Notes under the pieces: model-generated | What the model saw: the letters and a program-made list of their open reading frames with translations, nothing else | What the model was told of the DNA's origin: nothing | Database searches by the model: none | DNA from: Parcubacteria group bacterium | Lineage (GTDB): Bacteria > Patescibacteriota > Minisyncoccia > Moranbacterales > GCA-2747515 | Assembly (NCBI GenBank): GCA_041660065.1 | Contig: JBAZXC010000004.1 | Span: forward strand, 10,098 to 74,097 | Direction of reading: 5' to 3' | Length of the DNA stretch: 64,000 nucleotides | Position numbers and translations under genes: made by a program | Shown here: positions 1-64,000 of the stretch, piece after piece | Layout: each line of letters starts with the position of its first letter | Numbering within the stretch: position 1 is the stretch's first letter

Positions 1-156
1 TAGTAATGATGCAATAGTGGTGACGGATAACAATGTTTTCCGTGATGTGCTAGCAGTAAAAATTACGCCGAGTATCTATGAGGGGACGATCTGTTTTGGT
101 ACGCAGGAAAATTTTGAACAGAAACGATATGAATCATAAAACAATCACAGAGGAGA

Positions 157-1128
157 ATGGCCATGTTTATACGATCGATCAAAGAAGTGGTAACTTATCT
201 GACATGGGAAGCAAAAAGGTACGGCAACGGATGTAAGAAGGTATATGTTTCTTTGTCCGGTGGCGTGGATTCTGCAGTTGTGGCGATGATATTGGTCAAA
301 GCTTTCGGCAAAGAAAATGTCGTAGCGGTGTATCGTGATATTCGTAGCAACCCAGAGCATGAGGCAGATGCCATAATACTTGCGAAGGCATTGGGTTTTC
401 AACTGATCTGTCTGGATCTCAATCCGATCTATGATGCATTTTTGGACAATGTCCAAAAACAATTTATAGAGAATGATCTGCCATGGCTAAAGGAAGGCGA
501 GCAGATCAATGGCGAGACGTGGGTGAATGTATATGCGTCGCTCAAGTCTCGGATGATGACGCCGTTTGCAGGATTTATTGCCAAGGCCGTTGATGGTGGC
601 AATGGCAGGATCTATGGCACAGGCAATCTCGAAGAGGATTTCCTTTTGCGGTATTATGATAAATTTGGTGATGGTGCAGTGGATAATAACATTCTCGTCG
701 GACTGACCAAAATGGAAGTGCGGCAAATCGCGTTGTGGTTTGGTGAAAAGTATAATGCACCAATTTGCAAAAAGATCGCGGAAAAAATTCCTTCTGCTGA
801 TCTGCAAGCAAATGGCAATATGCATAATGATGAGAATGAACTGACGATGATTGCACGGTCGTACGGGTTTGATATCCGCCTGTCTTATGGCACATGCACG
901 GAAGAGGGTAATATCGCATGGATCTGCAAGCAGGATCTGGATCTCGGTGTGGTGCGTGGTAGACGTGCACGATGGACCGATGCCCTTCAGTCAAAACTTG
1001 GCTATACAGGTGAACAGGTACAACTCACCATGTTCATGCGCAAAATGGAAAAAGCGACGCGGCACAAAGCACTGGGCATCCCCGGTGTGACACGTCCGCA
1101 ATTGCGCAAGGCTTGTTTGGTTGACTGA
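157..1128 (+). CDS. nadE: NH3-dependent NAD+ synthetase
   Basis: 323 aa ORF with the PP-loop ATP pyrophosphatase motif SLSGGVDS near the N-terminus; the antisense ORFs 145-462, 487-825 and 575-994 lie inside it and are treated as spurious. Confidence 0.8.
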   Translation: MAMFIRSIKEVVTYLTWEAKRYGNGCKKVYVSLSGGVDSAVVAMILVKAFGKENVVAVYRDIRSNPEHEADAIILAKALGFQLICLDLNPIYDAFLDNVQKQFIENDLPWLKEGEQINGETWVNVYASLKSRMMTPFAGFIAKAVDGGNGRIYGTGNLEEDFLLRYYDKFGDGAVDNNILVGLTKMEVRQIALWFGEKYNAPICKKIAEKIPSADLQANGNMHNDENELTMIARSYGFDIRLSYGTCTEEGNIAWICKQDLDLGVVRGRRARWTDALQSKLGYTGEQVQLTMFMRKMEKATRHKALGIPGVTRPQLRKACLVD

Positions 1129-1154
1129 TGATCAATACACTTTTTTAAAAAAAG

Positions 1155-1190
1155 AACTTCCACGCGACAGAATTGTTGCGTGGAAGTTTT
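1155..1190. terminator. bidirectional rho-independent terminator
   Basis: Hairpin AACTTCCACGCgacagaattgtTGCGTGGAAGTT with a T-run on the + side and an A-run on the - side, sitting between convergent genes. Confidence 0.6.
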
Positions 1191-1197
1191 CATTTTC

Positions 1198-1518
1198 TCA
1201 GCGGCTACTGAGACATTCATTTGCGGTGAGTGTTGGCTCTGCAGTGTGGCCAGTGACAGCGGTGAATGTTACACTTGCAAATTCTCCCGATATGAAGAGA
1301 GAGTTTTTTAATCGCTCCAAGAACCTGGTCACGTCGTCGTTTCCAATGAGACAAAACAACGTTGCCTCGCCCAGGCGTGATGTTGCGCGTACGCTGAAGT
1401 TTTCACTCAATGCCACGTTTTCGATCTTGGCGATCAGTTTATCAATTTTTTGTCCATTGCGGTTATTGCTTAGACCGTTGATGCCGGGATGCATTGCAAA
1501 AACAAGCGTTGTTGACAT
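1198..1518 (-). CDS. hypothetical protein
   Basis: 106 aa ORF with AGGAG 8 nt upstream of the ATG (read on the - strand) and a terminator immediately downstream; no recognisable motif. Confidence 0.5.
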   Translation of the reverse strand: MSTTLVFAMHPGINGLSNNRNGQKIDKLIAKIENVALSENFSVRATSRLGEATLFCLIGNDDVTRFLERLKNSLFISGEFASVTFTAVTGHTAEPTLTANECLSSR

Positions 1519-1629
1519 GAGCGTCTCCTTTTGGTGTGGGTGAGATATATATTATATATCGTTAATTTTCCTCTTTGTAGCATTTTTCAAAAAACGGTGA
1601 ACAAATGATCGTAGCATGAGAAATCGGCT

Positions 1630-2052
1630 GTGTCAATAAAAACGTCCTGTATTTTTTGGGTATCCATTTTTATATATGCTACTATGTGGATGTATGTAAT
1701 CTTTGGGGAAGATGATGAAATAATTGTAAAATACGATGCGTATATGATACACAATTTATGGATGGAATTTGATATCGACATCGGACTGCTTATTTTTGTG
1801 GCGTATTTTTTGATCGATGCGATGTATGCTGTATATACACTGTCTGTTGTAAAGAAAAAACCATTTACGTCGGCATCGATCGGCGCAGTGATGCATTTTT
1901 TACTTGCGTTTGGCGTGATCAATTATGTGCAAAACTATCTCTATATTGTCCCGCTTGCCATTGGATCATTTTGCGGGACATATGTTGTCGTTTTTTACGA
2001 ACGGAGGTTTTCAAAAAAAGTTTCTGAAATTATAAAAAAGACCGAGGAATAA
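1630..2052 (+). CDS. hypothetical integral membrane protein
   Basis: 140 aa with about 4 hydrophobic helices; no motif recognised. Confidence 0.5.
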   Translation: MSIKTSCIFWVSIFIYATMWMYVIFGEDDEIIVKYDAYMIHNLWMEFDIDIGLLIFVAYFLIDAMYAVYTLSVVKKKPFTSASIGAVMHFLLAFGVINYVQNYLYIVPLAIGSFCGTYVVVFYERRFSKKVSEIIKKTEE

Positions 2053-2070
2053 ACTGATTCCGTCGGTCTC
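2040..2070. terminator. hairpin terminator shared by convergent genes
   Basis: AGACCGAGGAATaaactgATTCCGTCGGTCT, with a T-run on the - strand reading. Confidence 0.4.
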
Positions 2071-2076
2071 CACACC

Positions 2077-2379
2077 TCAATGTGCAAATCGTTTTTTTAG
2101 TTCAGAAAAAATCATGTTAGCATCGATTTCGTTTGGAACTGAGATGTAATGGATTGTAAGAAGTTCTTTCTTACGTGAAATTCCAGGGATCGAGGATACT
2201 AGAACACAACCGAATTCTGACAAAAAATTTATGATTTGCAGGGTGTGAATATTTGTCTCAAATGTAATCGTGACGTAAGTCTCAATGTTTTTTTGAAAAT
2301 AGTAGAGACTCACTTCTCTTGTCTCTGATTGTACTGGGCCAATTGTGATTTCTGCATATCTCTGATCCATCGTCTTCAC
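2077..2379 (-). CDS. hypothetical protein
   Basis: 100 aa ORF with AGAGGAGTG upstream of the ATG (- strand). Confidence 0.5.
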   Translation of the reverse strand: MKTMDQRYAEITIGPVQSETREVSLYYFQKNIETYVTITFETNIHTLQIINFLSEFGCVLVSSIPGISRKKELLTIHYISVPNEIDANMIFSELKKRFAH

Positions 2380-2576
2380 TCCTCTAGTTGGTTATAAATG
2401 AACTGCTGTTTTGGAAGAATAATAATAGCATAAATATAAAATATTGTCAATATTTACTTTATTTACTATTATTGGCAAGATATAATGAAATAAGTGTTGC
2501 TATGAAAAATTCATTCTATTGTTATTTACCAATCAGGATAAACGTGTGATCAAAAATCCACGGGAAGGAGGCATGT

Positions 2577-3158
2577 ATGGAAAAGAACTTTTTATGGTCC
2601 AGGGAGGGTCATGTATGTAACAAATTGTCATCGGCAACGCCAGATCATACAGAGGAAAATCCTGTACCGGATGATTGGGCGCATAGAGTCAGGCATTTCC
2701 TTTATCAGGGAGGGGATTGCATGTATCAGAAGCCGCGACCAGTGGAGAAAAGTGCAGAACAGAATGTGTTGCCAATCGCGGACCTGCGTTTGCTGGAGAG
2801 TCTTCTTGCGAAAGTAAAAGAAAAAGTATCCGTAGATGGCTCAGGGCACATGTTTGGTAGCGATGATCCTTTTGCGATGTTTTTTCCGGATCTTGAACGA
2901 TTTCTCCGTGAGCGCAGATGTGCAGAATTGCGTGCAAACAAAAAAACCGGCGAAAAATTCACGCTTGATGATCTGGCATACATATTCAATGAATATGATA
3001 ATAAAACATTTGTCGGTGGCATCGCTCTCCTTATCGGGATGAGAGACGGCTTCCATCCGGATTTTATCCAATTGAGAGAAGATCTGTATCATCTGGGTAT
3101 TACATTTGATGATGTAGAAATGCAGGGTAAAACGCTTGCACAATATCTCACATCCTGA
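2577..3158 (+). CDS. hypothetical protein
   Basis: 193 aa ORF preceded by GGAAGGAGG, followed by a strong terminator. Confidence 0.55.
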   Translation: MEKNFLWSREGHVCNKLSSATPDHTEENPVPDDWAHRVRHFLYQGGDCMYQKPRPVEKSAEQNVLPIADLRLLESLLAKVKEKVSVDGSGHMFGSDDPFAMFFPDLERFLRERRCAELRANKKTGEKFTLDDLAYIFNEYDNKTFVGGIALLIGMRDGFHPDFIQLREDLYHLGITFDDVEMQGKTLAQYLTS

Positions 3159-3163
3159 AATAA

Positions 3164-3201
3164 ACCTTCCGCGGTTACATGGCGGAAGGTTTTTCTTTTT
3201 T
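3164..3201. terminator. rho-independent terminator
   Basis: ACCTTCCGCggttacatgGCGGAAGGT followed by TTTTTCTTTTTT; serves convergent genes. Confidence 0.8.
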
Positions 3202-3277
3202 AAAAAATTAGTGTAGTAAATAGTGAAAATGAAAGAGCCATCATACACATTGTGTGTACGATGGCTCTGCTGAGTTT

Positions 3278-4021
3278 TTAGAATTTGTACGTCAGATTTG
3301 TGCCAAGAACTTCTTCTGTGCCCTCACGATCGGCAGCGCCAAAGACCGGAGTGGTCGCCTTCAAAAAAATCGGTTTGAAAGTGAGTTTCTCACTCAATTT
3401 CCAGTCGAGTCCGGTTTCAATGAGCAAGATCATGCCACTGTCGGATGTACCATCACCGAGATCAAAGACGCCGGCACCTTTGCTCTTAAGAGTGAATGCG
3501 TCGCTGATCTTCCACTGATGCAGTGTGCCGAGAAACAGGGTATTCTTGTTTCTGCCATCGTCTGTGGTAAAGTCGAATTCACCGCGTGCAAATGGCGTGA
3601 AGCGGGTAGCTGTTTTGAGTTGTGCTTCCACAAAAAACTCAACAGTATCGGGGCTGGAAAAGAGAGTAGGACAATCAAAATATGCGAATCCGACATCCAG
3701 GTTGACACTTCGACCCCAGATCGTGTAATCACGATTTTTGGCGGCGATCAAGTCGATCTCGCCGCCATCGTTTTCGACAAATTCCCCGTTGAAATTTGTC
3801 GATAGCCACGCTTCGACGCGGAACCCTTTGTAGTAAAGGGATGCATCCGTTTGGGATACGCCTCTGTTGCTAAACATGAATCCGCCATTGCCCAGGTAGC
3901 CTGTGCGAAGATCTTCGGAAATACTCCCGGTGATACTGTCTTCTCCTGCCACAGCGGCGGAGATGGAACAGAACGAAAACAACATTGTCACAGCACAAAA
4001 TAAAACAGTAAATTTTCTCAT
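3278..4021 (-). CDS. secreted beta-barrel-like protein (outer-membrane-protein-like signature)
   Basis: 247 aa with an N-terminal signal peptide (MRKFTVLFCAVTMLFSFCSISAA), alternating hydrophobic beta-strand-like segments rich in G/T/D/N, and a C-terminal ...LTYKF ending in Phe as in OMP beta-barrels; GGAGGG upstream. The antisense ORF 3254-3805 is rejected. Confidence 0.5.
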   Translation of the reverse strand: MRKFTVLFCAVTMLFSFCSISAAVAGEDSITGSISEDLRTGYLGNGGFMFSNRGVSQTDASLYYKGFRVEAWLSTNFNGEFVENDGGEIDLIAAKNRDYTIWGRSVNLDVGFAYFDCPTLFSSPDTVEFFVEAQLKTATRFTPFARGEFDFTTDDGRNKNTLFLGTLHQWKISDAFTLKSKGAGVFDLGDGTSDSGMILLIETGLDWKLSEKLTFKPIFLKATTPVFGAADREGTEEVLGTNLTYKF

Positions 4022-4174
4022 ATTTCCCTCCAGTAATGAGATTTTCGGGTTTATGCCGTATCTACCACTACGGTTTTAAGGAACTGATACGGAAACCCCA
4101 CTCTAGCACAAAATAGCATCTCTGTCAAAGAAAATTTTTGTAGTATAATGAGGCTGTAACTTTAATATTTTTTT

Positions 4175-4978
4175 GTGAAAATTATTACATGGAATGTCAA
4201 CGGTTTGCGTGCTGTTGAGCGAAAAGGGGAATTGGAACATCTGATTGCTGTGCAACGACCGGACTTCTTGCTTTTACAAGAGATCAAAGGGAAGCGGGAG
4301 CAATTCAGTTCTTTTTTGACAGAGCATGAATCGTATGAGCAGTTTTATCACAGCGCAGAAAAACCCGGGTATGCGGGAACGGGTGTGTGGATGCATAAGA
4401 AATTTGCTGATGCATATACGACAAAGATCAATTTCAACACACATGTGCCAGATGCGCCAAATCATGACGAAGGGCGCATGTCTCATCTCACATTTACTCA
4501 TGGCAAAAAGATATATGATATTTTGTCGATCTATTTTCCCAATGGAGGAAAGAGTCCGCAGGCATGGAAGGAAAAATTGATCTTTTTTGATAAGGTGCTG
4601 GATTTTATGAATGATCTGCGTGCGCAGGGTCACAGGGTGATCGTGGGAGGAGATATGAATGTGGCGCATGAAGCGATCGATCTCGCGAGACCGAAAGAGA
4701 ATGATGGTCATATCGGCTTTCATCCGGATGAGCGTGCATGGATGGATCATGTGATAGCGGACAAGTGGGTGGATGTGTGGCGTGCAATCAATCCTAGTGT
4801 GACGGACGTCTATTCGTGGTGGGATTCATATACGCATGCACGGGACAGAAATGTGGGATGGCGGATCGATTATTTTTTCATCGATAAAAAGCAGTTAAAA
4901 AATGTACAAGAGATCGCATATCTCAACGAACAATACGGTTCGGATCATTGCCCGCTTCTGATGGACTTTAAAATGTAG
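4175..4978 (+). CDS. xth: exodeoxyribonuclease III (AP endonuclease)
   Basis: 267 aa starting MKIITWNVNGLRA, with an ExoIII/EEP-family fold signature across its length; TAGTATAAT -10 upstream. Confidence 0.85.
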   Translation: MKIITWNVNGLRAVERKGELEHLIAVQRPDFLLLQEIKGKREQFSSFLTEHESYEQFYHSAEKPGYAGTGVWMHKKFADAYTTKINFNTHVPDAPNHDEGRMSHLTFTHGKKIYDILSIYFPNGGKSPQAWKEKLIFFDKVLDFMNDLRAQGHRVIVGGDMNVAHEAIDLARPKENDGHIGFHPDERAWMDHVIADKWVDVWRAINPSVTDVYSWWDSYTHARDRNVGWRIDYFFIDKKQLKNVQEIAYLNEQYGSDHCPLLMDFKM

Positions 4979-4986
4979 CAATACAT

Positions 4987-5349
4987 GTCATCCTGAACTC
5001 GTTTCAGGATCTCATATCCTAAAAAATAAACATGAAACAATATTGTGTGTACATTTTAACAAATTCACGTAAGACAGTTTTATATATTGGTGTCACGAGT
5101 AATTTGCAAAAACGTGTACATGAGCATAAAAGTAAGCTTGTTGATGGTTTTACAAAAAAATATAATGTTGATAGATTGGTTTATTTTGAACAAACTGAAG
5201 ATGTTTTGAGTGCATTGAGAAGAGAAAAACAATTAAAAAATTGGCATAGGGGGTGGAAAAACAATTTGATATCGCAATTTAATCCAGATTGGAGTGATTT
5301 GACGAGTTCTATTATTTAGCTGAGATCCTGAAACGAGTTCAGGATGACA
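4987..5349. mobile_element. GIY-YIG nuclease cassette bounded by perfect 29-bp hairpin inverted repeats
   Basis: Left 4987-5015 TGTCATCCTGAACTCGTTTCAGGATCTCA; right 5321-5349 is its exact reverse complement; the cargo is the GIY-YIG ORF; a cargo-less copy of the repeat pair sits at 32850-32911. Confidence 0.55.
5032..5319 (+). CDS. GIY-YIG family nuclease (small, URI-domain only)
   Basis: 95 aa: YCVYILTNSRKTVLYIGVTSNLQKRVHEH ... KQLKNW matches the GIY-YIG motif set (GVY-YIG, R, E, N). Confidence 0.75.
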   Translation: MKQYCVYILTNSRKTVLYIGVTSNLQKRVHEHKSKLVDGFTKKYNVDRLVYFEQTEDVLSALRREKQLKNWHRGWKNNLISQFNPDWSDLTSSII

Positions 5350-5383
5350 ATAAGATTGCAATTATTTTTTTAGGTAGATATTT

Positions 5384-5989
5384 ATGGCAAAAAGACGGGT
5401 GCGACATCATGTGAATCCTCTGGCAGATATGACAGAACATAGTTTTGCCGGTTTTGATAATGATCGACCGATCATTATGGATATTGGTGCGGATCGTGGG
5501 GAATTCACGCAAAAACTCATAGAAAAATTCGGTGATACAAAGAATTTTATCGTCTGTGAAATTCGTAAACCGTTGGCGGAGAGATTGCGTAAAAAGTTTT
5601 CAGATCATGAAAATGTGGCAGTTTTTGACGGTGATATCGTGCGCAATTTTTTAAAGATCATCAAGCCATCTGTTGATAGAGGTGTAATAGTTGAGGAGGT
5701 CTATGTGAATTTTCCCGATCCGTGGTTCAAAGACCGGCACAAAAAACGTCGTGTGATCACGGAGAAATTCGTATTAAAAGTACAAGAATGGATGCCGGCA
5801 GGGACAAAGTGGATATTTCAAACGGATCAAAAGCAGTTATTTGAGGAAACGGTGGAGATGTTGCGTGGTATTGAAGGTGTCACTATTGAATTTTTCAATA
5901 ACACTCCGCATGATGTGACGACCAAGTGGGAAGAAGCAAAAATTGCGCAGAACAGTGTAATTTATCGCATGATGTTTTATATAAAATAA
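5384..5989 (+). CDS. trmB: tRNA (guanine46-N7)-methyltransferase
   Basis: 201 aa; SAM-binding IMDIGADRGEF and the TrmB hallmark FPDPWFKDRHKKRR. Confidence 0.8.
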   Translation: MAKRRVRHHVNPLADMTEHSFAGFDNDRPIIMDIGADRGEFTQKLIEKFGDTKNFIVCEIRKPLAERLRKKFSDHENVAVFDGDIVRNFLKIIKPSVDRGVIVEEVYVNFPDPWFKDRHKKRRVITEKFVLKVQEWMPAGTKWIFQTDQKQLFEETVEMLRGIEGVTIEFFNNTPHDVTTKWEEAKIAQNSVIYRMMFYIK

Positions 5990-6084
5990 TGTGATTTTGT
6001 CGCATATATTGTGCAAAAAAACTATTGACATCTCATGTTAGAAGAGTACCATACAAATAAATTTGTAATTGTAAGATAAAATTT

Positions 6085-7368
6085 ATGAGAAAAATGGAGT
6101 CATTGAAAGTCGCGGTAATTGGGCTGGGTTATGTGGGCTTACCGCTTGCAGTGAGATCCAAAGAACGAGGTTATGATGTGATCGGTGTAGATTTGGATAA
6201 GAAAAAAGTTGACATGATCAACAAAAAAAAATCTCCCATTGAGGATGATTTTTTGATCGAGAATTTACCGAAATACCCCTTCAGAGCAACTACAGAGGCA
6301 AAAGAGATCAAAAAGGCTGATATTGTCTTGATTTGTGTGCCAACGCCGGTAGATCATCTCTATCAACCTGACCTCGGTCCGGTAGAGGGAGCATGTAAAA
6401 TGGTGGCAGAAAATCTCAAAAATGGTGCATTGGTAGTTTTGGAATCAACGGTCAATCCCGGTGTTTCAGAAGAAGTCGTGAAGCCAATATTTGAATCATA
6501 TGGACATAAGGTTGGAAAAGATGTTCAAATTGCACATTGTCCGGAGAGAATCAATCCCGGTGATCCAAAATGGAATGTGACGAATATCCCGCGCGTTGTC
6601 GGATCTTTTACGCCAAGAGGATTGGCTAAGGCAAAAGCTTTTTATGAGTCGATCGTGGATGGTGAGATTAGAGCAATGAAACATATTCGCGAAGCGGAGG
6701 CGTGCAAAGTTGTAGAGAATTCTTTTCGTGATATCAATATTGCATTTGTCAATGAGCTGGCAAAATCTTTTGACGCTTTAGGAATTGATATTAAAGATGT
6801 AATCGAAGGAGCAAGTACAAAACCGTTTGCTTTTATGGCACATTACCCAGGGAGAGGGATCGGCGGACATTGCATTCCCGTTGATCCATATTACCTTATT
6901 GAAAGAGCAAAAAAGGCGGGATTTGATCATAAGTTTTTGCGCACATCGCGTGAGATCAATAATTCCATGCCGGATTATACTGTGGAGCTTTTGCAGGACA
7001 AACTCAATGAGGCGAAACTTCCTCTTAATGGTACCAATGTGGGTGTTTTGGGCATTGCATATAAGGCTAACGTGGATGATGATCGGGAGTCGCCATTTTA
7101 TGCGATCGTAAAAGCACTGACCAAACATAAAGCAAAAATTCATTCTTTTGATCCGCATGTATTATCCAAATCAACATGCAAGACATTGGAAGCGATCTTG
7201 AAAAAATCAGATGCGTTAATTCTTGTGACCAACCATAAAGAGTTTTCCGGCATCAATGGGAAGTTACTAAAAAAATATGGAATCAAAGTCATTGTTGACG
7301 GCATGAATTGTCTTGATAAAAATGAGATCAAAAAAAGTGGTATTATTTACAAGGGAATTGGAAGGTAA
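6085..7368 (+). CDS. nucleotide-sugar dehydrogenase (UDP-GlcNAc/ManNAc dehydrogenase WecC/WbpA-like)
   Basis: 427 aa; N-terminal Rossmann VAVIGLGYVGLPLAV and catalytic-Cys motif GIGGHCIPVDPYYL typical of the UDP-glucose/GDP-mannose dehydrogenase family. Confidence 0.8.
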   Translation: MRKMESLKVAVIGLGYVGLPLAVRSKERGYDVIGVDLDKKKVDMINKKKSPIEDDFLIENLPKYPFRATTEAKEIKKADIVLICVPTPVDHLYQPDLGPVEGACKMVAENLKNGALVVLESTVNPGVSEEVVKPIFESYGHKVGKDVQIAHCPERINPGDPKWNVTNIPRVVGSFTPRGLAKAKAFYESIVDGEIRAMKHIREAEACKVVENSFRDINIAFVNELAKSFDALGIDIKDVIEGASTKPFAFMAHYPGRGIGGHCIPVDPYYLIERAKKAGFDHKFLRTSREINNSMPDYTVELLQDKLNEAKLPLNGTNVGVLGIAYKANVDDDRESPFYAIVKALTKHKAKIHSFDPHVLSKSTCKTLEAILKKSDALILVTNHKEFSGINGKLLKKYGIKVIVDGMNCLDKNEIKKSGIIYKGIGR

Positions 7369-7377
7369 AAAAAATAA

Positions 7378-7412
7378 AAAAACACCTCCCGAAAGATTGG
7401 GAGGTGTTTTTT
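7378..7412. terminator. bidirectional rho-independent terminator
   Basis: AAACACCTCCCgaaagattGGGAGGTGTTTTTTT between convergent genes. Confidence 0.8.
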
Positions 7413-7414
7413 TA

Positions 7415-7786
7415 TCATGTCGTTTCAAGGACTTTCTGTACTTCTTCGGCAATTTGATTTGGCGTGTAGTCGGATTTTCGGAGAAATTTGTCGGCACCTG
7501 ATTTGAGGGCGCGTTCTTCTTCTTGCTGATTACTGAGATTGCTGACGACGATAGTCTTGCAGGAAATCGCGTGATTGTTTTTGAGGGCGTCAAGAACAGT
7601 AAATCCATCCATCTTTGGCATCATCAGATCAAGTAATATTACATCAGGTTTGAATTCTGCGGCTCTCATCGCTCCGCGCAGTCCATCCGGCTCGGAACAA
7701 ACGTCATAATCCTTTAATCGTAGGACAGCTTCATACATCTCTCGGATTTCCGCATGATCGTCGATGATCAATACCTTTTTCTTCAT
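7415..7786 (-). CDS. single-domain response regulator (CheY-like receiver)
   Basis: 123 aa; receiver motifs VLIIDDH ... ILLDLMMPKMDG ... VVSN; no output domain. Confidence 0.8.
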   Translation of the reverse strand: MKKKVLIIDDHAEIREMYEAVLRLKDYDVCSEPDGLRGAMRAAEFKPDVILLDLMMPKMDGFTVLDALKNNHAISCKTIVVSNLSNQQEEERALKSGADKFLRKSDYTPNQIAEEVQKVLETT

Positions 7787-7803
7787 AACATTATGGTTAA
7801 AAA

Positions 7804-9591
7804 TTATTTTTTAATATTCAATATGACGTAGAAATCACTTCCTTCTCCAAGTGTACTTGCTACGTAAATATCGCCACCGAGTTGCGTGATCAATTTTTTT
7901 GCAATTGGGAGACCCAAGCCGGAACCTCCGGATATACGCTTCATATGCCCCCCAACCTGTTTGAATTTTTTGAAAATATCATGTAAATCTTCTGTTGCAA
8001 TACCAATGCCGTTGTCTTTAACGTGTATTTCAATTCTATCAGAATCAAGTTTTTTCGTAAAAATTTCTATTTTGCCGATGTCAGGTTTTGTGAATTTGAT
8101 GGCATTATCGATCAAATTGATGATGATACGTCGCAATTGAGTTGGGTCTGTCATAATGCGCACATGAGGATTTGTCGCGTGGAATATAAGGGCTTTGTTT
8201 TCTGTGGCACAGCGCATACGAAAATCGCTGTAAGTTTTTTCGATCAAGTCACTGAGGTTCACATCCTCAATATCAAATTGCATTTTTCCAGACTCCAATT
8301 TTTCCAGATCAAGCATGTTTGACACCATTTCCAACAGTTTATCCGTGTTATTGATGATTTTTTCTGTGTAATTTTTTTGTGTCTCATTTACTTCACCAAA
8401 CATTCCGTTCAATAACATCGATGCAAAGCCCTTAATGATCGTAAGGGGCGTCCTGAGTTCATGTGAGGTGATCGAGATGATCTCATTCTTCATTTTATCA
8501 ACCTTCTTTAACTCCTTGTAGGATTTCTGCATGTTTTCACGGAGTTTTCTTTTCTCTGTGATATTTTCTACGGAGGCGTCAAAATATAAAGCATTTTTTC
8601 CTGGAATGATCTTCCCATATATTTTTATCCAGAGAGCGTTATTTTTGAATGTCAATATCTCGAGTTCCTCTCCTATAACCTCATGTTTTTTTAAAAGTAA
8701 GTTTTTGAATTTTTCTTTTTCATCCTTGTTCTTGAAAAAATCAATAAAGTCAAAATCTGGTTTTTGCAGATGTTTCTTATCGGGGATTTCCAAGAGTTCG
8801 AGAAGGGCATTATTCCATAGAAGCGGTGGGGCGGGCTTATCCATGCGGATGCGAAACATACCAATTGGCAGGTGTTGGATCAATGACACAAACTCAGATT
8901 TTAAAAGGTTTTTTTGCTCCTCAATTTTTGATCCAACTCTAAGGATGAAGGCGAGTAATCCGATCAAAAGGATTAAAATCAAAAGAATGATCCCAATGAT
9001 GCGCCACATGATCGTAACAATCTCTTTTTGAACATCATCGATATACATTCCTGTGCCAATCAGCCATCCCCATGGTTTAAATACGGTCACATGAGATAGC
9101 TTCGGCACTGCGATCGAAGTGTCACCGTGTTTTGGCATCCACATATATTTTACATAGCCCTCCTCGTCATTTCTTGCCATAGCAAGCATAACGGCGCCAA
9201 AGTTGTAGCCGTTTTCATCGGAGAGGTTTTCCAAGTTGGTGCCACGTACCGTGTCGTATGGATGGATAAAAATAATGCCGTCATTGACATTATTTACCCA
9301 AAAATAGTCATCGCCATTTTTGCCGTAACGATAATTGCTGATGATCTCTGTGGCGATTTTTTTTGCTTCTTCCTCATCTAACTCGCCGGAAATAACTCTG
9401 TCATTGAGATTATTCAGTGTTGCAATCAACAGACTTGACATTTCATGGAGCATGTACTGTTTTTCGCTCATGAGAGACTGATTGATGCGGGGAATGATAT
9501 AAAATGCAAACGCGGATGTGGTAAAAATCACAAAAAGCACTGTGATAAATGCGACTTTGCCGAATGTTGTGCTGAGCATTTTTTTGAACAT
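7804..9591 (-). CDS. sensor histidine kinase with extracytoplasmic Cache-like sensor
   Basis: 595 aa; an N-terminal TM, a periplasmic sensor of about 150 aa, a second TM, an H-box SHELRTPLT, and HATPase motifs DNGIGI / GGSGLGL. Confidence 0.8.
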   Translation of the reverse strand: MFKKMLSTTFGKVAFITVLFVIFTTSAFAFYIIPRINQSLMSEKQYMLHEMSSLLIATLNNLNDRVISGELDEEEAKKIATEIISNYRYGKNGDDYFWVNNVNDGIIFIHPYDTVRGTNLENLSDENGYNFGAVMLAMARNDEEGYVKYMWMPKHGDTSIAVPKLSHVTVFKPWGWLIGTGMYIDDVQKEIVTIMWRIIGIILLILILLIGLLAFILRVGSKIEEQKNLLKSEFVSLIQHLPIGMFRIRMDKPAPPLLWNNALLELLEIPDKKHLQKPDFDFIDFFKNKDEKEKFKNLLLKKHEVIGEELEILTFKNNALWIKIYGKIIPGKNALYFDASVENITEKRKLRENMQKSYKELKKVDKMKNEIISITSHELRTPLTIIKGFASMLLNGMFGEVNETQKNYTEKIINNTDKLLEMVSNMLDLEKLESGKMQFDIEDVNLSDLIEKTYSDFRMRCATENKALIFHATNPHVRIMTDPTQLRRIIINLIDNAIKFTKPDIGKIEIFTKKLDSDRIEIHVKDNGIGIATEDLHDIFKKFKQVGGHMKRISGGSGLGLPIAKKLITQLGGDIYVASTLGEGSDFYVILNIKK

Positions 9592-9706
9592 GGGATTGAT
9601 ATGATGCTTTTTAGCAACGGTATTGTGTCAAAAAGGAATGATGTATTCTGTCTCCATAATACCATGAGTTGTGGTATTATATAAGTAGGTTTTAAATTTA
9701 AAAGAT

Positions 9707-10081
9707 ATGGATAAAGCAGTGTATTGGGCATTTCTCATTGTGATCGCATTCGGACTGTTCTTTTGGTATATGGTGGCACACTCAATGTATGATCTTACAA
9801 AAGAAAAACAAAAAACATTTGCAACAGATGAATGTACGATGTTTGTGAATGGATCGTGGAAAGAATGTTGTATCGCACATGATCGTGATTACTGGCAGGG
9901 AGGCTCTATGGATGCGCGCCAAGCATCAGATAAAAGATTTGAAGAGTGTATTTATGTAAAAACACAAAACAAGCCGTTGTCACTTGGCGCGTATGTGATG
10001 ATCCGTATTGGTGGCGTGCCATATCTTGCTACGCCGTGGCGCTGGGGGTATGGGTGGTCTTTTGGAAAAGAATATCGGTAG
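9707..10081 (+). CDS. hypothetical membrane-anchored protein with a CCxxHD (phospholipase-A2-like) motif
   Basis: 124 aa; N-terminal TM, then ...WKECCIAHDRDYW..., which resembles the secretory PLA2 active-site CCxxHDxC(Y) motif; weak. Confidence 0.45.
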   Translation: MDKAVYWAFLIVIAFGLFFWYMVAHSMYDLTKEKQKTFATDECTMFVNGSWKECCIAHDRDYWQGGSMDARQASDKRFEECIYVKTQNKPLSLGAYVMIRIGGVPYLATPWRWGYGWSFGKEYR

Positions 10082-10087
10082 ATCTTT

Positions 10088-10366
10088 TTATTTAGTCTTT
10101 TTATATACCGTTGCGAGCCATCTTTTTTTGATCAAGCCTCCTGTGATCGTGGATAAGAGAAATCCAATCGTTGGGACAATCGCATTGATGAACGGTCGTG
10201 AAAGATTTGCAGAGAAGAAAAAAATCACAACGACAGTATATGTAAGGCAAACGATCATGCATTTGCGCGCCAAACTCGTTTCCCATGCTTTATCTGCTTC
10301 AACACGTTGATTGCGTTTTTTGATCTCTTCAATTTCGTGAGAAAGTTCTTCTGGTGTTAAGCTCAT
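10088..10366 (-). CDS. hypothetical small membrane protein
   Basis: 92 aa with a charged N-terminus and two hydrophobic helices. Confidence 0.4.
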   Translation of the reverse strand: MSLTPEELSHEIEEIKKRNQRVEADKAWETSLARKCMIVCLTYTVVVIFFFSANLSRPFINAIVPTIGFLLSTITGGLIKKRWLATVYKKTK

Positions 10367-10381
10367 ATTTTTTATGAATTA

Positions 10382-11140
10382 TTATGAAACATTTGCTGAT
10401 GTTTTGATGCCAATCCTTCCACTGCGATCGATTCGATTGAGTAGAATTGGACAATTTTTGAAATACTCATCTACAGCTTTCTGCGATCCTGCCCAATCCC
10501 CATAATCATCAATGATCAAAACGCCGTGAGAGGTTAATAGAGGGTAAAGGTGTATCAATTCATGTTTGGTGGATTTATACCAATCAGTATCAAGGTGAAG
10601 CAATGCAATGTAAAGAGGAATATTTTGGGGAATTGTATCTTCCACTATGCCCTTGATGTAGATGATCTGTGATTTTGAATACTGTGTTGCATCCATATTT
10701 TTCTGTACTTCATCCAACGAGGCATAACACCATTTGTTGTGATCACCCTTTTCTTTCTTGCGCCATTTTGTGATCGCGCGCTGAGATGGTTGCAATAATT
10801 TGAAATCATGTGCTTCCGGCTTTGTCATGCCCTCAAATGTGTCATAGAGATAGATTTTTCTGTCTTGGACACCGAGATCGAGTAATGTGCGCGCAATCAG
10901 CATAGCACTCCCGCCTTTCCATACGCCACATTCCACAAAATCTCCTAGAATATTATTATGAACGATATATTGTACGGCCTTGTATAGAGCATACATACGT
11001 TCTTTTGATGTCAATGTGTATGGCTTGCAAGCAGTATAGATGGATATGAATTTTCCATCACGGTCAATGATTGGATCATATTTTTTTACAATGTGGACGC
11101 CAAGCAATGATGTAATGCGATGAATGAGTTTTTTTATCAT
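10382..11140 (-). CDS. TylF/MycF-family SAM-dependent O-methyltransferase
   Basis: 252 aa; GDFVECGVWKGGS matches the macrocin O-methyltransferase (TylF) SAM-binding motif. Confidence 0.7.
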   Translation of the reverse strand: MIKKLIHRITSLLGVHIVKKYDPIIDRDGKFISIYTACKPYTLTSKERMYALYKAVQYIVHNNILGDFVECGVWKGGSAMLIARTLLDLGVQDRKIYLYDTFEGMTKPEAHDFKLLQPSQRAITKWRKKEKGDHNKWCYASLDEVQKNMDATQYSKSQIIYIKGIVEDTIPQNIPLYIALLHLDTDWYKSTKHELIHLYPLLTSHGVLIIDDYGDWAGSQKAVDEYFKNCPILLNRIDRSGRIGIKTSANVS

Positions 11141-11146
11141 TATTTT

Positions 11147-11710
11147 TTATTTATTTTTATTATATTCTGCGACAACGTTAGGGTGTTTCATTTTGTACTG
11201 CTCAGAAAAAGTGCATGTGTCCATACAATCGGGTGTCCATGTTCGCAACGGCGTACCAACCTCTCTCTCAAGCCAATCACTGTAAGTATCATTCCCAAAT
11301 ATGACATCGATTGTATACATATATCCCGTTGTATTTTGACCTTCCGTGTTCTTGACGATCGATATGGATAGAGGAGTCGTTGATTCAGATTCTAATGCGT
11401 AATCAATATAGGGATTGATGATCCGCGTGAGTAAGTCTTCCTTTTCTTGTTCTGTGAATGTAGCTGGCTTGAAAACGATAACCGGTTTTGACGCAGAGAT
11501 TTTTTCAATCGTTGTATTTTCTGCAGGAGCAACAGGATCTTTTTGCACATTTTTTTCCTGCGTAGGAAGAGCTTTTTTAGGCTCGGCAATTTGTTTTTGA
11601 GCGGAATCCGCACCTTTTGCACATCGTTCTTTTTGCCACAGGTATATACCGCTTCCAGTTAGAATAGCAGTGAGAAGGATGATGCTGATCATGCCAAATA
11701 TTTTTTTCAT
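11147..11710 (-). CDS. hypothetical secreted/membrane-anchored protein
   Basis: 187 aa with an N-terminal signal anchor; operonic with the flanking genes on the - strand. Confidence 0.5.
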   Translation of the reverse strand: MKKIFGMISIILLTAILTGSGIYLWQKERCAKGADSAQKQIAEPKKALPTQEKNVQKDPVAPAENTTIEKISASKPVIVFKPATFTEQEKEDLLTRIINPYIDYALESESTTPLSISIVKNTEGQNTTGYMYTIDVIFGNDTYSDWLEREVGTPLRTWTPDCMDTCTFSEQYKMKHPNVVAEYNKNK

Positions 11711-11728
11711 ATAGTTGATTATTATTTT

Positions 11729-12286
11729 TTATGTAAGGAGGATCATTGCTGCTTCATAGCGCGGACGGATCAATTCTTTGGATTTTTCAAAATGCAGTTG
11801 CATCCACTTTCTTTCTAATTTTTGTCGTACGGATTGTTGCGCAGAGCCTTGGTCCAGATTTTCATAGATAAATGCCGCTTTGAAAATACCGGAAATATTA
11901 TCAAAAGCGCTTAGTGTATCCGCTTCTGCGACAATTTGTTCTTCAATTGTGCGACGATCATTTTTTTGCGACCCTCTGTGGTTGAAGATACATTGTTTGA
12001 TGAGAGCGATCTTTTCATCTGGATAATGCAGTTCGCGCAGTTTTGTCTCGGCGATTGTTGCTCCGGTAACATGATGATCCGTGCGACCGTGCACGATCGA
12101 CCCAATGTCATGCAACCATGCCGCGAGAATGATTACTTCTTTATCGCCACCAATCTCGTCTGCCAGTTGTGTGGCATAGCGTACCATTGGAATGAAGTGA
12201 AAGAGAAATGGCTCATAGCCATAGTGACTACTTGGTTTTTTGCACTCCCCTTCGACAAAATTCTTCACCTCCTCGACGATATTCAT
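11729..12286 (-). CDS. HD-domain phosphohydrolase
   Basis: 185 aa; AAWLHDIG ... H ... D metal-binding HD motif. Confidence 0.7.
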   Translation of the reverse strand: MNIVEEVKNFVEGECKKPSSHYGYEPFLFHFIPMVRYATQLADEIGGDKEVIILAAWLHDIGSIVHGRTDHHVTGATIAETKLRELHYPDEKIALIKQCIFNHRGSQKNDRRTIEEQIVAEADTLSAFDNISGIFKAAFIYENLDQGSAQQSVRQKLERKWMQLHFEKSKELIRPRYEAAMILLT

Positions 12287-12538
12287 AGGATAAATTTCTT
12301 AGAAAAAACGGTAAATGACGCATGTCTCCAGTATAATGTCATGGCAGAAATATGCAATTGGCAAGAACGATCAATCCACACGATATTACTACGCTCTAGT
12401 GCGTGGTGATAAGTGGGGACTTTTTGGGCTCTTAGATTTTTGGCGATAATATTTGACATACGGCGGTCATTTATTGCCAAAAGAGAATAAACGTGATACT
12501 CTGCAGTTTACGTTACATAATATTTTGATCGTGAAAGA

Positions 12539-13126
12539 GTGATGGAGATCGCTGACGCACAATTTGTTAGAGGTGTGATAGGCTCGCATAATTTACTTGT
12601 GGATGAAAAGCCACAAGTGTCTTTTATCGGTCGATCCAATGTGGGAAAGTCTAGCGTGATCAATATGCTTGTGGGGCAAAAATCCCTTGTGCGATCCTCA
12701 TCAAGTCCGGGCAAAACGCAAGAGATCAACTTCTTTCTCATTAATGAGAATATGTATTTTGTGGATCTCCCAGGATATGGATATGCCAAGATGGGTGTCA
12801 AATATCGGGAGAAATTGCGGAAGTTGATCCTCTGGTACCTTATCAGCGGAGAGGCGCCTGTAGCGCTTGCTGTGCTCATTATTGATGCAAAGGCGGGCTT
12901 GCGGGAATTTGATCGCGAGATGATCGCTGTGCTAAGCGAATATAGGCATCCGTTTATGATCGTTGCCAACAAGATCGACAAACTCAATCAAAAAGATCTG
13001 TATCGATCGCTGACTGATATTTCTGCGGAAATCGGGGAAGGTGTGGTCGTTGTGCCGTTCAGTGCGCGAACAGGTAGAGGTAAAGATAAAGTCTTACATG
13101 CGATTGAGCAAGCGATCAAAAGGTAG
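12539..13126 (+). CDS. engB: ribosome biogenesis GTP-binding protein YihA/EngB
   Basis: 195 aa; G1 GRSNVGKSS, G3 DLPGYG and NKIDK motifs in the EngB arrangement. Confidence 0.8.
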   Translation: MMEIADAQFVRGVIGSHNLLVDEKPQVSFIGRSNVGKSSVINMLVGQKSLVRSSSSPGKTQEINFFLINENMYFVDLPGYGYAKMGVKYREKLRKLILWYLISGEAPVALAVLIIDAKAGLREFDREMIAVLSEYRHPFMIVANKIDKLNQKDLYRSLTDISAEIGEGVVVVPFSARTGRGKDKVLHAIEQAIKR

Positions 13127-13142
13127 TATTTGTTGAAATGAG

Positions 13143-14477
13143 TTAAAGCACATCTTGTGATGTGTTTTTTGTTTTGAAAAAGAGCCCGATGCATAACGCA
13201 CAGAAAAGGATACCAAAATGGGATGACCATGTCCAATGATCAAAGAGAGACGTAATGCATAGCACAACAAAGATCAGTGCGTATGTGACGCGAAGTGGTG
13301 ATTGCCAGAAATTTTTGTGATACAGCGTGGCAATACAATAGACCAATGTGCACACGAGCATAATACATCCGATCATGCCGATTTCCGCACAGGCGAGAAT
13401 ATACGCATTGTGTACCGGTTGGAAATACCAGATGGGGTGCGATGCGTGATATGTGTTGTAGGCAGCGTTTGTGTAGTTGCCAATACCTGTGCCGATGAGT
13501 GGATGCTCGGTGATAAGCGTGCGTGCGTGCGTTAAATATACCCCTCGGTCATTGAATGAATTGTGTGTTAAGAGTGTATCATGTGCGATGCGTGTAAAAA
13601 AAAGATATCCAAAAAAGATCGTGCAGATCGCGGCAGTGGCGGGTATTGTGATGAATGGCGCAATGAGAACAGAACGTTTTTTAGTATGTAGAAAAAAGAA
13701 TATGAAAAGAATGCAAAGACTAATAACAGCAGTGATCCACGCAGTGCGAGAAAAAGTCACAATGAGTCCCAGTGTTAAAATACCACACGCGAGCAGTGAA
13801 AGAATTCTAAATAGAGGCGTTTTATTTTTAGTTGTGACATAAAGTGTAATTGTAAGAAGAAGTGTAGCGATCAATAAGCCTCCGAGCATGTTTGGGTGGG
13901 GCATGCCTCCATAGGCGCGCAACCAACGTTCACCATTTGATGTAATCGTGGCTGTACCACCCCAGATAATATCGTGTACTTGCATGCCAAGATAGGTGTT
14001 GGCAAAAGTGTTTTGTGTGAAAAATTGGTAGGCGCCAAAAAGTGCTTGCATACATGCACTCAAGATCAATGCTATTGTCACATGTTGCAATGAAAAGGGC
14101 ACAATCCAGAGTAAGGTGGTTAGGTCAATCGCACAGGACACAAGCAGCGCATGATAAAATGCAAGCGTGGGATCATTTGCCCATAGAATTGATGCAAACA
14201 GCCAAAAATCGAGAAATAAGAGAGAAATGATCATTTTTCTGTGTTGTGTGATCCATTCCAATATGATATCTGTATGACAATACAGACTTGAACATAGCCA
14301 TGCAATCAAAAAAACATCAGAAAGATAGATGCCAATTGTGCCATATTGCCATTTGTCGCTACCAAAAAAAACTTCTCGCACGATCCAAATCGTCTGCCAT
14401 GGAAGTAGAAAGGCAAATATGTAAAGAAAGATGTTATGAAATTTTTGTAGAGTATTATGGTGCATGACTGCATACAT
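13143..14477 (-). CDS. polytopic membrane protein, O-antigen ligase/Wzy-like
   Basis: 444 aa, about 10-12 TM; a central loop FSRTAWI resembles the Wzy_C/O-antigen ligase motif; the function is inferred. Confidence 0.5.
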   Translation of the reverse strand: MYAVMHHNTLQKFHNIFLYIFAFLLPWQTIWIVREVFFGSDKWQYGTIGIYLSDVFLIAWLCSSLYCHTDIILEWITQHRKMIISLLFLDFWLFASILWANDPTLAFYHALLVSCAIDLTTLLWIVPFSLQHVTIALILSACMQALFGAYQFFTQNTFANTYLGMQVHDIIWGGTATITSNGERWLRAYGGMPHPNMLGGLLIATLLLTITLYVTTKNKTPLFRILSLLACGILTLGLIVTFSRTAWITAVISLCILFIFFFLHTKKRSVLIAPFITIPATAAICTIFFGYLFFTRIAHDTLLTHNSFNDRGVYLTHARTLITEHPLIGTGIGNYTNAAYNTYHASHPIWYFQPVHNAYILACAEIGMIGCIMLVCTLVYCIATLYHKNFWQSPLRVTYALIFVVLCITSLFDHWTWSSHFGILFCALCIGLFFKTKNTSQDVL

Positions 14478-14512
14478 TAGCTATTGTGCGGTCATTCTAA
14501 CACAAGATTATC

Positions 14513-15688
14513 TCAATAGACAATTACCGGCGTGCCGATATCTGCCCAATCATAGACTTTTTTTGCTGGCCCGACGCCTAAGCGCATGCAACCGTGTGAT
14601 ACGGGGATGCCGAGGTGATTTTGCCCCTCTTTGTAGCCACCTGGCCATTCAGGCAATTCATGAATGCCATATTTACCGTCACCGGTGATTGCCATCCAAA
14701 ACGGCATATAGAGACCATACTGTTTGGACCATGGGCGAGGATTTTTGTTGTAAACTCTGTGTGTCCCTTTTGGCGTGGGCATGCCCGCTTTGCCGGATGA
14801 GATCAAATATGAATCAATGATTCTTCCATTTTCAAAAGTGGTCATGATCTGTGTGGCGAGATTGACGTCGATATATTTTCCGGTTTTTATTTGTGCGACT
14901 GTGAATTTTTTGGCCTGCTCCACACGTTCTTGGAGATTTTCCGCCCATGTTTTTGGTTTTGGGGCAAGCGTTGTAAATGATGTAGTGTGAATTGTCGTGT
15001 AAGTATCATCAGGTGCGTTCAGTGCCTTTGACCGAATAGTGAGAGTATATCTTGTACCATCAGCGAGAGGTTTTTGGGGTAGGATGTCAAATTGTGTTTT
15101 CCGTTCATTATTTTGGTATTTGACATCAATGGGCGGATCAAGTTGAAAATCAATGTAAAAACCTTCCGTGGATTTATCAAATTGGATCGTAATCGGATCT
15201 TCGATGTCAAGACGCACATCTACGGCACCGGTTGCAGGGACAACGTCGATAACTTGTGGCCGTGCACTAATCGAAAAAACAAACTGCGCGCTGTCAATTG
15301 GCATGAAATTTGTCGCGCGTCCGGCAGGAAGATCTAACGTGTAGGCCTGTCCGATTGTCCATGTTGTTGTTGGTGTGAGGGTGATCTGAGTATGATCATT
15401 GTTGATCACGGCAGTCATCGGTGTACGTGGAGAAAGATCGAGATTGCTCTGATAGTATTTTATATCAATTGGTTTATCAAATTGGATCGTGAATGGATCT
15501 GATGGGAGAAGTACCTGTCCCGTTTTTGGCGCTAACGGTGTAATGACAAAAGATGGAGAGTAGGCGTAAATATAAACACCCGTCAATAGTGTCGGCAACA
15601 AAAAAAGGATAAAAAAGAAGGTTTGTTTTATTTTTTTCATAATTTTTTTTTGTATCAGTTTTGTAGTCAATTTCTTATTCTCTTGCAA
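14513..15688 (-). CDS. L,D-transpeptidase with N-terminal Ig-like repeats
   Basis: 391 aa; signal/TM, repeated beta-rich domains, and a C-terminal YkuD catalytic motif HG...SHGCMRL. Confidence 0.75.
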   Translation of the reverse strand: MQENKKLTTKLIQKKIMKKIKQTFFFILFLLPTLLTGVYIYAYSPSFVITPLAPKTGQVLLPSDPFTIQFDKPIDIKYYQSNLDLSPRTPMTAVINNDHTQITLTPTTTWTIGQAYTLDLPAGRATNFMPIDSAQFVFSISARPQVIDVVPATGAVDVRLDIEDPITIQFDKSTEGFYIDFQLDPPIDVKYQNNERKTQFDILPQKPLADGTRYTLTIRSKALNAPDDTYTTIHTTSFTTLAPKPKTWAENLQERVEQAKKFTVAQIKTGKYIDVNLATQIMTTFENGRIIDSYLISSGKAGMPTPKGTHRVYNKNPRPWSKQYGLYMPFWMAITGDGKYGIHELPEWPGGYKEGQNHLGIPVSHGCMRLGVGPAKKVYDWADIGTPVIVY

Positions 15689-16406
15689 TTACTATAGCAT
15701 AAATATTTCCAGCACCGGAATTTTTGAGAACTGTGGCACATGCGGTGATTGTTGCGCCAGTGGTCATGATGTCGTCAACGAGAAGGATATTTTTTCCGCG
15801 AATGAGTGATGGGTCATGTACGGCAAATGCATTATGAACATTATCTTCACGACTTTCTTTGTCACGCATGGTCACTTGGGGATGTGTGTAGCGTATACGT
15901 TTCAGTATATCAGTATTGAGAGGGATGTGTAAGTCCAAGGATCGTGCAATTTCTTCTGCCTGATTGAATCCTCGCCAGCGTAAACGTCGTGCATGAAGTG
16001 GAATGGGGATGATCAGATCAGGTGCGGGGAAGTGTGAATTGTGGAGAGCTTGCGCCATAAGAAGTGCAAGAGGGTGAGAAAGGTCTTTTACAAAACGATA
16101 TTTGAAATAGTGGATCATTTTACGCACCAAGGGATCTTTGAAATATGATGCGACAAAAACACCGTCGTAGGGCGGATTATGCTTCTCCATACATGCAAAA
16201 CATACATCACCATTGGCGGTGACGTTTTTTTTGCATAGAGGACAATGTTGCTCAACGATGATAGGCAGTGTGCTATGACACTGCGTGCAAATCCAGTGGT
16301 CAAAAGTTTTGCATCGCAAACATTGGATGGGGAAAAGTGAATCGAGAAATGCTTTCCAGGTGAGGAAAAGCATGGCATAAGTTTTATGACAAAGTGATCG
16401 TATCAT
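15675..16406 (-). CDS. comFC: ComF-family phosphoribosyltransferase (ComFC)
   Basis: 243 aa; an N-terminal CxxC...CxxC zinc finger and the PRTase motif ILLVDDIMTTGATI. Confidence 0.7.
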   Translation of the reverse strand: MIRSLCHKTYAMLFLTWKAFLDSLFPIQCLRCKTFDHWICTQCHSTLPIIVEQHCPLCKKNVTANGDVCFACMEKHNPPYDGVFVASYFKDPLVRKMIHYFKYRFVKDLSHPLALLMAQALHNSHFPAPDLIIPIPLHARRLRWRGFNQAEEIARSLDLHIPLNTDILKRIRYTHPQVTMRDKESREDNVHNAFAVHDPSLIRGKNILLVDDIMTTGATITACATVLKNSGAGNIYAIVIARE

Positions 16407-18813
16407 TGGTGTAATCGAGGATTATTTTTTTCACACGGGGGTGCGTGATCACATGGTGTGCGATCATGCTCTCGATCTCTTCTTGAATAATTTGACGTAT
16501 ACCGCGTGCGCCGTCATTTTTTGTGTATGCTTGCTCGGCAATATGTGCAATAACATGTGGCTTCACAGAAAGAGTGATGGAACGTTTTTTGAGACGATCT
16601 GCGAGATGTCCAAATGCAATACGTGTGATCTTTTGCAGTTCTTTTTGTGATAATTGATGAAATACGATGATATGATCCAATCGTGACAACAATTCCGGTG
16701 GGAGAATATCTTTTGTCGATTCTAGGATCTTTTGCGACAAAATAGCATGTGATGCGTGTGTCGATTTATCAAAACCAAGCTTTTTTTCACGAGTGAGAGA
16801 TGTACTACCGGCATTGGATGTAAGGATGATGATCGTATTTTTGAAATTGATCACACGTCCGCTTGCATCTGTCAGTGTACCATCTTCCAATATTTGCAAA
16901 AGGATATTGAACACATCGGGATGTGCTTTTTCAATCTCGTCAAAGAGAACGACACTATGTGGATTTCGACGCACTTTTTCTGTCAGTGTGCCACCTTCAC
17001 CATACCCAATATATCCGGCGGGAGCGCCGAGAAGCTTGGATGTGTGGTGGCGTTCCATGAGTTCGCTCATATCAACACGGATGAGGGATCGTGCGTCATA
17101 AAGTTCTGTGGCAAGCGTTTGTGCCGTAAAAGTTTTGCCGGTACCTGTGGATCCGAGAAAAAGAAATGACCCGTGGGGACGATTGGGATTGCTTAAACCG
17201 CTTGCAGATCGGATCAAAGTATCGGCAATTTTTTTGATTGCATGATCTTGTCCAATGATGGTCTGTGATAATTTTTTTTGCGCGGTAATAATGTGTGCGT
17301 CTGCATGTTGGAGGAGCTTGTTTTTTGGGATGCCTGTATTAACCGCGATCGTATGAGCGACATCGTCGATGGTCATGAGGGGCTGATCTTTGATCGCGCG
17401 ATCTTTGAGAAGTGCACGCGTGTCTTTGATCTCTTGTGTGAGAGCATCTTCCACCTCTCGCATCTTGGAAGCATCGTCATATTTTTCTGCATGGACAAAT
17501 GTGGATTTTTGTGCGGAAATTTCTTTCAGATCGTTTTCCAAAGAAATCACTTGTTTTTGGATGTCATTTTTTTTGCGTGATGTGCACAGACGTGCAGCAG
17601 TTTCATCGAGGAGATCGATCGCTTTATCCGGAAAGAATTGTTCCGGTAGGTAACGATCGCTGAATTGCACGATTGCGTCAATCGTTTCATCAGGCACTTG
17701 CACGCCGTGATGTTTCTCGTAGGTCTGTTTGATGCCGTGTAAAATCGTTTTTGCATCGCGCGCTGTCGGTTCGGTGAGGATCACTTTCTGAAAACGGCGT
17801 ACAAGGGCAGGATCTTTTTCAATATGCTTTTTGTATTCACCGAGAGTGGTGGCGCCAATGATGCGGATATTGCCACGTGAAAGTGCCGGCTTTAAAATAT
17901 TTGCCGCATCAAGACTGCCACCAGTGTTACCTGTGCCGATAATAGTGTGAATTTCATCGATGAACAAAATGATGTTCTCATTTTCTTGTGCTTCTGTGAT
18001 AATGCTTTTGAGACGTTGTTCAAATTCACCGCGAAAACTTGTGCCGGCAACGAGAAGTGTAAGGTCAAGAGTGATAATTTCTTTTCCATAAAGATAGTGT
18101 GGTGCATCAGGGCTTTTGGCGAGATGTGCGATGTGTTCAATTATTGCCGTTTTTCCAATGCCGGGCTCGCCGATGATGAGGGGATTGTTTTTAATGCGAC
18201 GTCCGAGAATTGTGACAATACGTTCAATATCAGATCGTCGACCGACAAATGGTTCCGGTTGTTGGTCGGCAATATTTGTACAGAAGTGTTCCAAGGCGGA
18301 CTCCGTGTTGGTATCGCGTTCTCCATTCATCAATGCGGCGAGATTTTCAATACCAAAAAGTCCGGCATTCTGATTGATCGTGTAGGGATTTTGGTTGGGA
18401 TTCTTTTTGGGCTTTGCTTTGTTGAGGATCGTTTGCACGGCAGGATATTTTGTATTCAGAAGTGCGTAGATCAAATGTTCCGTGCCAACATAGACATAGC
18501 CAAACTCTGCGGCAAGGGCATGCGCGTCCGTGATAATCTTTTTGAGAGCGTGGGATGAGCGCACTTTTGAGAGGATTTTTTTTGGCGTTAATTTTTGCGC
18601 AAAGATCTCCTTTTCAAAGATCTCTTTGTTCAAGCCGATGTTGGAGAGAATGGTCGCGCCGACACTGCCACGCTCAAGAAATACGCCATACAAAAGATGT
18701 TCAGGACGAACTTCCGTCGCATCATGCGCGCTTGCAATTTTTTCTGCATGAGAGATGCTTTTGCGTGCGTGCAGGGTAAGTTTATTTGTAATAGAGGAAT
18801 GTGCTTTTTTCAT
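16384..18813 (-). CDS. clpC: ATP-dependent Clp protease ATP-binding subunit (ClpC/ClpB class, two AAA+ modules)
   Basis: 809 aa; Clp_N repeats, Walker A GEPGIGKT and a second Walker A GSTGTGKT, and sensor motifs. Confidence 0.85.
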   Translation of the reverse strand: MKKAHSSITNKLTLHARKSISHAEKIASAHDATEVRPEHLLYGVFLERGSVGATILSNIGLNKEIFEKEIFAQKLTPKKILSKVRSSHALKKIITDAHALAAEFGYVYVGTEHLIYALLNTKYPAVQTILNKAKPKKNPNQNPYTINQNAGLFGIENLAALMNGERDTNTESALEHFCTNIADQQPEPFVGRRSDIERIVTILGRRIKNNPLIIGEPGIGKTAIIEHIAHLAKSPDAPHYLYGKEIITLDLTLLVAGTSFRGEFEQRLKSIITEAQENENIILFIDEIHTIIGTGNTGGSLDAANILKPALSRGNIRIIGATTLGEYKKHIEKDPALVRRFQKVILTEPTARDAKTILHGIKQTYEKHHGVQVPDETIDAIVQFSDRYLPEQFFPDKAIDLLDETAARLCTSRKKNDIQKQVISLENDLKEISAQKSTFVHAEKYDDASKMREVEDALTQEIKDTRALLKDRAIKDQPLMTIDDVAHTIAVNTGIPKNKLLQHADAHIITAQKKLSQTIIGQDHAIKKIADTLIRSASGLSNPNRPHGSFLFLGSTGTGKTFTAQTLATELYDARSLIRVDMSELMERHHTSKLLGAPAGYIGYGEGGTLTEKVRRNPHSVVLFDEIEKAHPDVFNILLQILEDGTLTDASGRVINFKNTIIILTSNAGSTSLTREKKLGFDKSTHASHAILSQKILESTKDILPPELLSRLDHIIVFHQLSQKELQKITRIAFGHLADRLKKRSITLSVKPHVIAHIAEQAYTKNDGARGIRQIIQEEIESMIAHHVITHPRVKKIILDYTNDTITLS

Positions 18814-18892
18814 GAAAATTATAACAAAATGTCTATATATAATATTCTATTATGTACGTATTTTGTATATTTTGTCAACACAATTGTCCGCG

Positions 18893-19014
18893 AGTCTAAA
18901 AACCTCTGTCATTCCCGTGAAAACGGGAATCTAATAGCATCCACTTGTCGCATATAGAATACTTCTGGATTCCCGTTCCCCGATTTCTCGAGGACAAGCT
19001 TCACGGGAATGACA
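18893..19014. repeat. composite hairpin repeat (family B: GTCTAAAAA..TGTCATTCCCGTGAA..)
   Basis: A mini-copy at 18893-18931 plus a full copy at about 18940-19016 whose reverse complement matches 33945-33990 exactly over 46 bp. Confidence 0.7.
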
Positions 19015-19117
19015 AATGATTGTAAGTAGGAAATATTGGAATAATTGATCTAAACACTTCATCTAATTTTCTAAAAAACAAAAACAACATCTGTGATAGA
19101 TGCTGTTTTTAAAATTT

Positions 19118-19681
19118 TTATTCTTGGGATTTGCCGACGTAGTCGCCGCGGTCTGTGTTGATGATGATGCGGTCGCCTGTTTCGATAAAGAGTGGCGTGG
19201 TAACTTGCGCGCCAGTTTCCACTGTCACAAGTTTATCTCCACCGGATTGTGTATCACCCTTGAGTCCGGGAGGTGCTTCCGTGACAGTGAGTGTGACTTT
19301 GACCGGAAGTTCGATATTGATCGGATTGCCGTTAAAATTGAGCATGGTGACTTCCAATCCTTCGGTGAGATAATATGGCGCGTCACCGATCACGCTTTTG
19401 TTGAGAGGAAATTGATCATACGTATCGTTGTCCATGAAATAATACTGGTCGCTATCAACATAGAGATACTGGGCTTTTGATTTGGTGATGTCAGCCTCTT
19501 TGACTTTGTCAGCACCTTGAAATGTCTTGTCCATGACAGCACCGTTCATGAGATTTTTGAGCTTTGTGCGAAGCACGGCGCCGGCACGTCCCATTTTGGA
19601 ATGTTCGCTTGTCACGACGACGTAGGGCGCATTGTCCAAAACGATTCTTTTGCCGACTTTGATATCGCTGATGTTTAACAT
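19118..19681 (-). CDS. efp: elongation factor P
   Basis: 187 aa; MLNISDIKVGKRIVLDNAPYVVV...SKMGRAGA, a typical EF-P. Confidence 0.85.
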   Translation of the reverse strand: MLNISDIKVGKRIVLDNAPYVVVTSEHSKMGRAGAVLRTKLKNLMNGAVMDKTFQGADKVKEADITKSKAQYLYVDSDQYYFMDNDTYDQFPLNKSVIGDAPYYLTEGLEVTMLNFNGNPINIELPVKVTLTVTEAPPGLKGDTQSGGDKLVTVETGAQVTTPLFIETGDRIIINTDRGDYVGKSQE

Positions 19682-19800
19682 AAGATTTAGTTTTTTAGTT
19701 TGTAAGTCTTGTCGCGCCGAAAGTGAACAAAAAGTTTATACCTGTCAGCAGTGCTTTTGCACACGCATGCAGGTATAAACTTTTATCTCTCGACTTTTTA

Positions 19801-20007
19801 CTAGTTGACCGTGAATGGGAGAAGTGCCATGTGCCGCGCACACTTTACAGCGCGTGCGATTTGGCGCTGGGAATATGCATCAACATTATATCTTTTTGGA
19901 GGATAGATCTTTGCTTGTGAATTGAGAAATCGACGGAGGAAAATACTGTCTTTGTAGTCGAGTGTGTCGTAGGTCTTATCACCGATACGAATTTTGCGTT
20001 TTGCCAT
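19801..20007 (-). CDS. rpsR: 30S ribosomal protein S18
   Basis: 68 aa; ...YKDSIFLRRFLNSQAKI...RQIARAVKCARHMALLPF, an S18 signature. Confidence 0.85.
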   Translation of the reverse strand: MAKRKIRIGDKTYDTLDYKDSIFLRRFLNSQAKIYPPKRYNVDAYSQRQIARAVKCARHMALLPFTVN

Positions 20008-20157
20008 ATAAAGTAGTTTTAAAGTTATAAAGTTTCAGCCAACGGCTGATCCGCCTTTGGCGGAATAAAGTTTTTAAAGTTAAAAGTTTTTAAAGTTATA
20101 AAGTCGTACAGTTATTTGCGCATGTTACTTTATAAACTTTTTACTCTCAACTTTCCA

Positions 20158-20669
20158 CTAAAATGGGACATCTTCGATTTTGATCTCGTCTTGTTCGTCA
20201 TCAAGGTTGATCGTGGGGATCTCGTCATCTTTTTTGGGTTTGGTTTTTGAGAAGAAACGGGAGCACGGTTTTGTGATCCGCCACTATAGCTACTTTGACT
20301 TCCGCTACCGGCCGGTTTTGCTCCGAACTCAAATTTTTCCAAGACGATCTCTGTCTTATACATTTTTTTGCCACTGTCTTTATCATCCCAGTTACGTGTC
20401 TCAAGGCGGCCTTCAACATAGATCTCTTGTCCTTTGGTAAAGTATTGTCCAATCACTTCAGCTTGCTTTCCCCATGCAACGACATTGTGAAATTCTGTCT
20501 TCTCTTGTTTTTGTCCGCCCTGATCTTTCCATTGTGTAGAGGTCGCAACAGAGAGATTTGCGACTGTTTGTCCGCTTTGTGTTGTGCGCATTTCCGGATC
20601 ACGGACGAGGCGTCCGACGATGATGGCTTTGTTGACGTTCATAATTTTGGTATTAATGATCATGACCAC
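20158..20669 (-). CDS. ssb: single-stranded DNA-binding protein, apparently frameshifted in an A6/T6 homopolymer (20230-20235)
   Basis: The OB-fold and Gly/Ser linker are in the frame of ORF 20130-20669; the acidic SSB tail ...DDEIPTINLDDEQDEIKIEDVPF is encoded in the +1 frame and ends at 20158; one extra A would restore a continuous gene. Confidence 0.7.
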
Positions 20670-20699
20670 ATGATGTCATGATGTGTAAAATTAGATTAT

Positions 20700-21134
20700 T
20701 TAGATATTGAGAGCCTCTTCAAGTTTCTCGTCGATCTTTTCACCTGTTTCTTTGAGTTGCTTTTTGTCTTCTCGTTGCGCTTTGTCAAATTGTTTTGCAA
20801 AGTCAGCGAGTGGTGGAAGTTCTTTTGCATTGACGATGAGATAACGCAAGATCTCCTGATTGAGATTGAGTTGGCGTGTGATCTCTGCGACTGCACCCTC
20901 TGTTGTTACACCGGTTTCTTCACATTCGTCTTTACCCGGCATTGTGAAGCGTTGGACAAAATATGTACCGCGCCAGTTGTGTTTGATCTCGTATGAGAGT
21001 TTGCGATCAAACTCGAGAGCGTTACCGGTCCATGTACCACCTGATTTTTCCACAATTGCGCGGATCTCACCTTTGATGCGGTCAAATTCCGGTTTCTTTG
21101 ACTCTGCGATGAGGAACATCAATTCATATTCCAT
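20700..21134 (-). CDS. rpsF: 30S ribosomal protein S6
   Basis: 144 aa; MEYELMFLI...RKLSYEIKHNWRGTYF, an S6 signature; classic rpsF-ssb-rpsR order. Confidence 0.85.
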   Translation of the reverse strand: MEYELMFLIAESKKPEFDRIKGEIRAIVEKSGGTWTGNALEFDRKLSYEIKHNWRGTYFVQRFTMPGKDECEETGVTTEGAVAEITRQLNLNQEILRYLIVNAKELPPLADFAKQFDKAQREDKKQLKETGEKIDEKLEEALNI

Positions 21135-21420
21135 GATATGTATTGTTAATAATAATTAATTGAACAATATCCGCCCAAGGCGGATTGATCTTTGATTTCA
21201 ACAATCAAAAAATCCATTCAACAACAAAAGCCAATTAAACGCTTTCCATGAATGGAAGTGGTTTGCATCCTATCCACGCACCTATTTCAACGATCGTTTA
21301 TCACATGCGTATCATTCGTGAGCGGAGCGACTTCGTCTCCAGTTGAACGATATTGCAATGATTTTCGCAAAAATAGGTGCGTGGCGGAATACAATGGACT
21401 TTTCTAGTTGTAAACGCAGT

Positions 21421-22569
21421 CTAGCACGAGTTAGTTGATTTGGCAACCACCTCTTTGTAGCTCCTTATTTTTAATATAGGATGAATGCCCAAGACAAAAA
21501 TGCCGATGGCAAAAGCAGACATCAAAATAAAAAAGGAACTTTTTGCGAGAATGATACCAAAGAGAAAGATCATAAAAGAGGAACCTAGTCTCACGAGGAG
21601 ACTCTTGAGAGACATGACGCTTGCTCGTACGGATTTTTGGATTGCATGATGGATTTTGATATCGAGTTGCGTATCAATGTAGCCACGGAGGGCTTGATTG
21701 ATAAAAATAGCGAGAATTGGCAAGGCAACAATGTTGGTCGACCCGATGAAAAAAATGGATATAGTCACGGCGATGAAAATAATCACAATATTTTTTTCGG
21801 GGAATTTTTTGAAGATCCATACGCCGCCAGCGATGAGTAATCCTGCTACGGCAATGATTACCCCCCAATAATTAAGAGGTATTTTTAACTCGAGAAAAAG
21901 CGGATTATAAAACCATTTTAAACTGATGAAAAAAGCTCCCAAAAGAGAGGATGCTTTAATGAGGGCAAGAAGCTCCTTGTTCGTGACAACATGCCTGAAT
22001 CCTTCAGCAGAAGTGGCAAAGATATTTCCGGCAATTCTCTCACTTCTATAGTTGGGAGCAAAAGATAATATAGCTCCTGCGACAAAAAAAGATAATGCGC
22101 TGGCGTAGAGAGGATAACGCAAATCCATAGCAGAGAGAAATCCTCCAATTGTGATTGCAGTAACTGACATGAGAAGAGAATAAAACTTTACGTGAGAAAG
22201 ATCCGCTTTGAAGTTGATAGACGCTGTGTGGAGAAGTGCTGTGTCACTGCCGGAAATGAGGGAAGATCCGAGAGCAGATAATATGAGAATAAATCCGTAA
22301 TAGTACACAGAGCCGGCAAATGAAATAAGAATCAATGACAACGTCAGTAGACCAAAGCCAAGTGATAGTGATATTTTATGCGAAAAGAAGTCCCCGATCA
22401 CGCCTGTAGGATATTCAAAAATGACGATCGCGATTGAATAGAGACCAAGTAAAAAATAGGCATATTCAGCATCAAATCCTCTCGTGTTGAGATATAACAC
22501 AAAGCTGGTGAGCCAAAACTGGCATGCGCCCAATATGAGGGCAATCTTGATCTTGTTTATATGAGACAT
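21421..22569 (-). CDS. MFS-type transporter
   Basis: 382 aa, about 12 TM, with a 6+6 organisation and a central loop. Confidence 0.65.
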   Translation of the reverse strand: MSHINKIKIALILGACQFWLTSFVLYLNTRGFDAEYAYFLLGLYSIAIVIFEYPTGVIGDFFSHKISLSLGFGLLTLSLILISFAGSVYYYGFILILSALGSSLISGSDTALLHTASINFKADLSHVKFYSLLMSVTAITIGGFLSAMDLRYPLYASALSFFVAGAILSFAPNYRSERIAGNIFATSAEGFRHVVTNKELLALIKASSLLGAFFISLKWFYNPLFLELKIPLNYWGVIIAVAGLLIAGGVWIFKKFPEKNIVIIFIAVTISIFFIGSTNIVALPILAIFINQALRGYIDTQLDIKIHHAIQKSVRASVMSLKSLLVRLGSSFMIFLFGIILAKSSFFILMSAFAIGIFVLGIHPILKIRSYKEVVAKSTNSC

Positions 22570-22631
22570 ATTTCAATTATAACGTATGTTTGTCATAAAG
22601 CGGAATGTGACATATATGTGAAAGAAATGCG

Positions 22632-23549
22632 ATGCGCATACGTATCATCAAGCACGGAGGTAATAATTTTTTTGAGAACGGGTTTATGACAAATCATAAA
22701 AAAAGTATAGTTGCGACAATCGCAGTTATTGGGGGAGTGTTCTTTTTATCAGGGTGTGCGTTGCCATTTCATCCTAAAGATCAAAATGGAGAAGTCTCAT
22801 ATGGCGATACTGCGCAACGGCGCGGTGATATGCAAAACAATATACGATCAATGGATCGTAGGGGTGTTATGGGGCAAGGAGAGCATATGATGAATATTGA
22901 CACGATCGCAAAGGGGGATCTCAATGATGATGAAAAGGCGGGAATTATCAAAATGCGTGAAGAGGAAAAGCTCGCGCGCGATGTTTACACGACACTTGGT
23001 GCCAAATGGGGACAAAAGATATTTCTCAATATCACATCCAGTGAGCAAACACACATGGATGAAGTCAAGCAATTGATCGATCGGTATGCATTGACTGATC
23101 CGATCACAGATGGTGCAACCGGTGTTTTTACATCACCGGAATTGCAAAAGCTATACAATGATCTCATTGCAAAAGGAAACGTATCGCTGGTAGATGCTTT
23201 GAATGTTGGCGCAACGGTTGAAGACTTGGATATCAAAGATCTCCAAGATCTGATTGCCGCAACGGATAATGCTGATATCAAATATGTATATGAAAATCTC
23301 AAGAATGGATCACAACGACATTTACAATCATTTGTAAAAAATCTTGAGAAAAATGGTACAACATATACACCGCAATATATTTCTCAGACTGATTATGATG
23401 CAATCATTTCCATGGAACGACAGACGGGCGGAAAGATGGATGGAGGTTGCATGAATAGCGATGGAAGCGGTTGTGGCATGCACGATGGATCTGGAAACGG
23501 ACAGGGGAATGGCATGGGAGACGGGAGCGGTATGCACAACATGCGGTAA
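22632..23549 (+). CDS. DUF2202 (ferritin-like) domain lipoprotein
   Basis: The likely true start is near 22686 (MTNHKK...FFLSGC lipobox); EEEKLARDVY...SEQTHMD..RY matches the ferritin-like DUF2202; the His/Gly/Met-rich C-terminal tail (GMHDGSGNGQGNGMGDGSGMH) suggests metal binding. Confidence 0.6.
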   Translation: MRIRIIKHGGNNFFENGFMTNHKKSIVATIAVIGGVFFLSGCALPFHPKDQNGEVSYGDTAQRRGDMQNNIRSMDRRGVMGQGEHMMNIDTIAKGDLNDDEKAGIIKMREEEKLARDVYTTLGAKWGQKIFLNITSSEQTHMDEVKQLIDRYALTDPITDGATGVFTSPELQKLYNDLIAKGNVSLVDALNVGATVEDLDIKDLQDLIAATDNADIKYVYENLKNGSQRHLQSFVKNLEKNGTTYTPQYISQTDYDAIISMERQTGGKMDGGCMNSDGSGCGMHDGSGNGQGNGMGDGSGMHNMR

Positions 23550-23725
23550 TTTTGGACACAATGTAAAACCACAAAAACATTCACACCACTTGTGAGTGTT
23601 TTTGTTTTTTGTATTATTGAATTTCATGCGTAAATATGCCACAATAAATCTATGAAGATTTGTGCATATTTTTGACTATTGATCCTATCTGAAAACGGAG
23701 AAAAAATATATGAATTTTTAATAAA

Positions 23726-24166
23726 ATGGCATACTATAATAAAATTGGGCTACTTGTATTAAATGCAGAACGAACGAGTTTTTTGGTCTGCGAGCCAGGT
23801 TTGTTGTATAAGGACAAATCTGTATCGCAATATTTGATGCCAGGTGGTCAGTTTGTGGAAGAAACTGTTGAAGAATGTCTCAAGGCAGAAATCAGAGAAG
23901 AGTTGGGCTGTGATATTGATATAGATAGTATTAAAATCATTGGGGAATACAGTGATGTTGCAGCATCTGGTTTAAATCGCGATGTGATGATCAGACTATA
24001 CGCGGGCAGGCTTATTGGTACGCCAATTGCATCAACAGAAATTGGCGCCTTGCATTGGGTTGGGGAGAGTGATATTGATAATGAAAAATTATCACCTATT
24101 ATTAGAAATAAAATAATCCCAGACTTGATCAGGAGAAGAATATTAAAAAAGACTGCAAAATATTGA
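23726..24166 (+). CDS. NUDIX hydrolase
   Basis: 146 aa; Nudix box PGGQFVEETVEECLKAEIREELG. Confidence 0.7.
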   Translation: MAYYNKIGLLVLNAERTSFLVCEPGLLYKDKSVSQYLMPGGQFVEETVEECLKAEIREELGCDIDIDSIKIIGEYSDVAASGLNRDVMIRLYAGRLIGTPIASTEIGALHWVGESDIDNEKLSPIIRNKIIPDLIRRRILKKTAKY

Positions 24167-26157
24167 AATTTTCATGCAATTATGCCACAATGGGGCATAT
24201 GCAAGAATTTATACTTCACAAACAATTTGAACCGACAGGTGATCAACCGACAGCGATTACTGCGTTGACGGATGGTATTGTGCGCGGCGACAAGGCACAG
24301 ACGCTGCTGGGCGTGACGGGATCCGGTAAGACATTTACTGTAGCCAATGTGATCGAAAAAGTGCAAAAACCGACATTGGTGATTGCGCACAATAAGACGC
24401 TTGCGGCGCAACTCGTGCAAGAATTTCGCACGTTTTTTCCGACCAATGCGGTAGAATATTTTGTATCGTATTACGATTATTATCAACCGGAAGCATATGT
24501 CCATGCGTCAGACACATATATCGATAAAGAGGTGGAGATCAATGAGGAAATTGATCGACTCCGTCATGCGGCAACCGCTGCACTCCTTACGCGTAGGGAT
24601 GTGATCATCGTGGCGAGCGTGTCATGCATTTATGGCTTGGGTTCGCCGGAATTTTATCGTGACAGCATGATCACAGTTAACGTGGGAGACACGATCGATC
24701 GGGAAGTATTGATGGCAAAATTGATTGATCAACACTATGAACGCAATGACATTTTGCAGAGGTCGCGGTTTCGAGCAACCGGTCCGACGATCGATATCGT
24801 GCCGGCAGGGCGCGAAGCGATTATTCGCATCGTGCTTCGCGGATCGCGTGTTGCGGCGATCATGGAATTGGACATTGTGAGTGGTGAACGGCGGACAGAT
24901 ATGGACCAGGTGATCATCTATCCGGCAAAACACTTTGTTGTGCCGGAGCCGGTACTCAAAGAATCATTGGAGCAGATCGAAAGCGATCTCGCAAAACAAT
25001 TGGCAATTTTTCAAAAAGAAAATAAATTCCTCGAAGCACAGCGTTTGGAAATGCGCACGCGGCAAGATTTGGAGATGATGCGTGAGCTTGGGTATTGCAA
25101 CGGAATCGAAAATTATTCATTGTATCTGACACAGCGCAAAGTAGGAGAAGCGCCGTATACGCTTGTTGATTATTTCCCCAAGGATTATCTCCTCGTGATC
25201 GATGAATCCCATGTGACAGTGCCGCAGATCAGTGGGATGTCCACAGGTGACCGTGCGCGCAAACAAAACCTCGTGAATTTCGGATTTCGTTTGCCGAGCG
25301 CGTTGGATAATCGCCCACTTAATTTTGATGAATTTCAATCGCGCATGGGACAGACGATCTTTGTCTCAGCGACACCGGCGCAATATGAAAAGGAGAAAAG
25401 CACGCAGATTGTGGAGCAGATCATCCGCCCGACAGGTCTCATTGATCCGGAACTTGTGATCCGACCAACTAGCGGGCAAGTAAAGAACGTGATCGGAGAG
25501 ATTGCAAAAGTGATTGCAAAGAAAGAGCGAGTGCTTATCACAACACTTACCAAAAAACAGGCGGAGGATCTCTCAGAATATTTGGAAGAAAATGAGATCA
25601 AGGCGAAGTATCTTCACTCTGACGTGGACACATTGGATCGCATCACGATTCTCGAAGAATTGCGTCGTGGTGTTTTTGATGTGTTGGTGGGTGTCAATCT
25701 CTTGCGCGAAGGATTGGATTTGCCGGAGGTATCCCTTGTGGCGATCCTCGATGCGGACAAAGAGGGATTTCTCCGCTCGGAAGTATCGCTGATCCAGACG
25801 ATCGGGCGTGCGGCACGCAATGTGGGCGGACGTGTGATCCTCTATGCGGATAAAATTACCGGATCACTAAAGCGCGCGATTGATGAGACGGAGCGTCGCC
25901 GTGTGATCCAGTTGGCGTATAACAAAGAGCACAATATCACACCGCAAACAATTCAAAAGACCATTGCATCAATCATAAAGCATGATGAGACGCAGATCAA
26001 AGAAGCCAAAGAATTCATCACGCTTGCACGCATCGAAAATATCGAAGGCTATCTCAAACAACGTGAAGCGGACATGCGCAAAGCGGCTACAGGGTTGAAT
26101 TTTGAAGAAGCGGCAATGATCCGCGATGAGATCAAAGAATTGCGGAAGTTACGATAA
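24163..26157 (+). CDS. uvrB: excinuclease ABC subunit B
   Basis: 664 aa (the true start is probably the internal Met near 24199); helicase motifs GVTGSGKT, DESH and QTIGRAAR, and a C-terminal UVR domain. Confidence 0.9.
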   Translation: MKFSCNYATMGHMQEFILHKQFEPTGDQPTAITALTDGIVRGDKAQTLLGVTGSGKTFTVANVIEKVQKPTLVIAHNKTLAAQLVQEFRTFFPTNAVEYFVSYYDYYQPEAYVHASDTYIDKEVEINEEIDRLRHAATAALLTRRDVIIVASVSCIYGLGSPEFYRDSMITVNVGDTIDREVLMAKLIDQHYERNDILQRSRFRATGPTIDIVPAGREAIIRIVLRGSRVAAIMELDIVSGERRTDMDQVIIYPAKHFVVPEPVLKESLEQIESDLAKQLAIFQKENKFLEAQRLEMRTRQDLEMMRELGYCNGIENYSLYLTQRKVGEAPYTLVDYFPKDYLLVIDESHVTVPQISGMSTGDRARKQNLVNFGFRLPSALDNRPLNFDEFQSRMGQTIFVSATPAQYEKEKSTQIVEQIIRPTGLIDPELVIRPTSGQVKNVIGEIAKVIAKKERVLITTLTKKQAEDLSEYLEENEIKAKYLHSDVDTLDRITILEELRRGVFDVLVGVNLLREGLDLPEVSLVAILDADKEGFLRSEVSLIQTIGRAARNVGGRVILYADKITGSLKRAIDETERRRVIQLAYNKEHNITPQTIQKTIASIIKHDETQIKEAKEFITLARIENIEGYLKQREADMRKAATGLNFEEAAMIRDEIKELRKLR

Positions 26158-26186
26158 TAAACTTCTCATTAAATTCTCGCGTAAAT

Positions 26187-26233
26187 AAAACGTTACATAA
26201 TCTTACGGCCGTAAGATTATGTAACGTTTTTTT
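26187..26233. terminator. rho-independent terminator (21-bp perfect stem)
   Basis: AAAACGTTACATAATCTTACGG/CCGTAAGATTATGTAACGTTTT followed by a T-run; a second palindrome, CACATATTACCACGC-tctagt-GCGTGGTAATATGTG, lies at 26247-26282. Confidence 0.85.
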
Positions 26234-26348
26234 GCAATGCTGTGATCACATATTACCACGCTCTAGTGCGTGGTAATATGTGTTGTAGATGAATTGTTGG
26301 GGTTGTGATGGGTTGTTTTGTGGATTTTTTTGGTTTTGATCTTTTTAC

Positions 26349-26377
26349 TTGACAGCAAAACACATCTTTAATAAAAT
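26349..26377 (+). promoter_or_regulatory. sigma70-like promoter
   Basis: TTGACA, a 17-nt spacer, then TAAAAT. Confidence 0.5.
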
Positions 26378-26465
26378 GGAAATATGTTTTGTCGCTGATC
26401 ACGTTCTGGATGTTCCAGAAAAAGTGAAGGCAAAATCACATACATCCTTAACAAGGAGGTAACAC

Positions 26466-26621
26466 ATGGAGCGGTTTTATGGTTGTTCGCCCAATTTTTT
26501 TCAAGCCAATCAGTTGAAGGGTTCAGCGGTAACGGCTCAGACAGATACGATCGAGACCACCACTACCGTCGGTACGAAAAAAGCGCAGGTCACTACCATT
26601 GCCTCGGAGATCACCACATGA
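26466..26621 (+). CDS. small Thr-rich peptide (51 aa), hypothetical
   Basis: AAGGAGGT 7 nt before the ATG; MERFYGCSPNFFQANQLKGSAVTAQTDTIETTTTVGTKKAQVTTIASEITT; a hairpin terminator downstream at about 26745-26790. The overlapping TTG-start ORF 26483-26674 is rejected. Confidence 0.35.
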   Translation: MERFYGCSPNFFQANQLKGSAVTAQTDTIETTTTVGTKKAQVTTIASEITT

Positions 26622-27196
26622 CATCGCTGACATCTTTACCGGAAGTATGTATTGATATCCAACCGGGAGGTTAAGCTAATTGGAGCGGCTTAACTCGTCC
26701 CAACACAATGCTCCATAATCAGAGCAAAGAAGTTTTCACATGAGGTGCATCGACTATAATAGTTGATGCACCTCCAACTTTTTTTGATTAGTTTTTTGAG
26801 GAAGTAATTCAGATATGTGTAACTACTCATCTTTTTTTGAGATATAAAGTATAGTGAACTTTTTAGTTCGTCTTTGCGAGGAGCGGAACGAAGTGTAGCG
26901 ACGAAGCAATCTCGATCACTGCACGAAAAACAACATGTCTAAGTGAGATTGCCTGCCTACCGGCAGGCAGGCCTCGTCATTCCGTTGACACTGCATTCCT
27001 TCCGCCAAAGGGCGGACGCGCACAAAGATATGTGTTTTGTTAGATAATTTTAGAGTAGTTGAAAAAAAGTGAATAGTTACAGATACGTCTATTGTATTTC
27101 GTCGATTTTTGTGCTATAATTAAGAGCAAGAGAATATAAGATTGATCGGAAGCGGGTGGTGCTCGCTTTTTTCTTTTTCTCCACAACCAAAAAAAT

Positions 27197-27814
27197 ATGA
27201 CACAAAAAGCCAAAAAAATCAATAAAATAAAGGAAAAATGGCAAAAACATATCGCATGGAACTATGTGATCGTTGCCCTGTCGTTTTTTATGTATGGGTG
27301 TGTTTTTGGTGTCATTGTGACGATTCATGCGATCAATAACAGATTGGATCAGATCAACAGACAACAAATCATTTTTAATCAGCCAAATCCGTATATTTTG
27401 CAAAAAACTACCAACATGATGCGTGGCTATCCGATGGAGGCAATGGCGCCATACATTGCACAAGAAGATCCGCAAGTGGCGGCATTTCTTGTTGCGATCG
27501 CAAAAAAGGAAAGCGCGTGGGGCAAACGTGCGCCGAAATTGCATGGACAGGATTGTTATAACTATTGGGGTTTTCGTCAAAAGAGAATGCGTATGGGTAG
27601 TGGTGGTCACACGTGTTTTGACTCACCGCGTGAGGCTGTGATGGTCGTGTCTGCTCGAATCAAAGATTTGATCGCCAAAAAATATAATACGCCACAAAAG
27701 ATGATCGTGTGGAAGTGTGGGTTCAGTTGTCAGAATCACAGCAGTATGAGCACTGCCAAGTGGGTGCAAGATGTAGATTACTATTACGATATGATGTATC
27801 AGGAAAGTCTCTAG
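27197..27814 (+). CDS. membrane-anchored peptidoglycan hydrolase (GH73 N-acetylglucosaminidase-like)
   Basis: 205 aa; N-terminal TM; AIAKKESAWGKRAP...NYWGF resembles the GH73/FlgJ catalytic region (E-S-x-W-G ... N-x-F-G). Confidence 0.5.
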   Translation: MTQKAKKINKIKEKWQKHIAWNYVIVALSFFMYGCVFGVIVTIHAINNRLDQINRQQIIFNQPNPYILQKTTNMMRGYPMEAMAPYIAQEDPQVAAFLVAIAKKESAWGKRAPKLHGQDCYNYWGFRQKRMRMGSGGHTCFDSPREAVMVVSARIKDLIAKKYNTPQKMIVWKCGFSCQNHSSMSTAKWVQDVDYYYDMMYQESL

Positions 27815-29064
27815 AATGTAAAACACTCAGGGGCATGTTTTGAAAGAATGTTTCCCTCGTATACATTATTTTTTTCTGTTATCATATTCTGAAAAAATGG
27901 TCTGGGTCTCGGTGGTTTTTTGAGATGTATTGCGCAACGCATCCCGTATGCTTGGTTGTTGGTTATTTGAGAGTTTGTTATGGTAATGTCCCCGATGCCA
28001 GACGATGTAATGAAGGCAACCCCGCTTTTAAAATTATCCTTGAATACGCTATTGTCAATCGTGATGATATTATCATAAATCTCTGTTTCGATACCCCCCT
28101 CAAGGTTAGATGAGGATTCGGTATTTATGATTGTCACCTTCATATGGGGATGGAGGTCAATGCCTTCCTCGCCGTTTTCGGTGATGCGTGAATTTTCAAT
28201 AAGAACCCGACCATCAAAGAGATAGAGTCCCTGCTTATCACTTTTTTTGATGGTGCAATTTTTGATTTTGAGAAGGGGTATTTGTGATATTTCTTCTTCT
28301 GATAAATTTAGAATCTCATATACGACGGGTTGTTTTGCTAATTCTGCGTTTGTCGGGCGATCTTTTTGACCCATCACGACACCAAAATCTTCCGCATCGG
28401 ATATCGTGACGTTTAGAAGTGTGGTGTATGTGTTATAGGGGACGCTTACACCGTTCATTCCTCCAGAAATTGTCATATTGATCAATGTTGCATGGTCATT
28501 GGTGTGAATGATGTTTTTTTCAAAGAGGCGATCATAGGTAACTATCACATCGTTTTGCCCGTAGAGGGTGGTGTTCTCAGGAATGACAATGCTTTCTGTA
28601 TATGTACCAGGAGCGACGATCACTGTACGGATGTTATTTTCTCGTGCATTCGTGAGAGCGTCTGTGATCGTTGTGAAAGGGAATGTAATCGTGCCAGTGT
28701 GTTTATCAGAAAAATCAGCAAGGTGGGCAAGGGATAATAATTTGTGTGTGAGCGCATCATAGCGGTCGAAATATGCTGTTGCAGGGTGGGTGCCGGTTGC
28801 GATGCTTTGGTCGACAAAAATTGCCCCGGAGGGGGGTGCTTTGAGCGTGTTGAGCATTTCGCGCGCGCTGTAAAACTGCCCGCCATACCACATGCCAGCA
28901 CAGATGATGATATAGATAAAGATGCGTACACTGATCCAATACATAATGTGTAGTATAAATGGTTTTGTATGATTTGTAAAAAAAGAAGGGCGCATGTGTT
29001 GACATGGGCCCTTTTGGACGGATTTCTCTTTAGGCAAGGTGTGATGCAACTGCTGTAATAGCAT
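27811..29064 (-). CDS. right-handed parallel beta-helix repeat protein, membrane-anchored
   Basis: 417 aa; N-terminal TM (the likely start is an internal Met); repeated NxT/GxxI beta-helix turns (pectate-lyase-like). Confidence 0.55.
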   Translation of the reverse strand: MLLQQLHHTLPKEKSVQKGPCQHMRPSFFTNHTKPFILHIMYWISVRIFIYIIICAGMWYGGQFYSAREMLNTLKAPPSGAIFVDQSIATGTHPATAYFDRYDALTHKLLSLAHLADFSDKHTGTITFPFTTITDALTNARENNIRTVIVAPGTYTESIVIPENTTLYGQNDVIVTYDRLFEKNIIHTNDHATLINMTISGGMNGVSVPYNTYTTLLNVTISDAEDFGVVMGQKDRPTNAELAKQPVVYEILNLSEEEISQIPLLKIKNCTIKKSDKQGLYLFDGRVLIENSRITENGEEGIDLHPHMKVTIINTESSSNLEGGIETEIYDNIITIDNSVFKDNFKSGVAFITSSGIGDITITNSQITNNQAYGMRCAIHLKKPPRPRPFFQNMITEKNNVYEGNILSKHAPECFTF

Positions 29065-29605
29065 CGTTTAAGCTCGATGCCTGATCGCGGATCATCGGGC
29101 TTGTGTCCTTTGTAAAGGTAATCCTGATGTCATATCGCTTCGTTTGACGATTTTGTCCGATGGAAATTTTTCTGGGATTTTTTTTGGAGCGCATGACGAT
29201 CTTTTGCAATTGCATGACAGTTTTGCTATATAGCATGGACTCCTCACGCACGACAATCCGACATGTGAGACGTGACTGTGGCTTTAGTTGATCGTTATAG
29301 ATCTTAAATGCGGCGCCTCTTTTGAGAGGCATTACGTAGCAATCCTCCAACAAAAATCGTGAAGTCACTTCTTCCGGAAAAGAGAAATATAAAACATTAT
29401 CCACGATCGATGCCCTAGTAAGGACACTCTCAATGACTTTTGACGATTTTTTCAGATCGCCCAAATAAATGTTCCCATCGAGAAAGCAATGGAGATATGC
29501 TGCCAGTTCATTGATGGCAAATTTTTTTTCATTACCTTCTGCATTTTCAAGGGGTTTACCAAGTAAAAATGGGATTGTGCCAGCGACGAGTATCTTTTTT
29601 TCCAC
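29030..29605 (-). CDS. hypothetical protein
   Basis: 191 aa ORF overlapping the downstream gene by 35 nt; no motif. Confidence 0.45.
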   Translation of the reverse strand: MEKKILVAGTIPFLLGKPLENAEGNEKKFAINELAAYLHCFLDGNIYLGDLKKSSKVIESVLTRASIVDNVLYFSFPEEVTSRFLLEDCYVMPLKRGAAFKIYNDQLKPQSRLTCRIVVREESMLYSKTVMQLQKIVMRSKKNPRKISIGQNRQTKRYDIRITFTKDTSPMIRDQASSLNDAITAVASHLA

Positions 29606-29781
29606 TATGGAGATCTCCTAAAAAAAATTTTAAAAAATATGTTAAATAACCAACATGATTTATATACCATTTTTGACATTTTGTCAATGCTTTCGCCGTA
29701 AAAGGAAAGAAAAAATAGTTGACGTCGTATCATAATTCAGGGACAATGAAATGGTAATGATATTTTCTAAAAATTATTTCT

Positions 29782-31056
29782 ATGAAGTACAAAAAACACG
29801 TATTGAAAAACGGATTGCGCGTAATTCTCGTTCCGATCAAAGAAATGACCACGGCGACGGCTCTAATCTGCGTGGGGACAGGATCGCGCTTTGAGGATGC
29901 GCATGAAAATGGGCTTGCGCATTTCCTTGAACACATGTTTTTCAAAGGGACAAAGAAGCGTCCAAAAGCGATGATGATCCTCAAAGAACTGGACACGCTC
30001 GGTTCACAACATAACGCCTATACAGGGAAAGATCGCACGGCATATTATACGAAGGTGCCATCCGCAAAGATCTTGCAAGCGATGGATATTTTGCATGATC
30101 TTTTTTTGCACTCAACATTTGAGGTAAAAGAGATCAAAAAAGAATCCGGGACGATCATACAAGAGATCAATATGTATCAAGATATGCCGGCGCAAAAAGT
30201 GTATGACGTGTTCGAAACACTGCTCTATGGCAAAGATCATCCACTTGGCCGTGAGATTCTCGGCACAAAACAAAATGTCACATCATTTGTGCGAAAGGAT
30301 TTTCTGGCGTATATTGCTCGCTGTTATGCGGCACATAATACTGTCGTGTGTGTAACGGGAAACTTCTCAGAAAAAAAAGTTCTCGCAAAGATCAAAGCGG
30401 ATTTTGGCACAATGTATGGCGGGGATCGTCCACAGCACGAGTTGTTTATTGGTGCGCAGGAAAAGCCGGTCTGCATGATCGAAGAAAAAAAGACAGATCA
30501 AACACATTTTGTACTGGGCGTTCACACGGGAGGTTTTGATCACAAGGATCGTTACGTGTATTCTATTTTGGCAAATATCCTCGGTGGGGGGATGAGTAGT
30601 CGTCTGTGGGAAGAAGTGCGAGAAAAGCGCGGTCTTGCCTATAGCGTCCATGCGTTTGTGGATTTTTATCCGGAAGTGGGATATTTTGCAGTGAAAGCCG
30701 GTGTGGAGCATGATAAACTCATTGATGCAATCGAACTTATCTTAAAAGAATTAAGGAAAGTGGCACAACGCGGTGTAACGGAAGAGGAATTTGAGCGTGC
30801 GCGCAGTGGGTTTGAGGGGCGTATTGCCTATAGCATGGAAACATCAGATGCGATTGCAAGCAATTTTGCGGAGCAAGAAGCGACGCGCGATGAGATCATT
30901 GTGCCGGAAGAATCATTGCGTCGCATCAAAAGAGTTACACGAGCGGATATTCAGCGCGTGGCAAGGGAGATCTTTGTGAATAAAAGCTTGAATTGTGCGA
31001 TCATCGGTCCACAGAAAAAACGTGAGAAAGAGATCAAAAAAATACTTCAATTCTGA
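29782..31056 (+). CDS. M16-family zinc peptidase (pitrilysin-like)
   Basis: 424 aa; inverted zinc motif HFLEHMFFKGT (HxxEH) plus a downstream E. Confidence 0.8.
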   Translation: MKYKKHVLKNGLRVILVPIKEMTTATALICVGTGSRFEDAHENGLAHFLEHMFFKGTKKRPKAMMILKELDTLGSQHNAYTGKDRTAYYTKVPSAKILQAMDILHDLFLHSTFEVKEIKKESGTIIQEINMYQDMPAQKVYDVFETLLYGKDHPLGREILGTKQNVTSFVRKDFLAYIARCYAAHNTVVCVTGNFSEKKVLAKIKADFGTMYGGDRPQHELFIGAQEKPVCMIEEKKTDQTHFVLGVHTGGFDHKDRYVYSILANILGGGMSSRLWEEVREKRGLAYSVHAFVDFYPEVGYFAVKAGVEHDKLIDAIELILKELRKVAQRGVTEEEFERARSGFEGRIAYSMETSDAIASNFAEQEATRDEIIVPEESLRRIKRVTRADIQRVAREIFVNKSLNCAIIGPQKKREKEIKKILQF

Positions 31057-31184
31057 TCCTTTGCGTAGCGTAATCGATGGAGGGATTGGTATATTTTTAT
31101 CCTCCATAAAAAGGTAATGTCTTACAGTTGTTTTTGTTCTGATATTGTGCTAGGCTGATACATAATCCTAAAGATATAAAAAAC

Positions 31185-32174
31185 ATGAGTCAAGTCATTG
31201 ATGTGTCATCAAATATCATTTTTCGCGTGCTGGGAATTGTTCTCGGACTGTGGTTTTTGTATGTGATCCGTGATGTGATCTGGCTTTTTTTGATCGCGAT
31301 TATCATTACGGCTGCGCTCAATCCGATGATCAAAAGTGCGCAGGTACTTTTACGTTCACCGCGCGCTGTGGCTGTCGGCACAGTATATATCATCTTCTTT
31401 TTACTTTTGGGTATTCTCATTTCATTTATTGTGCCAACGATCTCGCAACAATTCGAGCAGATCGGGACAGAATTGCCCAAACTTCTCGCGCAATTTTTAC
31501 CACAGCATCTTTCACCGGCCGAAGATCCGACGCTTAGCAATATCAGTCAACAATTCATCGGTCTTTTGGGTAATCCTTTCTCCACTACGGTGGGGTTGCT
31601 GTCGGGACTGATCTCAATCTTTGCCGTGGTCTCCATGTCTTTTTATATGTCACTGCAAGAGGACGGGTTGAAAAACGCGCTTTTGCTCATTGTACCGGCA
31701 CAACACCAAAAATATATTGCGACACTTATTGATCGGATCCAAGAAAATTTCGGACGATGGATGGCGGGGCAACTGATCACAATGATTTTTGTCGGTCTAT
31801 TATATTATATTGCGCTACTCTCACTTGGTGTGCCATATGCGTCTGTGTTGGCGATCATAGGAGGGCTTTTGGAGATTGTGCCATACTTTGGTCCGATCAT
31901 GGCTGGTGCGCCGGCTGTTGTGTTTGGGTTTATGCAAGATCCGACAGTGGGATTTCTCGTATTTTTGGCGTATTGGGCGATCAACTTGATCGAAAACTAT
32001 TTTTTGGTACCAAAGATCATGAACAAGGCGATCGGTCTGCACCCGGTGTTGGTTATTCTTGCATTACTTATCGGCGGGCAAATTGCCGGTATTGTAGGCA
32101 TTTTTCTTGCAGTGCCACTTGCCGGTGCGATCGGACTTTTCCTCAAGGATGTGATGGAAAAAAAGATCGCCTAA
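31185..32174 (+). CDS. AI-2E family (UPF0118/PerM-like) transporter
   Basis: 329 aa, about 8 TM with the characteristic long central loop. Confidence 0.7.
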   Translation: MSQVIDVSSNIIFRVLGIVLGLWFLYVIRDVIWLFLIAIIITAALNPMIKSAQVLLRSPRAVAVGTVYIIFFLLLGILISFIVPTISQQFEQIGTELPKLLAQFLPQHLSPAEDPTLSNISQQFIGLLGNPFSTTVGLLSGLISIFAVVSMSFYMSLQEDGLKNALLLIVPAQHQKYIATLIDRIQENFGRWMAGQLITMIFVGLLYYIALLSLGVPYASVLAIIGGLLEIVPYFGPIMAGAPAVVFGFMQDPTVGFLVFLAYWAINLIENYFLVPKIMNKAIGLHPVLVILALLIGGQIAGIVGIFLAVPLAGAIGLFLKDVMEKKIA

Positions 32175-32184
32175 ATTTTACACA

Positions 32185-32222
32185 GAAAACACTACTACAC
32201 TACGTAGTATAGTAGTGTTTTC
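32185..32222. terminator. bidirectional hairpin terminator
   Basis: GAAAACACTACTACACTACGTAGTATAGTAGTGTTTTC, a near-perfect palindrome. Confidence 0.7.
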
Positions 32223-32259
32223 TATAAAGTTCTGCACATTTTTTTAACGTTTTTTGAAA

Positions 32260-32769
32260 TTACCTTCTTGTGTCATGTGGTGGATCTGTGATCGTGATAT
32301 CACTGCCAAACATCCATAGGGGCGTGTCGGCGAGTACGGCGTGTGCTTCATTTTCCAAAAATCCTCCGGTGATCTCCGGCGGTGTGGAGAAGTACGGAGT
32401 GAGTCCGCTCATTGTGCTGTCTTGCAGGATCGGCCATCGGGTATAACCGCCGACATAAGGAGAGGGGAGAGAAAAAACGACACGACTCACTTTGAATTCG
32501 CGGATCATAAAGGAACACATAGGGCACGGCTCAACATTGGTATATAGCGTACAACCACTCAGGTCGGATGAACCGAACAATGCATGTGCGCGATTAAGGG
32601 CAACGATTTCGGCGTGTTCGGAAACTTTGGTTTTGTAATCATTTTGTGCTTCGATGATGATGTGTCCATCTTTGGCGATCACCGTACCAAATGGTGCATC
32701 GCCCGCATCAATTGATTCTTGTGATAGTGCAATGCACCGGCGCATGCATATGTGATCAAAGTCATTCAT
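32260..32769 (-). CDS. CMP/dCMP-type zinc deaminase (TadA-like nucleoside/tRNA adenosine deaminase) with C-terminal extension
   Basis: 169 aa; HAEIVAL ... PCPMCSFMI, the (H/C)AE + PCxxC zinc motif. Confidence 0.7.
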   Translation of the reverse strand: MNDFDHICMRRCIALSQESIDAGDAPFGTVIAKDGHIIIEAQNDYKTKVSEHAEIVALNRAHALFGSSDLSGCTLYTNVEPCPMCSFMIREFKVSRVVFSLPSPYVGGYTRWPILQDSTMSGLTPYFSTPPEITGGFLENEAHAVLADTPLWMFGSDITITDPPHDTRR

Positions 32770-32849
32770 AAGTTTTTTGTATTGTTATAACTGATTTAAT
32801 ATAAATATCATTTTTTCTTTTATATAACAATTATTTAAAAGAAAACTTC

Positions 32850-32911
32850 TGTCATCCTGAACTTGTTTCAGGATCTCACATCTCAGATGCTGAAACAAGT
32901 TCAGCATGACA
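32850..32911. repeat. solo (cargo-less) pair of family-A hairpin inverted repeats
   Basis: TGTCATCCTGAACTTGTTTCAGGATCTCA + CA + TCTCAGATGCTGAAACAAGTTCAGCATGACA; compare the TIRs flanking the GIY-YIG gene at 4987/5321. Confidence 0.7.
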
Positions 32912-32981
32912 TGGATATTAAATGAGATCTTGTGAGGGTATTATAGCCTTTTTGTGACATGTTTGATAGTATAAAAACATT

Positions 32982-33914
32982 ATGACACATCAGAGCATCA
33001 AAAAACCGGAAGGCGGACTATTGCAATCAGAGGAATGGATGGCTGTTTTGCATGCGGAAAAAAAGGAAACATACCGTATAGTGAGTGCGTATGCGATACA
33101 TCACATGATCCAAAATCGCGTACCGCTATTTGGCGCGTATATGTATGTACCGCGCGTTTTTGATCTGGACCATACAGCATGTGCCAAGATCATCGCTGTA
33201 GCGCGAGAGCATGGTGCCGGATGGGTGCGGATCGATGTTGGCACGGAAGCGATGATGCGCGTTCTTGATGAATGCGGGCAACATGTTTTGCACGCACCGC
33301 ACGACATGCAACCGCGACACAATCTGATCATCGATATTGCCAAAGACGAAGAAGAACTATTAAAAAATATGAAAAGCAAAACGCGGTATAATGTGCGTCT
33401 CGCGCAGAAAAAAGGTGTGACAGTTTTTGCATCAAAAGAACAAAAGTATGTAGATGCGTTTTGTGCGCTTGTCGGGCAAACGGCTGTGAGGAAAGAAGTT
33501 TCTTTCCATGACAAGTCACACTATGAAAAGATCATCAATACATTATCCGATGATCATGTGCAACTGTATATTGCTGAATACAATGGCAACGTGATCGCCG
33601 CAAACCTCGTATCGTTTTATGGCGGCGTGGCAACATACTTGCACGGTGCAACCGCCGATCGCGATCGTGACGTGATGGCGCCATTCCTCTTGCAATGGCA
33701 GGCAATTCTCGATGCAAAGGTACGCGGATGTGAATGGTATGACCTGGGGGGTGTATTCCCGCATACAGAGGATAAAGGCAAGCAGGGAATCACCCGATTC
33801 AAACAAGGATTTGCACCGCAAGAAACGTTTTTTGCCACACGAGGATCATATGATATTGTCCTATCACCACTGCGATACTATGGCTATCGTCTTGCACAGA
33901 AGTTCAAATCATAG
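32982..33914 (+). CDS. FemAB-family aminoacyl-tRNA-dependent peptidyltransferase
   Basis: 310 aa; MKSKTRYNVRLAQKKG matches the FemXAB signature; GNAT-like fold. Confidence 0.75.
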   Translation: MTHQSIKKPEGGLLQSEEWMAVLHAEKKETYRIVSAYAIHHMIQNRVPLFGAYMYVPRVFDLDHTACAKIIAVAREHGAGWVRIDVGTEAMMRVLDECGQHVLHAPHDMQPRHNLIIDIAKDEEELLKNMKSKTRYNVRLAQKKGVTVFASKEQKYVDAFCALVGQTAVRKEVSFHDKSHYEKIINTLSDDHVQLYIAEYNGNVIAANLVSFYGGVATYLHGATADRDRDVMAPFLLQWQAILDAKVRGCEWYDLGGVFPHTEDKGKQGITRFKQGFAPQETFFATRGSYDIVLSPLRYYGYRLAQKFKS

Positions 33915-33934
33915 GGTAGAGACGCCCTTTGTAA

Positions 33935-34015
33935 GTCTAAAAATTCTTGTCATTCCCGTGAAGCTTGTCCTCGAGAAATCGGGGAACGGGAATTCATGAT
34001 TATTCTATATGCAAA
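33935..34015. repeat. family-B hairpin repeat copy
   Basis: GTCTAAAAATTCTTGTCATTCCCGTGAAGCTTGTCCTCGAGAAATCGGGGAACGGGAAT...TATTCTATATGC; the reverse complement of 18940-19016. Confidence 0.7.
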
Positions 34016-34043
34016 ATATACTTATATCAGATTTGCGTTACTC

Positions 34044-34072
34044 TTGACAAAATGACGATTTAGGTGTATAAT
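34044..34072 (+). promoter_or_regulatory. consensus sigma70 promoter
   Basis: TTGACA, a 17-nt spacer, then TATAAT, both exact consensus. Confidence 0.6.
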
Positions 34073-34223
34073 ACAGAGTCGTAGTAATTTGACAATTTTT
34101 CATTCACCACAGCCAAAAGAGTCGTATTTAAGGCAATTTTTGGTTGTGGTGAGAGACCATATCGGTCAAATCTAACAGCGAAAATATAAAAATGGCACAT
34201 GTGCCAGAAAAAAGGAGGAAGAT

Positions 34224-34658
34224 ATGTCTTCTGATAACATGAAAACAATAGCACATTTCATCGATTGCGATGCCGATCCGTCCATCCCTAAAGGATGGAA
34301 AGTTGAGAGACATAACAAATGCGGACAATTGGAGTGGAACGCAAAAAAAGTTTCACTACACTTGTCAAAAGTACAGGAAAGTGGCAAGCAAATAAAGGGT
34401 AATCAGCTTTGCAAAGAAATTGAAAAAATGCCTGTGCTGAATGCCAATGTGCTGGATTACCTTTTGGCACATCCTGAACTTATCCCGGAAGAGTGGAAGA
34501 ATAAAGTAGTTTTATTCTGGGGCACTATTTATTGCCTCTCCGATGGTCGCTTGGCTGTTCGTTGTCTCAGTTGGGACGGTGAGCAGTGGTACTGGCACGG
34601 CAGCGGGCTCGACGGTGATTTCCGTTCTGTCCATTCTGCGGTGTTGTGCGCAAATTAG
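34224..34658 (+). CDS. hypothetical protein
   Basis: 144 aa ORF with AAAGGAGG upstream of the ATG; terminator hairpins downstream (34725-34760 and 34832-34862). Confidence 0.5.
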   Translation: MSSDNMKTIAHFIDCDADPSIPKGWKVERHNKCGQLEWNAKKVSLHLSKVQESGKQIKGNQLCKEIEKMPVLNANVLDYLLAHPELIPEEWKNKVVLFWGTIYCLSDGRLAVRCLSWDGEQWYWHGSGLDGDFRSVHSAVLCAN

Positions 34659-35008
34659 TTCTTGGGACTTTGTTTCTTGAATCTTCTCTGGATTCTTTGA
34701 AACCTAGTCCTGTGATCCTAAAAAAAACGAGCACTGTGTTGTATTTCACACAGTGCTCTTTAATTTTGTGCTACAATAAAAAAGGTAGTAGGAAAATATG
34801 CAAGCGATTATGGTTTCTTGCTTTCGAATCTTGCAGGAGCAGGTTTGTAACCTGCTCCTTTTGTTTTTATTACACTTCACAAATATATTGTACATAATAT
34901 AAATGGTGTTTCTATAGTGAATATTTTTTTCAAATTTTTGATAGTTGCTAAAATTGTGATATTGCAAAACTGTTAAAATCAGTAATTTTACAGTCATATG
35001 AAAAAATC

Positions 35009-36388
35009 TTGACTATCTGGTTTTCTCGCGCGTTATCTTGTATCATAAGATATATGATACTTACAATGATCAAAAAGATGATCCCGCGAAAGATCTTTCG
35101 CATGGCGCAACCGATCTATCACTATGTGATGGGTTTTTTGGCGGTGCTTGTGTGCGGTTTTCCCGGCAGAAAGATGATCGTTGTCGGTGTAACGGGGACG
35201 ACGGGTAAGACGACAGTGGTGTATTTGACAGCGCAGGCATTGCGTCATGCAGGACTCCGCGTAGGATATACGTCGACAGCAATGTTTAGCGATGGAAAGA
35301 ACGATTGGCTCAATGATAAAAAGATGACGATGGTGGGGCGGTTTTTCACACAAAATATACTCAGGCGCATGGTGCGAAACGGATGCGATGTGGCAATCGT
35401 AGAAACAACATCCGAGGGAGCGGTACAATTTCGCCATCGCTTTATCAATTATGATGTGATGGTTTTTACCGGGCTCTATCCGGAGCATATTGATTCTCAT
35501 GGCAGTTTTGACAATTACAAAAACGCAAAAAAAGAGATCTTTGCACATCTTGCGCAGTGTAAACACAAAACGATCAAGGGAAAACACATTGCAAAAACGA
35601 TCGTAGCCAATATGGACGATCTGCATGCACAGGATTTCATGCAGTTTGATGTAGAAAAAAAGATTGGTTTTACACAGGGCGACATGCAGGATGCATCTAT
35701 GCAAATCGTGCAGTATACCGCAGGCATATCAAACAAAACGGGTGTGCGGTTTGCATGTGATGGTGTGGATGTGCAGATGCACATTCTGGGTGATTTCAAT
35801 GCGACAAATGCTGTCGCTGCGATCTCTGTTGCGCAAGCACTGGGCGTGGAAAAAAATCGTGCTATTGAAGGGCTGATGCAGGTCATGAGTTTGCCGGGAC
35901 GATTGGAGCGGATCGACGAAGGGCAAGACTTTACCGTAATCGTGGATTATGCATTCGAGCCGGTTGCTGTAACCAAATTATATGAAACAATTCGTGTCCT
36001 TGAACCAAAAAATATCATCCATGTCCTCGGGTCAACCGGAGGCGGACGTGATATTTCACGTCGCGCAAAACTCGGACGCATTGCGGGAGAATTGGCGCGC
36101 TCTGTGATCGTGACGAACGAGGATCCTTATGATGATGATCCGTTGGAAATTATTTCGGCAGTTGCAGATGGCGCGAGAGAGACAGGTAAGGTGGAAGGAC
36201 GAAATCTCTTTTTGATCACAGATCGCGACAGGGCAATTGAGAAAGCTGTTTCTATCGCACACACAGGTGATGTGGTATTGATCACCGGCAAGGGATCGGA
36301 GCAGGCGATCGCTGGGAAAGACGGCATATTGTTTCCATGGGATGATCGACGGTGCGTGCGAGAGGCTTTGCGCAAATTACGAAAATAA
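35009..36388 (+). CDS. Mur ligase family protein (MurE/MurF-like) with N-terminal TM segment
   Basis: 459 aa; P-loop VGVTGTTGKTT, the Mur middle domain, and a C-terminal GDVVLITGKGSE; the true start is probably an internal Met. Confidence 0.7.
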   Translation: MTIWFSRALSCIIRYMILTMIKKMIPRKIFRMAQPIYHYVMGFLAVLVCGFPGRKMIVVGVTGTTGKTTVVYLTAQALRHAGLRVGYTSTAMFSDGKNDWLNDKKMTMVGRFFTQNILRRMVRNGCDVAIVETTSEGAVQFRHRFINYDVMVFTGLYPEHIDSHGSFDNYKNAKKEIFAHLAQCKHKTIKGKHIAKTIVANMDDLHAQDFMQFDVEKKIGFTQGDMQDASMQIVQYTAGISNKTGVRFACDGVDVQMHILGDFNATNAVAAISVAQALGVEKNRAIEGLMQVMSLPGRLERIDEGQDFTVIVDYAFEPVAVTKLYETIRVLEPKNIIHVLGSTGGGRDISRRAKLGRIAGELARSVIVTNEDPYDDDPLEIISAVADGARETGKVEGRNLFLITDRDRAIEKAVSIAHTGDVVLITGKGSEQAIAGKDGILFPWDDRRCVREALRKLRK

Positions 36389-36454
36389 TAAATGGTGTAT
36401 AATGCATAGCAGAGAAAATTGTTGTTTAACATTTAGGATAATTCAACGAAAGAG

Positions 36455-36934
36455 GTGATCGATGTGGATGGCCAAACGGTTGTAACAAACGTGCAGGACG
36501 GCATCATGCGGTTTCGTTGTGTGATGTGTCGTCACGAGGCGGATGTTGCTGTAAAGAGTGGCGTACGAAAATTAAGAGTGCGATGTAAGTGTGGTTTTGT
36601 CATTGTATGCGAGATCGACCGGCGGACAAGTCGACGGGGTCCGTACAAATTTGGCACTGCACAATATGTGTCAAAAAGTGGCACAAAACATATCATTCAA
36701 CCATTTGATATTTCATTTGGTGGCATGGGTTTTTGTTTTTTGCAGGGTGCAAAGCGCCAGCTTTTAGTTGGGCAAAACATCATTATTCAGTATGAAGTGA
36801 GTAGAGGATGTGACACAGTAGATGATTTTGTCGTGCGGAGAGTGTGGGATGATTGGATCGGTGTGCAATATGCTGATGGAATGAATCACCCACCACGACA
36901 TCGGCTGATCATACCATTACAGCAACATAAATAA
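36455..36934 (+). CDS. Zn-ribbon + PilZ domain protein (paralog 1)
   Basis: 159 aa; CVMCRH-x17-CKCG zinc ribbon, then PilZ motifs RRTSRRG (RxxxR) and DISFGGMGF (DxSxxG). Confidence 0.6.
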   Translation: MIDVDGQTVVTNVQDGIMRFRCVMCRHEADVAVKSGVRKLRVRCKCGFVIVCEIDRRTSRRGPYKFGTAQYVSKSGTKHIIQPFDISFGGMGFCFLQGAKRQLLVGQNIIIQYEVSRGCDTVDDFVVRRVWDDWIGVQYADGMNHPPRHRLIIPLQQHK

Positions 36935-36951
36935 AAGGCGGTGGAGCAATT

Positions 36952-37392
36952 ATGTATGTGCAAAAAAACAAAAGGATAATTTGTCGAGTACAGGAGGGAC
37001 ATGCGCAATTTATTTGTCCGCATTGCAAAAAAAGATATATGGTACCTCTGCGTCCCAATGAAAAACGTCGCAAAATTACTTGTCATGCGTGTAAGCAAAA
37101 ATGTGAATGCACATTCAATCGGCGTTATACGATTCGTGAAATGCAGAGTGGTAAAGCGCGACTGGACATGGGAGAATTGGGGTATATGGCCGTTCTTTTG
37201 CATGATATTTCTTGCGCAGGTGTAGGCTTTAGTATTTCTCATGGACAAGCGCGCAAACTGCGCGTGGGTCAACAGGTGCAACGGATCGTATGTGATTGGA
37301 ATCCGCGGTTTCCGCAACACAAGTTGATCATCCGTAATATTTCGGGCGAAAAGGTGGGGGCATGTTTTACCAAGCGCAGACAATTTTTTTAA
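36952..37392 (+). CDS. Zn-ribbon + PilZ domain protein (paralog 2)
   Basis: 146 aa; CPHCKK-x17-CHACKQKCEC, then NRRYTIRE / DISCAGVGF. Confidence 0.6.
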   Translation: MYVQKNKRIICRVQEGHAQFICPHCKKRYMVPLRPNEKRRKITCHACKQKCECTFNRRYTIREMQSGKARLDMGELGYMAVLLHDISCAGVGFSISHGQARKLRVGQQVQRIVCDWNPRFPQHKLIIRNISGEKVGACFTKRRQFF

Positions 37393-37666
37393 AAAAAGAT
37401 CGATGAAAACAATCTCTTGGAGAGCTCTCCGAGAGATTTTTTTATAGTCATATACGTGCAATTATTTGGACAAAGCATATTTATTGATTTTTGGTATTGT
37501 AAAAAGTACTGTATTTTAAAATAGAAAAACCAATGAGACATGACCTCTTTTTCTAAATGATGTATTTTTTTGACAGAAAAGGTGTTTTTACATACAATGA
37601 ATAATCACAATGTTATGGGTGTTTGTTATTTGACAATAAAAATTTTCCAATTATATATGGGGTGCG

Positions 37667-38119
37667 ATGATGGAAGAATTAGAAGCGGGAGTAAAAGGGG
37701 GGCAGACATGGATCGTTTGTCCGCATTGTAAGAGGGGGTCTGGTATAAATGTACCGGAGCACTATGTCAAAAAAACACTTGGATGTAAATGTGGAGGAAA
37801 ATTTCTTGTGACATTTATTCGTCGCAAATGCGATCGAAAAAAGATCAGTGTTACAGGAAAAATAACAATTAATAATGAGGAGCATCCGATCATATTGGTA
37901 GATTTATCGTTGCAGGGTGTGAGTTTCACGGTTTATTCTGCAAAAGTAGGCATAAAAAGAACATATGACATTTCTTTTTCATCTCATGGAAGCACAGTTA
38001 AGACCCCGATAAAAATTGTCGGTGTTTCAGACAAATATGTAAAAGCAGAATTCGTCTTTATTGATGAGTATTGCGGTGCAAAATTGTCGGTGAGACGCAT
38101 ATGGGACAGGTTGTTATGA
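37667..38119 (+). CDS. Zn-ribbon + PilZ domain protein (paralog 3)
   Basis: 150 aa; CPHCKR-x16-CKCGG, then RRKCDRKK / DLSLQGVSF. Confidence 0.6.
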   Translation: MMEELEAGVKGGQTWIVCPHCKRGSGINVPEHYVKKTLGCKCGGKFLVTFIRRKCDRKKISVTGKITINNEEHPIILVDLSLQGVSFTVYSAKVGIKRTYDISFSSHGSTVKTPIKIVGVSDKYVKAEFVFIDEYCGAKLSVRRIWDRLL

Positions 38120-38178
38120 AAGAAAATCCAAAAACGCCAATGGAAATATTCCAGTGGCGTTTTCTTTTTTTGAGGATG

Positions 38179-38649
38179 CTAGAGAAGTGTGACGATATAG
38201 ATGAAAAATGCCGTAACGACAAATCCGACAGCGATACCGCCGGCAACCTCATTGGCATAATGGCCGACGTGTTCTTTGAGGCGAGGGAAATCTTTATGGT
38301 TGATTCCTTTGGTTTCTTCTACAAGTTTGTTGAGTGTGCGTCCTTGCATGCCGATCTGCATACGTATGCGCATTGCGTCATAGATCGTAATGAAAGCAAA
38401 ACACGATGCGACGGCAAACACGCCGGACGTGACATTTTCATAATAGCCGATCACAACAACAAGTGAGGTGACGAACGCACTGTGTGCGCTGGGAAAATGC
38501 CCCGGGTCGAGGATATTGTCCCATTTGATGCCGTGTCTGATCGAGAGTCGTACAAATTTTATCGACTGCGCAAAGATGATTATGGCAATAGGAATGAGAA
38601 AAAGTTGAAATTGTATCAATGTGTCGATCATATGCATATAGTATAGCAC
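38179..38649 (-). CDS. divergent PAP2-family membrane phosphatase (DUF212-like)
   Basis: 156 aa; PSAHSA ... YDAMRIR ... HYANEV matches the divergent PAP2 motifs; 4 TM. Confidence 0.6.
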   Translation of the reverse strand: MLYYMHMIDTLIQFQLFLIPIAIIIFAQSIKFVRLSIRHGIKWDNILDPGHFPSAHSAFVTSLVVVIGYYENVTSGVFAVASCFAFITIYDAMRIRMQIGMQGRTLNKLVEETKGINHKDFPRLKEHVGHYANEVAGGIAVGFVVTAFFIYIVTLL

Positions 38650-38672
38650 CCTCTGTATTTTTTTGGTAGAGT

Positions 38673-39284
38673 GTGTTAGGATTGCAGTGTAATTTTAATA
38701 AGAAAAATATGATTGGAATTATTTTATTGGTCGCGATCGTTGTGATCGTTGTGTGGGTCATCGGGATCTATAACGCGCTTGTAAAGATGCGCGTACGCGT
38801 GGACGAAGGATGGAGTGACATCGATGTACAACTCAAGAGGCGTTATGATTTGATCCCAAATCTCGTAGAAACGGTAAAGGGCTATGCAAAACATGAGAGT
38901 CAAACATTGGAGGCGGTAATGGAGGCACGATCCAAAGCAACAGCGATCACGGTGGATGCAAGTCATGCAACAGCCGGAGATATGGCGGCGCTTGCCGGTG
39001 CGCAACAGGGTCTTTCTGGGGCGTTGGGTAAACTTTTTGCTGTGGCGGAAAACTATCCTGATCTCAAAGCAAATCAAAACTTTTTGCAATTGCAAAATGA
39101 TCTCACGGATACAGAGGATAAGATCCAAGCGGCGCGTCGTTTCTACAATGGTACTGTGCGTGATTACAATACCAAAGTAGAGACTGTACCAAGTAATATT
39201 GTGGCAAGCCTCTTTGCTTTTACAAAGAGAGAATTCTTTGAGATCGAGGACACACAGAGAGAGAACGTCAAAGTACAATTTTAA
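38673..39284 (+). CDS. lemA: LemA family protein
   Basis: 203 aa; N-terminal TM plus LemA signature (NALVKMRVRVDEGWSDIDVQLKRRYDLIPNLVETVK...RRFYNGTVRDYN). Confidence 0.8.
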   Translation: MLGLQCNFNKKNMIGIILLVAIVVIVVWVIGIYNALVKMRVRVDEGWSDIDVQLKRRYDLIPNLVETVKGYAKHESQTLEAVMEARSKATAITVDASHATAGDMAALAGAQQGLSGALGKLFAVAENYPDLKANQNFLQLQNDLTDTEDKIQAARRFYNGTVRDYNTKVETVPSNIVASLFAFTKREFFEIEDTQRENVKVQF

Positions 39285-39382
39285 ACATAGTTGTAAAGTT
39301 TATAAAGCCTGTAAAGTCCATAAAGTTAAAAAGTCTTATCACTTTATAAACTTTATGGACTTTATAAACATTGTTTTGATAT

Positions 39383-40276
39383 ATGTCTACCATTTATACA
39401 CAAGTGGATAAAAATATTCGTTTGACCTTTGTCTATATCACAGGATTTTTGATTTTTGTGATGGGCGTCGGTTATGTCTTTGCCAACGCGATGAACAATC
39501 AGATCATCCTCTATATTGCCGTAGCATTTTCTATCATCATGAGTTTTGTCTCATATTGGTGGAGTGACAAGATCGTCTTGAGTATGAGTGGCGCAAAAGA
39601 GGTGACGCATGACAATGCGCGGGAAATCTATCATATCGTGGAAAATTTGTGCATCACAGCAGGTCTTCCTGTGCCAAAGATCTATGTGATCGAAGATAGT
39701 GCGCCAAATGCTTTTGCTACAGGACGCGATCCGGAACATGGTGTGATCTGTTTGACAACGGGGATCATTCAAAAATTGGAGAAGACAGAATTGGAGGGGG
39801 TGGTTGCGCATGAGTTGTCGCATATTGGCAATCGAGATATTCTGCTTTCCACGGTCATCGTCGTTTTGGTCGGTTTCGTGACACTTTTGGCGGATTGGTT
39901 TCGCCGGTGGGCGTTTTTTGGTGGACGCGGACGTGACCGAGATGGCGGACAATTGCAACTCATTTTAATGATCGTCGCAATCATGTTATCCATTCTTGCT
40001 CCGATTGCGGCGGTATTGATGCAAATGGCAATTTCTCGCAAGCGTGAATTTTTGGCAGATGCTTCCGCGGTTTTGCTTACGCGATATCCGGAAGGTCTCG
40101 CTAGAGCATTGGAAAAAATTTCCGGTGACAGTGAAAAGCTTGAAGCGGCAAATCGTGCGACGGCGCATCTCTATATTGTAAATCCGTTTAAAGGAAAAAA
40201 AATCTCCGGTCTATTTGCAACACATCCGCCAGTTGAGGAACGCGTGGCGGCACTGAGAGGGTCGGAGATAAAATGA
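39383..40276 (+). CDS. htpX: M48-family zinc protease HtpX
   Basis: 297 aa; 4 TM; HELSHIGNRD (HExxH) and a downstream E; the C-terminal FATHPPVEER is typical of HtpX. Confidence 0.8.
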   Translation: MSTIYTQVDKNIRLTFVYITGFLIFVMGVGYVFANAMNNQIILYIAVAFSIIMSFVSYWWSDKIVLSMSGAKEVTHDNAREIYHIVENLCITAGLPVPKIYVIEDSAPNAFATGRDPEHGVICLTTGIIQKLEKTELEGVVAHELSHIGNRDILLSTVIVVLVGFVTLLADWFRRWAFFGGRGRDRDGGQLQLILMIVAIMLSILAPIAAVLMQMAISRKREFLADASAVLLTRYPEGLARALEKISGDSEKLEAANRATAHLYIVNPFKGKKISGLFATHPPVEERVAALRGSEIK

Positions 40277-40295
40277 TTTTATTCTCTTAAACATT

Positions 40296-40730
40296 ATGAT
40301 CATCAAATCTCCGAAAAATTCGGAAAAATATTATTGGACGGAACACGCCAAGGCAAAGATGCGTCAATATGGTTTGAGCGCGCAACGTGTTACGCGTGTC
40401 ATTCGTAGTCCACAACGCAAAGAAGAAAGTATTGTCGGTAATGGAACGATCGCTGTCATGCAGCCACAGTCAACGCGTCGCGATGCGAGCGGTAAAAAAA
40501 CATGGAACAGTGAAATTTGGGTCATGTACAAATACGCCAAGAAAAAAGTTTCTCCCACAGATGCACAAAAAGTTTCTGCAGAGGATAATCCAATGATGCG
40601 GTTTCTCAATAACGTTGCGCAAAACCAAAAGCAAATTCACATTATCAGTGCGTGGCGGTATCCCGGCAAGACAGAGCCGGGAGAAAGCTTGCCGGACGAG
40701 ATCACTGATGAGATTGCAGAAATCGCATAG
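40296..40730 (+). CDS. hypothetical protein
   Basis: 144 aa, basic and soluble; no motif. Confidence 0.45.
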   Translation: MIIKSPKNSEKYYWTEHAKAKMRQYGLSAQRVTRVIRSPQRKEESIVGNGTIAVMQPQSTRRDASGKKTWNSEIWVMYKYAKKKVSPTDAQKVSAEDNPMMRFLNNVAQNQKQIHIISAWRYPGKTEPGESLPDEITDEIAEIA

Positions 40731-40747
40731 TCTGATATAATACGAGT

Positions 40748-41182
40748 GTGAAATTAATCATAAATAATAGAAAGGTGGGTGACATTATGGAAGAACAAAA
40801 TAACACACAACAAGCACAACAACCACAGCCACAAGCACAACCGGTAGTAGCTCCCGTGCGACAAGCTGATCCTGCAGATGTGGAAAAGAATAAAACAATG
40901 GCAATTTTGGCATATTTTATTTTCTTTTTGCCACTTATTACGGACTCAAAAGACAGTCCATACGCAAAGTTTCATGCTAATCAATCGCTAGTTCTATTGA
41001 TGTTTACGGTTGGCGGATACATCATTTCAAGTATTTTGACAGTGATTTTGATCGGATTTTTGATCTACTTTGTCGTAATGATCGGAAGTATCGTACTTTG
41101 GATCATGGGCATCATCAACGCATCCAATGGTAAAATGACAGAACTTCCTCTTATCGGAGGAATTCATCTTTTGGATAAATAA
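40748..41182 (+). CDS. small membrane protein (DUF4870-like), Gln/Pro-rich N-terminus
   Basis: 144 aa; MAILAYFIFFLP...AKFHANQSL resembles the DUF4870 family; the true start may be the MEEQNN Met near 40787. Confidence 0.45.
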   Translation: MKLIINNRKVGDIMEEQNNTQQAQQPQPQAQPVVAPVRQADPADVEKNKTMAILAYFIFFLPLITDSKDSPYAKFHANQSLVLLMFTVGGYIISSILTVILIGFLIYFVVMIGSIVLWIMGIINASNGKMTELPLIGGIHLLDK

Positions 41183-41185
41183 ATT

Positions 41186-41338
41186 TAGACAAGTAGACTA
41201 ATTAGACACGTAGACTTGTAGACAAAACAAAAACAGGTGAAAACCTGTTTTTGTTTTTTTATAATGTCGAAAGTTCATCCATCTAATTATCGTCTACCTG
41301 TCTACGTGTCTACCAATCTACTTTTCTACTGATCTACC
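41186..41338. repeat. iteron-like array of TAGAC / GTCTAC pentamer repeats in inverted orientation around a terminator
   Basis: tTAGACaagTAGACtaatTAGACacgTAGACttgTAGACaaaac, then a terminator, then ...cGTCTAcctGTCTAcgtGTCTAccaaTCTActtttCTActgaTCTAcc. Confidence 0.6.
41229..41260 (+). terminator. rho-independent terminator
   Basis: AAAACAGGTgaaaACCTGTTTTTGTTTTTTT. Confidence 0.8.
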
Positions 41339-41477
41339 AGTCCCCGCCTGCATTGCGTGTGCAAAAGCACTGCGGGCAGGTACTTGTCTAAATATCTACA
41401 AGTCTCTGCCTGCTTACCTACTGGCAGGCAGGTATGGTATAGTAGAGGGAGTAAATACACATTGTAAAATAAAAAAT

Positions 41478-42929
41478 ATGGAAAAAAATATTTTGATCAA
41501 AAAAACAAAAGTTGTGGCAACACTTGGTCCGGTATCGGAAACCGTGGAGGTGTTGGAACAGATGATTCGTGCCGGACTCAATGTTGCACGGTTCAATTTT
41601 TCTCACGGGGCATATGAATGGCATGAAAAGGTGATGCAAAATGTACGCACCGCGGCAAAAAATGTGGGCGTGCCAATTGCGATCCTCGCAGATTTGCAGG
41701 GTCCGCGTGTACGCACGCATGTTTCTGCAGAAGTGGTGATCACATCCGGTGAAACGATCAAATTGTTTGACGTGTCGCAAACTGATGAAGTGATCGCAAA
41801 AAGTGCGGCAAATGCAAAATATATCGCACTGGACTGTCCACATATCGTTGATGCGATCACTGTAGGCAATGACATCCTCATCGAAGACGGACTCATGAAG
41901 TTGCGCGCAGTGGATAAGACGGCGGAGTATGTTGTCTGTGATGTGGTGGATGGCGGCACAGTCAAAAATCACAAGGGCGTGAATATTCCTGATGCGAGCA
42001 TCCCATTGCCGACGATGACAAAAAAAGATTATGATGATCTCGCATTTGCATTGGCGCATGATGTGGATTACGTGGCATTGTCGTTTGTGCGCAACGGGCA
42101 GGATATCGTCGATGTGCGGCAAAATATGCAAAAGATCATCGGCGAAGAAACATACTTGCCAAAGATCATATCAAAGATCGAATGCAAAGAAGCATTGGGG
42201 AATATGGATCGTATTCTCGCGGCGACGGATGCCGTGATGATCGCGCGTGGGGATCTCGGTATCGAAATGGATCCGACGACGATCGCAATCCTCGAAAAAG
42301 ATATTTTGGAAAAATCCATTCATCATTTGCGTCCGGTCATCGTCGCAACGCAAATGCTTGCGAGCATGGAACATAACGCACGACCGACTCGCGCGGAGGT
42401 AGCGGATGTGACCAACGCTGTTGCAGACCATACGGATGCCGTGATGCTTTCCGGTGAATCCAGTATGGGTGCATATCCGGTAGAGGCCGTGGACACAATG
42501 GCACAGATCGCGGCACATACAGAAGTGTCTCCCTATGATGATATGTTGGTGGCGATGCCGATCACGTTTTCATCCGAAGAAGTGCGTATTGCTCATGCAA
42601 CATACGATTTTGCAAAAGAAATGCATGCACAAGCGATTGTGATCTATTCGGAAAGTGGGTACACTGCGCGGATGCTGTCACATTATCGACCGGAACAGCA
42701 GATCATTGTCGTTACAAATCGTCAAAAAGCATACAACCAGCTCGCGCTCGTATGGGGCGTAAACTCGTTTCTTGCCGCGGGCGAAGAAAGCCGCGAGCAG
42801 TGCATCAACCATGCGATCGATGCGGCAAAGGGAAAAGGGATCTTGCACACAGGTGATCTCGTGATCACAATTCTTGGCACCACAAAATTGGGAAAGAAAT
42901 TAACACTTACAGGTACGCGTTTGATATAA
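41478..42929 (+). CDS. pyk: pyruvate kinase
   Basis: 483 aa; TKVVATLGP, NFSHG, MIARGDLGIE and ATQML motifs. Confidence 0.85.
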   Translation: MEKNILIKKTKVVATLGPVSETVEVLEQMIRAGLNVARFNFSHGAYEWHEKVMQNVRTAAKNVGVPIAILADLQGPRVRTHVSAEVVITSGETIKLFDVSQTDEVIAKSAANAKYIALDCPHIVDAITVGNDILIEDGLMKLRAVDKTAEYVVCDVVDGGTVKNHKGVNIPDASIPLPTMTKKDYDDLAFALAHDVDYVALSFVRNGQDIVDVRQNMQKIIGEETYLPKIISKIECKEALGNMDRILAATDAVMIARGDLGIEMDPTTIAILEKDILEKSIHHLRPVIVATQMLASMEHNARPTRAEVADVTNAVADHTDAVMLSGESSMGAYPVEAVDTMAQIAAHTEVSPYDDMLVAMPITFSSEEVRIAHATYDFAKEMHAQAIVIYSESGYTARMLSHYRPEQQIIVVTNRQKAYNQLALVWGVNSFLAAGEESREQCINHAIDAAKGKGILHTGDLVITILGTTKLGKKLTLTGTRLI

Positions 42930-43105
42930 AATTCTTCAGTGGCAGATATTACACTTCTTTGGAACCATGTAATCTCTCACATGCGTTGTTTTGTCCATAA
43001 AAAAATTTGTCATTGATATGTGGAGTAGGTATATTTTTTGCTCTTGATAAAATGACACTGGAGATGCTATGATGATACATCCGCTACAGTAGGTAAAAAT
43101 TTTCA

Positions 43106-43837
43106 TTGAAAAAATACAAAGGAGGTATTTCAATGACGGATAAAGTCATTACACAAATTGGTTCTTTGCCACATATGAATGTGAGTGAAGCGGTTAGTTA
43201 CAGCTTGCTTCACGAAATCCCATTTTTCCCTGAGCTCCCAATCCTTGGTGATTCGATGTTGAATTACGCAAAAAATCCCGGGAAAATGAGTTGTCTGGAA
43301 GAGTTCAAAAAACATCGATTTTCGCGTGTAAAGATCCAATGCATCGGTCCGGCAATACTGATCACAACAGGGTGTGGTGAGAATGAGGCATTAGAGGTCA
43401 TTTGCAATCACATTACCACGATCATGGATGGTCTTTACGCAGACGAAGTCATTCTTTTTTTGGATGAGCCGGCATTGGGGCAGGCGGGGTTTGATTATGA
43501 GAGCATATGGGATGCGATTTTCTCAAATTTTCATGTTGTCCGTGGTGTGCATTGCTGTGGTCCGATGGATTGGGATATTCTTTTGCGATCATCTGTTGTT
43601 GATATGATCAGCTTTGATGCTTCTCAGTTCAATATTGCTCTTTATCCATACTATCGCAACGGCAAAAAGATTGCGTGGGGCGTTGAGAGAAAAGAGCACG
43701 TAGCTGATTTTCGTGCAGGCGATCTGATCACACCGCCATGCGGTATGAGTCCGATGAGATATAATGTCAAAGACTGTACTGATCAACTGATCAACCTCAA
43801 ACAGATCAAAGATCATGCCATAAAAATGATGGTGTAA
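43106..43837 (+). CDS. cobalamin-independent methionine synthase (MetE C-terminal/UroD-like) family protein, short form
   Basis: 243 aa; LFLDEPALGQ (compare MetE IQIDEPA), zinc-ligand motifs VHCCGP and PPCGMS; the probable start is the MTDKV Met near 43133; a TTGATA-18-TATGAT promoter lies upstream. Confidence 0.55.
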   Translation: MKKYKGGISMTDKVITQIGSLPHMNVSEAVSYSLLHEIPFFPELPILGDSMLNYAKNPGKMSCLEEFKKHRFSRVKIQCIGPAILITTGCGENEALEVICNHITTIMDGLYADEVILFLDEPALGQAGFDYESIWDAIFSNFHVVRGVHCCGPMDWDILLRSSVVDMISFDASQFNIALYPYYRNGKKIAWGVERKEHVADFRAGDLITPPCGMSPMRYNVKDCTDQLINLKQIKDHAIKMMV

Positions 43838-43903
43838 AAAATGATCTTACCAGTATCAAAGAGACTTCTGATAGTAATTATCACGGGTCTCTTTTCATTT
43901 TGA

Positions 43904-44617
43904 GTGCATGCTTGTATCATGATAGATATGAAAAAATATCTTGTCATTTCAGTGATCGTGATCATTGTAGGCGTGATATTTTTTATCTGGTCAAAAAATT
44001 ATTTTGTACAACCATTTAATAATGTCCAAGATATTCCAATCCAAGATGAGAAGCAGATGCTTCCCAACGATATAATATCTCCGGAAGTGCCCAATATATC
44101 TGATGCGAAATCACGTGATTTTCAGTCTCCGCTGGAAAGAGCAAACGAGCGTGTGATCAAAAAATATTTTGGCATATTCATTACGCAGCAAAATTCTCCC
44201 ATTCAACCAGAAAGATTTTATGGTTATCATACGGGTACTGATTTTGAGATTTTTCCTGAAGAACGTGATGCACCAGTTGTGGTAAAGGCGATCTGCACAG
44301 GTCAAGTGCTTGTAAAGAGATCTGCTACAGGTTATGGCGGTGTGGTAGTACAATCATGTGATGTGAATGGTCAGCCTGTGACAGTGATCTATGGTCACAT
44401 GAAGCTGGCGAGCATTTCTCAAAAAATAGGCGACCATGTGGATATGGGTGAGGAAATTGGGGTTTTGGGATCGGATAAGAGCATAGAAACCGGCGGAGAA
44501 CGGAAGCATCTCCATCTCGGCATCCACAAAGGAACAGGTATCAACATCATGGGCTATGTCCAGAAAAAAAATGAACTCGATGCATGGCTTGATCCGTGCG
44601 TGTATGTTTGCGACTAG
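43904..44617 (+). CDS. M23 family metallopeptidase (LytM-like)
   Basis: 237 aa; N-terminal TM; M23 motifs GYHTGTDFE ... HLHLGIH. Confidence 0.75.
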   Translation: MHACIMIDMKKYLVISVIVIIVGVIFFIWSKNYFVQPFNNVQDIPIQDEKQMLPNDIISPEVPNISDAKSRDFQSPLERANERVIKKYFGIFITQQNSPIQPERFYGYHTGTDFEIFPEERDAPVVVKAICTGQVLVKRSATGYGGVVVQSCDVNGQPVTVIYGHMKLASISQKIGDHVDMGEEIGVLGSDKSIETGGERKHLHLGIHKGTGINIMGYVQKKNELDAWLDPCVYVCD

Positions 44618-44672
44618 GTCGTATGCAACGTGAATATAAAAGAGCGAAGAATTTTCTTCGCTCTTTGGTTTT

Positions 44673-45281
44673 TTATGTGAGGTGATCAATGGATCGTCTT
44701 AGATTAGATTTTGCTTGCTTTTCATATTTTTCTCTAAAATATTCTGTTAGAAATATGAAAGGACGGTGCAAAAAACGTCTGAGTATCTTGGCGCGTTCTC
44801 TTGCAAAAATATCTGCGGGAATATGAGAATACTCTTTACGAATATTTTTCTCATAGGTGTCAAAGATCTCAGTTGATTGTCCAAAGATCGTCAAGTCAAT
44901 ATCAATGATGACTTTGGCATCATTGTCTGCAGGACACGTGTTATGTGTTGTTGACAAAATGAGATTGGCCACTTTTTCTCCAAATGTGTCTGGCATGCCC
45001 ATTTCTCGACATAACGCAGTGGCGAATGTGGCACTTCGTTTCTCATCTCCGCTCTGAGGAAAGGCATCGTGCATAAAGATTGCCATAGCAACAGTCTCTC
45101 TGTCATTGATCAAGCGTGTAGGGACATCTTTTAGCTCTGCGATGCAAAAAGCGATATGTCCGTAAAACGTGTGATAAAATCTCGCTGGTGTGCGATATGT
45201 CGCAACGAGTTTTGTATAGGTGTCTGAGCATCTTTTCTCGGTGCCGAACTTTTTGCAAATGTGCATGAAATATTTTTCCAT
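44673..45281 (-). CDS. hypothetical protein, possible HD-superfamily hydrolase
   Basis: 202 aa; H...H ... FMHDA pattern (YHTFYGHI ... AIFMHDAF); assignment is weak. Confidence 0.4.
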   Translation of the reverse strand: MEKYFMHICKKFGTEKRCSDTYTKLVATYRTPARFYHTFYGHIAFCIAELKDVPTRLINDRETVAMAIFMHDAFPQSGDEKRSATFATALCREMGMPDTFGEKVANLILSTTHNTCPADNDAKVIIDIDLTIFGQSTEIFDTYEKNIRKEYSHIPADIFARERAKILRRFLHRPFIFLTEYFREKYEKQAKSNLRRSIDHLT

Positions 45282-45283
45282 TT

Positions 45284-46339
45284 TCAGATCTCCTTTGAAG
45301 TGGAAATTTTTTGCAGAAAATTTATAGCGCGTTTTCGCAGTGTGCAGATATTTCCATCTGAGTTAATGACATGTAGCTCCAAGCGGTTTTTATGAGCGAT
45401 ATCGATCGATTGGGCGAGGTCGGGGATTTCTGTGATAAAACGCATATGCCTGTCAGTGCCACGCTCTGTGATTCGTCGACGATTTTCCATTTCATCTTCG
45501 CAGACCACATAAAGAACTTTGTGTCCGATGTAGCGGTATAATTCTTTGCCAGGTTTCAACCCATAGGAAATTTCCAAAAAAACGTTGGTGCCTTTTGGCA
45601 CTTTTTGCAGTGCTTTTTTCAAAAATTGAAACCACTGCGGTGCAACAAATGCGGTCAATTCGGCATCGTGTGTAATTGCCAGATCGACGAGGTCGGTCTT
45701 GTCTCCGAACTTTGCAATGATCAATGGTTTGATCAGCGCGGAAAAAAGATCTGTGTTGATGTGGATATTGATTGGGTCGATCCCAGTAAGCATTGTGAGA
45801 AATGTGGATTTGCCTGAGCCAGGTCTTCCGACAACCATGAACAGATTTTTAATCCCCAGCGATTTTTCCAGTAATAGCGTGACAATGGCAGGAGAGACAC
45901 ATGATGCGAGATCGTAAAAATCGCATTCTGTCGTAGATTTTCTCGCTCGTGAAGCGGAAATACCGGCAAATTCTTTTTCGGCCAAGATATAGAAGATCTT
46001 ATCGATGCCAAATTGTTCTTTGTTGAGTTTCATCACACGCTTTTCATTTTCCATATCGTTTTCGTCGCGTATGCCACGGATCATGATGATGCGCGAGAGG
46101 TCGACATACTCTTGGGAATATTCTGCGAATGTTTTTATCAAAACATTTTTTGGAAGAGGATAGTGTTGCCACATCGTTTTGCATTCCTCCTCAGAAAACC
46201 AGCGTGTGCCATTTTTTGCTTCATTGGTTGAGCAGATGATCGTCACTTCGGGGAATATTTCTGCGGATCTTTTTGCAATTTGGAAATGACCATGTGTCGG
46301 CGGGGTAAAGCATCCAGGATATACAGCAGTTGTTTTCAT
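45284..46339 (-). CDS. fusion protein: cytidylyltransferase-like nucleotidyltransferase (CoaD/NMNAT-like) + P-loop kinase domain (NadR-like or dephospho-CoA-kinase-like)
   Basis: 351 aa; N-terminal YPGCFTPPTHGHFQI (HxGH) and ISASRAR (the ISST-R motif); C-terminal Walker A VVGRPGSGKST. Confidence 0.6.
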   Translation of the reverse strand: MKTTAVYPGCFTPPTHGHFQIAKRSAEIFPEVTIICSTNEAKNGTRWFSEEECKTMWQHYPLPKNVLIKTFAEYSQEYVDLSRIIMIRGIRDENDMENEKRVMKLNKEQFGIDKIFYILAEKEFAGISASRARKSTTECDFYDLASCVSPAIVTLLLEKSLGIKNLFMVVGRPGSGKSTFLTMLTGIDPINIHINTDLFSALIKPLIIAKFGDKTDLVDLAITHDAELTAFVAPQWFQFLKKALQKVPKGTNVFLEISYGLKPGKELYRYIGHKVLYVVCEDEMENRRRITERGTDRHMRFITEIPDLAQSIDIAHKNRLELHVINSDGNICTLRKRAINFLQKISTSKEI

Positions 46340-46429
46340 AGTTGCCTCCGTATGATGTGATTGTTAAGGAACGTGTGACCACATGATAGAAAAATAACGA
46401 TCTTTTGTTCGGAAAGATCACAAAAAATA

Positions 46430-46499
46430 TTGACAGGGGGTGAATTATCCTTTAAAATAGGGGGTATTAAGCATTGATAGTGACGAAAATTTTCGTCAC
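46430..46499 (+). promoter_or_regulatory. sigma70-like promoter plus perfect 20-bp palindromic operator
   Basis: TTGACA-17-TAAAAT (46430-46458), followed by GTGACGAAAATTTTCGTCAC (46480-46499) just upstream of the TrmB-family regulator gene. Confidence 0.55.
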
Positions 46500-46511
46500 C
46501 ACATTATTTTT

Positions 46512-47270
46512 ATGAGCGAATATAAAGCAATCACTAGACAACTGAGAGAATTAGGTTTCAATCGCAATGAAGCAAAGACGTATGTCGCTCTGACACAATT
46601 GGGAGAATCCAATGCTACAAATATTGCAAAAAAAGCCGGTCTCCCGCGAACGACTGTGATCAGCATCTTACAAAAACTGGAAGGCGAAAAGTACATTTCC
46701 ATCCACAGATATCGCGGAAGAAGTTATTTTTGGATCGAGTCGCCACACATGCTCAAGCAGGCATTTATGAATCGTGTGAAGCAAGCAGATGAATTGGGCA
46801 TGCTTTTGGCCGATCTTTATCGCTCAGAGTCTGATTTTCCTTTTGCAAAGATTTATGACAGCAAAGCGAGCATCAAATCATTTATTGAAAAAATGATACT
46901 TGGGATGAAGAAAAAAAGTGAGATTTACACGATAGAAAATCCGCATGCGGGAAATTATCATAAAATTTTATCGGAGGAATTTTTCTACGCAATGCTGGAC
47001 TTGAAGAAAGAAAAAAATATTATCACAAAATCTCTGGTAACCGCAGGATCGATCAAAGACATCCGTCCACAAAAAATAGAAAGACAGACGATCATCCTCC
47101 GCGAAATGCCAAAGGACATCGCATTTAAGGCATCGTTCTGGATTGTTGGTGATACTCTGGTTCTGTTTTCCGGAAAATATCCCTTTATTGTAGCGATCGA
47201 TCATCGCATCATAACGGACAGCATGAAAAGTATCTTCAACTATTTTTGGAACATTTCTACACAGAAATGA
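46512..47270 (+). CDS. TrmB-family transcriptional regulator (HTH + sugar-sensing-like C-terminal domain)
   Basis: 252 aa; the N-terminal wHTH YVALTQLGESNATNIAKKAGLPRTTVISILQKLEGEKYI matches the TrmB HTH. Confidence 0.65.
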   Translation: MSEYKAITRQLRELGFNRNEAKTYVALTQLGESNATNIAKKAGLPRTTVISILQKLEGEKYISIHRYRGRSYFWIESPHMLKQAFMNRVKQADELGMLLADLYRSESDFPFAKIYDSKASIKSFIEKMILGMKKKSEIYTIENPHAGNYHKILSEEFFYAMLDLKKEKNIITKSLVTAGSIKDIRPQKIERQTIILREMPKDIAFKASFWIVGDTLVLFSGKYPFIVAIDHRIITDSMKSIFNYFWNISTQK

Positions 47271-47459
47271 TATGATCGGTGCATGTTTGATGGTAAAGTT
47301 TAAAATATTTTTCAATCAGTCTCCCGAACATTCTCACATGTTATTTTTACAGAGGTACAAAAGGATGTTACTATGGTGGCATAGATTGACAGGCAAATTC
47401 TTTTACACAACATCGGATCACATTTTTTATTTTGCGATGTAAGAATTAACAATACGCTT

Positions 47460-47939
47460 ATGATGGAACTTGAAGATAAGATCAAAGGGGTAATTGCCGG
47501 GCTTTTTGGATCGATCATTGCCAGTTTTGGCGTTGCTTTGGGCGCATCTCTTTTGACAACGAATTATTGGACGGTGATACTCTCCGGCTTGATCGTCGGT
47601 TTGGCCAGTAGTTTTGCCAATGCTTTTGGGCCGTTGGTTTCCAGTACGCGTATGCATAATTCTCAAATGTGTTCCAGTGATGATCTGGGACAGGCCTTTG
47701 GATCATGTTTTCTTACATTTATCTTTGTCGGGATGCCTCTTATTTCTTATGTGTTGATCAATGATCTTTCACTTGCAAGGATCATCTCGATCATCACGGG
47801 ACTGGTGCTTCTCTTTATTCTCGGTGTACATGAGGCGCAACTGGAGCATCGATCCCCGTTGGTCTTTGGTTTCACCATGATGATGGTTGGCGTTGTTTGC
47901 GCATATGTTTTTTACCTTTTGGCCAATCTGCTGAAATAA
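47460..47939 (+). CDS. small polytopic membrane protein (VIT1/CCC1-like?)
   Basis: 159 aa, 4 TM; only weak family resemblance. Confidence 0.45.
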   Translation: MMELEDKIKGVIAGLFGSIIASFGVALGASLLTTNYWTVILSGLIVGLASSFANAFGPLVSSTRMHNSQMCSSDDLGQAFGSCFLTFIFVGMPLISYVLINDLSLARIISIITGLVLLFILGVHEAQLEHRSPLVFGFTMMMVGVVCAYVFYLLANLLK

Positions 47940-48066
47940 AAGCATTATATCGGTACTTGACTTTTATGGGTCTGACTCTCTATTATGGCAGAAAGAGATT
48001 TCGCATAGGTTCTGGTAGGCTGCTTTTGGGATATTTTACCTAACAAATTTTTAGGGAGGAATGATC

Positions 48067-48222
48067 ATGAAGGAGTGTACGTGCGATAACAGACATTGTT
48101 GCTGTTGTTCTCATACCAAAAAAGAAACGATCTATAGCCAAAATGAGTTTGGGCATAAGTTTTCTTTTGAAAGAATAACGTGTGCTGACTGCGGGAAATG
48201 GATCACGGATAAACGGTGTTGA
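48067..48222 (+). CDS. small Cys-rich protein (51 aa, 9 Cys)
   Basis: MKECTCDNRHCCCCSHTKKETIYSQNEFGHKFSFERITCADCGKWITDKRC; preceded by AGGGAGG and a TTGACT-18-TATTAT promoter at 47957-47986; absent from the ORF track because it is under 60 aa. Confidence 0.4.
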   Translation: MKECTCDNRHCCCCSHTKKETIYSQNEFGHKFSFERITCADCGKWITDKRC

Positions 48223-48385
48223 CGTATTTCTTCTGTTCTTTTGTCCAAAATAATGCTACCGATGCTGTACTTGCAGAGGTAGCATTTTATTTTCTATAGA
48301 GGATCAACTTATAAATGTTGACACGTGACTTATTATCTGATTTACTTGAGTATCAGTTGTTTACCAATCACATAATAATACGGAG

Positions 48386-49262
48386 GTGATTATGTCTGAA
48401 AAGCACTATACATTGAACGGTTCGGCAATGGGCATTATTTTGAAAGAGCTCGTGAGAAGGGCGATCGTTGTGGCTCGCAGGCAGATCAAAAATTTTGAGG
48501 TGACAAAAAAAGAGGGGTATAGCGGAAATATGGATGACGTTTTTACATCAGCGGATCGAATGGCACAAGAGATCTATGTAAAACTGCTCCAGGAGTGTTT
48601 TCCGCAAATTGGTATTATCGGAGGAAGATTCTTTGGTGATTTCCACTGCCGACGGGATTGATGCGTACTTCACTATTGATCCTATCGATGGGACCAAGGC
48701 GTATATCAGACGCCAATCGCATGGCATTGGTTCAATGGTGGCATTTGTATCCAATGGAGTAGTTGAATCAGCATATATCGGAGACATCAACAGCCAGGAA
48801 ATTTTTGGGTTTCGTCCCGATTCTTCCAGCGTCTGGAGAATTACGGATTTGGAGGTGTTTGAAAGACTTGAGGCAAGTCCGCCTTCGGTGGGTATTGGTG
48901 ATATGTATCTACTCCTTAGGGAAAGAGAGCGTATATACAGTCCAGTTTCTCGTCAAATTATTGATAAATTCAAGTCGATCTTGATCGATGGTGGGAGTAT
49001 CGGCATCTGGGCAGCTCGTTTATGGAAAGGAGAAGTGGGCGGACTTCTTTTAAATCCTTCGTGGGAAACGCCATGGGATTCAAGCCCGGTTATCGGGATC
49101 TCAAAAAAATTAGGGTACGTTTTTTTGAGACCATCAAGGGAGGGTTGGGGAGTGTACGAACCCGTTGTGTCCAAAGAGAAGTATGAACGCAAGCATGACA
49201 CACTCATCATTCATAAAAATCATCTGACGCAACTTGGAAAACACGTCTCAGTTTTTAAATGA
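48386..49262 (+). pseudogene. inositol monophosphatase/CysQ-family phosphatase with apparent +1 frameshift near 48620-48624
   Basis: ORF 48386-48661 (...IGIIGG) and ORF 48609-49262 (EEDSLVIS...DPIDGTKAY...) together form one IMPase-family protein (IGIIGEEDS and DPIDGT motifs); removing one G from atcGGAGGaag makes them contiguous. Confidence 0.6.
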
Positions 49263-49443
49263 TAAAAAAAGAATGGCTTAGCGGCAAGTGTGAAAAAACT
49301 TGCCGCTTTTTACTTTTTAATCGTCTGTTGTTCTGTTTACTCGCAGGGACGGTATGTTGTTACCTTTTGTTTTTTTGTGTACTATGATATAGTACTTCGG
49401 ATCGTGAAAATGGAAGTAAGATCAATAGAATGCAATAAATAAT

Positions 49444-49528
49444 GGTGAGGTGGCCGAGTGGTTGAAGGCGCACGCTTGGAAAGCGTGTTAGGGGCAACTC
49501 TACGCAGGTTCGAATCCTGTCCTCACCG
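49444..49528 (+). tRNA. tRNA-Ser (anticodon GGA)
   Basis: Cloverleaf: acceptor GGTGAGG/CCTCACC, anticodon loop cTTGGAAa, long variable arm, T-loop GGTTCGAATCC; no encoded CCA. Confidence 0.8.
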
Positions 49529-49530
49529 CC

Positions 49531-49640
49531 CTGTACCGTACGGTACAGGGCTCCGCCAGAAATAAAAAACGGAGTCAAATATCGTACGAAAAAACAGTCC
49601 TACGCCATACGATACAGGACTGTTTTTGTATGGGGAAGAA
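49531..49640. repeat. cassette-boundary repeat, partial (central hairpin CCCTGTACCGTACGGTACAGGG + right arm)
   Basis: Lies immediately 3' of tRNA-Ser(GGA); shares the hairpin and a CTGTTTTTGTATGGGGAAGAATAGACGTTGAAATTTTTTTG arm with the repeats at 55931, 56861, 58450 and 62503. Confidence 0.6.
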
Positions 49641-49725
49641 TAGACGTTGAAATTTTTTTGCTGTGAATTATGATAGACAATTCACTTAAATATGCTACGA
49701 TGAGCTTACAAATTAATGGTTTTTC

Positions 49726-50715
49726 ATGTCTATGAAACCGATCATGCAGGTGAAAAATTTGACTAAGGAATTTGTCTTTCCGGTGAAACAACAGTCGGCA
49801 GGATGGTTCAAAAACTTCGTTGCACCACAAAAACGTACGGTTGTCGCTGTGGACGATGTGTCTTTTAGTGTTGGTGCGGGAGAGCGGATCGCTTTTATCG
49901 GTCCAAATGGCGCAGGGAAGTCCACGACGATCAAAATGCTTACCGGTATTTTGCATCCGACCAGCGGATCGATCGATGTGTTGGGTTTTGATCCGGCACG
50001 CGACCGCAAAAAATTGGCGTATCAGATCGGTACCGTCTTTGGACAGCGATCGCAACTTTTGCCCAATTTACCGCTTACGGACTCGTTGGAATTTTTTGGT
50101 GTGATGTATGATCTGACGGACAAACAGATTGCAGAGCGCATCGCAGAACTTGTGGAACTTTTTGGTCTTCAAAAATTTATGGACCAGCCTGTGCGCAAAT
50201 TGTCTCTCGGTCAGCGTATGCGCGGGGAAGTTGCGGCATCACTGATGCATCGACCGCGGATCATTCTCTTGGATGAGCCGACGATCGGATTGGATGTGGT
50301 TGCAAAGAAGCGATTGCGAGAATTATTGTTGCGCATCAATGCGGAGCAAGGCACGACGATCTTTTTGACATCGCATGATGTGGGAGATATCGAGCTCTTG
50401 TGTGATCGCACGATCGTGATCCATCATGGCGCGATCATCAAAGATTTGCCGACGAAGGAATTGGCGCATACATTCGTTTTTGAAAAATACATCGATCTCA
50501 TCCCGCAGGAAACCTTTCGCCATTTTCCCGCGTTGCCACAGGGCGTGCGATATCTCGTGGAGGACAAAGATAAAATTTCTATTGTTGTAGATATCAGTGT
50601 GATCAGTGTGACGCATGCGCTGACAAAAGTTCTGGCACTTTTTGATGTGCAGGATGTTGATGTTTATGATGCAGATCTGGAAACTGTGATCCGACATATT
50701 TATGAAAAAGCTTAG
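49726..50715 (+). CDS. ABC transporter ATP-binding protein
   Basis: 329 aa; Walker [10 protein letters not shown], signature LSLGQRMR, Walker [12 protein letters not shown]. Confidence 0.8.
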
Positions 50716-51502
50716 ACTCGCGCACAAGATCATCACAACGCTCATCAAAGATCAATGGTATTATCGCGGTCGTGTGATTGCGGATATGATGTTGATGTTT
50801 GTCCGATGCGGGGTGTTGCTTGTGTTGTATGCATATGTATTCCGTCTCAAAAACGGTGTGATCAACGACACGACGTTTGGAGTTGTGGCGTGGAGTATTT
50901 TTTTCTATTTTGCTTTTATCACATTGCGTTTGCGCGAGATCACACGCATGATCATGCAAGATGTGCGCAGTGGTACTGTGGAAACACTCTTTGCCAAACC
51001 AGTGTCATATATCTTTTACCGTGTGATGTGGCAATTGGGCAGCGGGATCAGTTCGTTTGTGATTGTGAGCGTGTGTGGTAGCGCACTACTGATCTGGTGG
51101 GTCGGCATACCGGAAACGATGACGATCGGTATTTTCCTCCCGACACTTTTTGCAGTTTTTTGTGGCGCGATCATATTGACGCTGACACTGTATGCGATCG
51201 TCGGATTTATGGCGTTTTGGATCGAAGATGTGAATCCGATCTTCTGGCTCGTGGATAAAATTGTCATGGTGTTGGGTGGCTCCTATTTGCCGGTCGCACT
51301 TTTCCCGCCTCTCCTGTACAAGGTTGCCGTGTGGAGTCCTTTTGGCGCAGCGAGTTTTATCACACACACAGTGAATGTCTCATGGCAAGAAAAATGGCCG
51401 ATGCTTGTCGGGATCCAAATAATGTGGATTGGCATTGGTCTCGTGGTGTTATATGTGATCAATCATTACGCGCACAAGAGAGTATCGATCAATGGCGGAT
51501 AA
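50702..51502 (+). CDS. ABC-2 family transporter permease
   Basis: 266 aa, 6 TM; overlaps the upstream ATPase gene by 14 nt. Confidence 0.65.
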
Positions 51503-51507
51503 AATAT

Positions 51508-52302
51508 ATGATGAATGACTTGCGATTTGCATTGTATGCGATCAAAAAAAATATTGCGAATAGTACGGAGTTGCGCACAAGTTTTGCGCTCACCGTTTTG
51601 GGTATGGCGATCAATAACGTGTCATTTCTCGTAATTTGGATTTTCTTCATACAGTCTGTGGGAGAGATCAACGGATGGCGTGCAATTGATATCCTCGCTC
51701 TGGATGGCTTTGTGGCACTGTCATATGGGATCACATTTTCGATCTTTGTCGGCATCAAATTATTACCACAATATGTCGCAGACGGTGTCTTTGACCGCTT
51801 CTTGCTCTCGCCAAAAAATGTACTTCTGCGTGTGGCAACATCGGCATTTCACGCCTCAGCCGTGGGTGATTTTGTATTTGGCGTGGCGTGCTTTGGTATC
51901 TATGCATGGGTTGTGGATATACATATCACACAATTGATGATCCTATTTCTCTTGACGATCAATGCGACGGTGATGTTTTTTGTCGTGAGTGTTTTGATCT
52001 ATTCTGCGAGTTTTTATTTTACTGATGCGTATTCTGTGACATATAGTCTCTTTGACCTCTTCATGACGCCGACACTTTTTCATGGAGGGTTATTTCATGG
52101 GACGATGCGTTTTATCTTTACATTCCTTATCCCGTCACTCGTGATCGGAGCATTGCCGACAGAAATTCTCGCATCCGTGTCAGTCGTACACATGCTTGTA
52201 TTGATGGGTATTACGGCTGTATGGTTTGCGGGAGCGATGTGGTTTTTTCGCCACTCGATCAAACGGTATGAAAGTGCCAATTTCATGACATTTGGGAGGT
52301 AA
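51508..52302 (+). CDS. ABC-2 family transporter permease (second subunit)
   Basis: In-frame ATGATG at 51508 just after the upstream stop, so the 51331 start in the ORF track is probably too long; 6 TM. Confidence 0.6.
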   Translation: MMNDLRFALYAIKKNIANSTELRTSFALTVLGMAINNVSFLVIWIFFIQSVGEINGWRAIDILALDGFVALSYGITFSIFVGIKLLPQYVADGVFDRFLLSPKNVLLRVATSAFHASAVGDFVFGVACFGIYAWVVDIHITQLMILFLLTINATVMFFVVSVLIYSASFYFTDAYSVTYSLFDLFMTPTLFHGGLFHGTMRFIFTFLIPSLVIGALPTEILASVSVVHMLVLMGITAVWFAGAMWFFRHSIKRYESANFMTFGR

Positions 52303-52602
52303 AAAGACAATTTTTCATTATTGTGCTACTATAGTCGGTATTATGAATATGCAAGATGACAAAGAAAAAAAGGAACAGGACCATCCTGATCATGATGAAT
52401 TTGGTGAGAGCATAAATGATTTGCGACCAGAAGAGGAAAAGCCCACGTATGCCGAGGGTGATGCAAAATCCAAAGAGCTCGTCAAAAAGATCACACGCAC
52501 AAGTTAGAAAAATAAGTGAATATTGGCCAGCCCAAGGCTGGTCCCTGCCTACCGGCAGGCGCCTCGGGAGGAAGCGGTTAACATGAACAAATAATTAAAT
52601 AT

Positions 52603-52694
52603 TGGAGAGGTGCCAGAGTGGTCGAATGGGACTGACTCGAAATCAGTTGTCTCGTTTTAACGGGACCCAGGGTTCGAATCCCTGCCTCTCCGCC
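52603..52694 (+). tRNA. tRNA-Ser (anticodon CGA)
   Basis: Acceptor GGAGAGG/CCTCTCC, anticodon loop aCTCGAAa, long variable arm, T-loop GGTTCGAATCC, encoded CCA. Confidence 0.75.
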
Positions 52695-52702
52695 AACAAG
52701 AA

Positions 52703-52750
52703 ATCTTATTATCATGCAAATGATAGTGGGATTTTTTGATTGGAGAAGGG
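52703..52750. repeat. about 46-bp direct repeat, copy 1 (AATCTTATTATCATGCAAATGATAGTGGGATTTTTTGATTGGAGAAGG)
   Basis: Near-identical to 63252-63297 (AATCCTATTATCATGTAAATGACAATGGGATTTTTTGATTGGAGATG); the two copies bracket about 10.5 kb of accessory genes next to tRNA-Ser(CGA). Confidence 0.6.
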
Positions 52751-52868
52751 AGGGATTCGAACATGGAAAGGGGTCGGGAAAACGATAGTTTCCCCGTGGT
52801 GGAAGTATTGAAACCGCAAGGTGTCAAAGAGCGAAGCGACGTGAGATTCCCTGCCTCTCCGCAAATAA
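52743..52868. other. tRNA-like fragment / att-type duplication of tRNA-Ser 3' end
   Basis: GGAGAAGGGAGGGATTCGAAC resembles the reverse complement of a tRNA T-arm and acceptor stem, and GAGATTCCCTGCCTCTCCGCA repeats the 3' end of tRNA-Ser(CGA); it does not fold as a complete canonical tRNA by eye. Confidence 0.4.
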
Positions 52869-53055
52869 TCTCTTATTTTTTATAATGCGAAATTTTCTGA
52901 GTGGAGTAGAGTGATTCGATCTGACGATGCTATAAGTGAAGTTTGTAAAATTGTAACTCGAAAAAATTGAAATAAAAATAAAAAACTCCCGAGATTCTCG
53001 GGAGGTTTATTTGTTTAATCTCCAGTCACTGTTTGATGACAATAATTATTGATTA

Positions 53056-54132
53056 TTATTCCAATGGAAGCATTTTTAGTGTCTGCAAAGATTTGCTTTT
53101 GGAAACGATACCAAGTTTTTTGAGAAACAGCATCAAGATTGAGCTTGTTAGAAAAATAAGAACAACTGGCGTTCGAACTGCTGCAAGCAAATCCCAAATG
53201 GCACTAAGAGTTCCTGATTTGCCATAGAAAGGCCAGCCGATGATGATGCACATTGCCATGAACATCCCTGCGATTTTACTGTTTTTCTCACTAAATCCGA
53301 TTTTTTCGGATATAAAATTAAGTCCAGAAACACCCGAATCAATTGAACTTACGGCAAGTGAAATCATTAGAATAAGAAACATGATTCCAAGATAGAGATT
53401 ATCGTTGAAATAAAATGCGACAATCATAACAAAAAACATGTAAATTGCAAACCATGCACATGCCCACATTCCAGTAGGAATCATTCTTTCTTCTTTGATT
53501 GCTGAGAGTTTTTGATGGTGGTGAGCGTGGGTGAGTGAGCCAATGATGATGCCTGAGAAATTGAATAGCGCAATCATCTTCCAGTCAACGCCTTTTGATA
53601 GGACGATATTATTCATAGTGCCGTCATTTGTTACAAATGCAGTTATTGCCATTGCAATGATAGCTGTTATCTGACCTATATAGGCTCCAATATCAGTTAT
53701 CATTAGAAATCGAAGTCCTCCAAATTTTACATAGAAAATTGTAATAGATGCAAATGCTACAATCAGCCATGTTGCTGTTTCTTTACTCACAAAGACATAT
53801 GTGGCAAATTTTTCATGACCTCCGGTAAGTGCTACCATCAATCCTTTCATATTTATGTTGATGGTGAGAAATGCTAGGAATGTAAAAAGTAGTAGCATCG
53901 GAATATAGTTCCCCCAGTTTTTACTGGAAGGAACATGTCGTCGAATAAATGCGGTGAGTGGGATAGCCAGACAATTGCCCACAATCCATGCAATTGCAGG
54001 AAGAAATCCTTCTGCATACATTTTGGACATTCCAACCACAATGGAAAAGCCCCAAGACCAATCAGCTGCCAGAGACATTCCTACACGCCAATTAGGAAAA
54101 TTTTCGATGTCATCAATATTCACGTTTCTCAT
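53056..54132 (-). CDS. polytopic membrane transporter (about 12 TM), family uncertain
   Basis: 358 aa, the only minus-strand gene in the accessory array; hydrophobic throughout; HAHHHQ loop. Confidence 0.55.
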   Translation of the reverse strand: MRNVNIDDIENFPNWRVGMSLAADWSWGFSIVVGMSKMYAEGFLPAIAWIVGNCLAIPLTAFIRRHVPSSKNWGNYIPMLLLFTFLAFLTININMKGLMVALTGGHEKFATYVFVSKETATWLIVAFASITIFYVKFGGLRFLMITDIGAYIGQITAIIAMAITAFVTNDGTMNNIVLSKGVDWKMIALFNFSGIIIGSLTHAHHHQKLSAIKEERMIPTGMWACAWFAIYMFFVMIVAFYFNDNLYLGIMFLILMISLAVSSIDSGVSGLNFISEKIGFSEKNSKIAGMFMAMCIIIGWPFYGKSGTLSAIWDLLAAVRTPVVLIFLTSSILMLFLKKLGIVSKSKSLQTLKMLPLE

Positions 54133-54389
54133 GATTCACTCCTTATCTTCTGAGGTTGGTTCAAATTTTAAAAGTACACTAAAATAAAATTAATGATCTC
54201 TATGCAAAGATCAGTTCAATATTGCATATTTTTGATAAATTGTCAAGAGAATAAGTTGTTGTGGATGTTGACAAAGTTTATTTATTATGATATTAATTAA
54301 CATTCGAGTTCCTTAACAAAAAGAGCTTGAGTTTTGATGGGGGAGGCACATTTCTATTCAGTGGATTTAAAAACTATTGAGCGCATAAA

Positions 54390-55748
54390 GTGAAGGAGGT
54401 TGATTTCATGAAAACATGTTTAGATTTTAAGAGAGCGTTGGTGGAGAGTGGCCTGATGGATTTTGCAGAGGAAACATCCTTGGCAGTTTGGTTGGGTGAC
54501 GGCATGAAGATGCTTCGAATTTTGGAGAGAAAGATTATAGAGCTTTTTGAACTGCAGGGTTATGAAGAGGGACGTTTCCCGCTCTTAGCTCACAGAAGTC
54601 ATTTCAACAAGCTTTGTATGGAAATTTGCAATTTTGATGGAGGTGTTTTTTGCATTGAAGGAAAAAGTGACTTACTTCTGCGACCCTCTGGTGAAATTGT
54701 GTTTTATCCTCTTTTTGCAAAGTGGTCAAAAAAAAGAGGTCTTCCTCTAAGGTTTTTTTCCATTGGACAAATGTTTCGTCAAGGATCTGCTCAAAAGATA
54801 TTTCGTCAGTGTGAGAATGATATGTTTGTAGAAGGACATGCCTCATTTAAAAATGCAGGAGAGGCGCATATTGAAGTAGATCGTCTTAATGATATTTTGA
54901 GGAGTTGGTTTTCCATTCTTTCACTTCCAGTCTTGATCGTGGACCGTCCAGGTGAAACAAATAAGCCTGTGGCAGAAAGGCACATTGGTTTTGATGGCAT
55001 TTTGCCAACGGGGGAGACCATTCTTCTTGGCGCCTCGTATTATCAAGGACAAATTTTTTCTCGTGTCTTTAATATTAAAAATCGAGACACTGCAGATTTT
55101 GCATATCAGGCGGAAGCAGGATTTTCATCCAGAGCGATCCTAGCATCTCTATGGGTGCATGCGGACAAAAAAGGATTGGTATTGCCGAGTAGTTTTGCTC
55201 CTATTCAAGTGGCAATCATTCCTAGCAGTAAAGATGCTGGCATGCTTTTGCAGGCAGAGAAAATAAAAAAAGATCTCAATGTGGCTGGAATTCGAGTAAG
55301 GATTCAAATCCCAGAACGAAATAAAAGAGTCTTTTATCAGAATTTGGAGATATCCGGCTATCCGGTAGTAATTCGATTGAATGAAACAGACACTTGTCAA
55401 GTTTACTATCGTTTTGATGATCGATGTGATAGTGATCCAAAAAATCTTTTATTGGAAGTGAGTGAATACTTGAAAAATTTGGACGGCAGAATTCTGAGAA
55501 AAGCAGTGGATGCTCATATTTCCAAGATGATTTTTGTTTGCGAAGATGCAAGAATAATCATTGATGTCCTTAATAGTCAAAAAGTAGCTCAGATATTCCT
55601 CTGTAGTGAATCTACCTGTTTGCATGGAGTTAAAACCAGCGTTGGTCGAGGTGAGATGATTGGTTGGGATTATTCTAGTCAAGAGCGGGGTGCGTGTATT
55701 CAATGCGGAAAGGAAGGTAGACGTGCATATTATGCTAGAAGAATCTAG
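54390..55748 (+). CDS. archaeal/eukaryote-type prolyl-tRNA synthetase homolog with substituted motif 2
   Basis: 452 aa colinear with class IIa ProRS: LLLRPSGE, motif-2 region GQMFRQGSAQKIFRQCENDMFVEGH (the canonical FRxE is altered to FRQG), motif-3-like GFSSR, anticodon-binding domain APIQVAIIPS, and a C-terminal Zn motif CIQCGKEGRRAYYARRI. Confidence 0.65.
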   Translation: MKEVDFMKTCLDFKRALVESGLMDFAEETSLAVWLGDGMKMLRILERKIIELFELQGYEEGRFPLLAHRSHFNKLCMEICNFDGGVFCIEGKSDLLLRPSGEIVFYPLFAKWSKKRGLPLRFFSIGQMFRQGSAQKIFRQCENDMFVEGHASFKNAGEAHIEVDRLNDILRSWFSILSLPVLIVDRPGETNKPVAERHIGFDGILPTGETILLGASYYQGQIFSRVFNIKNRDTADFAYQAEAGFSSRAILASLWVHADKKGLVLPSSFAPIQVAIIPSSKDAGMLLQAEKIKKDLNVAGIRVRIQIPERNKRVFYQNLEISGYPVVIRLNETDTCQVYYRFDDRCDSDPKNLLLEVSEYLKNLDGRILRKAVDAHISKMIFVCEDARIIIDVLNSQKVAQIFLCSESTCLHGVKTSVGRGEMIGWDYSSQERGACIQCGKEGRRAYYARRI

Positions 55749-55930
55749 ATAATAGAAATTGTTTAAATCAAAAAGCCGAGGATGAATTTCATCTGAGGCT
55801 TTTAAATTTTTTATGATGTTCTTTCGATATCCATTTTTGTTAGATATTAAGATGTTTTTTATGAAAGTCCTTCATAGTGAAAAATATTGTAGGAAAATTT
55901 CATCGTTGTTTTTGCAGGTTTTATTAATTA

Positions 55931-56037
55931 TTCATCAAAAACGTTCCAATATTGTCCCACACTCCCCGCCCTGTACCGTACGGTACAGGGCTGTTTTTGT
56001 ATAGTGGGGTATGGACGTGGAACTTTTTGTGATATTC
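55931..56037. repeat. cassette-boundary composite repeat (full copy)
   Basis: Left arm TTCATCAAAAACGTTCCAATATTGTCCCACACTCCCCG, hairpin CCCTGTACCGTACGGTACAGGG, right arm CTGTTTTTGTATAGTGGGGTATGGACGTGGAACTTTTTGTGATAT; the arms are imperfect inverted repeats of each other. Confidence 0.7.
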
Positions 56038-56059
56038 TTATTATGAAATTTAAAAATAT

Positions 56060-56854
56060 ATGATTATTGATACGCACGTACATATCTCACTTTTTGAGAA
56101 TAATGCAAAAAATTTAAAAGAAGCATTTGAAATTCTTTTAAATGATATGCAAAAATACAATATTGAACGAGCGATCATTGTTCCAGATAATATTGAAAAC
56201 AGTGATCAAATAGCAGATTTGGAAAAAGCGATTGAATTGATTGGAGACAAAAAGAATTTCTATTTTCTTGGCAGTCCGCAGATTATTCAACGTGGATCAA
56301 GTGAGTTAGAAAAATATCAAAAATTGATAAAAGAGAAAAAAATCGTTGGTCTCAAATTTTTTCCAGGTCATGATCCATATTATCCGACAGATGAAAGATG
56401 TGTGCCGTATTACAAATTATGCCAAGATCTTGAGGTGCCTGTGCTGTTTCACACTGGCGAAAATACAGGAAACAGTGAATGCGCACAGTGGAATGATCCA
56501 AAATATATTGTGGAGATCACAAAGGAATTTCCACGATTGAAAGTCATTATCACGCATTATTTTTGGCCACGAATGGACTATTGTTATGAATTGACCAAAA
56601 ACGTTCCAAATATCTATTTTGAAACTGCGGCTATGGCTGATGAGGAAGTTGTGGAAAAAAGTGGTGGCATTGGAAAAGTGAGAGAAATATTACATAAAAC
56701 TATCGTGGATAGACCTGCTAAGGTTATTTTTGGCACAGATTGGCCAATGTGCAAGATTGAAGAACATATCAATTTGATAAGATCACTGGGTCTTGAAAAG
56801 GAAATTGAGGAGAAGATATTTAGCAGTAATGCAGTCAAGATTTACAATATTTGA
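56060..56854 (+). CDS. amidohydrolase-2 family metal-dependent hydrolase (TIM barrel)
   Basis: 264 aa; IIDTHVHI at the N-terminus, and internal His and Asp ligands (FGTDWP). Confidence 0.7.
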   Translation: MIIDTHVHISLFENNAKNLKEAFEILLNDMQKYNIERAIIVPDNIENSDQIADLEKAIELIGDKKNFYFLGSPQIIQRGSSELEKYQKLIKEKKIVGLKFFPGHDPYYPTDERCVPYYKLCQDLEVPVLFHTGENTGNSECAQWNDPKYIVEITKEFPRLKVIITHYFWPRMDYCYELTKNVPNIYFETAAMADEEVVEKSGGIGKVREILHKTIVDRPAKVIFGTDWPMCKIEEHINLIRSLGLEKEIEEKIFSSNAVKIYNI

Positions 56855-56860
56855 TAATTT

Positions 56861-56966
56861 CTCATCAAAAACGTTCCAACATCGTCCCACACTCCCCGCC
56901 CTGTACCGTACGGTACAGGGCTGTTTTTGAATAAGGAGGTAGGGATGTGGAACTTTTTGTGATATG
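56861..56966. repeat. cassette-boundary composite repeat (full copy)
   Basis: CTCATCAAAAACGTTCCAACATCGTCCCACACTCCCCG + CCCTGTACCGTACGGTACAGGG + CTGTTTTTGAATAAGGAGGTAGGGATGTGGAACTTTTTGTGATATG. Confidence 0.7.
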
Positions 56967-57082
56967 ATAATCGTATAAATTGAAATCATTTATCTAGGAC
57001 CGTCCTAGTTATATATTTCGAGGTTTTTATTCCCTGTAGAGCGTGTATTGACACAAATACGCTCTACAGGTAAGATAGCAAT

Positions 57083-58054
57083 ATGAAAGCAACATTATCT
57101 AATTCCGATTATTTACGTAATTTTGACCGCTTTATCAGCAGTTTAGATTTTTCTGATCCTGATAATCTTCGTATTTATTCTCATCCAAAGTGGATCAATG
57201 TGCATCCTGCTGTTTTAGCTTTAATTGTAGAAATGGCGATGCGGGCAGGTAAGCAGAATGTTACGTTTGAAAATATTACAGCAACTTCCGGTTCGTATCT
57301 TGATCGTATGGGGCTTTTTGAATTCACACATCAAAAGTCACCATATACTATTAACAAGAAAGAAGAATCGGGAAGATTTATACCCGTCACGATTATCAAA
57401 AATTCTACCGAGCAGTCAAAATTTATTACTGACATGATTCCTCTTTTGCATTTACCTGCTGATAAAACGGATGCTATTAAATATACGATTGGGGAACTGC
57501 TTCGTAATGTATTGGAACACTCAGGAAGTACGCATGGAGCGATTGTTGCGGCTCAATACTATAAAAAATCAAACACAATTCGTATTGGTATTTGTGATGG
57601 CGGTATTGGTATTAAAAAGAGTCTGCAACACTATTGGGCTTCTCGGTCAAAGACAGATATAGCTGCAATCAAATGGGCAATGGTACCCGGTATTTCGGGG
57701 ACAACACGAAAAGAAGGCGGAACAGAAGATAATGCTGGTGCCGGATTATTTTTCATTAAATCTATCGCGCAAGTAGCACGTAACTATTTCATGATTTACA
57801 GTGGATCCGGTATTTATAAACTACTACTTCACGATAAGAGAATAGAGAAACCACGGCTCCATTCCGATCCGGATGACGATCGTCATTCTGAACGCGACGA
57901 CGCCCCTTATTTTCAAGGGACATTGGTGGCAATAGATTTATCCCTTGAAAATAAATCTGAATTTACCCAGCTTCTCTCTGCGATACGAGAAGTTTATGGC
58001 AAGGCGGTTAGGGATCGTAAGCGAAAGAAATATAAAGAACCAAAATTTATATGA
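57083..58054 (+). CDS. GHKL-type ATPase (HATPase_c-like) with N-terminal uncharacterised domain
   Basis: 323 aa; N-box ELLRNVLEHS and G1 box ICDGGIGI; the stop overlaps the next start (ATGA). Confidence 0.6.
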   Translation: MKATLSNSDYLRNFDRFISSLDFSDPDNLRIYSHPKWINVHPAVLALIVEMAMRAGKQNVTFENITATSGSYLDRMGLFEFTHQKSPYTINKKEESGRFIPVTIIKNSTEQSKFITDMIPLLHLPADKTDAIKYTIGELLRNVLEHSGSTHGAIVAAQYYKKSNTIRIGICDGGIGIKKSLQHYWASRSKTDIAAIKWAMVPGISGTTRKEGGTEDNAGAGLFFIKSIAQVARNYFMIYSGSGIYKLLLHDKRIEKPRLHSDPDDDRHSERDDAPYFQGTLVAIDLSLENKSEFTQLLSAIREVYGKAVRDRKRKKYKEPKFI

Positions 58055-58365
58055 GTAAAATAATTAAGATTAAGGATCTTGTCGGTGATTTTGCAGAAAA
58101 TAAAGACGTGGCAAAAGATTTACGTGTCACCGATATTATGCCGACCTTGGCAGATGGTCAGGAGGTCATATTGGATTTTTCTGGAGTTAGCGGTACAACT
58201 CAATCATTTATTCACGCCTTGATCTCTGAACCAATTCGGCGGTTTCGTGATGTAGCTTTGGAAAAGATACACTACAAAAATTGTTCTGATGTTGTAAAAG
58301 AAGTTATTAAAACGGTGTCTGAATATATGCAGGAAAGTCTTGATTCGGAAAATTATGAAAAATAA
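58051..58365 (+). CDS. STAS-like small protein (DUF4325-like partner of the GHKL ATPase)
   Basis: 104 aa; translationally coupled to the ATPase; ...EVILDFSGVSGTTQSFIHALI... resembles the STAS-like DUF4325. Confidence 0.45.
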   Translation: MSKIIKIKDLVGDFAENKDVAKDLRVTDIMPTLADGQEVILDFSGVSGTTQSFIHALISEPIRRFRDVALEKIHYKNCSDVVKEVIKTVSEYMQESLDSENYEK

Positions 58366-58449
58366 TAACGATAGATGCAATTTAGTTGTAGAAAATCCGC
58401 AAAGCACTGTGGATGCTGAATAATTGGGGTCAGGCACCTTTTATCCAGG

Positions 58450-58498
58450 GGCTGTTTTTGTATAGAGAGGTAGGGACGTGTGGAACTTTTTATGATAT
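58450..58498. repeat. cassette-boundary repeat, right arm only
   Basis: GGCTGTTTTTGTATAGAGAGGTAGGGACGTGTGGAACTTTTTATGATAT. Confidence 0.6.
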
Positions 58499-58524
58499 GC
58501 TGAAAGCATATTTTATATAAATTT

Positions 58525-59196
58525 ATGTCAGCAAATATCATAAAACACTTTATTGAAACAAGAGATTTTAATTACGGATCAGTGAAAGAAAAGCTCAATG
58601 AAATCATGGATGAGCATACAAAAAAGGCGTGTGTAATGTTAAATATCAACCTTGTTAATATCATTATATGGCCAAATAGTGATGCAGTGATACCGGAAAC
58701 AGGCGAAGGTGGCCAAGTATGGTCAAAAGAACTTGTTATGATTTATATTGATCCAAGTCGTTCTGTCGCAGAACTTCAAAAGATCATTGAAACACAAATT
58801 CCAGCAACAATCTATCACGAATTAAATCATATTGCTAGGGGAAATTTTTTAAGCAAAGAAGAACTTGGTTTCCATCATAATTTATCAAAAGCAGTAATCT
58901 CAGAGGGTATCGCGTCCTATTTTGCACATGAAAAATGGTCGCAAGCTCAAATGCCATGGACAAAATACTCGGAAACAGAAATACAAGATCTTTTGAGCAT
59001 TTATTTAAGCAGAGATATTTCTGATGATGACCAATATGACCATGAAAAATGGTTTTATGGCACGGGTGATCTCCCACGATGGATCGGCTATAAATTGGGA
59101 TATTATTTCGTTGAACGTTATAAGAAACAAAATCCAAATGTTTCATGGAGCGATATTATAAAACTAAAAGATCATGAGTTCATGAAAACTGTGTAA
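58525..59196 (+). CDS. putative Zn-dependent protease (HExxH; DUF2268-like)
   Basis: 223 aa; the HELNHIARG zinc-binding motif is in a soluble protein. Confidence 0.5.
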   Translation: MSANIIKHFIETRDFNYGSVKEKLNEIMDEHTKKACVMLNINLVNIIIWPNSDAVIPETGEGGQVWSKELVMIYIDPSRSVAELQKIIETQIPATIYHELNHIARGNFLSKEELGFHHNLSKAVISEGIASYFAHEKWSQAQMPWTKYSETEIQDLLSIYLSRDISDDDQYDHEKWFYGTGDLPRWIGYKLGYYFVERYKKQNPNVSWSDIIKLKDHEFMKTV

Positions 59197-59207
59197 ATCA
59201 TATTTTT

Positions 59208-59278
59208 TCATCAAAAAAGTTCCAACGTCGTCCCACTCCTTGTAAAGGAAATCACGCAATTTACTGCGTGGTTTTTTT
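59208..59278. repeat. cassette-boundary repeat, left arm + terminator hairpin
   Basis: TTCATCAAAAAAGTTCCAACGTCGTCCCACTCC, then CACGCAatttacTGCGTGGTTTTTTT. Confidence 0.6.
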
Positions 59279-59515
59279 AATTTAATTCTAATCTTGATTG
59301 CAGGTGACAATTCGCAAAAAGCCAAGTATGGTAGAAAATGGGATTTTCTGCCTAAAGTTGCGAAAACTTACTGAACGGGAGTATACTGTAAATAATTCGT
59401 AAACTTTATAATATGTCGAATATAAAAATAAATCATGGAAGAAAATTATCTAAATTGAAAGATGAAAATATGTGGAGTATAAAATTTTGAATTTATCATA
59501 ATTAATGAATCGCAT

Positions 59516-59926
59516 ATGAAACAGTATAGTATTTTTATAAGTCATTCATGGGCTTATGGCGAAAACTATAATAGGCTCATCAAAATGCTTAATAATGATC
59601 CCTATTTTCATTTTAAAGATTATTCTGTTCCAAAGCATGATCCCATTCATAATGCTCCAAATCAACTTCTTTTAAAGCAAGCGATTGCAAATCAAATAAG
59701 ATTTTGTGATGTCGTAATAATATTAGCGGGTGTTTATTCAACATATAGCAAGTGGATCAATATTGAAATTGACATTGCTAAGAATGGCTTTCAATATCCA
59801 AAATCTATTCTTGCAATTGAGCCTTGGGCTAGTGAAAAAACATCACAAATTGTCAAGAAAAATGCCGATAAAATAGTTAGGTGGCAAACATGTTCAATTG
59901 TTGATGCAATAAAAGGATTAGCCTAA
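59516..59926 (+). CDS. TIR-like domain protein (DUF1863/ThsB-like)
   Basis: 136 aa; YSIFISHSWAYGENY...CDVVIILAGVYSTYSKWINIEIDIA fits the bacterial TIR-like pattern (FIShS ... S.W...E); AT-rich (about 30% GC); 12 nt upstream of the next gene. Confidence 0.5.
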   Translation: MKQYSIFISHSWAYGENYNRLIKMLNNDPYFHFKDYSVPKHDPIHNAPNQLLLKQAIANQIRFCDVVIILAGVYSTYSKWINIEIDIAKNGFQYPKSILAIEPWASEKTSQIVKKNADKIVRWQTCSIVDAIKGLA

Positions 59927-59938
59927 ATCATAATCTTT

Positions 59939-60466
59939 ATGGATATTAAAAAATTGGAAGAAAAACTATTTGTTTCGAAGAATGAAAATTATGGAGATAA
60001 ATATATAGAACACTTATTGGAACAATATAAGGTTTATATTGACTCTGCAGAAAAAATAAGTGATCGTAGACAAAAATCAAATGAATTTTTTCTTGCTTTA
60101 AATAGTAGCTTGGTTGCATTATTGGGATATATACTTGCGAAAAATAGTGATTCAGAAATAGTAAGCTTGTTCATTCTATCTTCTATTTCAGGGATCGTAT
60201 TATGTTATTTTTGGTATAGAATTATTTATTCTTATAAATGTTTAAATAGTGGAAAATTCAAAGTTATTCACATGATTGAAAGACGATTACCACTAGCGCT
60301 TTATGACACAGAATGGGAAATATTGGAAAGAGGAAAAAACAAGAAAGTTTACTGGCCGTTCTCGCATATTGAGCTCATGGTCCCTTGGATATTTATTATT
60401 ATTTATATAACCATTTTATTTCTCAACCTATGTCCAAAAATAGGAGCGTTGATATGTGCAATGTAA
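59939..60466 (+). CDS. small 3-TM protein, SLATT-like candidate effector (paralog 1)
   Basis: 175 aa; an N-terminal amphipathic helix, two closely spaced TM helices (FFLALNSSLVALLGYIL / IVSLFILSSISGIVLCYFWY), a soluble loop and a C-terminal TM; overlaps the next gene by 11 nt. Confidence 0.5.
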   Translation: MDIKKLEEKLFVSKNENYGDKYIEHLLEQYKVYIDSAEKISDRRQKSNEFFLALNSSLVALLGYILAKNSDSEIVSLFILSSISGIVLCYFWYRIIYSYKCLNSGKFKVIHMIERRLPLALYDTEWEILERGKNKKVYWPFSHIELMVPWIFIIIYITILFLNLCPKIGALICAM

Positions 60467-61001
60467 ATGGAGGATAAATATGAAAAAAGAAAAAAACATA
60501 GAATTAATTTATTCTGAGGTAAAAGAGAGATTAAATAGGCAGATAGATTCCATAGATCAGGTGGCAGTTAAATTTAATTTTTTACTTGCGCTTAATAGTA
60601 TAATATTGGCTTCACTCTTACAATCTAACCTTTTAGGATCTCGAAAGGAATGTATTTCATGGATGATGTTTTTTGCAGTAGTGTGCTTTTTTTTATCAAT
60701 CCTATTTGACTTGAGAGGGCTAGTTATGCAAAAGTATAGACGAGATCCTGATCCACAAAAACTTTATGAAGGATATTTCAACAAATCAAAGCAATATACT
60801 CAAGAAGTCTTAATCATTAATTACGTGCATGCTTTCAATGAAAATGTGAAAAAATTACATCATGTTAACAAATTTTTTGCTTATTCAATATTTTCTTCCT
60901 CTATTGCTTTAATATTTGTTTTTATAAATTTAATTAATCCTAATTTAATTTTCATATGGAAAATGATAATAAAGATGATGTGTCAGATATGCCAAAGTTA
61001 G
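60456..61001 (+). CDS. small 3-TM protein, SLATT-like candidate effector (paralog 2)
   Basis: 181 aa; same architecture as the upstream gene; shared LALNS(I/S)(I/L)LAxLL motif. Confidence 0.5.
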   Translation: MQCKWRINMKKEKNIELIYSEVKERLNRQIDSIDQVAVKFNFLLALNSIILASLLQSNLLGSRKECISWMMFFAVVCFFLSILFDLRGLVMQKYRRDPDPQKLYEGYFNKSKQYTQEVLIINYVHAFNENVKKLHHVNKFFAYSIFSSSIALIFVFINLINPNLIFIWKMIIKMMCQICQS

Positions 61002-61127
61002 AAACTGAAGATGAAACGCCAAAATTTGATCCGAAACTAGTTAGCTATGAGGAAAAGGGTTATGATCCACATAGTAAAAATGTAAAGAATTTTTCGAAAA
61101 AGGACGACAGTGAATAGTTGTATATAA

Positions 61128-61598
61128 ATGACAATCCTAAAAAAATCATATTTGAAGAACAAGGATGAAGATCTGATTCATCTTCGAGCAATAAAATTTG
61201 GGATGAATTTTCCTAATGGTTTTATGTATGAACATTTTAAGAAGCGATACGAAACACATAGAGTGAATGATTGGAAAATTGTTGATGAATTTTTGCAAGA
61301 AGCATATAATAATAAAAATGGAACTTCTAACCGAATCACTCCATTTGTTTTGCTTGAGAGAGGGCCAAATGGGAACGCAGATACTTCAAAATATATATTG
61401 AGTTATGAGGCATATTTTAATTATTTGGCATATCGAAATGCAAAGAGGACTATTTGGATTGGTGTCGGAGCAATAATAGTTAGCGTAGTATTGTCTTTAT
61501 TAACTTTTATTGATAATACATATGAAGACAACAATAATAAAAAAGATGAAAGATATCACTATCAAAATATTTTCAGAGGCTCGCAAAATTGCAAATGA
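61128..61598 (+). CDS. hypothetical protein with C-terminal TM
   Basis: 156 aa; AT-rich; no motif. Confidence 0.45.
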   Translation: MTILKKSYLKNKDEDLIHLRAIKFGMNFPNGFMYEHFKKRYETHRVNDWKIVDEFLQEAYNNKNGTSNRITPFVLLERGPNGNADTSKYILSYEAYFNYLAYRNAKRTIWIGVGAIIVSVVLSLLTFIDNTYEDNNNKKDERYHYQNIFRGSQNCK

Positions 61599-61655
61599 AA
61601 AAATGAATCAAATATAGTGTTATTAATTAGAAATTTGACAGAAAATATCGTTTGT

Positions 61656-61745
61656 TATCAAAAAAGTTCCAACATCGTCCCACACTCCCCGCACAGATTT
61701 TAAGTCCAAGATAATGGGACTTTTTGATGGGGAAGTTTGTCATTT
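61656..61745. repeat. cassette-boundary composite repeat (variant)
   Basis: TATCAAAAAAGTTCCAACATCGTCCCACACTCCCCG, hairpin AAGTCCaagataatgGGACTT, then TTTTGATGGGGAAGTTTGTCAT. Confidence 0.65.
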
Positions 61746-61766
61746 TTAAACAAGGTCATATAATGA

Positions 61767-62465
61767 ATGCATAAACATAATAAGGCATGCATCATGGATA
61801 AGGCAATAGAGAAAAAACCAACTGCACTAGATGTTAAACTAAAGAAAAAACTTGACTTACTTCGACGTTATTGGTTTGCATACAAGCGAGCGCATCATGC
61901 CCTTTTAGGGGAAATTGAAGAAAACCAAATACTCTTACAGTTTCATGAGTGTAGAAAATTTAATACTTGGCAATTAAATGAGGCATTATATAGATACGCT
62001 GAATCTTCGATAAGTGCTCTATTTTGGTTGTTTCCAGATATGAAATACAAGGATTATCCTTTTGTACACAAATTCTTGAGGAAGTGGCGTAATGGAAATC
62101 AGCATGATGAACGAACGGATTTTTTTCTAAATGATGGAGGTTTTCAATATAATAATAAGAGGCATGATTTACCCTTAGGGTATAATGTGCTTCCCGTTTT
62201 CAATCTAAATAAAGAACTAAAAAAAGTTGTGAAATCACAGTTTGGTTCGGATAAAATTGCAACGGATGCAACAGTGGTGGAATTGGTTAAAAATCATCAT
62301 ATATTTATGGTTAAAAAATTTAATGAATATGAAGCAAATCTAAATAAAGAATTGCCAAAGAAATATTTGCAATCAATTGTGCAGGAACACATGACGATGT
62401 ATGGGGGAGTGCATGATGAGTTTGTTTCGGAAGATGATTTTTGGAAAGGAGAAATTAATAAATAA
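61767..62465 (+). CDS. hypothetical protein
   Basis: 232 aa, soluble and basic; no motif. Confidence 0.45.
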   Translation: MHKHNKACIMDKAIEKKPTALDVKLKKKLDLLRRYWFAYKRAHHALLGEIEENQILLQFHECRKFNTWQLNEALYRYAESSISALFWLFPDMKYKDYPFVHKFLRKWRNGNQHDERTDFFLNDGGFQYNNKRHDLPLGYNVLPVFNLNKELKKVVKSQFGSDKIATDATVVELVKNHHIFMVKKFNEYEANLNKELPKKYLQSIVQEHMTMYGGVHDEFVSEDDFWKGEINK

Positions 62466-62502
62466 TAATCATTTTACTTTTGATAAAATGATACTGTTTT
62501 AT

Positions 62503-62628
62503 TCATCAAAAAAGTTATAACATCATCCCACACTCTCCACCAGTTGCTTGCGAAGAAGATTTAGAACAGCTCGTTTTTACGGGCTGTTTTTGTATGGGGA
62601 GATAGAGATGTTGATTTTTTTGTGATAC
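62503..62628. repeat. cassette-boundary composite repeat (full copy, divergent hairpin)
   Basis: TTCATCAAAAAAGTTATAACATCATCCCACACTCTCC, variable hairpin region ...CAGCTCGTTTTTACGGGCTG, then TTTTTGTATGGGGAGATAGAGATGTTGATTTTTTTGTGATAC. Confidence 0.65.
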
Positions 62629-62665
62629 AGTTAAAATAATAGTTAATTTTATTAACGTAAACCAT

Positions 62666-63175
62666 ATGAAAAAAATAATATACTTTTTTATTGCTGGATT
62701 TATAATTGGACTGCTAATTTCTCCTGTAGCTGGAATGGCAAATAGCGTTACGAGGAACTTGATTTTGGGGATGGCTTCTGATGTAACTATTTTGGCAATG
62801 GCGGATAAAGTTAACGATAACAAAAATTCAGATGAGCAACTTAATACAAAGATATCGGATCTTCAATCTATTGTTGATAATCAGAAAACAGAACTTGCAA
62901 ATTGTCAGCAGCAAATAGATTTACAGAGTGCAAAAATAGAGGAATCAGATTTGAAAAACGAAGGAACGCAAATTAAAATAAATAATGAAGTCGAATGTAG
63001 AAAATTGTATTCAGATAATCAAGAATGTAACACGCCGTCTTTTAGGAGTGAATTAGATTTTAATAGAATGATTGAGTCATACAAAGAGGGAATGCCAGAT
63101 AAATGGAAATCTTATAGGGATGAAAAGCTTATTGTATTTAAAAAGTGTCAAGAAATTATTAAAGAATGCGGATAA
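62666..63175 (+). CDS. secreted/membrane-anchored coiled-coil protein, hypothetical
   Basis: 169 aa; signal anchor, Gln/Asn-rich coiled-coil, 4 Cys at the C-terminus. Confidence 0.45.
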   Translation: MKKIIYFFIAGFIIGLLISPVAGMANSVTRNLILGMASDVTILAMADKVNDNKNSDEQLNTKISDLQSIVDNQKTELANCQQQIDLQSAKIEESDLKNEGTQIKINNEVECRKLYSDNQECNTPSFRSELDFNRMIESYKEGMPDKWKSYRDEKLIVFKKCQEIIKECG

Positions 63176-63180
63176 TAAAC

Positions 63181-63297
63181 CAAAAAATCTCCACCATCGT
63201 CATGTATCATGCGATGCATGACGCAGTCTCACACTCCCCGCTAACAGAAAATCCTATTATCATGTAAATGACAATGGGATTTTTTGATTGGAGATGA
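63181..63297. repeat. cassette-boundary composite repeat (variant) overlapping copy 2 of the 46-bp direct repeat
   Basis: ...CCACCATCGTCatgtatcatgcgatgcatGACgcagtCTCACACTCCCCG ... AATCCTATTATCATGTAAATGACAATGGGATTTTTTGATTGGAGATG. Confidence 0.6.
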
Positions 63298-63521
63298 ATA
63301 TAATGGCTTTTTGTACTATACTTAGTCTAAGTAATATGTATAAAATATTGATTATGGAAAAGATCAGGGTGGAACAACATGGATTCACTGCTTTTTCGTG
63401 GTTTGCCGGATGGCTTTTTACTATTGGATTTCTCCAGCTGACATTTTGGAAGGGCGTGTTGGCAATTTTGTTATGGCCATACTATATCGGCGTGGCGATC
63501 AGTCATGTGCTCGTTCAGTAA
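63288..63521 (+). CDS. small 2-TM membrane protein, hypothetical
   Basis: 77 aa with two hydrophobic helices. Confidence 0.35.
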   Translation: MEMNIMAFCTILSLSNMYKILIMEKIRVEQHGFTAFSWFAGWLFTIGFLQLTFWKGVLAILLWPYYIGVAISHVLVQ

Positions 63522-64000
63522 ATTTGTGCAAGATTATATACATTGCACATACATACTAAATTACAGAAAAAGCATCGTTCGCATGTAATAAAAAACTGCA
63601 CAACCTTGATAGGTGGTGCAGTTGGGAAGAGTGTCCTGGCAAAAGTCAGGTCATGCTATGACCGGATCATTGTCCGTTCGAGACGTGGGATGGATGACCT
63701 TTTTGGTCTGGGGGATTCATTATTAGGTTTTTCATGTACAAACAGTTGATGCCCAGACCTCTTTTAACTGCAATCTCTTTGATTTCACAGTTTTTGCCAT
63801 CCGGGCAGGTTTCACATTTGTGGAGCGATTCTTTTTCAGTGGTTGTCATGTCGTCCTACTCCTCTTGTGGATTATTTTTAAAAAACATCAATACTGATGT
63901 ATGCATTTTGACGCTTTATGCTAACATAATTATTATTGGTCGTCAAAATTGTTGAAAACAGCACGTGCGAAATCATTTTATGGTATGCTGGTCATGGAGT

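Follow-up and report, generated by a model that had tools for sequence, protein, structure and literature searches.

A candidate Ssn-family GIY-YIG nuclease gene between outward-facing inverted hairpin repeats in a Parcubacteria-group bacterium

Introduction

The 95-aa open reading frame (ORF) described here very probably encodes a nuclease of the Ssn family, and the inverted 29-nt hairpin repeats on either side of it are the predicted recognition motif of that family, or SRM. Gene and hairpins make up a 364-bp SRM-ssn-SRM unit at 4986–5349 (+ strand) of the window, meaning the whole 64-kb stretch of Parcubacteria-group DNA that was analyzed; the unit is absent from the syntenic xth–trmB spacer of three related genomes. 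What distinguishes it from the published Ssn system is a matter of variant and detail: the system is of the same kind.

Proteins of the Ssn/SRM family are about 94 aa long and have GIY-YIG as their single domain (CDD cd10448; Chenal et al., Nat Commun 2025, PMC11893778), and those characterized have no activity on double-stranded DNA. SsnA of Neisseria meningitidis binds a hairpin repeat called NTS, CGTCATTCCCGCGMAVGCGGGAATCYRG, in single-stranded DNA only, and cuts one strand only, a few nucleotides 5′ of the repeat; the base most crucial for binding is the C immediately after the palindrome, and cleavage is governed by the 3 nt before it (PMC11893778). The ssnA gene is described as encoding 94 aa in an NTS-ssnA-NTS layout, and in most homologues SRM repeats both flank the gene and are scattered through the genome (PMC11893778). 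Transforming single-stranded DNA that enters the cell is restricted by the Neisseria enzyme when it contains the motif; the same paper suggests present or past mobility of NTS-ssnA-NTS as an element, and raises the possibility of an IS-like or REP/RAYT-like origin. Candidate-phyla bacteria are not mentioned in its main text (PMC11893778). A literature search returned no SsnA follow-up papers, and no occurrence, in the papers searched, of the hairpin 17-mer or of the string GTCATCCTGAA.

The gene and its flanking hairpins

A first-pass annotation of this DNA had placed a GIY-YIG gene between perfect 29-bp inverted repeats. The inverted repeat is indeed perfect, with its left arm at 4986–5014, 1 nt before the 4987–5015 originally given: the 29-mer TGTCATCCTGAACTCGTTTCAGGATCTCA lies there on the + strand, and its exact reverse complement at 5321–5349. 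A one-mismatch copy is found at 32850–32878, and the number of copies expected by chance, from 100 shuffles, is zero. The left unit, of the CCTGAA type, consists of T-GTC, an 8-bp stem starting with AT (ATCCTGAA/TTCAGGAT, with covariation as described below), the loop CTCGT, and then C-TCA; the right unit has the same anatomy on the − strand, and both turn their GTC ends outward, away from the gene. The earlier description of each repeat as a hairpin in itself also applies: folded as single-stranded DNA, each arm forms the 8-bp stem and 5-nt loop at −6.1 kcal/mol (z = −3.8).

The 306 nt between the arms hold the 95-aa ORF (5032–5319, + strand) and no other, again as first reported. Its start codon lies 17 nt past the left arm, and the right arm begins 1 nt after its stop codon; the 64-kb window contains no further ssn copies. 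On the two sides are an xth-like gene of the Exo_endo_phos type (4175–4978) and trmB (5384–5989). These are the neighbors that had been named; the accompanying description of the site as a terminator position is not supported. Both hairpins at the locus come after stop codons, and a terminator scan found no terminator-like site in 4100–5500 and no T run behind either stem. A promoter scan of the locus found none from the left hairpin up to the start codon; ssn is probably transcribed by read-through from xth. Searches of Rfam with the whole window, and with the locus under a permissive threshold, gave nothing relevant, returning two tRNAs and one chance snoRNA match.

Family assignment of the protein

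The window protein matches the Pfam GIY-YIG domain over residues 3–76 (E = 4e-17), with no other domain in its 95 aa, and its database record, on a contig of 98.5 kb, reads [quoted passage not shown]. It aligns without gaps over 93 residues to a 94-aa ORF of N. gonorrhoeae, at 48% identity (tblastn against a plasmid collection, E = 5e-21; pairwise BLASTP, E = 3e-31), and the two have in common both motif tyrosines, Arg28 and Glu65. The tblastn matches are two N. gonorrhoeae chromosomes filed as plasmids in that collection. The locus of the ORF in NZ_CP119140.1 (1880778–1884056) holds nine canonical NTS repeats in 3.3 kb; NZ_CP119140.1 itself is a 2.17-Mb N. gonorrhoeae chromosome filed as a plasmid in PLSDB. 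Since its length and its NTS context both match the published ssnA, the N. gonorrhoeae ORF is taken here as the presumed orthologue of the characterized N. meningitidis SsnA.

Other collections gave more distant resemblances. Among solved structures there were marginal matches to UvrC and SLX1 and no close one; NCBIfam gave weak, sub-threshold matches to UvrC-type models, and the NCBIfam, PADLOC and PHROGs matches were weak and partial, in the region of the GIY motif.

Structure of the repeat

The published SRM pattern, HGTCWYN(0-2)YYVSBRHN(0-5)WNVSBRGN(0-2)RNCYNB, has no match in the window, and units were therefore identified with a structural finder that required GTCA[TC], a stem of 8 bp in which one mismatch was tolerated, and a loop of 3–8 nt. 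None of the four window units of the CCTGAA/GCTGAA type fits the published pattern; in a hand alignment, an NTS-like unit at 18907–18934 fails at its last base alone. Near close homologues of the protein the pattern matches 12 of 133 units, with any match at 9 of 71 loci.

An alignment of 83 distinct 29-nt units has compensatory changes in seven of the nine stem pairs. Pair 7–23, for example, is C-G (40 units), G-C (25) or T-A (17). Overall, 99.6% of stem cells are paired, a figure that is partly circular, the finder having required stem pairing. Positions 13 and 16, the first and fourth bases of the loop and outside the finder's rule, also covary (C-G in 65 units, T-A in 16), which implies that the loop would close to 2 nt, TT, with one bulged T. 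Loops of 2 nt are a feature of DNA mini-hairpins and are unusual for RNA.

Of 253 units, drawn from about 120 contig stretches, 244 have C directly behind the stem, a position likewise outside the finder's rule, and 227 have a pyrimidine in front of GTC; every unit has GTC and the stem, both having been demanded by the finder. The C after the stem and the GTC context agree with the published functional determinants.

Conservation of the arrangement among homologues

Eighty metagenomic loci with close homologues of the protein (57–72% identity) were scored, 71 of which have at least 60 nt of flanking sequence on both sides. At 47 of these 71, a + unit lies upstream and a − unit downstream of the gene within 150 nt, and at 57 there is at least one correctly oriented unit within that distance; farther than 500 nt from the gene, the background is 0.08 units per kb. 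The closest upstream unit is a + unit in 43 of 49 cases and the closest downstream unit a − unit in 52 of 57, and by these counts the layout with GTC ends outward around the gene is strongly conserved.

The two stems of a pair generally differ. Upstream and downstream stems are unlike in 38 of 42 relative loci, the downstream one being mainly ATGCTGAA, and the commonest combination joins a left ATCCTGAA to a right ATGCTGAA, as in the window's gene-less pair (below). The identical arms around the window gene are thus the exception among relatives. Several homologues of about 60% identity are flanked by canonical NTS, TGTCATTCCCGCGAAAGCGGGAATCCAG, identical to the Neisseria NTS except for the first base, which ties the homologue clade to the published motif. 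A homologue of 76% identity, in a complete Moraniibacteriota genome, has the same two hairpins in an unrelated neighborhood, between murC and murB-operon genes.

Two variations on the basic unit were also observed. Many homologues are called as 102 aa, not 94–95 aa (e.g., L132, L134, L136); in these calls the stop codon before the downstream hairpin is missing, and the ORF reads into the hairpin. Nested units also occur (L006, 9790–10540, and the flanks of ssn homologues at L141, L164 and L176), which keep the outer GTCAT stem and the ATC behind it but have 25–55 nt, often an inner hairpin, in place of the loop; this suggests that the loops are sites of secondary insertion or expansion.

A gene-less doublet and other units in the window

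The first-pass annotation had also noted a pair of hairpins back to back at 32850–32911, with no gene between them, in a divergent intergenic region. The pair is as described: two units lie tail to tail between the genes for a cytidine deaminase (− strand) and FemAB (+ strand), and their orientation is outward, as it is around ssn. The left half (32850–32878, + strand) has the ATCCTGAA stem. The right half (32883–32911, − strand, where it reads TGTCATGCTGAACTTGTTTCAGCATCTGA) is a compensatory variant in which a C/G swap has changed the stem from ATCCTGAA/TTCAGGAT to ATGCTGAA/TTCAGCAT. The 62-nt doublet can also be folded as a single long hairpin (−22.8 kcal/mol), like REPINs.

A second class of units, with stem ATTCCCGT, has three representatives in the window, one short and two of a long-loop form whose 26-nt loop folds as an inner hairpin. 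The short one (TGTCATTCCCGTGAAAACGGGAATCTAA, 18907–18934, + strand) is close to the Neisseria NTS and forms the left half of another outward-facing pair, with a long-loop unit (18965–19014, − strand) as its right half. The remaining long-loop unit (33948–33997, + strand) stands alone downstream of FemAB. No second ssn gene cognate to the NTS-like units was found in the window. Altogether the 64-kb window has seven genuine hairpin units, vs. about 0.9 in shuffled sequence.

A further repeat in the same DNA is unrelated to the SRM hairpins: an intergenic module of about 145 nt, of which at least five copies lie between small + strand genes in 49500–62700 (e.g., 55911–56055 and 56841–56985), near two tRNA-Ser genes. 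It is terminator-like in appearance, with a perfect palindrome, GCCCTGTACCGTACGGTACAGGGC, followed by TGTTTTTG, the palindrome being enclosed by an outer inverted repeat, GTTCCAACATCGTCC / GGACGTGGAAC.

Filled and empty sites

Comparison with related genomes brought out presence/absence polymorphism at both the xth–trmB and the deaminase–FemAB sites. One relative has a TrmB and a FemAB with 87% identity each to those of the window, and its synteny with the window is complete around both sites. Its xth–trmB spacer is 46 nt long and has neither gene nor hairpin; taking 4986–5349 out of the window leaves a spacer of 41 nt. The xth–trmB spacers of two more distant relatives, 92 and 66 nt, also have neither. 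The minimal discrete unit put forward in the first-pass annotation therefore stands, in that gene and hairpins are gained or lost together, as one; its suggested insertion into a pre-existing palindromic repeat is not supported, the empty xth–trmB site having no hairpin in any of the three genomes. Since all three outgroups are without the unit, it is simpler to assume a gain of the whole 364 bp in the window lineage; the relatives may instead have lost it.

The deaminase–FemAB spacer is 68 nt, without doublet, in the close relative, vs. 212 nt in the window. The extra window DNA, about 144 nt, exceeds the 62-nt doublet, and the element inserted there may have been larger than the doublet, or there may have been several events. 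AT-rich DNA on both sides of the doublet is also missing in the relative (window 32770–32981 compared with L217 9933–10000). The solo long-loop unit is absent from the relative's FemAB downstream region, and the readable 29.5 kb of that genome contain no hairpin units at all. Taken together, the polymorphism favors a unit that is, or recently was, mobile. For the gene-less pair, the earlier label of a MITE-like, cargo-less derivative is a fair one, given its outward orientation, its stem combination (the commonest of those that flank the gene) and its absence from the relative.

Dispersal without the gene

A species-representative genome collection has the exact hairpin, GTCATCCTGAA-N5-TTCAGGATC, in at least 120 contig stretches; the hosts among the matches listed include candidate-phyla bacteria, sphingomonads, Bacteroidota, Treponema, Gastranaerophilales, Elusimicrobiota and others. 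Among these listed matches, none of 135 hairpin copies is within 100 nt of an Ssn homologue, and 34% of units fall in ORF-like sequence, though such sequence makes up 91% of the DNA. Where adjacent units in the listed matches are no more than 150 nt apart, 60 of 90 pairs face outward (+ then −), with gaps of 5–119 nt, the other arrangements accounting for 12, 11 and 7. With outward doublets so frequent elsewhere, the gene-less pair in the window is one case of a common doublet. No target-site duplication was found at 62 doublets, inverted complementarity extending just 1 nt past GTCA.

The first-pass annotation had allowed that hairpins at many loci without the gene, and genes without the hairpin, would mean a coincidental association with a generic repeat. 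The first of these is what the collection shows, and the second is seldom seen: the hairpin is widespread at gene-less loci, and most homologue genes have at least one correctly oriented hairpin close by. The association is that of an enzyme with a dispersed recognition site rather than a coincidence.

Discussion

In the mechanism proposed here, the single-domain GIY-YIG enzyme of about 95 aa would bind a short hairpin in single-stranded DNA and cut a few nucleotides 5′ of it, its substrate being solely the strand that reads GTCAT...ATC. Oligonucleotide lengths in the published work (PMC11893778) place the SsnA cut 3 nt before the 28-nt NTS; by analogy, cuts in the window are predicted at about 4982^4983 (+ strand) and about 5352^5353 (− strand), in each case slightly beyond the edge of the unit. 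The ssn gene is housed within one outward-facing doublet, with other doublets and single units scattered in intergenic DNA. That the window protein cleaves single-stranded DNA is what we infer from its family membership; in doing so it may spread or maintain the repeats, or it may restrict incoming single-stranded DNA, as in Neisseria. Enzymes of the GIY-YIG superfamily hydrolyze DNA without a covalent intermediate, and the protein alone would be unable to rejoin strands, so that any spread of the unit would require replication or recombination functions of the host.

A more far-reaching possibility, which we hold tentatively and with rather more doubt than conviction, is that hairpin-ssn-hairpin is a selfish element, autonomous and able to move via single-stranded DNA both within a phylum and from one phylum to another, the gene-less doublets being its non-autonomous, MITE-like derivatives. 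The insertion polymorphism, the unrelated neighborhoods, the presence of an identical hairpin (20 specified bases) in many phyla, and the lack of target-site duplication are all compatible with it. If so, it would be a REPIN/RAYT-like system with a GIY-YIG hydrolase in place of the transposase. The resemblance to REP/REPIN sequences and their RAYTs (REP-associated tyrosine transposases) extends to a single gene with inverted copies of a short hairpin on both sides, and to intergenic dispersal, mostly as inverted doublets that can be folded into one long hairpin; the enzyme differs, a GIY-YIG hydrolase rather than an HUH/Y1 transposase.

That analogy could be carried further, to a genuine IS200/IS605- or REP/RAYT-type transposon, in which the protein itself excises and inserts the unit via single-stranded intermediates. 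Hairpin ends recognized in single-stranded DNA and the lack of target-site duplication (for the system described here, seen at doublets only) are both known from IS200/IS605 elements; insertion polymorphism and an abundance of non-autonomous doublets would be expected as well, and the comparison is drawn in the Ssn paper itself (PMC11893778). The window unit, however, has neither TnpA nor TnpB, nor an HUH/Y1 transposase of any kind: the sole family-matched ORF between its arms is the GIY-YIG gene. Its ends are exact inverted repeats that present the substrate on opposite strands, whereas those of IS200/IS605 are on one strand. Nor does GIY-YIG hydrolysis, lacking a covalent intermediate, offer a way to rejoin strands, and the enzyme is not known to have any strand-transfer chemistry. 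We see only a very slight chance that the protein acts as a transposase.

Another reading, the first of the options in the first-pass annotation, which spoke of a homing-type element, is that a free-standing GIY-YIG homing enzyme cuts empty hairpin pairs in double-stranded DNA and is copied into them by recombinational repair. The gene does lie between two halves that are found back to back elsewhere, the filled/empty pattern among relatives is homing-like, and GIY-YIG homing endonucleases such as I-TevI and the Seg proteins share its catalytic fold and its small, selfish-looking gene. Those enzymes, though, have a separate DNA-binding domain, make double-stranded cuts, and are found in phages and introns. 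The window protein is a bare domain of 95 aa with no DNA-binding module, it has no homologue in 50,697 phage records (a viral contig scan gave one homologue locus), and the characterized members of its family cut single-stranded DNA and are inactive on double-stranded DNA (PMC11893778). The PHROG matches to homing endonucleases, which might be cited in favor, are weak (E of 4e-4 or weaker) and cover about 35 residues in the 5′ part of the domain; and an enzyme of this type would have found no hairpin to cut at the empty xth–trmB site of the three relatives. Homing is, on this evidence, highly improbable.

If instead the hairpins were generic intergenic repeats, or served as terminators or in RNA stability, it would be by coincidence that they surround the gene. 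Their wide occurrence without the gene, their mainly intergenic location, and the placement of both gene-flanking copies after stop codons are what such a repeat would lead one to expect. It would not account for stems with no T run behind them at a locus with no terminator-like site, for the lack of an Rfam match, for an orientation that is fixed relative to the gene in relatives, for the conservation of an unpaired GTC and a trailing C across phyla, or for gene and hairpins coming and going jointly; the apparent 2-nt loop, too, is DNA-like rather than RNA-like. It is hard to give this explanation much credence. We return to an Ssn-type nuclease with its dispersed recognition motif as the preferred reading.

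Set beside the published Ssn/NTS system (PMC11893778), the window system has the same hairpins flanking the gene, with GTC, an 8-bp stem starting with AT, and then C, and the same dispersal of repeats in intergenic DNA; its protein has the same single domain, at nearly half identity to the Neisseria ORF, and its second class of units, TGTCATTCCCGTGAAAACGGGAATC, nearly equals the Neisseria consensus. It differs in its main stem and loop (CCTGAA/TTCAGG and CTYGT), which fail even the degenerate SRM pattern, in its host, a Parcubacteria-group (candidate-phyla) bacterium, and in the orientation of the gene-flanking units, outward in the window, whereas at the N. gonorrhoeae locus the GTCAT ends of the nearest repeats point toward the gene. 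Another parallel is offered by the dRS3 repeats and NIME mosaic elements of Neisseria, in which short intergenic segments lie between paired short hairpin repeats. Those are Neisseria-specific and were described before the nuclease was known, whereas the doublets described here, of 55–170 bp, are found in many phyla.

For a family described only in 2025, the window locus adds a member in a reduced-genome, candidate-phyla bacterium. New here are the strongly conserved outward orientation and the unlike left and right stems, and the clean comparison of filled and empty sites between close relatives bears on the suggested mobility of NTS-ssnA-NTS. The widespread CCTGAA-stem variant is missed by the published pattern, with the consequence that pattern-based surveys would undercount the family's repeats; it is a candidate, too, for a new specificity in single-stranded-DNA-cutting tools.

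Follow-up and report, generated by a model that had tools for sequence, protein, structure and literature searches.

Three adjacent genes of a Parcubacteria group bacterium encode predicted c-di-GMP receptors that join a zinc ribbon to a PilZ domain

The window analysed here, a 64 kb stretch of a 98,559-bp contig from a Parcubacteria group bacterium MAG, carries three neighbouring genes (A, B and C) whose products are probably, with a likelihood that we put at roughly 60%, small cytoplasmic stand-alone receptors for c-di-GMP; binding of the ligand is predicted, and the zinc-ribbon-PilZ architecture in which it would take place is undescribed. PilZ is the best-known c-di-GMP receptor domain, and the preliminary description of this locus had proposed that each of the three proteins combines it with a zinc ribbon. 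That architecture is supported for all three, with RRxxxR and DhSxxG found directly after the ribbon. When open reading frames of at least 80 aa are taken from all six frames of the 64 kb, the pattern RR...R-x15-40-[DN]xSxxG occurs three times, exactly in A, B and C.

The three forward-strand reading frames are present where they had been placed, at 36455-36934, 36952-37392 and 37667-38119, and the motif strings quoted for them are found exactly in their translations. The lengths first given were 159, 146 and 150 aa, and that of B stands, whereas A most likely has 156 aa and C is recorded as 149 aa. Gene A (WC819_04810, 36464-36934) most likely starts at the GTG at 36464, as in NCBI protein P0005, because an AAGAGG ribosome-binding site abuts the GTG at 36455 from which the 159 aa form would be read. 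Gene C is on record (P0001) with its start at 37670 (37670-38119), the 150 aa form running from the ATG at 37667. For gene B (WC819_04815, 36952-37392) the NCBI call (P0009) is 117 aa long and loses the first zinc knuckle; the start at 36952, giving 146 aa, is right because that CxxC is present in orthologues of 139-142 aa. An antisense reading frame at 36886-37461 (191 aa) overlaps B, whose conserved orthologues give a dN/dS of 0.10, and was rejected as spurious. Orthologues are found in the same synteny on at least six other contigs, and in the least saturated pair dN/dS is 0.23 for A, 0.10 for B and 0.17 for C; all three are real genes under purifying selection.

The description of these genes as a tandem triplet holds in that they are neighbours on one strand but not in that they are evenly spaced, as A and B are separated by 17 nt and B and C by 274-277 nt. 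The longer gap contains an intrinsic-terminator-like hairpin with a T run on the forward strand (37411-37446, with a stem of 12 bp and a loop of 4 nt at 37411-37438), followed on the same strand by a sigma-70-like promoter for gene C (37570-37598, TTGACA-17-TACAAT, 11/12, a consensus match only). There would therefore be two transcription units, A-B and C. A further hairpin at 38131-38163, with arms of 15 nt and a loop of 3 nt, lies between C and the convergent DUF212 gene and is likely to be a bidirectional terminator. Upstream of the three-gene cassette are FemAB and a Mur-type ligase, and downstream of it are the DUF212 gene on the opposite strand, LemA, an M48/HtpX protease, a hypothetical protein, DUF4870 and pyruvate kinase.

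The proposed paralogy of the three proteins is real but distant, with BLASTP identities of 23-27% (A-B 25%, E 3e-8; B-C 27%, E 1e-7; A-C 23%, E 3e-4). In A the ribbon cysteines are C19/C22/C41/C43, followed by RRTSRR at 53-58 and DISFGG at 82-87, and the C-terminus has a conserved motif, VGVQYADG..P..R, with a YADG..SPQQR tail. The corresponding features of B are C22/C25/C44/C47, RRYTIR at 57-62 and DISCAG at 85-90, to which is added a CDWNP insert specific to its subfamily; a C-terminal helix is absent. Protein C (in the numbering of the 150 aa form) has C18/C21/C40/C42, RRKCDR at 52-57, DLSLQG at 79-84 and a C-terminal amphipathic helix at 137-148 that bears the conserved motif DEYC.AKLSVRRIW. 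Across the groups of A, B and C together, C18, C21, C40, C42, R52, R53, R57, D79, S81 and G84 (numbering of C) are invariant, and in an alignment of 52 family sequences the four cysteines, R53, S81 and G84 remain so, with R57 at least 90% conserved.

A search with the PilZ profile (PF07238), which had been put forward as the check on this assignment, gave a divided answer. At 22.8 bits C passes the Pfam cut-off of 22.5 bits, A gives a weak match below it (13.4 bits, E 0.099) and B gives no match at all. Within the wider family the Pfam model is matched by 40 of the 52 members at E <= 0.01 (best E 1.2e-10), and two orthologues of A, P0007 and P0008, carry precomputed PF07238 annotation, so that the putative PilZ domain of A is assigned from the alignment, the weak Pfam match and these marks on its orthologues. 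Searching NCBIfam with A, B and C returned nothing significant, and neither of the N-terminal domains PilZN (PF07317) and PilZNR (PF12945) gave a Pfam match in any of the three at E <= 10.

It is the fold searches that settle the PilZ assignment, as a sequence profile search of solved structures returned no PilZ match at E <= 1 and only weak matches to zinc ribbons. In the AlphaFold model of C (pLDDT 88) residues 3-51 contain five short strands, after which come six further strands and, at the end of the chain, a helix; six strands with a terminal helix are the canonical PilZ layout (bioRxiv 10.1101/814665), to which class the model of C belongs. Its top Foldseek match is MapZ (5xly_B, E 2.2e-6), accompanied by Alg44, BcsA, YcgR, PlzD and MotI. 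The model of B (pLDDT 91.3) lacks the terminal helix and matches the PilZ domain of BcsA, PP4397, PA0012 and Alg44, with E values from 6.6e-6; against PA0012 (8u0i) the TM-score, normalised to the target, is 0.83. Solved PilZ domains with c-di-GMP bound are among the Foldseek matches of both models. On the predicted folds of B and C, and on the motifs, the proteins are thus placed in the PilZ family.

The motif residues had been expected to fall on the ligand-binding positions of known PilZ domains, and they do so in a profile alignment, where hhalign pairs R53, R57, D79 and S81 of the family with R9, R13, D35 and S37 of MapZ (E 1.5e-4, probability 51%). The MapZ sequence used in this alignment is consistent with all the residue numbers in the comparative PilZ review (bioRxiv 10.1101/814665). 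The DhSxxG of the family, a strand 2 motif in which h is hydrophobic, aligns to D35-V36-S37..G40 of MapZ, and hhalign of single subfamilies against MapZ was not significant. In MapZ the residues R9, R13, D35 and S37 are those that bind the ligand (bioRxiv 10.1101/814665). We count against the receptor reading that the Pfam PilZ model fails for A and B taken singly, that the single-subfamily alignments are not significant, that the hhalign probability for the family is only 51%, that the window and related loci show no enzyme of c-di-GMP turnover and that the neighbouring genes include no conserved partner.

The ribbon had been described as CxxC-x16/17-CxC. The four cysteines are there, but the spacing is x18 in all three proteins, the arrangement being CxxC-x18-CxC in A and C and CxxC-x18-CxxC in B. 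The invariance of these cysteines throughout the 52 sequences, together with the five short strands modelled for residues 3-51 of C, is what is found in a C4 zinc ribbon. Amongst named ribbons, B scores 18.0 bits against Zn_ribbon_4 (cut-off 30.3) and 17.0 bits against Elf1 (cut-off 29.8) in Pfam, and reaches E 0.016 against the NCBIfam Elf1 model, below its curated cut-off; A and C have no match with E < 0.7 to the Pfam ribbon families. An Elf1-type ribbon is weakly matched by 12 of the 52 family members (best E 1.1e-5), and the profile search of solved structures found RNA polymerase subunit P, the AgmX zinc ribbon and Elf1, all weakly (E 0.12-0.9). As every score against a named ribbon is sub-threshold, the domain is called a C4 zinc ribbon of no named family, with a predicted metal site. 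It resembles the MJ0042- and Elf1-type ribbons, for example that of Myxococcus AgmX/GltJ (PDB 7zok), in being a beta-rich mini-domain with two CxxC-type knuckles about 18 residues apart, but differs from them in that all scores of A, B and C lie under the curated cut-offs.

In each protein a zinc ribbon with four cysteines and about 50 residues would thus lead straight into a canonical PilZ beta-barrel, with RRxxxR in the junction. We envisage that c-di-GMP would be clamped by the junction arginines on one side and, on the barrel, by the DhSxxG strand and, by analogy with YcgR and PlzD, that the ligand would order the junction and fix the ribbon on the barrel; an alternative analogy is with MapZ-CheR1 (PDB 5xly), in which an N-terminal segment becomes ordered. 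In either case the result may be a ligand-dependent surface for the binding of a partner. What is said here of zinc binding, of a conformational switch and of the partners, their number included, is prediction.

Of the known systems, MapZ (PA4608) resembles protein C in its small size, cytoplasmic location, lone PilZ barrel and C-terminal helix; its RxxxR and DhSxxG align residue for residue, and it acts through ligand-dependent binding of its partner CheR1. It differs in having a short flexible N-terminal loop before RxxxR, where A, B and C have a folded ribbon of about 50 residues with four cysteines, and no chemotaxis genes lie near A, B and C. YcgR, PlzD (VCA0042) and MotI, which are also structural matches, share the arrangement of an N-terminal domain and a PilZ domain with RxxxR in the interdomain junction, and they are the source of the analogy for ligand-driven docking of the N-domain. 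Their N-domains are, however, PilZ-like barrels (PilZN or YcgR_2) and not zinc ribbons, and no flagellar genes were seen in the 64-kb window. PA0012 (PDB 8u0i) is a minimal PilZ protein without a zinc ribbon, unlike A, B and C.

Given a shared ligand site, different C-termini and two transcription units, one signal is probably coupled to different targets. The C-termini and the separate transcription suggest that the targets of A and B differ from those of C, and the "multiple outputs" of the preliminary description are likewise an inference. If the outputs do differ, three receptors with an identical ligand site in a genome of about 1000 genes would make a compact system in which to see how one messenger is routed.

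The main rival to the receptor-adaptor reading is that A, B and C are c-di-GMP-dependent regulators that bind nucleic acid or RNA polymerase, in which case the PilZ domain would gate the contact of a basic ribbon with the transcription machinery or with DNA or RNA. All three proteins are strongly basic, with pI values of 9.5-10.2; the net charge of B is about +21, of which +12 is in the ribbon. The weak similarity of the ribbon to Elf1 and RNA polymerase subunit P points the same way, and PlzA of Borrelia and MrkH are precedents, being PilZ proteins that are reported to bind nucleic acid. High pI is, however, common in small arginine-rich PilZ proteins and so is not specific, no ribbon match reaches a curated cut-off and CxxC spacing alone yields matches of this kind, and there is no helix-turn-helix or other DNA-binding domain in the proteins. 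It would therefore seem rather unlikely that these are regulators of this type.

Returning to the three proteins as receptors, their history does not appear to be one of recent duplication. A neighbour-joining tree places A, B and C in three separate deep clades. Each clade holds its own syntenic orthologues and is closer to family members retrieved by the exhaustive search than it is to either of the others. The cassette is therefore an old assembly of subfamilies and not the product of recent tandem triplication. The order A-B-C is kept in the related loci L001/L005, L002 and L004, and in L003, which ends at a contig edge, A and B are seen. In L010 the order is A, a C-like gene and then B, in L011 and L012 a C-like gene adjoins DUF212, and in L009 A and B are present and C is absent.

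Comparison with L009, which comes from a close relative, reveals how sharply the cassette is set off from its surroundings. The flanks of L009 share 84-89% nucleotide identity with the window and the proteins that they encode are 85-96% identical (dS 0.43-1.0, dN 0.016-0.086), whereas a variable cassette spanning 36349-38161 of the window has no blastn match to L009 at all. A and B of L009 are 46% and 54% identical to their counterparts, with synonymous sites saturated (pS 0.74-0.79) and dN of 0.36-0.47, and so both synonymous and non-synonymous divergence rise sharply at the cassette borders. This double jump looks like recombinational replacement or very old alleles, and not merely like fast protein evolution. 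Between L001 and L004 it is C alone that diverges, at 52-74% nucleotide identity in surroundings of 81-93%. The jump in divergence at the borders suggests that the receptors turn over quickly, which is unusual for housekeeping signalling parts. A search for repeats gave none at the flanks by which a mobile cassette could be recognised, PADLOC defence profiles had no match to A, B or C at E <= 0.01, and tblastn detected none of the three in phages or plasmids. Metagenome scans with the A-group and B-group alignments found nothing, and a scan of GTDB genomes with the A-group alignment returned one locus only, on a contig already in the comparison.

No GGDEF, EAL or HD-GYP enzyme is encoded in the 64 kb, as had been claimed at the outset and as a motif scan of open reading frames of at least 80 aa and Pfam scans of about 60 of the frames now bear out; the sole HD protein in the window (11729-12286) is without the GYP signature. 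Related loci of 12-16 kb likewise have no diguanylate cyclase or phosphodiesterase, and Rfam detected no c-di-GMP riboswitch in the window, its matches there being two tRNAs, with only sub-threshold matches around the cassette. Signalling as such is not missing from the organism, since a Cache-HisKA-HATPase sensor kinase is encoded in the window.

As no cyclase or phosphodiesterase is found in the window or in related loci, the genome might lack the ligand, and a second rival supposes that the lineage has no cyclase and that the three receptors have no signal made by the organism itself, either sensing c-di-GMP acquired from a host or being re-used as ligand-independent adaptors. The MAG belongs to a group of reduced metabolism, and a cassette that is swapped or hypervariable between close relatives is what would be expected at an interaction interface. 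Ligand-independent use is, however, opposed by the strict invariance of the ligand-contacting residues, and Patescibacteria MAGs are reported to contain genes for diguanylate cyclases (PMC9938205). The stretch examined is moreover 64 kb of a 98.6-kb contig in a genome of at least about 960 genes, by locus-tag numbering, and this together with the reported cyclases makes the absence of the enzymes uninformative for the genome as a whole. We consider receptors without a signal of their own to be distinctly improbable.

A bolder reading takes the cassette to be a diversifying locus swapped by recombination in episymbiotic Parcubacteria. Receptor alleles would pass between lineages or be replaced, and C would be acquired or lost, with the ligand site held constant, because the proteins read c-di-GMP that originates in the host cell or signals its state, or else track fast-changing partners. 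This is highly speculative. If the cassette were such a locus, these would be the first second-messenger receptors to be tied to host interaction in the Candidate Phyla Radiation (CPR). That the proteins are degenerate and PilZ-like, having lost nucleotide binding as has PilZ proper of Xanthomonas and Pseudomonas and keeping the ribbon as the sole functional module, is scarcely credible. A and B are indeed below the Pfam PilZ cut-off, and B is without the canonical C-terminal helix. PilZ proteins that do not bind the ligand have, however, lost RxxxR and [D/N]xSxxG (bioRxiv 10.1101/814665), whereas here the two motifs are invariant throughout the groups of A, B and C; and among the closest structural matches of B is PA0012, a short PilZ protein whose solved structure contains bound c-di-GMP.

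The receptor architecture is by no means confined to Parcubacteria. A HMMER search over 1.84 billion cluster representatives gave 1145 matches at E <= 1e-3, and 373 at E <= 1e-10, most of the 1145 being 135-165 aa long and aligned from the ribbon through the barrel. Among the 147 best of the 1145 matches, the order ribbon, RxxxR, [DN]xSxxG is kept in 133 and the length is 180 aa or less in 117. With more than 1100 cluster representatives, the zinc-ribbon-PilZ architecture is yet without a matching dedicated model in Pfam or NCBIfam. The fusion is absent from the comparative review of PilZ proteins (bioRxiv 10.1101/814665), and full-text searches of the literature returned no paper on it and none joining c-di-GMP, PilZ and the CPR, in which c-di-GMP receptors appear to be almost unexamined. 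The name "PilZ" in the Saccharibacteria literature was considered and set aside, as it refers to the minor pilins PilZ1 and PilZ2 and not to the PilZ domain. As predicted from its motifs, the zinc-ribbon-PilZ protein is an undescribed but widespread fusion.

The named members of the family, from Desulfogranum marinum (WP_205221336.1) and a deltaproteobacterial MAG, are annotated as "PilZ domain-containing protein". The D. marinum protein has the same architecture in 147 aa and clusters with the family match P0020, but its gene differs from those described here in being a single copy, with no three-gene cassette in this member of the Desulfobacterota; it is solitary and lies near a Cache-PAS sensor and an EAL-HDOD protein, the gene of the latter being 3.5 kb away. 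In one abundant cluster the family gene is directly upstream of minCDE, and in a further cluster it precedes a CotH gene. Neighbours thus vary between lineages and none recurs as a conserved partner, as would suit a free-standing adaptor. Of the 147 best matches, 21 have between two and five ribbon motifs; a single pair of PilZ motifs is present in 15 of these multi-ribbon proteins, and the tandem (ribbon-PilZ)x2 arrangement in five.

The zinc-ribbon-PilZ genes of this contig belong to a wider family in which the arrangement of the two domains varies, some relatives carrying four or five tandem zinc ribbons followed by one PilZ domain and others repeating the ribbon-PilZ unit twice (proteins P0012, P0014, P0015 and P0022 are examples of these multi-ribbon and double-unit layouts). 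Because such relatives occur, the zinc ribbon acts as an independent and repeatable module. A more distant member, P0158, represents a cluster of 256 sequences on 144 contigs; its gene lies immediately 5' of minC-minD-minE with FemAB close by (locus L006, 6001-8604, and also L007 and L008), and this may connect the family, in another lineage, with cell division or with the envelope.

Within the triplet, the second gene, B (WC819_04815), has been annotated by NCBI as encoding 117 aa, a call that begins 29 codons late, leaves out positions 36952-37038 and loses the first zinc-ribbon CxxC. The start that gives 146 aa is backed by orthologues and by a GGTGGAG ribosome-binding site upstream. Genes B and C also share a near-identical stretch (37013-37028 and 37716-37731, 15 of 16 nt identical) that codes for the first zinc knuckle (…CPHCK…), whereas the proteins are only 27% identical; the likeness may be accidental or may be left over from gene conversion.

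Among GTDB-representative contigs the cassette occurs on only one, which bears the title 'Micavibrio sp. isolate IMS_BF-2' (DYDB01000011.1, L005, which is the same as JAEMOL010000132.1, L001). It has the same gene order as the Parcubacteria window, at 72-80% nucleotide identity, and on this comparison either its label or its binning is probably wrong. The close relative L009 is without a segment of ~1.1 kb between FemAB and the Mur-type ligase (33918-35019), an insertion or deletion that adjoins the variable cassette; the segment includes an ORF of 144 aa (34224-34658) with neither a Pfam nor a PADLOC match.

Elsewhere in the window there is a Cache-HisKA-HATPase sensor kinase (7804-9591) and an HD-domain protein that stands alone and lacks the GYP motif (11729-12286), both on the minus strand, so that further signalling parts are present in this small genome. 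A defence-like cluster is found at 57083-61001, a low-GC zone spans 58-64 kb, and the GC content of the cluster region is 30-34% against ~42% elsewhere. The cluster has a DrmA-like fragment (57083-58054), a ThsB-type TIR protein (59516-59926; PF08937, E 8.7e-17), an 8xMP octameric membrane protein (59939-60466; E 2.4e-42) whose gene lies 13 nt 3' of the TIR gene, and a PycTM-like membrane protein (60456-61001).

Follow-up and report, generated by a model that had tools for sequence, protein, structure and literature searches.

The segment from 52.7 to 63.3 kb of the window (the whole 64-kb stretch of DNA analyzed, from a Parcubacteria-group bacterium of the Patescibacteria or candidate phyla radiation [CPR]) is probably a genomic island of small cassettes accreted at the 3' end of tRNA-Ser(CGA), in which the terminal left (L) arm of each cassette is an attP-type half-site of a CPR-wide family of large serine recombinases (LSRs). 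The island spans 10.5 kb, with tRNA-Ser(CGA) as its anchor. Behind this gene lie seven units, mostly single-gene, separated by a composite repeat with the order L arm, terminator hairpin, right (R) arm. The features, from left to right, are as follows.

49443-49531, plus: tRNA-Ser(GGA) (ARAGORN; Rfam tRNA, 61.5 bits)
49529-49667, plus: stretch 3' of tRNA-Ser(GGA), with a palindromic terminator, two more hairpins and R arm copy A
49726-52302, plus: ABC-2 transporter operon of three genes (NCBIfam/Pfam), core-like and outside the cassette array
52604-52695, plus: tRNA-Ser(CGA) (ARAGORN), the putative attB/attL side of the island
52696-52868, plus: stretch 3' of tRNA-Ser(CGA), with a terminator hairpin, an R-like inverted copy, about 80 nt, and a direct partial copy
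53056-55748, mixed: unit 1, a multi-pass membrane protein (53056-54132, minus) and a ProRS-like paralogue (54390-55748, plus)
55931-56040, plus: junction B, L arm core 55943-55960 with tail and GC to 55969, terminator 55968-55991, R arm 55990-56040
56060-56854, plus: unit 2, Amidohydro_2 protein (Pfam, 6.2e-23)
56861-56971, plus: junction C, L arm core 56873-56890 with 0 mismatches, terminator identical to that of tRNA-Ser(GGA), R arm
57083-58365, plus: unit 3, GHKL ATPase (HATPase_c) and DUF4325 (STAS-like) pair (Pfam)
58451-58503, plus: junction D, R arm alone (nhmmer, E=2e-12), unit 3 having no L arm after it
58525-59196, plus: unit 4, DUF2268 predicted Zn protease (Pfam, 2.4e-27)
59208-59278, plus: junction E, L arm core 59219-59236 with one mismatch and a divergent tail, different terminator 59245-59278, no R arm
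59516-61598, plus: unit 5, ThsB-like TIR, 8xMP membrane protein, PycTM-like protein and a 156-aa unknown (Pfam and PADLOC)
61656-61764, plus: junction F, L arm core 61666-61683 with 0 mismatches, different hairpin, degenerate R arm
61767-62465, plus: unit 6, ORF for a 232-aa protein
62503-62633, plus: junction G, L arm variant with three mismatches, different and longer terminator, R arm
62666-63175, plus: unit 7, ORF for a 169-aa protein with a hydrophobic N-terminal segment
63181-63294, plus: junction H, right end of the island, degenerate L arm interrupted by a 23-nt hairpin, tail ACTCCCCGC, copy of the tRNA-Ser(CGA) terminator

GC content is 30-37% over the interval 54-63.3 kb, down from about 42%, and returns to about 42% beyond junction H, in agreement with an earlier reading of the sequence alone that described the cargo as AT-rich. 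The same-strand bias noted there also holds, every unit being on the plus strand save one gene (53056-54132). GC skew is positive over the entire window, however, and part of this bias is therefore probably ordinary leading-strand bias. Profile searches returned the cargo families proposed earlier (ProRS-like, Amidohydro_2, HATPase_c with DUF4325, DUF2268, and ThsB-TIR with 8xMP and PycTM-like). The ProRS-like protein of unit 1 matches Pfam tRNA-synt_2b and scores 188.7 bits against the ProRS family, compared with a cutoff of 437. Homologues of the unit 2 protein in Moranbacteria (72% identical) have ordinary neighborhoods with neither a tRNA nor L arms, and unit 3 has a weak PADLOC match to the DrmA region. 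Unit 5 looks like a defense-like module, judging from its predicted domains, and the proteins of units 6 and 7 have no match in Pfam or PADLOC. The ABC-2 operon has counterparts of 67-79% amino acid identity, in the same order, directly upstream of tRNA-Ser(CGA) in a “Ca. Moraniibacteriota” locus (L013).

The composite repeat is far above chance expectation, with five copies of each arm: a repeat-family search of the window placed L arms at 55928, 56858, 59204, 61651, and 62499, R arms at 49617, 55988, 56918, 58449, and 62581, and the hairpin CCCTGTACCGTACGGTACAGGG at 49529, 55969, and 56899. The L-arm core is GTTCCAAC(ATC/TAC)GTCCCAC, followed by a 7-nt acceptor-like tail and GC; the cassette-terminal L arm thus reads GTTCCAACATCGTCCCAC, 7-nt acceptor-stem-like tail, GC. 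The exact L-arm pattern occurs three times at ≤3 mismatches (0.00 expected by chance) and the R-arm start five times (0.3 expected), and a sensitive nhmmer model found no copy of the composite in positions 1-49000 of the window. Several of the copies reported earlier need qualification. The positions near 58450 and 59208 are indeed an R arm alone and an L arm alone, but the copy at 49531 has an R arm without an L arm, that at 61656 has an L arm with a degenerate R arm, and that at 63181 has a degenerate, hairpin-interrupted L arm followed by a copy of the sequence after tRNA-Ser(CGA).

Both tRNA-Ser genes, at the sites given in the sequence-only reading, share sequence with the junctions. The 3' end of tRNA-Ser(GGA) occupies the place that the L arm has in other junctions; its terminator is a perfect 22-nt palindrome (49529-49550), identical to the hairpins of junctions B and C, and R arm copy A follows after the two extra hairpins at 49620-49667 (repeat family start, 49617; nhmmer, E=1.6e-10). 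The last 10 nt of tRNA-Ser(CGA) and the 51 nt 3' of the gene recur at the right end of the island, 63234-63294 being 87% identical over 61 nt to 52686-52746. The array of tRNA-Ser(CGA) thus contains the exact terminator of tRNA-Ser(GGA) in junctions B and C and that of tRNA-Ser(CGA) in junction H. The R-like copy at 52736-52762 is a near-exact inverted tRNA 3' end (20/21 positions match the reverse complement) and cofolds with the tRNA-Ser(CGA) end and terminator (z = -6.9); part of the tRNA 3' end is also repeated in direct orientation at 52845-52868 (88% identical).

Arrays of L arms recur elsewhere. The L-arm pattern, for which chance matches are estimated at well below 1 per collection, gave 13 hits in species-representative genomes and 27 in metagenomes, with 85 arms in 40 loci. 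In all 20 loci with at least two arms, every arm is on one strand, the median arm-to-arm spacing is 849 nt, and 76 of the 85 arms lie ≤400 nt 3' of an ORF stop (median, 27.5 nt). Arrays start at a tRNA-Ser, tRNA-Gln, or tRNA-Asp gene in the same orientation, and the tail of the L arm matches the type of the anchoring tRNA (..CTCYCCGC, ..GCCAGC, and ..GGYCCGC). The terminator 3' of the arm is a copy of that 3' of the tRNA, with 35 identical nucleotides in locus L021. Related genomes with the same anchor differ in cassette content, and one cassette, 96.5% identical, follows a reverse transcriptase (RT) cassette in locus L035 and a NUDIX cassette in locus L026, with breakpoints at the L arm. In this pair, the tail-plus-terminator segment moves independently of the cassettes on both sides, so that a single crossover point is an insufficient explanation. 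Metagenome-assembled genomes labeled Gammaproteobacteria, Micavibrio, and Bdellovibrionales (30-38% GC) may be binning errors, and spread beyond the Patescibacteria is therefore not established.

Seven related loci link the L arm to an LSR. There, the arm lies at the distal end of a 5- to 9-kb element or at a junction inside it; the first gene of the element encodes an LSR convergent on the tRNA, with a rolling-circle Rep gene next. In locus L008, the LSR (539 aa; domains Resolvase, Recombinase, and Zn_ribbon_recom) is convergent on the anchoring tRNA-Ser with an antisense overlap, next come a Rep gene (PF23343) and cargo, and the L arm is at the far end; loci L005, L042, L045, and L048 share this layout. 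On contig CAYMGT010000009.1 (loci L007 and L008), the order is tRNA-Ser, an element running from LSR and Rep to RT and ending in an L arm, a cassette X with its L arm, a Fic cassette with its L arm, and core genes. In loci L036 and L050, the L arm directly adjoins the LSR 3' end (a P-O-P' junction). The attL sequence CCGC|ACTGATRAAAAATCGCTTTTAT is conserved. Named LSR homologues are almost all from Patescibacteria, and nearly all of the C termini read end in ..RDSNP.., the antisense translation of the tRNA T arm. The GTTCGAA-to-GC distance is 20 nt in the tRNAs, compared with a GTTCCAA-to-GC distance of 25 nt in all L arms, the T-loop-like motif of the arm being shifted 5 bp outward relative to the tRNA 3' end. 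This shift equals the published difference between the sites of serine integrases, in which the zinc-ribbon-domain motif is 5 bp closer to the center in attB than in attP (Rutherford et al. 2013, PMC3783163). The L arm thus looks like a mimic of the tRNA 3' end with attP-type spacing rather than an attC arm. The attP rebuilt from the LSR elements has little dyad symmetry, and neither a right half-site motif nor a crossover dinucleotide was identified in it.

We propose that the L arm is the attP-type left half-site of a CPR-wide, tRNA-targeting LSR family and imitates an attB-type half-site at the tRNA 3' end. The LSR would pair the tRNA end with an L arm and exchange strands within the tail or directly 3' of it, leading to insertion, excision, or reshuffling of units with a terminator/R-arm module at the 5' end and an L arm at the 3' end. 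Each L arm is followed by a copy of a tRNA-Ser terminator and, in the lineage of the window only, by an inverted tRNA-end-like R arm, whose gene-proximal end may serve as an extended -10-like promoter of the following cassette. The R arm itself is left unexplained by the LSR model. The window yielded no recombinase of any type, as noted earlier, and an LSR encoded elsewhere in the genome or on a visiting element would have to act in trans, unless the array is now frozen. Most other arrays also lack a recombinase and would likewise need one acting in trans; that an LSR lies next to the tRNA in only about 1 of 16 arrays with a visible tRNA-proximal end counts against the model.

Alternatively, the units may be frozen relics of full-length LSR-Rep elements that integrated successively and then lost their recombinase and replication genes, with order changing by homologous recombination only and without mobilization in trans. 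A 55-aa LSR remnant immediately 3' of the L arm in locus L036 indicates that LSR deletion does occur, junctions in the window are decayed (D without an L arm, E without an R arm, F and H degenerate), and the double breakpoints of L026/L035 fit homologous recombination between conserved modules. Canonical LSR rules also bar attP x attL reactions (PMC3783163). Canonical serine integrases recombine attP with attB only. Under the LSR model, further insertions at a tRNA already in use, or exchanges of one L-arm site with another, would require either site rules as relaxed as those of Ccr or homologous recombination. Nevertheless, relics are unlikely: tblastn found LSR/Rep traces in only 4 of the 40 array loci and none in the window, so that the arrays are not simply decayed LSR elements, and the units consist cleanly of a single gene with a promoter-like module. 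Furthermore, most copies of the 18-nt L-arm core are perfect or nearly so, despite unrelated cassette bodies and a variable tail and terminator next to the core, whereas a relic would decay at the rate of its flanks.

A purely regulatory module, kept for expression as a terminator-promoter unit or RNA stability/processing hairpin with no role in recombination, is improbable. The central hairpins score as intrinsic terminators, R arms end on their gene-proximal side in TGnTATGAT-like extended -10 boxes 20-40 nt upstream of start codons, and junction F has a sigma-70-like match (TTGTCA, 16-nt spacer, TATAAT; 61737-61764). However, regulation alone does not account for L arms that form the distal ends of LSR elements or abut LSR genes, for the match of tail to tRNA type, or for the approximately 45 other genes of the window without the composite. 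Because the terminator separates the upstream L arm from the downstream R arm, a transcript would seldom contain both. The terminator and the R arm, which by its sequence may carry the promoter for the next cassette, could have a regulatory function as well; this is compatible with cassette accretion by an LSR and not a true rival to it.

Transposition is a highly improbable source of the arrays, either as mobile insertion cassettes with R and L as terminal inverted repeats (GGGG start, Tn3-like) moved by a DDE transposase in trans or as a 110-bp terminator-targeting miniature element (MITE). The arms are inverted repeats facing each gene, and the conserved cassette of L026/L035 extends from its promoter module as far as the L arm, with the tail and terminator as a separate spacer. 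Nevertheless, target site duplications are absent, no locus contains a transposase, the L arm is universal while most lineages lack the R arm, and the arms mimic tRNA ends and are tied to tRNA anchors. Dispersed MITE or REP elements, raised earlier as a possible refutation, do not fit either, as the other 49 kb of the window has no copy and in the 40 other loci the repeats are confined to same-strand arrays just 3' of ORFs.

The integron-like label given earlier is close to refuted. In a true integron or CALIN, the composite repeats would be noncanonical attC sites, recombined as folded single strands by a tyrosine recombinase of the IntI type whose gene lies beyond the window. Features that recall one are the single gene per repeat, the arrays on one strand, and the conserved arms around a variable center. 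The long bulged hairpin suggested earlier, with the L arm paired to the R arm and the terminator at the tip, is also obtained by folding the three full copies (B, 55931-56040; C, 56861-56971; G, 62503-62633), with z scores of -4.1 to -6.1 as RNA and -3.0 to -6.1 as bottom-strand DNA, and its L arm has 4-5 extra bases relative to the R arm. The R arm, an inverted tRNA-end-like sequence, is restricted to the window and L013, however, and the hairpin, missing with it from all other arrays, cannot be a general recombination substrate. The R''/R' consensus is unmatched, as already recognized (TTCCAAC versus RYYYAAC; GTGGAAC versus GTTRRRY), phmmer with an approximate XerD query found no tyrosine recombinase in the window or 48 related loci, the sole recombinase found beside arrays is a serine recombinase, and arrays start at tRNA genes whose type the arm tail tracks.

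The sequence-only reading was right that discrete units, most of them with one gene, form an array anchored at a tRNA and that each has a terminal repeat resembling a recombination site, an arrangement for which “tandem island” was the best of its terms; its proposed comparison of related genomes revealed differing cassette content at the same anchor. Unlike attC sites, the repeats resemble the attachment sites of a tRNA-targeting LSR family. The nearest analogues of the cassette island include SCC composite islands and tycheposons, and integrons are analogous by function only.

Composite repeats close to the tRNA-Ser genes, proposed from the sequence-only reading, were confirmed by a repeat finder, and exact matches to the left (L) and right (R) arm patterns exceeded chance expectation (three and five found versus 0.00 and 0.3 expected). 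The two arms are imperfect inverted repeats, and of junctions A to H (in window order), the three that are complete, B, C, and G, each fold as a long hairpin with the terminator at its tip. The anchoring genes and repeat components are as follows.

49443-49531, tRNA-Ser(GGA) (ARAGORN)
52604-52695, tRNA-Ser(CGA) (ARAGORN)
55928, 56858, 59204, 61651, and 62499, L arm, five copies (repeat finder)
49617, 55988, 56918, 58449, and 62581, R arm, five copies (repeat finder)
49529-49550, 55969-55990, and 56899-56920, terminator hairpin CCCTGTACCGTACGGTACAGGG, a perfect 22-nt palindrome, three copies, the first immediately 3' of tRNA-Ser(GGA) (repeat finder); also in L051

The repeat assigned to 49531 is present, with the tRNA end replacing the L arm; that assigned to 63181 has an L arm, but a degenerate one, followed by a copy of the sequence after tRNA-Ser(CGA). 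The resulting 61-nt direct repeat (52686-52746 and 63234-63294; 87% identical; repeat family D6) bounds a 10.5-kb island at 52.7-63.3 kb. The island has the attributes of a tRNA-anchored genomic island: it starts at a tRNA 3' end, closes with a direct repeat of that end, and deviates in GC content, which falls from ~42% to 30-37% across 54-63.3 kb. The greater AT richness attributed to the cargo relative to its flanks was thus borne out, and the cargo annotations agreed with those first given. Units 2, 4, 6, and 7 are single ORFs. The same-strand bias is real, but GC skew is positive over the entire window, and part of the bias is therefore probably ordinary leading-strand bias. A three-gene ABC operon lying between the two tRNA genes is 67-79% identical to, and in the same order as, the genes immediately 5' of tRNA-Ser(CGA) in L013, a “Ca. 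Moraniibacteriota” contig in which the genes 3' of this tRNA differ from those of the window. The operon is core-like, and the array proper begins at tRNA-Ser(CGA). The locus varies between relatives, as cassettes differ at the same anchor. The amidohydrolase protein of the array is 100% identical to one from a Parcubacteria group bacterium, which, with the L013 match, places the window in Patescibacteria (candidate phyla radiation [CPR]).

The L-arm pattern AAAAAMGTTCCAAYRTYGTCCCAC, for which one scan each is reported, matched 13 loci in species-representative genomes and 27 loci in metagenomes and had no match in viral contigs. Allowing ≤3 mismatches to the 18-nt core of the arm, 85 L arms were counted over 40 loci. 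Each of the 20 loci with at least two arms carries them all on one strand, the median spacing is 849 nt, and 76 of the 85 arms lie ≤400 nt (median, 27.5 nt) 3' of the stop codon of a same-strand ORF; the longest array (L015) contains 8 arms in 8.5 kb. Every array with a visible start begins at a same-orientation tRNA gene, for tRNA-Ser, tRNA-Gln, or tRNA-Asp. The 7 nt after the core (the tail) resemble the 3' acceptor strand of the anchoring tRNA type (..CTCYCCGC, ..GCCAGC, or ..GGYCCGC), and the terminator after the tail resembles that after the tRNA (35 nt identical in L021). Cargo of the related arrays includes Fic/RhuM proteins, reverse transcriptases (RT), NUDIX proteins, AAA_14/DUF4143 proteins, a restriction enzyme, peptidases, and metabolic enzymes. 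The array system is therefore more widespread than the window alone shows; a literature search of incomplete coverage, which leaves earlier work possible, found no prior description of such arrays in Patescibacteria.

Several contigs are labeled as Gammaproteobacteria, Micavibrio, or Bdellovibrionales metagenome-assembled genomes (L003, L004, L005, L007/L008, L011, and L012; GC content, 30-38%). Several of them share arm, recombinase, or replication initiator types with Patescibacteria, and the recombinase of L008 is 76% identical to a Patescibacteria protein. Either these genomes were misbinned or the system has spread across phyla.

The interpretation as an integron-like platform had been drawn from an arrangement that holds in the window and over the 85 arms of the 40 loci, i.e., mostly single-ORF units in one orientation. 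It fails on the absence of IntI and of R boxes; the foldable site is confined to one lineage. A phmmer search with an approximate XerD query found no tyrosine recombinase in the ORFs of the window, where the absence of IntI had been noted, or in 48 related loci. Phage_integrase is also absent from Pfam scans of 81 and 50 ORFs (for the 81-ORF scan, among the 25 most frequent families listed). The mismatch to the attC consensus (R'', RYYYAAC; R', GTTRRRY) was upheld, the L arm reading TTCCAAC, whose first base is not R, and the R arm GTGGAAC, GTTGATT, or GTTGAAA. Junctions B, C, and G fold as hairpins at z scores of -3 to -6, with 4-5 extra nt in the L arm; D, E, F, and H do not, and arrays of other lineages have no R arm at all. 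Rfam passed only the two tRNAs at its gathering threshold and gave nothing meaningful on the repeats at an E value of ≤10 over 49-64 kb. Dispersed MITE or REP elements do not fit: a sensitive nhmmer model found no copy at window positions 1-49000, and in the loci examined outside the window, every copy belongs to an array behind a tRNA or lies 3' of an ORF. Tn3-like GGGG terminal repeats, or a mobile insertion cassette, were rejected, as there are no target duplications and no transposase and the R arm is lineage restricted.

The window has no gene for a large serine recombinase (LSR) with Resolvase, Recombinase, and zinc ribbon domains, and the LSR 3'-end sequence ACTGATAAAAAATCGC is absent from it. 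LSR genes are present in the related loci L005, L008, L042, L045, L048, and L050, with a remnant in L036. In L008, a 539-aa LSR (Resolvase, Recombinase, and Zn_ribbon_recom domains) lies beside the anchoring tRNA-Ser, its ORF convergent on the tRNA gene and antisense through it, and is followed by genes for a PF23343 rolling-circle initiator (Rep), a GIY-YIG protein, and a reverse transcriptase, with an L arm at the far end. The same LSR and Rep occur in L005. The contig containing L007 and L008 (CAYMGT010000009.1) reads as tRNA-Ser, an LSR-Rep-...-RT unit, a unit X, and a Fic unit, each of the three closed by an L arm, and then core genes. A homologue search retrieved >3,300 of 8,000 scored candidate proteins at an E value of ≤1e-20, and the named homologues are almost all from Patescibacteria. 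Nearly all of 28 homologues read end in ..SDF(L/S)SVRRxRDSNP.., the antisense reading of a tRNA T arm, and most of the family members examined therefore abut a tRNA.

The contexts of three homologues (L042, L045, and L048) are elements of 5-9 kb that comprise LSR, Rep, cargo, and an L-arm variant with the tail CTCTCCGC and a terminator; tRNA-Ser precedes the LSR gene in L042 and L045, and the L048 contig stops within that gene. An attL sequence, CCGC/ACTGATRAAAAATCGCTTTTAT (the slash marking the division), is conserved. Hybrid attL and attR sites, tRNA..CCGC/ACTGATRAAAAATCGC on one side of the integrated element and L arm-tail-terminator on the other, are seen in L008, L042, L045, and L048 (in L048, the L-arm side alone) but not in the cassettes of the window. 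In L036 and L050, the L arm immediately abuts the 3' end of the LSR gene, the junction expected of an intact attP or of a tandem insertion. A more distant LSR (L047; 52% identity) has no L arm nearby. PF23343 Rep genes (REP_ORF2-G2P, RepSA-like) were located as follows.

L005, 1127-1918, beside LSR
L008, 5057-5893, beside LSR
L042, 8113-9057, beside LSR
L045, 8958-9845, beside LSR
L048, 8009-8752, beside LSR
L050, 3290-4189, beside LSR
L011, 7282-7986, no adjacent LSR

Of the LSR loci with an L arm, all six that are complete thus have an adjoining Rep gene, which stands alone in L011, and the LSR-Rep loci look like small integrative, self-replicating elements of Patescibacteria. Two further LSR-like matches were discarded, a fragment in L004 being only the antisense translation of a partial tRNA and a weak tblastn match in L034 being CTP synthase.

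The LSR ORFs of L008 (6055-7674) and of its homologues (P0002-P0119) run antisense through the anchoring tRNA, with annotated C termini of ..RDSNP... In the excised (attP) form, the antisense strand of the L arm would instead supply the end of this ORF (..VRGEWDDVGTFFR, then a stop codon). Integration would therefore change the C terminus of the recombinase, a possible integration-dependent switch.

The resemblance of the L arm to an attP half-site is a sequence-level argument from spacing. Toward the tail, the anchoring tRNAs read GTTCGAATCCCnnnnnnnnnnn-GC, with GTTCGAA 20 nt before GC, and the L arms read GTTCCAACATCGTCCCACnnnnnnn-GC, with GTTCCAA 25 nt before GC in all of them. Both have a T-loop-like motif, TCCC, and an acceptor-like tail, and each L arm has the motif exactly 5 bp farther out than the tRNA does. 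In the A118/LI integrase, a 9-bp motif for the zinc ribbon domain lies at positions 16-24 of attP half-sites versus 11-19 of attB, and the same shift has been proposed for other serine integrases (Rutherford et al. 2013, PMC3783163). With the crossover set at tRNA positions 71-72, the motif would fall at 17-24 in the L arm and 12-19 in the tRNA, i.e., a shared outer motif 5 bp farther out in the L arm, as described for attP in PMC3783163. By spacing, therefore, the L arm looks like an attP-type half-site and the tRNA end like an attB-type one. Crossover candidates are tRNA positions 71-75, where GC is palindromic and CC or CA is not conserved across all anchors. The L arm was rejected as a genuine T arm or minihelix, since no T stem can form.

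The R arm was found solely in the window and L013 and is an inverted sequence resembling the tRNA-Ser 3' end. An R-like copy at 52736-52762 matches the reverse complement of the tRNA-Ser(CGA) end at 20 of 21 positions, and L018 has the same inverted arrangement. The anchor in these lineages consists of tRNA end, terminator, and inverted tRNA end and folds at a z score of -6.9; the composite repeat reproduces this layout, with the L arm substituting for the tRNA end. Spacing in the R arm exceeds the tRNA type by 1-3 nt and falls short of the L type by 2-4 nt, which places it nearer the former. Its gene-proximal end, TGnTATGAT or TGTGATAT, lies 20-40 nt before start codons and resembles an extended -10 box in sequence; a generic promoter scan showed no enrichment. 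The R arm may thus be native sequence from downstream of the tRNA, carried with the cassettes and serving as a putative promoter. As an attP right half-site, it was rejected, given its distance of 30-50 nt from the tail, its intermediate spacing, and its absence from LSR elements.

After the anchoring tRNA and terminator, several loci (window 52736-52868; L004 3100-3250; L009; L018; L030) have an inverted copy of the tRNA 3' end, ~80-130 nt of unrelated sequence, and a direct partial copy of that end. Segment 52736-52868 gave no tRNA call by ARAGORN and no Rfam family, and such a segment may be the scar of an almost wholly deleted element. The 120-nt segment after tRNA-Ser(CGA) was rejected as a minus-strand or intron-containing tRNA: although its acceptor strands pair, it lacks both a T arm and a D arm, and neither ARAGORN nor Rfam reports it. 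Logan contigs retrieved by exact match to window proteins were short ones only (5,984 and 944 nt). The 944-nt public assembly contig, from the same sample, starts and ends within the 22-nt palindromic terminator, so the repeat breaks short-read assemblies of the island; it was rejected as evidence of a circle, because de Bruijn assemblers stop in this way at repeats.

As judged from sequence comparison, the repeats are probably att sites of this LSR family, and the region would be an island of tandem accretion. The arrays are not mainly decayed full elements, as tblastn with seven LSR and six Rep proteins found no trace in the window and left just 4 of the 40 array loci with any. The 18-nt core is better conserved than the cassette bodies (97% versus 74% identity in one Fic pair) and than the adjoining tail and terminator. 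A cassette shared by L035 and L026 (96.5% identical) comes after an RT cassette in the former and after a NUDIX cassette in the latter, and tRNA-Asp arrays of related genomes hold different cassettes between conserved flanks. Junctions B and C, in the tRNA-Ser(CGA) array, bear the exact 22-nt terminator of tRNA-Ser(GGA). In Moranbacteria, the amidohydrolase gene carried by the island is part of the ordinary chromosome and has no L arms, which suggests its capture as a cassette. Against mobility of cassettes, attP × attL recombination is not a reaction of canonical serine integrases (PMC3783163), the window has no LSR, and several junctions in its array are decayed. In L026 and L035, moreover, the tail-plus-terminator segment moves with neither adjoining cassette, which implies two breakpoints or homologous recombination between conserved modules. 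A cassette platform active in trans is accordingly possible, if somewhat doubtful.

It is possible, though less likely than not, that Patescibacteria have a serine-recombinase counterpart of the integron, with the LSR in cis or in trans capturing, stacking, and reshuffling single-gene cassettes. The 3' end of tRNA-Ser, tRNA-Gln, or tRNA-Asp would be the fixed primary site and the conserved 25-27-nt tRNA-end mimic with attP spacing the cassette site; cassettes would bring their own promoters and include copies of chromosomal genes, e.g., the amidohydrolase. The label integron-like should be replaced by “large-serine-recombinase, tRNA-anchored cassette island.”

Among the cargo of the island, a 452-aa ProRS-like protein (54390-55748) scores 188.7 bits versus a ProRS family cutoff of 437 and is a divergent aminoacyl-tRNA synthetase paralogue. 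One unit (59516-61001) encodes a ThsB-like TIR protein, an 8xMP octameric membrane protein, and a PycTM-like protein, a compact candidate defense module with parts known from Thoeris and Pycsar. In three Moranbacteria loci (L052-L054), the region downstream of ArgRS (~14.4-17.4 kb in L052 coordinates) holds a run of small toxin-antitoxin-like genes (AbiEii-like, NTP_transf_2 plus HEPN, and small methyltransferases); having no L arm or tRNA, it represents another type of variable region.

Little has been mapped of the mobile elements of CPR bacteria, whose genomes are tiny, or of the ways in which they acquire genes. If the proposed relationships hold, GTTCCAAC(ATC/TAC)GTCCCAC followed by seven bases and GC would flag a variable, defense-rich part of many CPR genomes and tie it to a specific, abundant recombinase family. 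A natural serine integrase with an attP half-site that copies its tRNA target at a 5-bp shift would be a clean test case for the zinc ribbon domain spacing model of directionality, and the family could supply integrases with tRNA-defined targets. Stacking of single-gene cassettes by a serine recombinase would be a second, independent solution to the integron's problem.

In composite islands of the staphylococcal cassette chromosome (SCC), Ccr large serine recombinases insert elements at the 3' end of one conserved gene, rlmH, and tandem arrays form in which several units lack a recombinase and short direct repeats of the integration site mark the unit boundaries. SCC cargo includes antiphage defenses (PMC11470126). 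A serine recombinase, a single conserved target, and tandem units often without a recombinase are shared, whereas the target here is tRNA-Ser, -Gln, or -Asp, the units are mostly single genes (0.5-2.5 kb versus 10-60 kb), the LSR is paired with a rolling-circle Rep gene, and the hosts are Patescibacteria. Because the target is not rlmH, the island is not of the SCC type and resembles it in its tandem, partly recombinase-less layout alone.

According to 10.1101/2020.12.28.424599, tycheposon islands of Prochlorococcus are tRNA seeded, with successive integrations displacing older elements outward and with partial-tRNA repeats and degraded elements scattered throughout. Tycheposons bring together cargo, a replication module, and a site-specific integrase, in some cases a large serine recombinase, although 910 of 937 elements of this type use tyrosine recombinases. 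Seeding at tRNAs, successive insertion, an integrase with a replication module, and remnants are common to both, but the repeats there are true partial tRNAs rather than a 5-bp-shifted mimic, and a term search of that paper found no regular recombinase-less arrays of single-gene cassettes with one conserved 3' site.

With A118/LI, Bxb1, and phiC31, the system shares an outer motif present in both att partners and displaced by 5 bp (PMC3783163), together with the Resolvase, Recombinase, and zinc ribbon domains. It differs from serine integrases in that neither clear dyad symmetry nor a motif for the right half-site was found, the 3' end of the recombinase gene and attP overlap, and sites form multicopy arrays, which would not be expected from strictly unidirectional attP × attB chemistry.

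Integrons likewise have single-ORF cassettes, each with a conserved 3' site, in one orientation beside a fixed primary site, as well as diverse cargo, often related to defense or toxins, and recombinase-less arrays (CALIN). Here, however, the recombinase is a serine rather than a tyrosine recombinase, a tRNA 3' end serves as primary site, the cassette sites appear to be double-strand half-site tRNA mimics rather than folded attC hairpins, and the cassettes appear to carry their own promoter-like module.

Follow-up and report, generated by a model that had tools for sequence, protein, structure and literature searches.

RESULTS

Gene content and setting of the locus

The window, by which we mean the whole 64-kb stretch of DNA that was analysed, comes from the MAG of a reduced-genome bacterium of the Parcubacteria (CPR). 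It carries a gene for a protein resembling prolyl-tRNA synthetase (ProRS), which lies head to head with a gene for a membrane protein. The features of this region, in window coordinates, are as follows.

52604..52695, + strand: tRNA-Ser(CGA), the likely integration site and left edge of an island
52686..52746, + strand: left copy of a 61-nt direct repeat (comprising the 3' end of the tRNA and a terminator; repeat family D6, 87% identical)
52986..53004, no strand assigned: bidirectional terminator-like hairpin behind the membrane protein gene
53056..54132, - strand: divergent polytopic membrane protein of 358 aa, head-to-head neighbour of the ProRS-like gene
54133..54407, no strand assigned: divergent intergenic region of 275 nt, common to both genes
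54246-54218, - strand: promoter-like site TTGACA-17-AATATT, a consensus match only
54393..54399, + strand: Shine-Dalgarno sequence AAGGAGG, read from the sequence, 8 nt 5' of ATG 54408
54408..55748, + strand: ProRS-like coding sequence, 446 aa from ATG 54408
55968..55991, + strand: terminator hairpin behind the ProRS-like gene, at the centre of the first approximately 145-nt inter-cassette repeat (55911-56055)
63234..63294, + strand: second (right) copy of that 61-nt repeat, putatively marking the far end of the island

The island extends for approximately 10.6 kb between the two repeats, and the ProRS-like/membrane protein pair is the first unit after tRNA-Ser(CGA). A preliminary description of this DNA had placed the gene in an accessory cassette array, which is a fair account of the setting given the flanking repeats that start within the tRNA 3' end, the drop in GC content inside the island and its accessory or defence-like genes. 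A reading of the array as an integron is not favoured: the annotated genes showed no ORF resembling an integron integrase, and the repeats have the character of tRNA-Ser 3' ends joined to terminators rather than that of attC sites. The tRNA-Ser genes of the window are ordinary, lie at least 1.7 kb from the ProRS-like gene and have the look of integration sites. No partner tRNA gene adjoined the ProRS-like gene in 16 loci, and no T-box or other riboswitch leader was found in 15 loci or between 52.4 and 56.2 kb of the window. Neither the ProRS-like protein nor its membrane partner matched a defence system model in PADLOC-DB, and a six-frame scan of 52 to 64 kb found no carrier-protein (phosphopantetheine-attachment) motif.

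The mechanically called ORF of the ProRS-like gene runs without interruption from GTG 54390 to 55748 on the + strand (452 aa), and residue numbers throughout are those of this version. The true start is probably ATG 54408, because AAGGAGG precedes it and the 446-aa form is the product on record, found in two assemblies by exact-sequence look-up. The same look-up gave no match for the 452-aa version, which we attribute to the wrong start codon since the ATG form was matched.

Whole-protein identity of the ProRS-like protein

The preliminary description held that the protein is colinear with archaeal/eukaryote-type ProRS along its whole length, and each whole-length comparison bore this out. The TIGR00408 profile (proS_fam_I equivalog) matched with an E value of 1.8e-55, residues 14 to 445 covering model positions 13 to 467 of 475; PDB entry 1nj1, the ProRS of M. 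thermautotrophicus, matched with an E value of 3.9e-42; and the AF2 model aligned to 1nj1 with a TM score of 0.77 over the full length (Foldseek), with model confidence low just where the loops of the active site lie (residues 98-146 and 223-231). The E-type architecture is complete, with a class II catalytic core, a class IIa anticodon-binding domain and a Zn-binding C-terminal domain. The best models were E-type, with only 18.6 bits for the bacterial-type TIGR00409 versus 188.7 bits for TIGR00408. The latter score is nevertheless below the family threshold, the curated cutoff being 437 bits.

Residues kept and residues replaced

The motif strings listed in the preliminary description were all found (LLLRPSGE at 95-102, FRQGS at 129-133, FRQCEN at 138-143, VEGH at 147-150 and AYYARRI at 446-452), as was its C-terminal Zn motif, whose four Cys residues are invariant in clade A of the family described below. 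The relevant parts of the protein are the following.

54681..54695, + strand: RPSGE, residues 98-102 (canonical RPTSE), with Thr changed to Ser and Ser to Gly; the substrate-amine-binding Glu (E102) is kept
54774..54839, + strand: motif 2 and its loop, F129-R130-Q-G132 ... F138-R139-Q-C-E142-N ... F146-V-E148-G-H150
54957..54977, + strand: TNKPVAE, residues 190-196, with K192 for Phe and V194 for Gly
55032..55061, + strand: ASYYQGQIFS, residues 215-224 (canonical (T)SHxLGQNFS), with H217Y and L219Q
55119..55133, + strand: motif 3 core GFSSR, residues 244-248, with Arg248 retained
55173..55424, + strand: class IIa anticodon-binding domain, approximately residues 262-345 (Pfam PF03129, E value 0.001, under the cutoff; fold retained)
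55437..55745, + strand: E-type C-terminal Zn domain with C405, C410, C436 and C439, ending in ...ARRI, with no terminal Tyr

Motif 2 had been described as having lost its conserved Arg/Glu pair, and this stood for only one of the two residues. The Glu is replaced by G132, and it is absent from all 58 family members and present in 98% of 50 canonical ProRS. The Arg is still there as R130 (for its role in ProRS, see PMC8346053). In the loop, which is shorter by 2 residues, the middle Arg of RxRE is lost, and the RQCEN stretch holds the loop Arg and Glu (R139 and E142); E148 and H150 are retained as well. The motif-3 Arg, whose human ProRS counterpart R1278 stacks on adenine (PMC8346053), is Lys in two family members. 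The ATP-binding residues and those binding the carboxylate and amine of the amino acid are kept (R130, R139, E142, E148, H150, S246/R248 and E102).

The residues of the proline pocket and those closing the active site, with structural roles that in part we take to be those of ProRS, are exchanged for an equally conserved set: S100, G101, G132, K192, V194, Y217, Q219 and a C-terminal RR-I/V. S100 with G101 is found in 100% of clade A, and T with S in 100% of the 50 canonical ProRS; K192 with V194 is likewise found in 100% of clade A, and the Phe at the K192 site in 100% of canonical ProRS, the alignment with 1nj1 setting DKFPG opposite TNKPV. Y217 is invariant in clade A. At the C terminus, RR[FLIVM] in the family stands against Tyr in canonical ProRS, where the conserved residue stabilises the E-type active site (PMC11229370). 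The family signature reads RPSGE, FRxG, NKPV, YxQxQ and C-terminal RR-I/V. As an observation on the preliminary description, which had singled out motif 2, the changes beyond that motif are the more telling (F192K, G194V, H217Y, L219Q, T100S/S101G and the missing C-terminal Tyr).

Clade A shows 100% conservation at the sites of change, which points to selection for a new specificity, not to decay. T100S and H217Y are fairly conservative changes, and proline could still be the substrate. The AF2 pLDDT of the anticodon-binding stretch is about 85 to 94. The window copy itself deviates from clade A at D117G, Q124S, R327V and G331N, the last two lying in the anticodon-binding domain.

A separate family in the ProRS tree

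The nearest relatives of the ProRS-like protein were only 34 to 38% identical to it (5.8 billion and 1.84 billion proteins searched), and the family is rare, with few members among these billions; it comprises at least 58 clusters at 50% identity, and HMMER gave 1,154 hits at E<1e-3. A phylogeny with E-type ProRS, the check suggested by the preliminary description, was built without the diagnostic columns. A single branch of this tree parts all 58 sequences lacking the motif-2 Glu from 64 canonical ProRS, so that the family is monophyletic, and the two groups were separated to at least 95% in 98 of 100 bootstraps. These values come from an unrooted split test; the midpoint root fell within the long-branched variant group, which made a rooted MRCA test uninformative. 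Fifty metagenome loci (L019-L068) considered as family members proved to be ordinary archaeal ProRS caught by a shared peptide pattern, and were left out. Our literature search found no publication describing the family, and review and database papers give ProRSx as the sole ProRS paralog (review PMC9437257). On these sequence comparisons, the protein is a member of an uncharacterised sister family of E-type-ProRS-derived paralogs, mainly from CPR/Patescibacteria.

Canonical proS and importer genes near the family members

A canonical bacterial-type proS lies within a few kilobases of the ProRS-like gene in 6 of the 14 clade-A loci. Those of L007 and L008 score 421.6 and 383.4 bits against an NCBIfam cutoff of 306.7, and those of L003, L014, L016 and L018 were found by tblastn at more than 140 bits. 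In these six genomes the ProRS-like gene is therefore a paralog and not the sole ProRS. No second ProRS was found within the 64-kb window.

Genes for importers are also recurrent neighbours. An SSF symporter gene is located beside the ProRS-like gene in 10 of the 14 clade-A loci and directly upstream of it in 8, with a 4- to 41-nt overlap in 6. At locus L018 an NMT1-type ABC importer takes the place of the SSF gene, and a more distant member, P0003, lies within a Liv-type ABC operon. The SSF partners are clear members of their family (PF00474/TIGR00813, 78.8 to 157.6 bits) and resemble PutP and PanF weakly. Some of this adjacency may be incidental, CPR genomes being compact. In two sub-clades the ProRS-like gene is part of a conserved cluster that also encodes an adenylate-forming ligase of the PaaK/F390 type, a protein resembling GTP cyclohydrolase II and one with a SIS domain; the window encodes none of these companions.

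The membrane partner in the window is probably a shortened and diverged SSF relative, on the strength of a comparison between family profiles. Its family profile aligned with that of the SSF partners at an hhalign probability of 89.8% (E value 1.8e-6, 201 columns, including the DQQxWQR-AxKEE region); as a single sequence it reached only 2% against the same profile, with a BLASTP E value of 1e-4 over 62 aa. It had no Pfam or NCBIfam match, and its AF2 model was of low confidence (pLDDT 38.9). Compared to SSF symporters such as PutP and PanF, it is approximately 120 residues shorter (358 versus about 480 aa) and is divergently transcribed. The protein is 100% identical to the NCBI entry "WC819_04925 [Parcubacteria group bacterium]", and the same pair of genes, identical to that of the window, is present on an independent contig (L071) from a second assembly. 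At another locus (L070), the gene just 5' of a homolog of the membrane partner ends in a PCP motif, IFDLGGNSLKAIE.

DISCUSSION

Proposed function of the family

The preliminary description had offered, as one option, a paralog with altered substrate. The sequence evidence supports this option: the family is monophyletic, its proline pocket is invariantly rewritten with the ATP- and adenylate-binding residues kept, and proS is nearby in 6 of 14 loci. We propose, with the case for and the case against about equal, that the ProRS-like protein is an adenylate-forming enzyme for an imported solute other than plain proline, from which, with ATP, it would form an acyl-adenylate. The pocket would gain approximately four positive charges net (Glu lost; Lys and two Arg gained), suggesting as the substrate an amino acid or a proline-like compound of more anionic or more polar character, and the adjacent SSF-type transporter, or in some relatives an ABC-type one, would supply it. 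The acceptor is more likely a tRNA, since the anticodon-binding domain is kept across the whole family; a small molecule might also serve. In the window, the transporter-enzyme pair would form a self-contained divergent two-gene unit that arrived with the tRNA-Ser-associated island. The window copy could be functionally relaxed, as its partner is shortened, diverged and encoded on the other strand, the 64 kb contain no proS, and it has four departures from its clade.

More tentatively, the ProRS-derived enzyme and its SSF/ABC partner may constitute a new two-component "import-and-activate" module of CPR, in which a non-proline substrate (possibly acidic or hydroxylated and proline-like) would be imported, adenylated and loaded on a tRNA or some other acceptor in the service of a role outside housekeeping. 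That role could possibly be the aminoacylation of envelope components or metabolites, or the deliberate alternative charging of tRNA(Pro).

Comparison with ProRS and alternative explanations

With E-type ProRS ("ProRS-A"; 1nj1, TIGR00408), the family has in common the domain order, the fold (TM 0.77), the Arg residues of motifs 2 and 3, the Arg and Glu of the loop, the E-x-H and the Glu that binds the substrate amine. It differs in its profile score (188.7 versus 437 bits), in RPSGE, in having Gly, Lys, Val, Tyr and Gln for Glu, Phe, Gly, His and Leu, in the loop shortened by 2 residues, in the RR-I/V terminus and in its separate clade. The shared features would suit an additional isozyme of ProRS, one that attaches proline to tRNA(Pro), is fast-evolving in CPR, perhaps condition-specific, and is co-regulated with a proline importer and proS. 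Its neighbours, proS and symporters weakly like PutP, fit such a role, and P-type and E-type ProRS are known together in one bacterium, Bacillus thuringiensis, where BtProRS2 is a second functional E-type enzyme alongside the P-type ProRS (PMC11229370). The same co-occurrence of an E-type-derived protein with a P-type proS is seen in the six loci named above. BtProRS2, however, is a bona fide ProRS of typical E-type sequence (PMC11229370), whereas the family described here has a rewritten pocket, importer coupling and no active-site-stabilising C-terminal Tyr. It reaches less than half of the TIGR00408 cutoff, and pocket positions that are 94 to 100% kept in canonical ProRS (T, S, motif-2 E, F, G and H) are all swapped for other invariant residues. 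Drift in CPR fails to explain this pattern, because the P-type ProRS of the same genomes scores above its own cutoff and is not unusually diverged. We therefore regard an isozyme as unlikely.

It is quite unlikely that the protein is instead a noncatalytic or weakly catalytic sensor-regulator that has the amino acid, ATP and/or uncharged tRNA as ligand and gates the importer next to it, by a logic like that of HisZ-HisG or GlnK-AmtB. The obligate-looking pairing with a transporter, with overlapping stop and start codons, the missing motif-2 Glu and C-terminal Tyr, and the Lys for the motif-3 Arg in two members would all be in keeping with regulation. Almost all adenylate-forming residues are nevertheless invariant in the clade (R130, R139, E142, E148, H150 and E102), a pattern seldom seen in aaRS paralogs that serve regulation only.

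A ligase that works without tRNA in a small-molecule pathway, in the manner of MshC or of the amino-acid:carrier-protein ligases, with a metabolite or carrier protein receiving the activated acyl group, is very doubtful. This option, raised in the preliminary description as an amino-acid:[carrier] ligase, draws on the conserved cluster with PaaK/F390-type ligase, GTP-cyclohydrolase-II-like and SIS-domain proteins in two sub-clades and on the PCP motif encoded just upstream of the membrane-partner homolog at L070. It finds no support in the window, which has neither a carrier-protein motif nor any of these cluster genes, and the anticodon-binding domain is retained family-wide. Known aaRS paralogs for nontranslational acceptors include the SerRS-like amino-acid:carrier-protein ligases, MshC, PoxA/EpmA and AsnA (reviewed in part in PMC9437257). 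The family would be comparable to these in being a duplicated synthetase with its adenylation chemistry kept and its substrate and/or acceptor changed. It derives from a different parent synthetase and keeps its anticodon-binding domain, which, as far as we know, is missing from most of the aaRS paralogs that use acceptors other than tRNA; nor do we know of any among those four that is coupled to an SSF importer. The Streptomyces ProRSx/tRNA(ProA) system is a case of a ProRS paralog with a non-housekeeping role (PMC9437257). ProRSx comes from bacterial-type ProRS and has a dedicated tRNA gene, whereas the present family is of E-type origin and had no adjoining tRNA gene in 16 loci.

We consider it highly improbable that the gene is a horizontally acquired copy losing its function (an intact ORF under relaxed constraint) or, as had also been suggested, a resistance copy against a ProRS inhibitor. 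The island location, the shortened transporter partner (358 versus about 480 aa) and the four clade departures, two of them in the anticodon-binding domain, would agree with such a fate. Against it, the ORF of 446 codons is unbroken and starts with an ATG behind a perfect Shine-Dalgarno sequence, the catalytic signature residues of the clade are all present, an identical gene pair comes from a second assembly, and the pair is equipped with promoter-like and terminator elements of its own. Resistance isozymes, moreover, keep the canonical residues at their catalytic sites and are not known to be paired with importers, so that the conserved pocket changes and importer coupling leave that suggestion unsupported. 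Finally, it is barely credible that a reduced genome has this atypical, lineage-specific protein as its sole housekeeping ProRS: the host is indeed a reduced-genome Parcubacteria (CPR) MAG and the 64-kb window has no other ProRS, but the idea is contradicted in relatives by the canonical proS next to the paralog in six of 14 loci, a low-GC, tRNA-flanked accessory island is an unlikely site for an essential single-copy gene, and the family is rare among billions of proteins, yet every CPR genome needs a ProRS.

Implications

Paralogs of aaRS have been the source of unexpected chemistry, including EF-P lysylation, mycothiol synthesis, carrier-protein loading and deliberate mistranslation, and CPR/Patescibacteria are reliant on imported building blocks. 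The family has a clear and testable signature and a conserved genetic link to importers and to a normal proS. Its members may easily be labelled "proline--tRNA ligase" in annotations, and the translation-gene complement of CPR genomes would then look larger than it is. If the import-and-activate proposal is true, a new functional class would be added to the aaRS paralogs, one able to move on tRNA-targeted islands. The substrate and acceptor of the family could reveal a new handling of scavenged amino acids in ultra-small bacteria or a new aminoacyl-transfer pathway.

ProRS-like gene and its divergence from E-type ProRS

The open reading frame described at 54390 to 55748 (+), which encodes 452 aa counted from its GTG, was present. 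The real coding sequence is most likely 54408 to 55748, because a perfect Shine-Dalgarno sequence precedes the ATG at 54408 (AAAGTG-AAGGAGG-TTGATTTC-ATG) and only the 446-aa product of this ATG is on record, as an exact match in public assemblies; an exact look-up there of the GTG-started, 452-aa version returned no record. Residue numbers follow the 452-aa numbering.

Features of the ProRS-like gene and its neighbor (window positions)
52986-53004: terminator-like hairpin flanking the pair
53056-54132, minus strand: membrane partner, 358 aa, polytopic, head-to-head with the ProRS-like gene, 275 nt apart
54393-54399, plus strand: perfect Shine-Dalgarno sequence, 8 nt ahead of ATG 54408
55968-55991: terminator-like hairpin flanking the pair

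The protein matched the E-type ProRS model TIGR00408 with an E value of 1.8e-55 over essentially its full length (residues 14 to 445 on model positions 13 to 467 of 475), with a score of 188.7 bits compared to an equivalog cutoff of 437. With Pfam, the class II core was right at the threshold and the HGTP anticodon domain slightly under it. The closest solved structure was that of M. thermautotrophicus ProRS (1nj1, E 3.9e-42). An AlphaFold model made from a 10-sequence family alignment (pLDDT 76.3, pTM 0.75) superposed full-length on 1nj1 and eukaryotic ProRS (TM 0.72-0.77), which, together with the TIGR00408 alignment, upholds the whole-length colinearity with E-type ProRS claimed in the preliminary description. 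The model was confident for the anticodon-binding and C-terminal domains and could not be used to read the pocket, since the active-site loops (residues 98-146 and 223-231) were poorly modeled.

Residues were compared in an alignment of 123 full-length sequences, including 50 clearly canonical ProRS, 9 members of clade A (the nearest relatives of the window protein) and 38 other variants, by reading the relatives' residue at each position at least 85% conserved among canonical ProRS. Those kept were motif-1 Pro64; R98, P99, and E102; motif-2 R130, the invariant class II arginine, whose human ProRS counterpart R1152 salt-bridges the proline carboxylate (PMC8346053); loop R139 and E142; E148, H150, and F223; motif-3 G244 and R248, the latter equivalent to human ProRS R1278, which stacks on adenine; and the Zn-domain cysteines. 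In the anticodon-binding domain, the relatives kept E320, G323, P325, R327, and G331 of canonical ProRS, the window copy itself having Val and Asn at the last two. Seven positions were changed in clade A.

Positions changed from canonical ProRS and invariant in clade A
100: canonical Thr, clade A Ser
101: canonical Ser, clade A Gly
132 (motif-2 Glu): canonical Glu, clade A Gly
192: canonical Phe, clade A Lys
194: canonical Gly, clade A Val
217: canonical His, clade A Tyr
219: canonical Leu, clade A Gln

In addition, the motif-2 loop was 2 residues shorter than in canonical ProRS, and the C-terminal Tyr, which is conserved in "almost all" E-type ProRS and stabilizes the active site (PMC11229370), was replaced by RR plus an aliphatic residue. 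The net change around the active site was one acidic residue lost and three basic residues gained. The core observation of the preliminary description, FRxE changed to FRQG in motif 2, was correct, the motif-2 Glu being Gly132. Its further claim that the motif-2 Arg/Glu pair had been replaced held for the Glu of FRxE but not for the Arg, since R130 is retained, and RQCEN had been misread as a loss, since it retains loop R139 and E142. The residues that bind ATP and the amino acid backbone are thus kept, and the pocket and C-terminal closure are rewritten.

A distinct family in relatives

Only three relatives of this kind (30-35% identity) turned up when 5.8 billion proteins were searched by word index. 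HMMER, run exhaustively on 1.84 billion cluster representatives, gave a graded series of matches, with the variant signature in about half of the best 150. A phylogeny with archaeal-type ProRS, which had been proposed as a check, placed the variants on a separate branch: in a neighbor-joining tree computed without the nine diagnostic columns, one branch had on one side all 58 sequences lacking the acidic residue of motif 2, together with one alignment outlier, and on the other 64 canonical ProRS, with at least 95% separation of the two groups in 98 of 100 bootstraps. Mean identity was 27% inside the variant group and 23% between variants and canonical ProRS. The ProRS-like protein is a member of a conserved family of paralogs that descends from E-type ProRS but is distinct from it.

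Scanning species-representative genomes with the clade A alignment gave six loci, hosted by a Moranbacteria, a Gracilibacteria, two Saccharibacteria, an unclassified Patescibacterium, and a MAG labeled uncultured Gammaproteobacteria. A metagenome scan added seven clade A loci (L012-L018); its other 50 loci were rejected as ordinary archaeal ProRS. P0022 (locus L005), the closest relative of the window protein (38% identity), carries an N-terminal extension of 188 residues (L005:288-860) without a Pfam match.

Linkage to importers and proS

At 10 of the 14 clade A loci surveyed outside the window, a sodium:solute symporter (SSF) gene (PF00474) was present, its product scoring 117-158 bits with TIGR00813 and showing weak similarity to PutP and PanF. 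In eight loci it lay directly upstream of the ProRS-like gene on the same strand, with a stop-start overlap of 4-41 nt in six and gaps of 8 and 28 nt in two. An NMT1-type ABC importer occupies the SSF position in L018, and the gene for P0003, a more distant variant, lies within a Liv-type amino acid ABC operon.

Six clade A loci also had a canonical bacterial-type proS within a few kilobases, scoring 421.6 bits in L007 and 383.4 bits in L008 (TIGR00409 cutoff, 306.7) in the gene order proS-SSF-ProRS-like. As a separate observation, the proS beside the paralog in L007, L008, L014, and L018 encodes only 403-409 aa, and its match to the bacterial models falls into two separate stretches. These CPR enzymes therefore appear from their sequences to lack the INS editing domain, and the way in which their hosts clear Ala-tRNA(Pro) might bear on the role of the paralog.

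Two sub-clades carry a PaaK/F390-synthetase-type adenylate-forming ligase gene directly downstream of the ProRS-like gene and share genes for a GTP-cyclohydrolase-II-like and a SIS-domain protein nearby; the window has none of these extra genes. L011, L014, L015, and L016 combine all three with the ProRS-like gene, SSF symporter, and proS, and L012 and L013 have this cluster in a different order. The cluster looks like a small-molecule pathway in CPR bacteria. The neighbor that directly follows the ProRS-like gene, with a slight overlap, is in one case (L017:3150-3812) a gene for a peptidase S51 of the PepE/cyanophycinase family. No tRNA gene adjoined the ProRS-like gene at any locus examined, and no riboswitch or T-box was detectable.

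In the window, the head-to-head membrane partner matched nothing in Pfam or NCBIfam, and only three proteins in the database belong to its family. As a single sequence it showed only short resemblance to SSF partners. It is probably a shortened, diverged SSF relative, because the three-member profile aligned with the SSF-partner profile (89.8% probability, E 1.8e-6, 201 columns, taking in the SSF DQQQWQRAFAIKEE region); this identity is held as probable rather than proven since the AF2 model was unusable. A promoter-like site lies in the shared spacer, and the two-gene unit was recovered again on an independent 3.2-kb assembly. Directly upstream of P0172, a homolog of the membrane partner, a gene fragment (L070:2-307) has at its end a phosphopantetheine-attachment motif of textbook form, IFDLGGNSLKAIE, marking an NRPS-type carrier domain, so the amino acid-activating enzymes that partner this membrane-protein family may be of more than one kind.

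A tRNA-Ser-associated array

The ProRS-like/transporter pair is the first unit of an array preceded by two tRNA-Ser genes.

Features of the array (window positions)
49443-49531: tRNA-Ser(GGA), precedes the array region
52604-52695: tRNA-Ser(CGA), precedes the array region
About 52845-52862: partial tRNA 3' end, further copy
49443-49700, 52604-52862, 55911-56055, 56841-56985, 58449-58514: repeat-bearing stretches
59197-59245, 61651-61748, 62492-62646, 63234-63294: repeat-bearing stretches, continued

A 61-nt direct repeat starts within the 3' end of tRNA-Ser(CGA) and returns 10.5 kb downstream at 63234-63294 (87% identity). Between the downstream genes lie units of about 145 nt, consisting of a degenerate tRNA-Ser T-arm/acceptor 3' strand, a terminator hairpin, and the inverted first arm; the hairpin in two of them is identical to that after tRNA-Ser(GGA). 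The GC content falls from about 0.42 to 0.30-0.37, and the genes carried are of accessory type (an amidohydrolase, a DrmA-like HATPase protein, DUF2268, a ThsB-TIR/8xMP/PycTM-like trio, and ORFans). "Mobile-looking cassette array" was a fair description. The array has the appearance of accretion at an attachment site in tRNA-Ser, with small units (0.9-3 kb) integrated one after another; no integrase was seen among the annotated genes of the window.

Other units were also observed. The trio (59516-61001) consists of small, co-directional genes that nearly abut. Their products are a ThsB-type TIR protein (PF08937; PADLOC ThsB E 7.6e-11), the octameric membrane protein 8xMP (144 bits with PF24838), and a membrane protein resembling PycTM (PADLOC E 3.8e-5). 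ThsA was not seen with them, and the trio may be a TIR-plus-membrane-effector defense module in a CPR bacterium. The product of a single-gene cassette (57083-58054) is a histidine-kinase-like ATPase protein of 323 aa, which matches the N-terminal part of DISARM DrmA through its residues 71-245 (PADLOC E 8.5e-12); no other DISARM genes are nearby. Exactly between the two tRNA-Ser genes, an ABC-2-type transporter operon (49726-52302) comprises an ATPase and at least one ABC2_membrane_6 permease. The right arm of the inter-cassette repeat is copied ahead of this operon (49617-49682), which may thus be a unit that was itself inserted earlier.

Discussion

Genetic linkage of the ProRS-like gene to importers is tight, and in relatives it extends to a normal proS. 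We infer that the ProRS-like protein would still form an acyl-adenylate, that its substrate would differ from plain proline, and that the partner transporter would deliver this substrate to the enzyme. The shift toward a cationic pocket gives a hint of an anionic or polar substrate, and tRNA is favored as the acceptor because the whole family retains the anticodon-binding domain. To this overall picture, an E-type-derived, importer-linked paralog making an acyl-adenylate from a transporter-delivered, non-proline substrate, we give about even credence. Much more confidence than in any statement on substrate or acceptor is placed in a separate, importer-linked paralog family that is not the housekeeping enzyme in relatives. 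The separate family and the proS beside the paralog in six relatives' loci bear out the first half of the earlier suggestion, a paralog with altered substrate; the second half we keep as a proposal.

The alternative that survives best, an unlikely one, is an ordinary second ProRS isozyme like BtProRS2, the E-type second ProRS of Bacillus thuringiensis. The window protein agreed with canonical ProRS in architecture and catalytic arginines and departed from it in score, RPTSE, motif-2 Glu, pocket Phe/His, and C-terminal Tyr. That the protein senses or regulates the transporter is improbable, and slightly less probable again is a tRNA-independent ligase within a small-molecule pathway. By the features tested, the window gene is not the amino acid:carrier-protein ligase that had been suggested. 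A relaxed or resistance copy is very unlikely, and a sole housekeeping ProRS even more so, although the 64-kb window contained no canonical ProRS.

In the aaRS catalogue and the review of aaRS duplications that were consulted, ProRS-A/B/M and ProRSx are the only ProRS forms given. The window gene is not like ProRSx, the Streptomyces paralog (PMC9437257), because it is of E-type origin and has no partner tRNA. It matched no PADLOC defense model, and we found no description of the family in the literature. Judged from sequence, the family would represent aaRS paralogs with altered function, with a defined signature and a striking, testable gene linkage, in poorly understood organisms.
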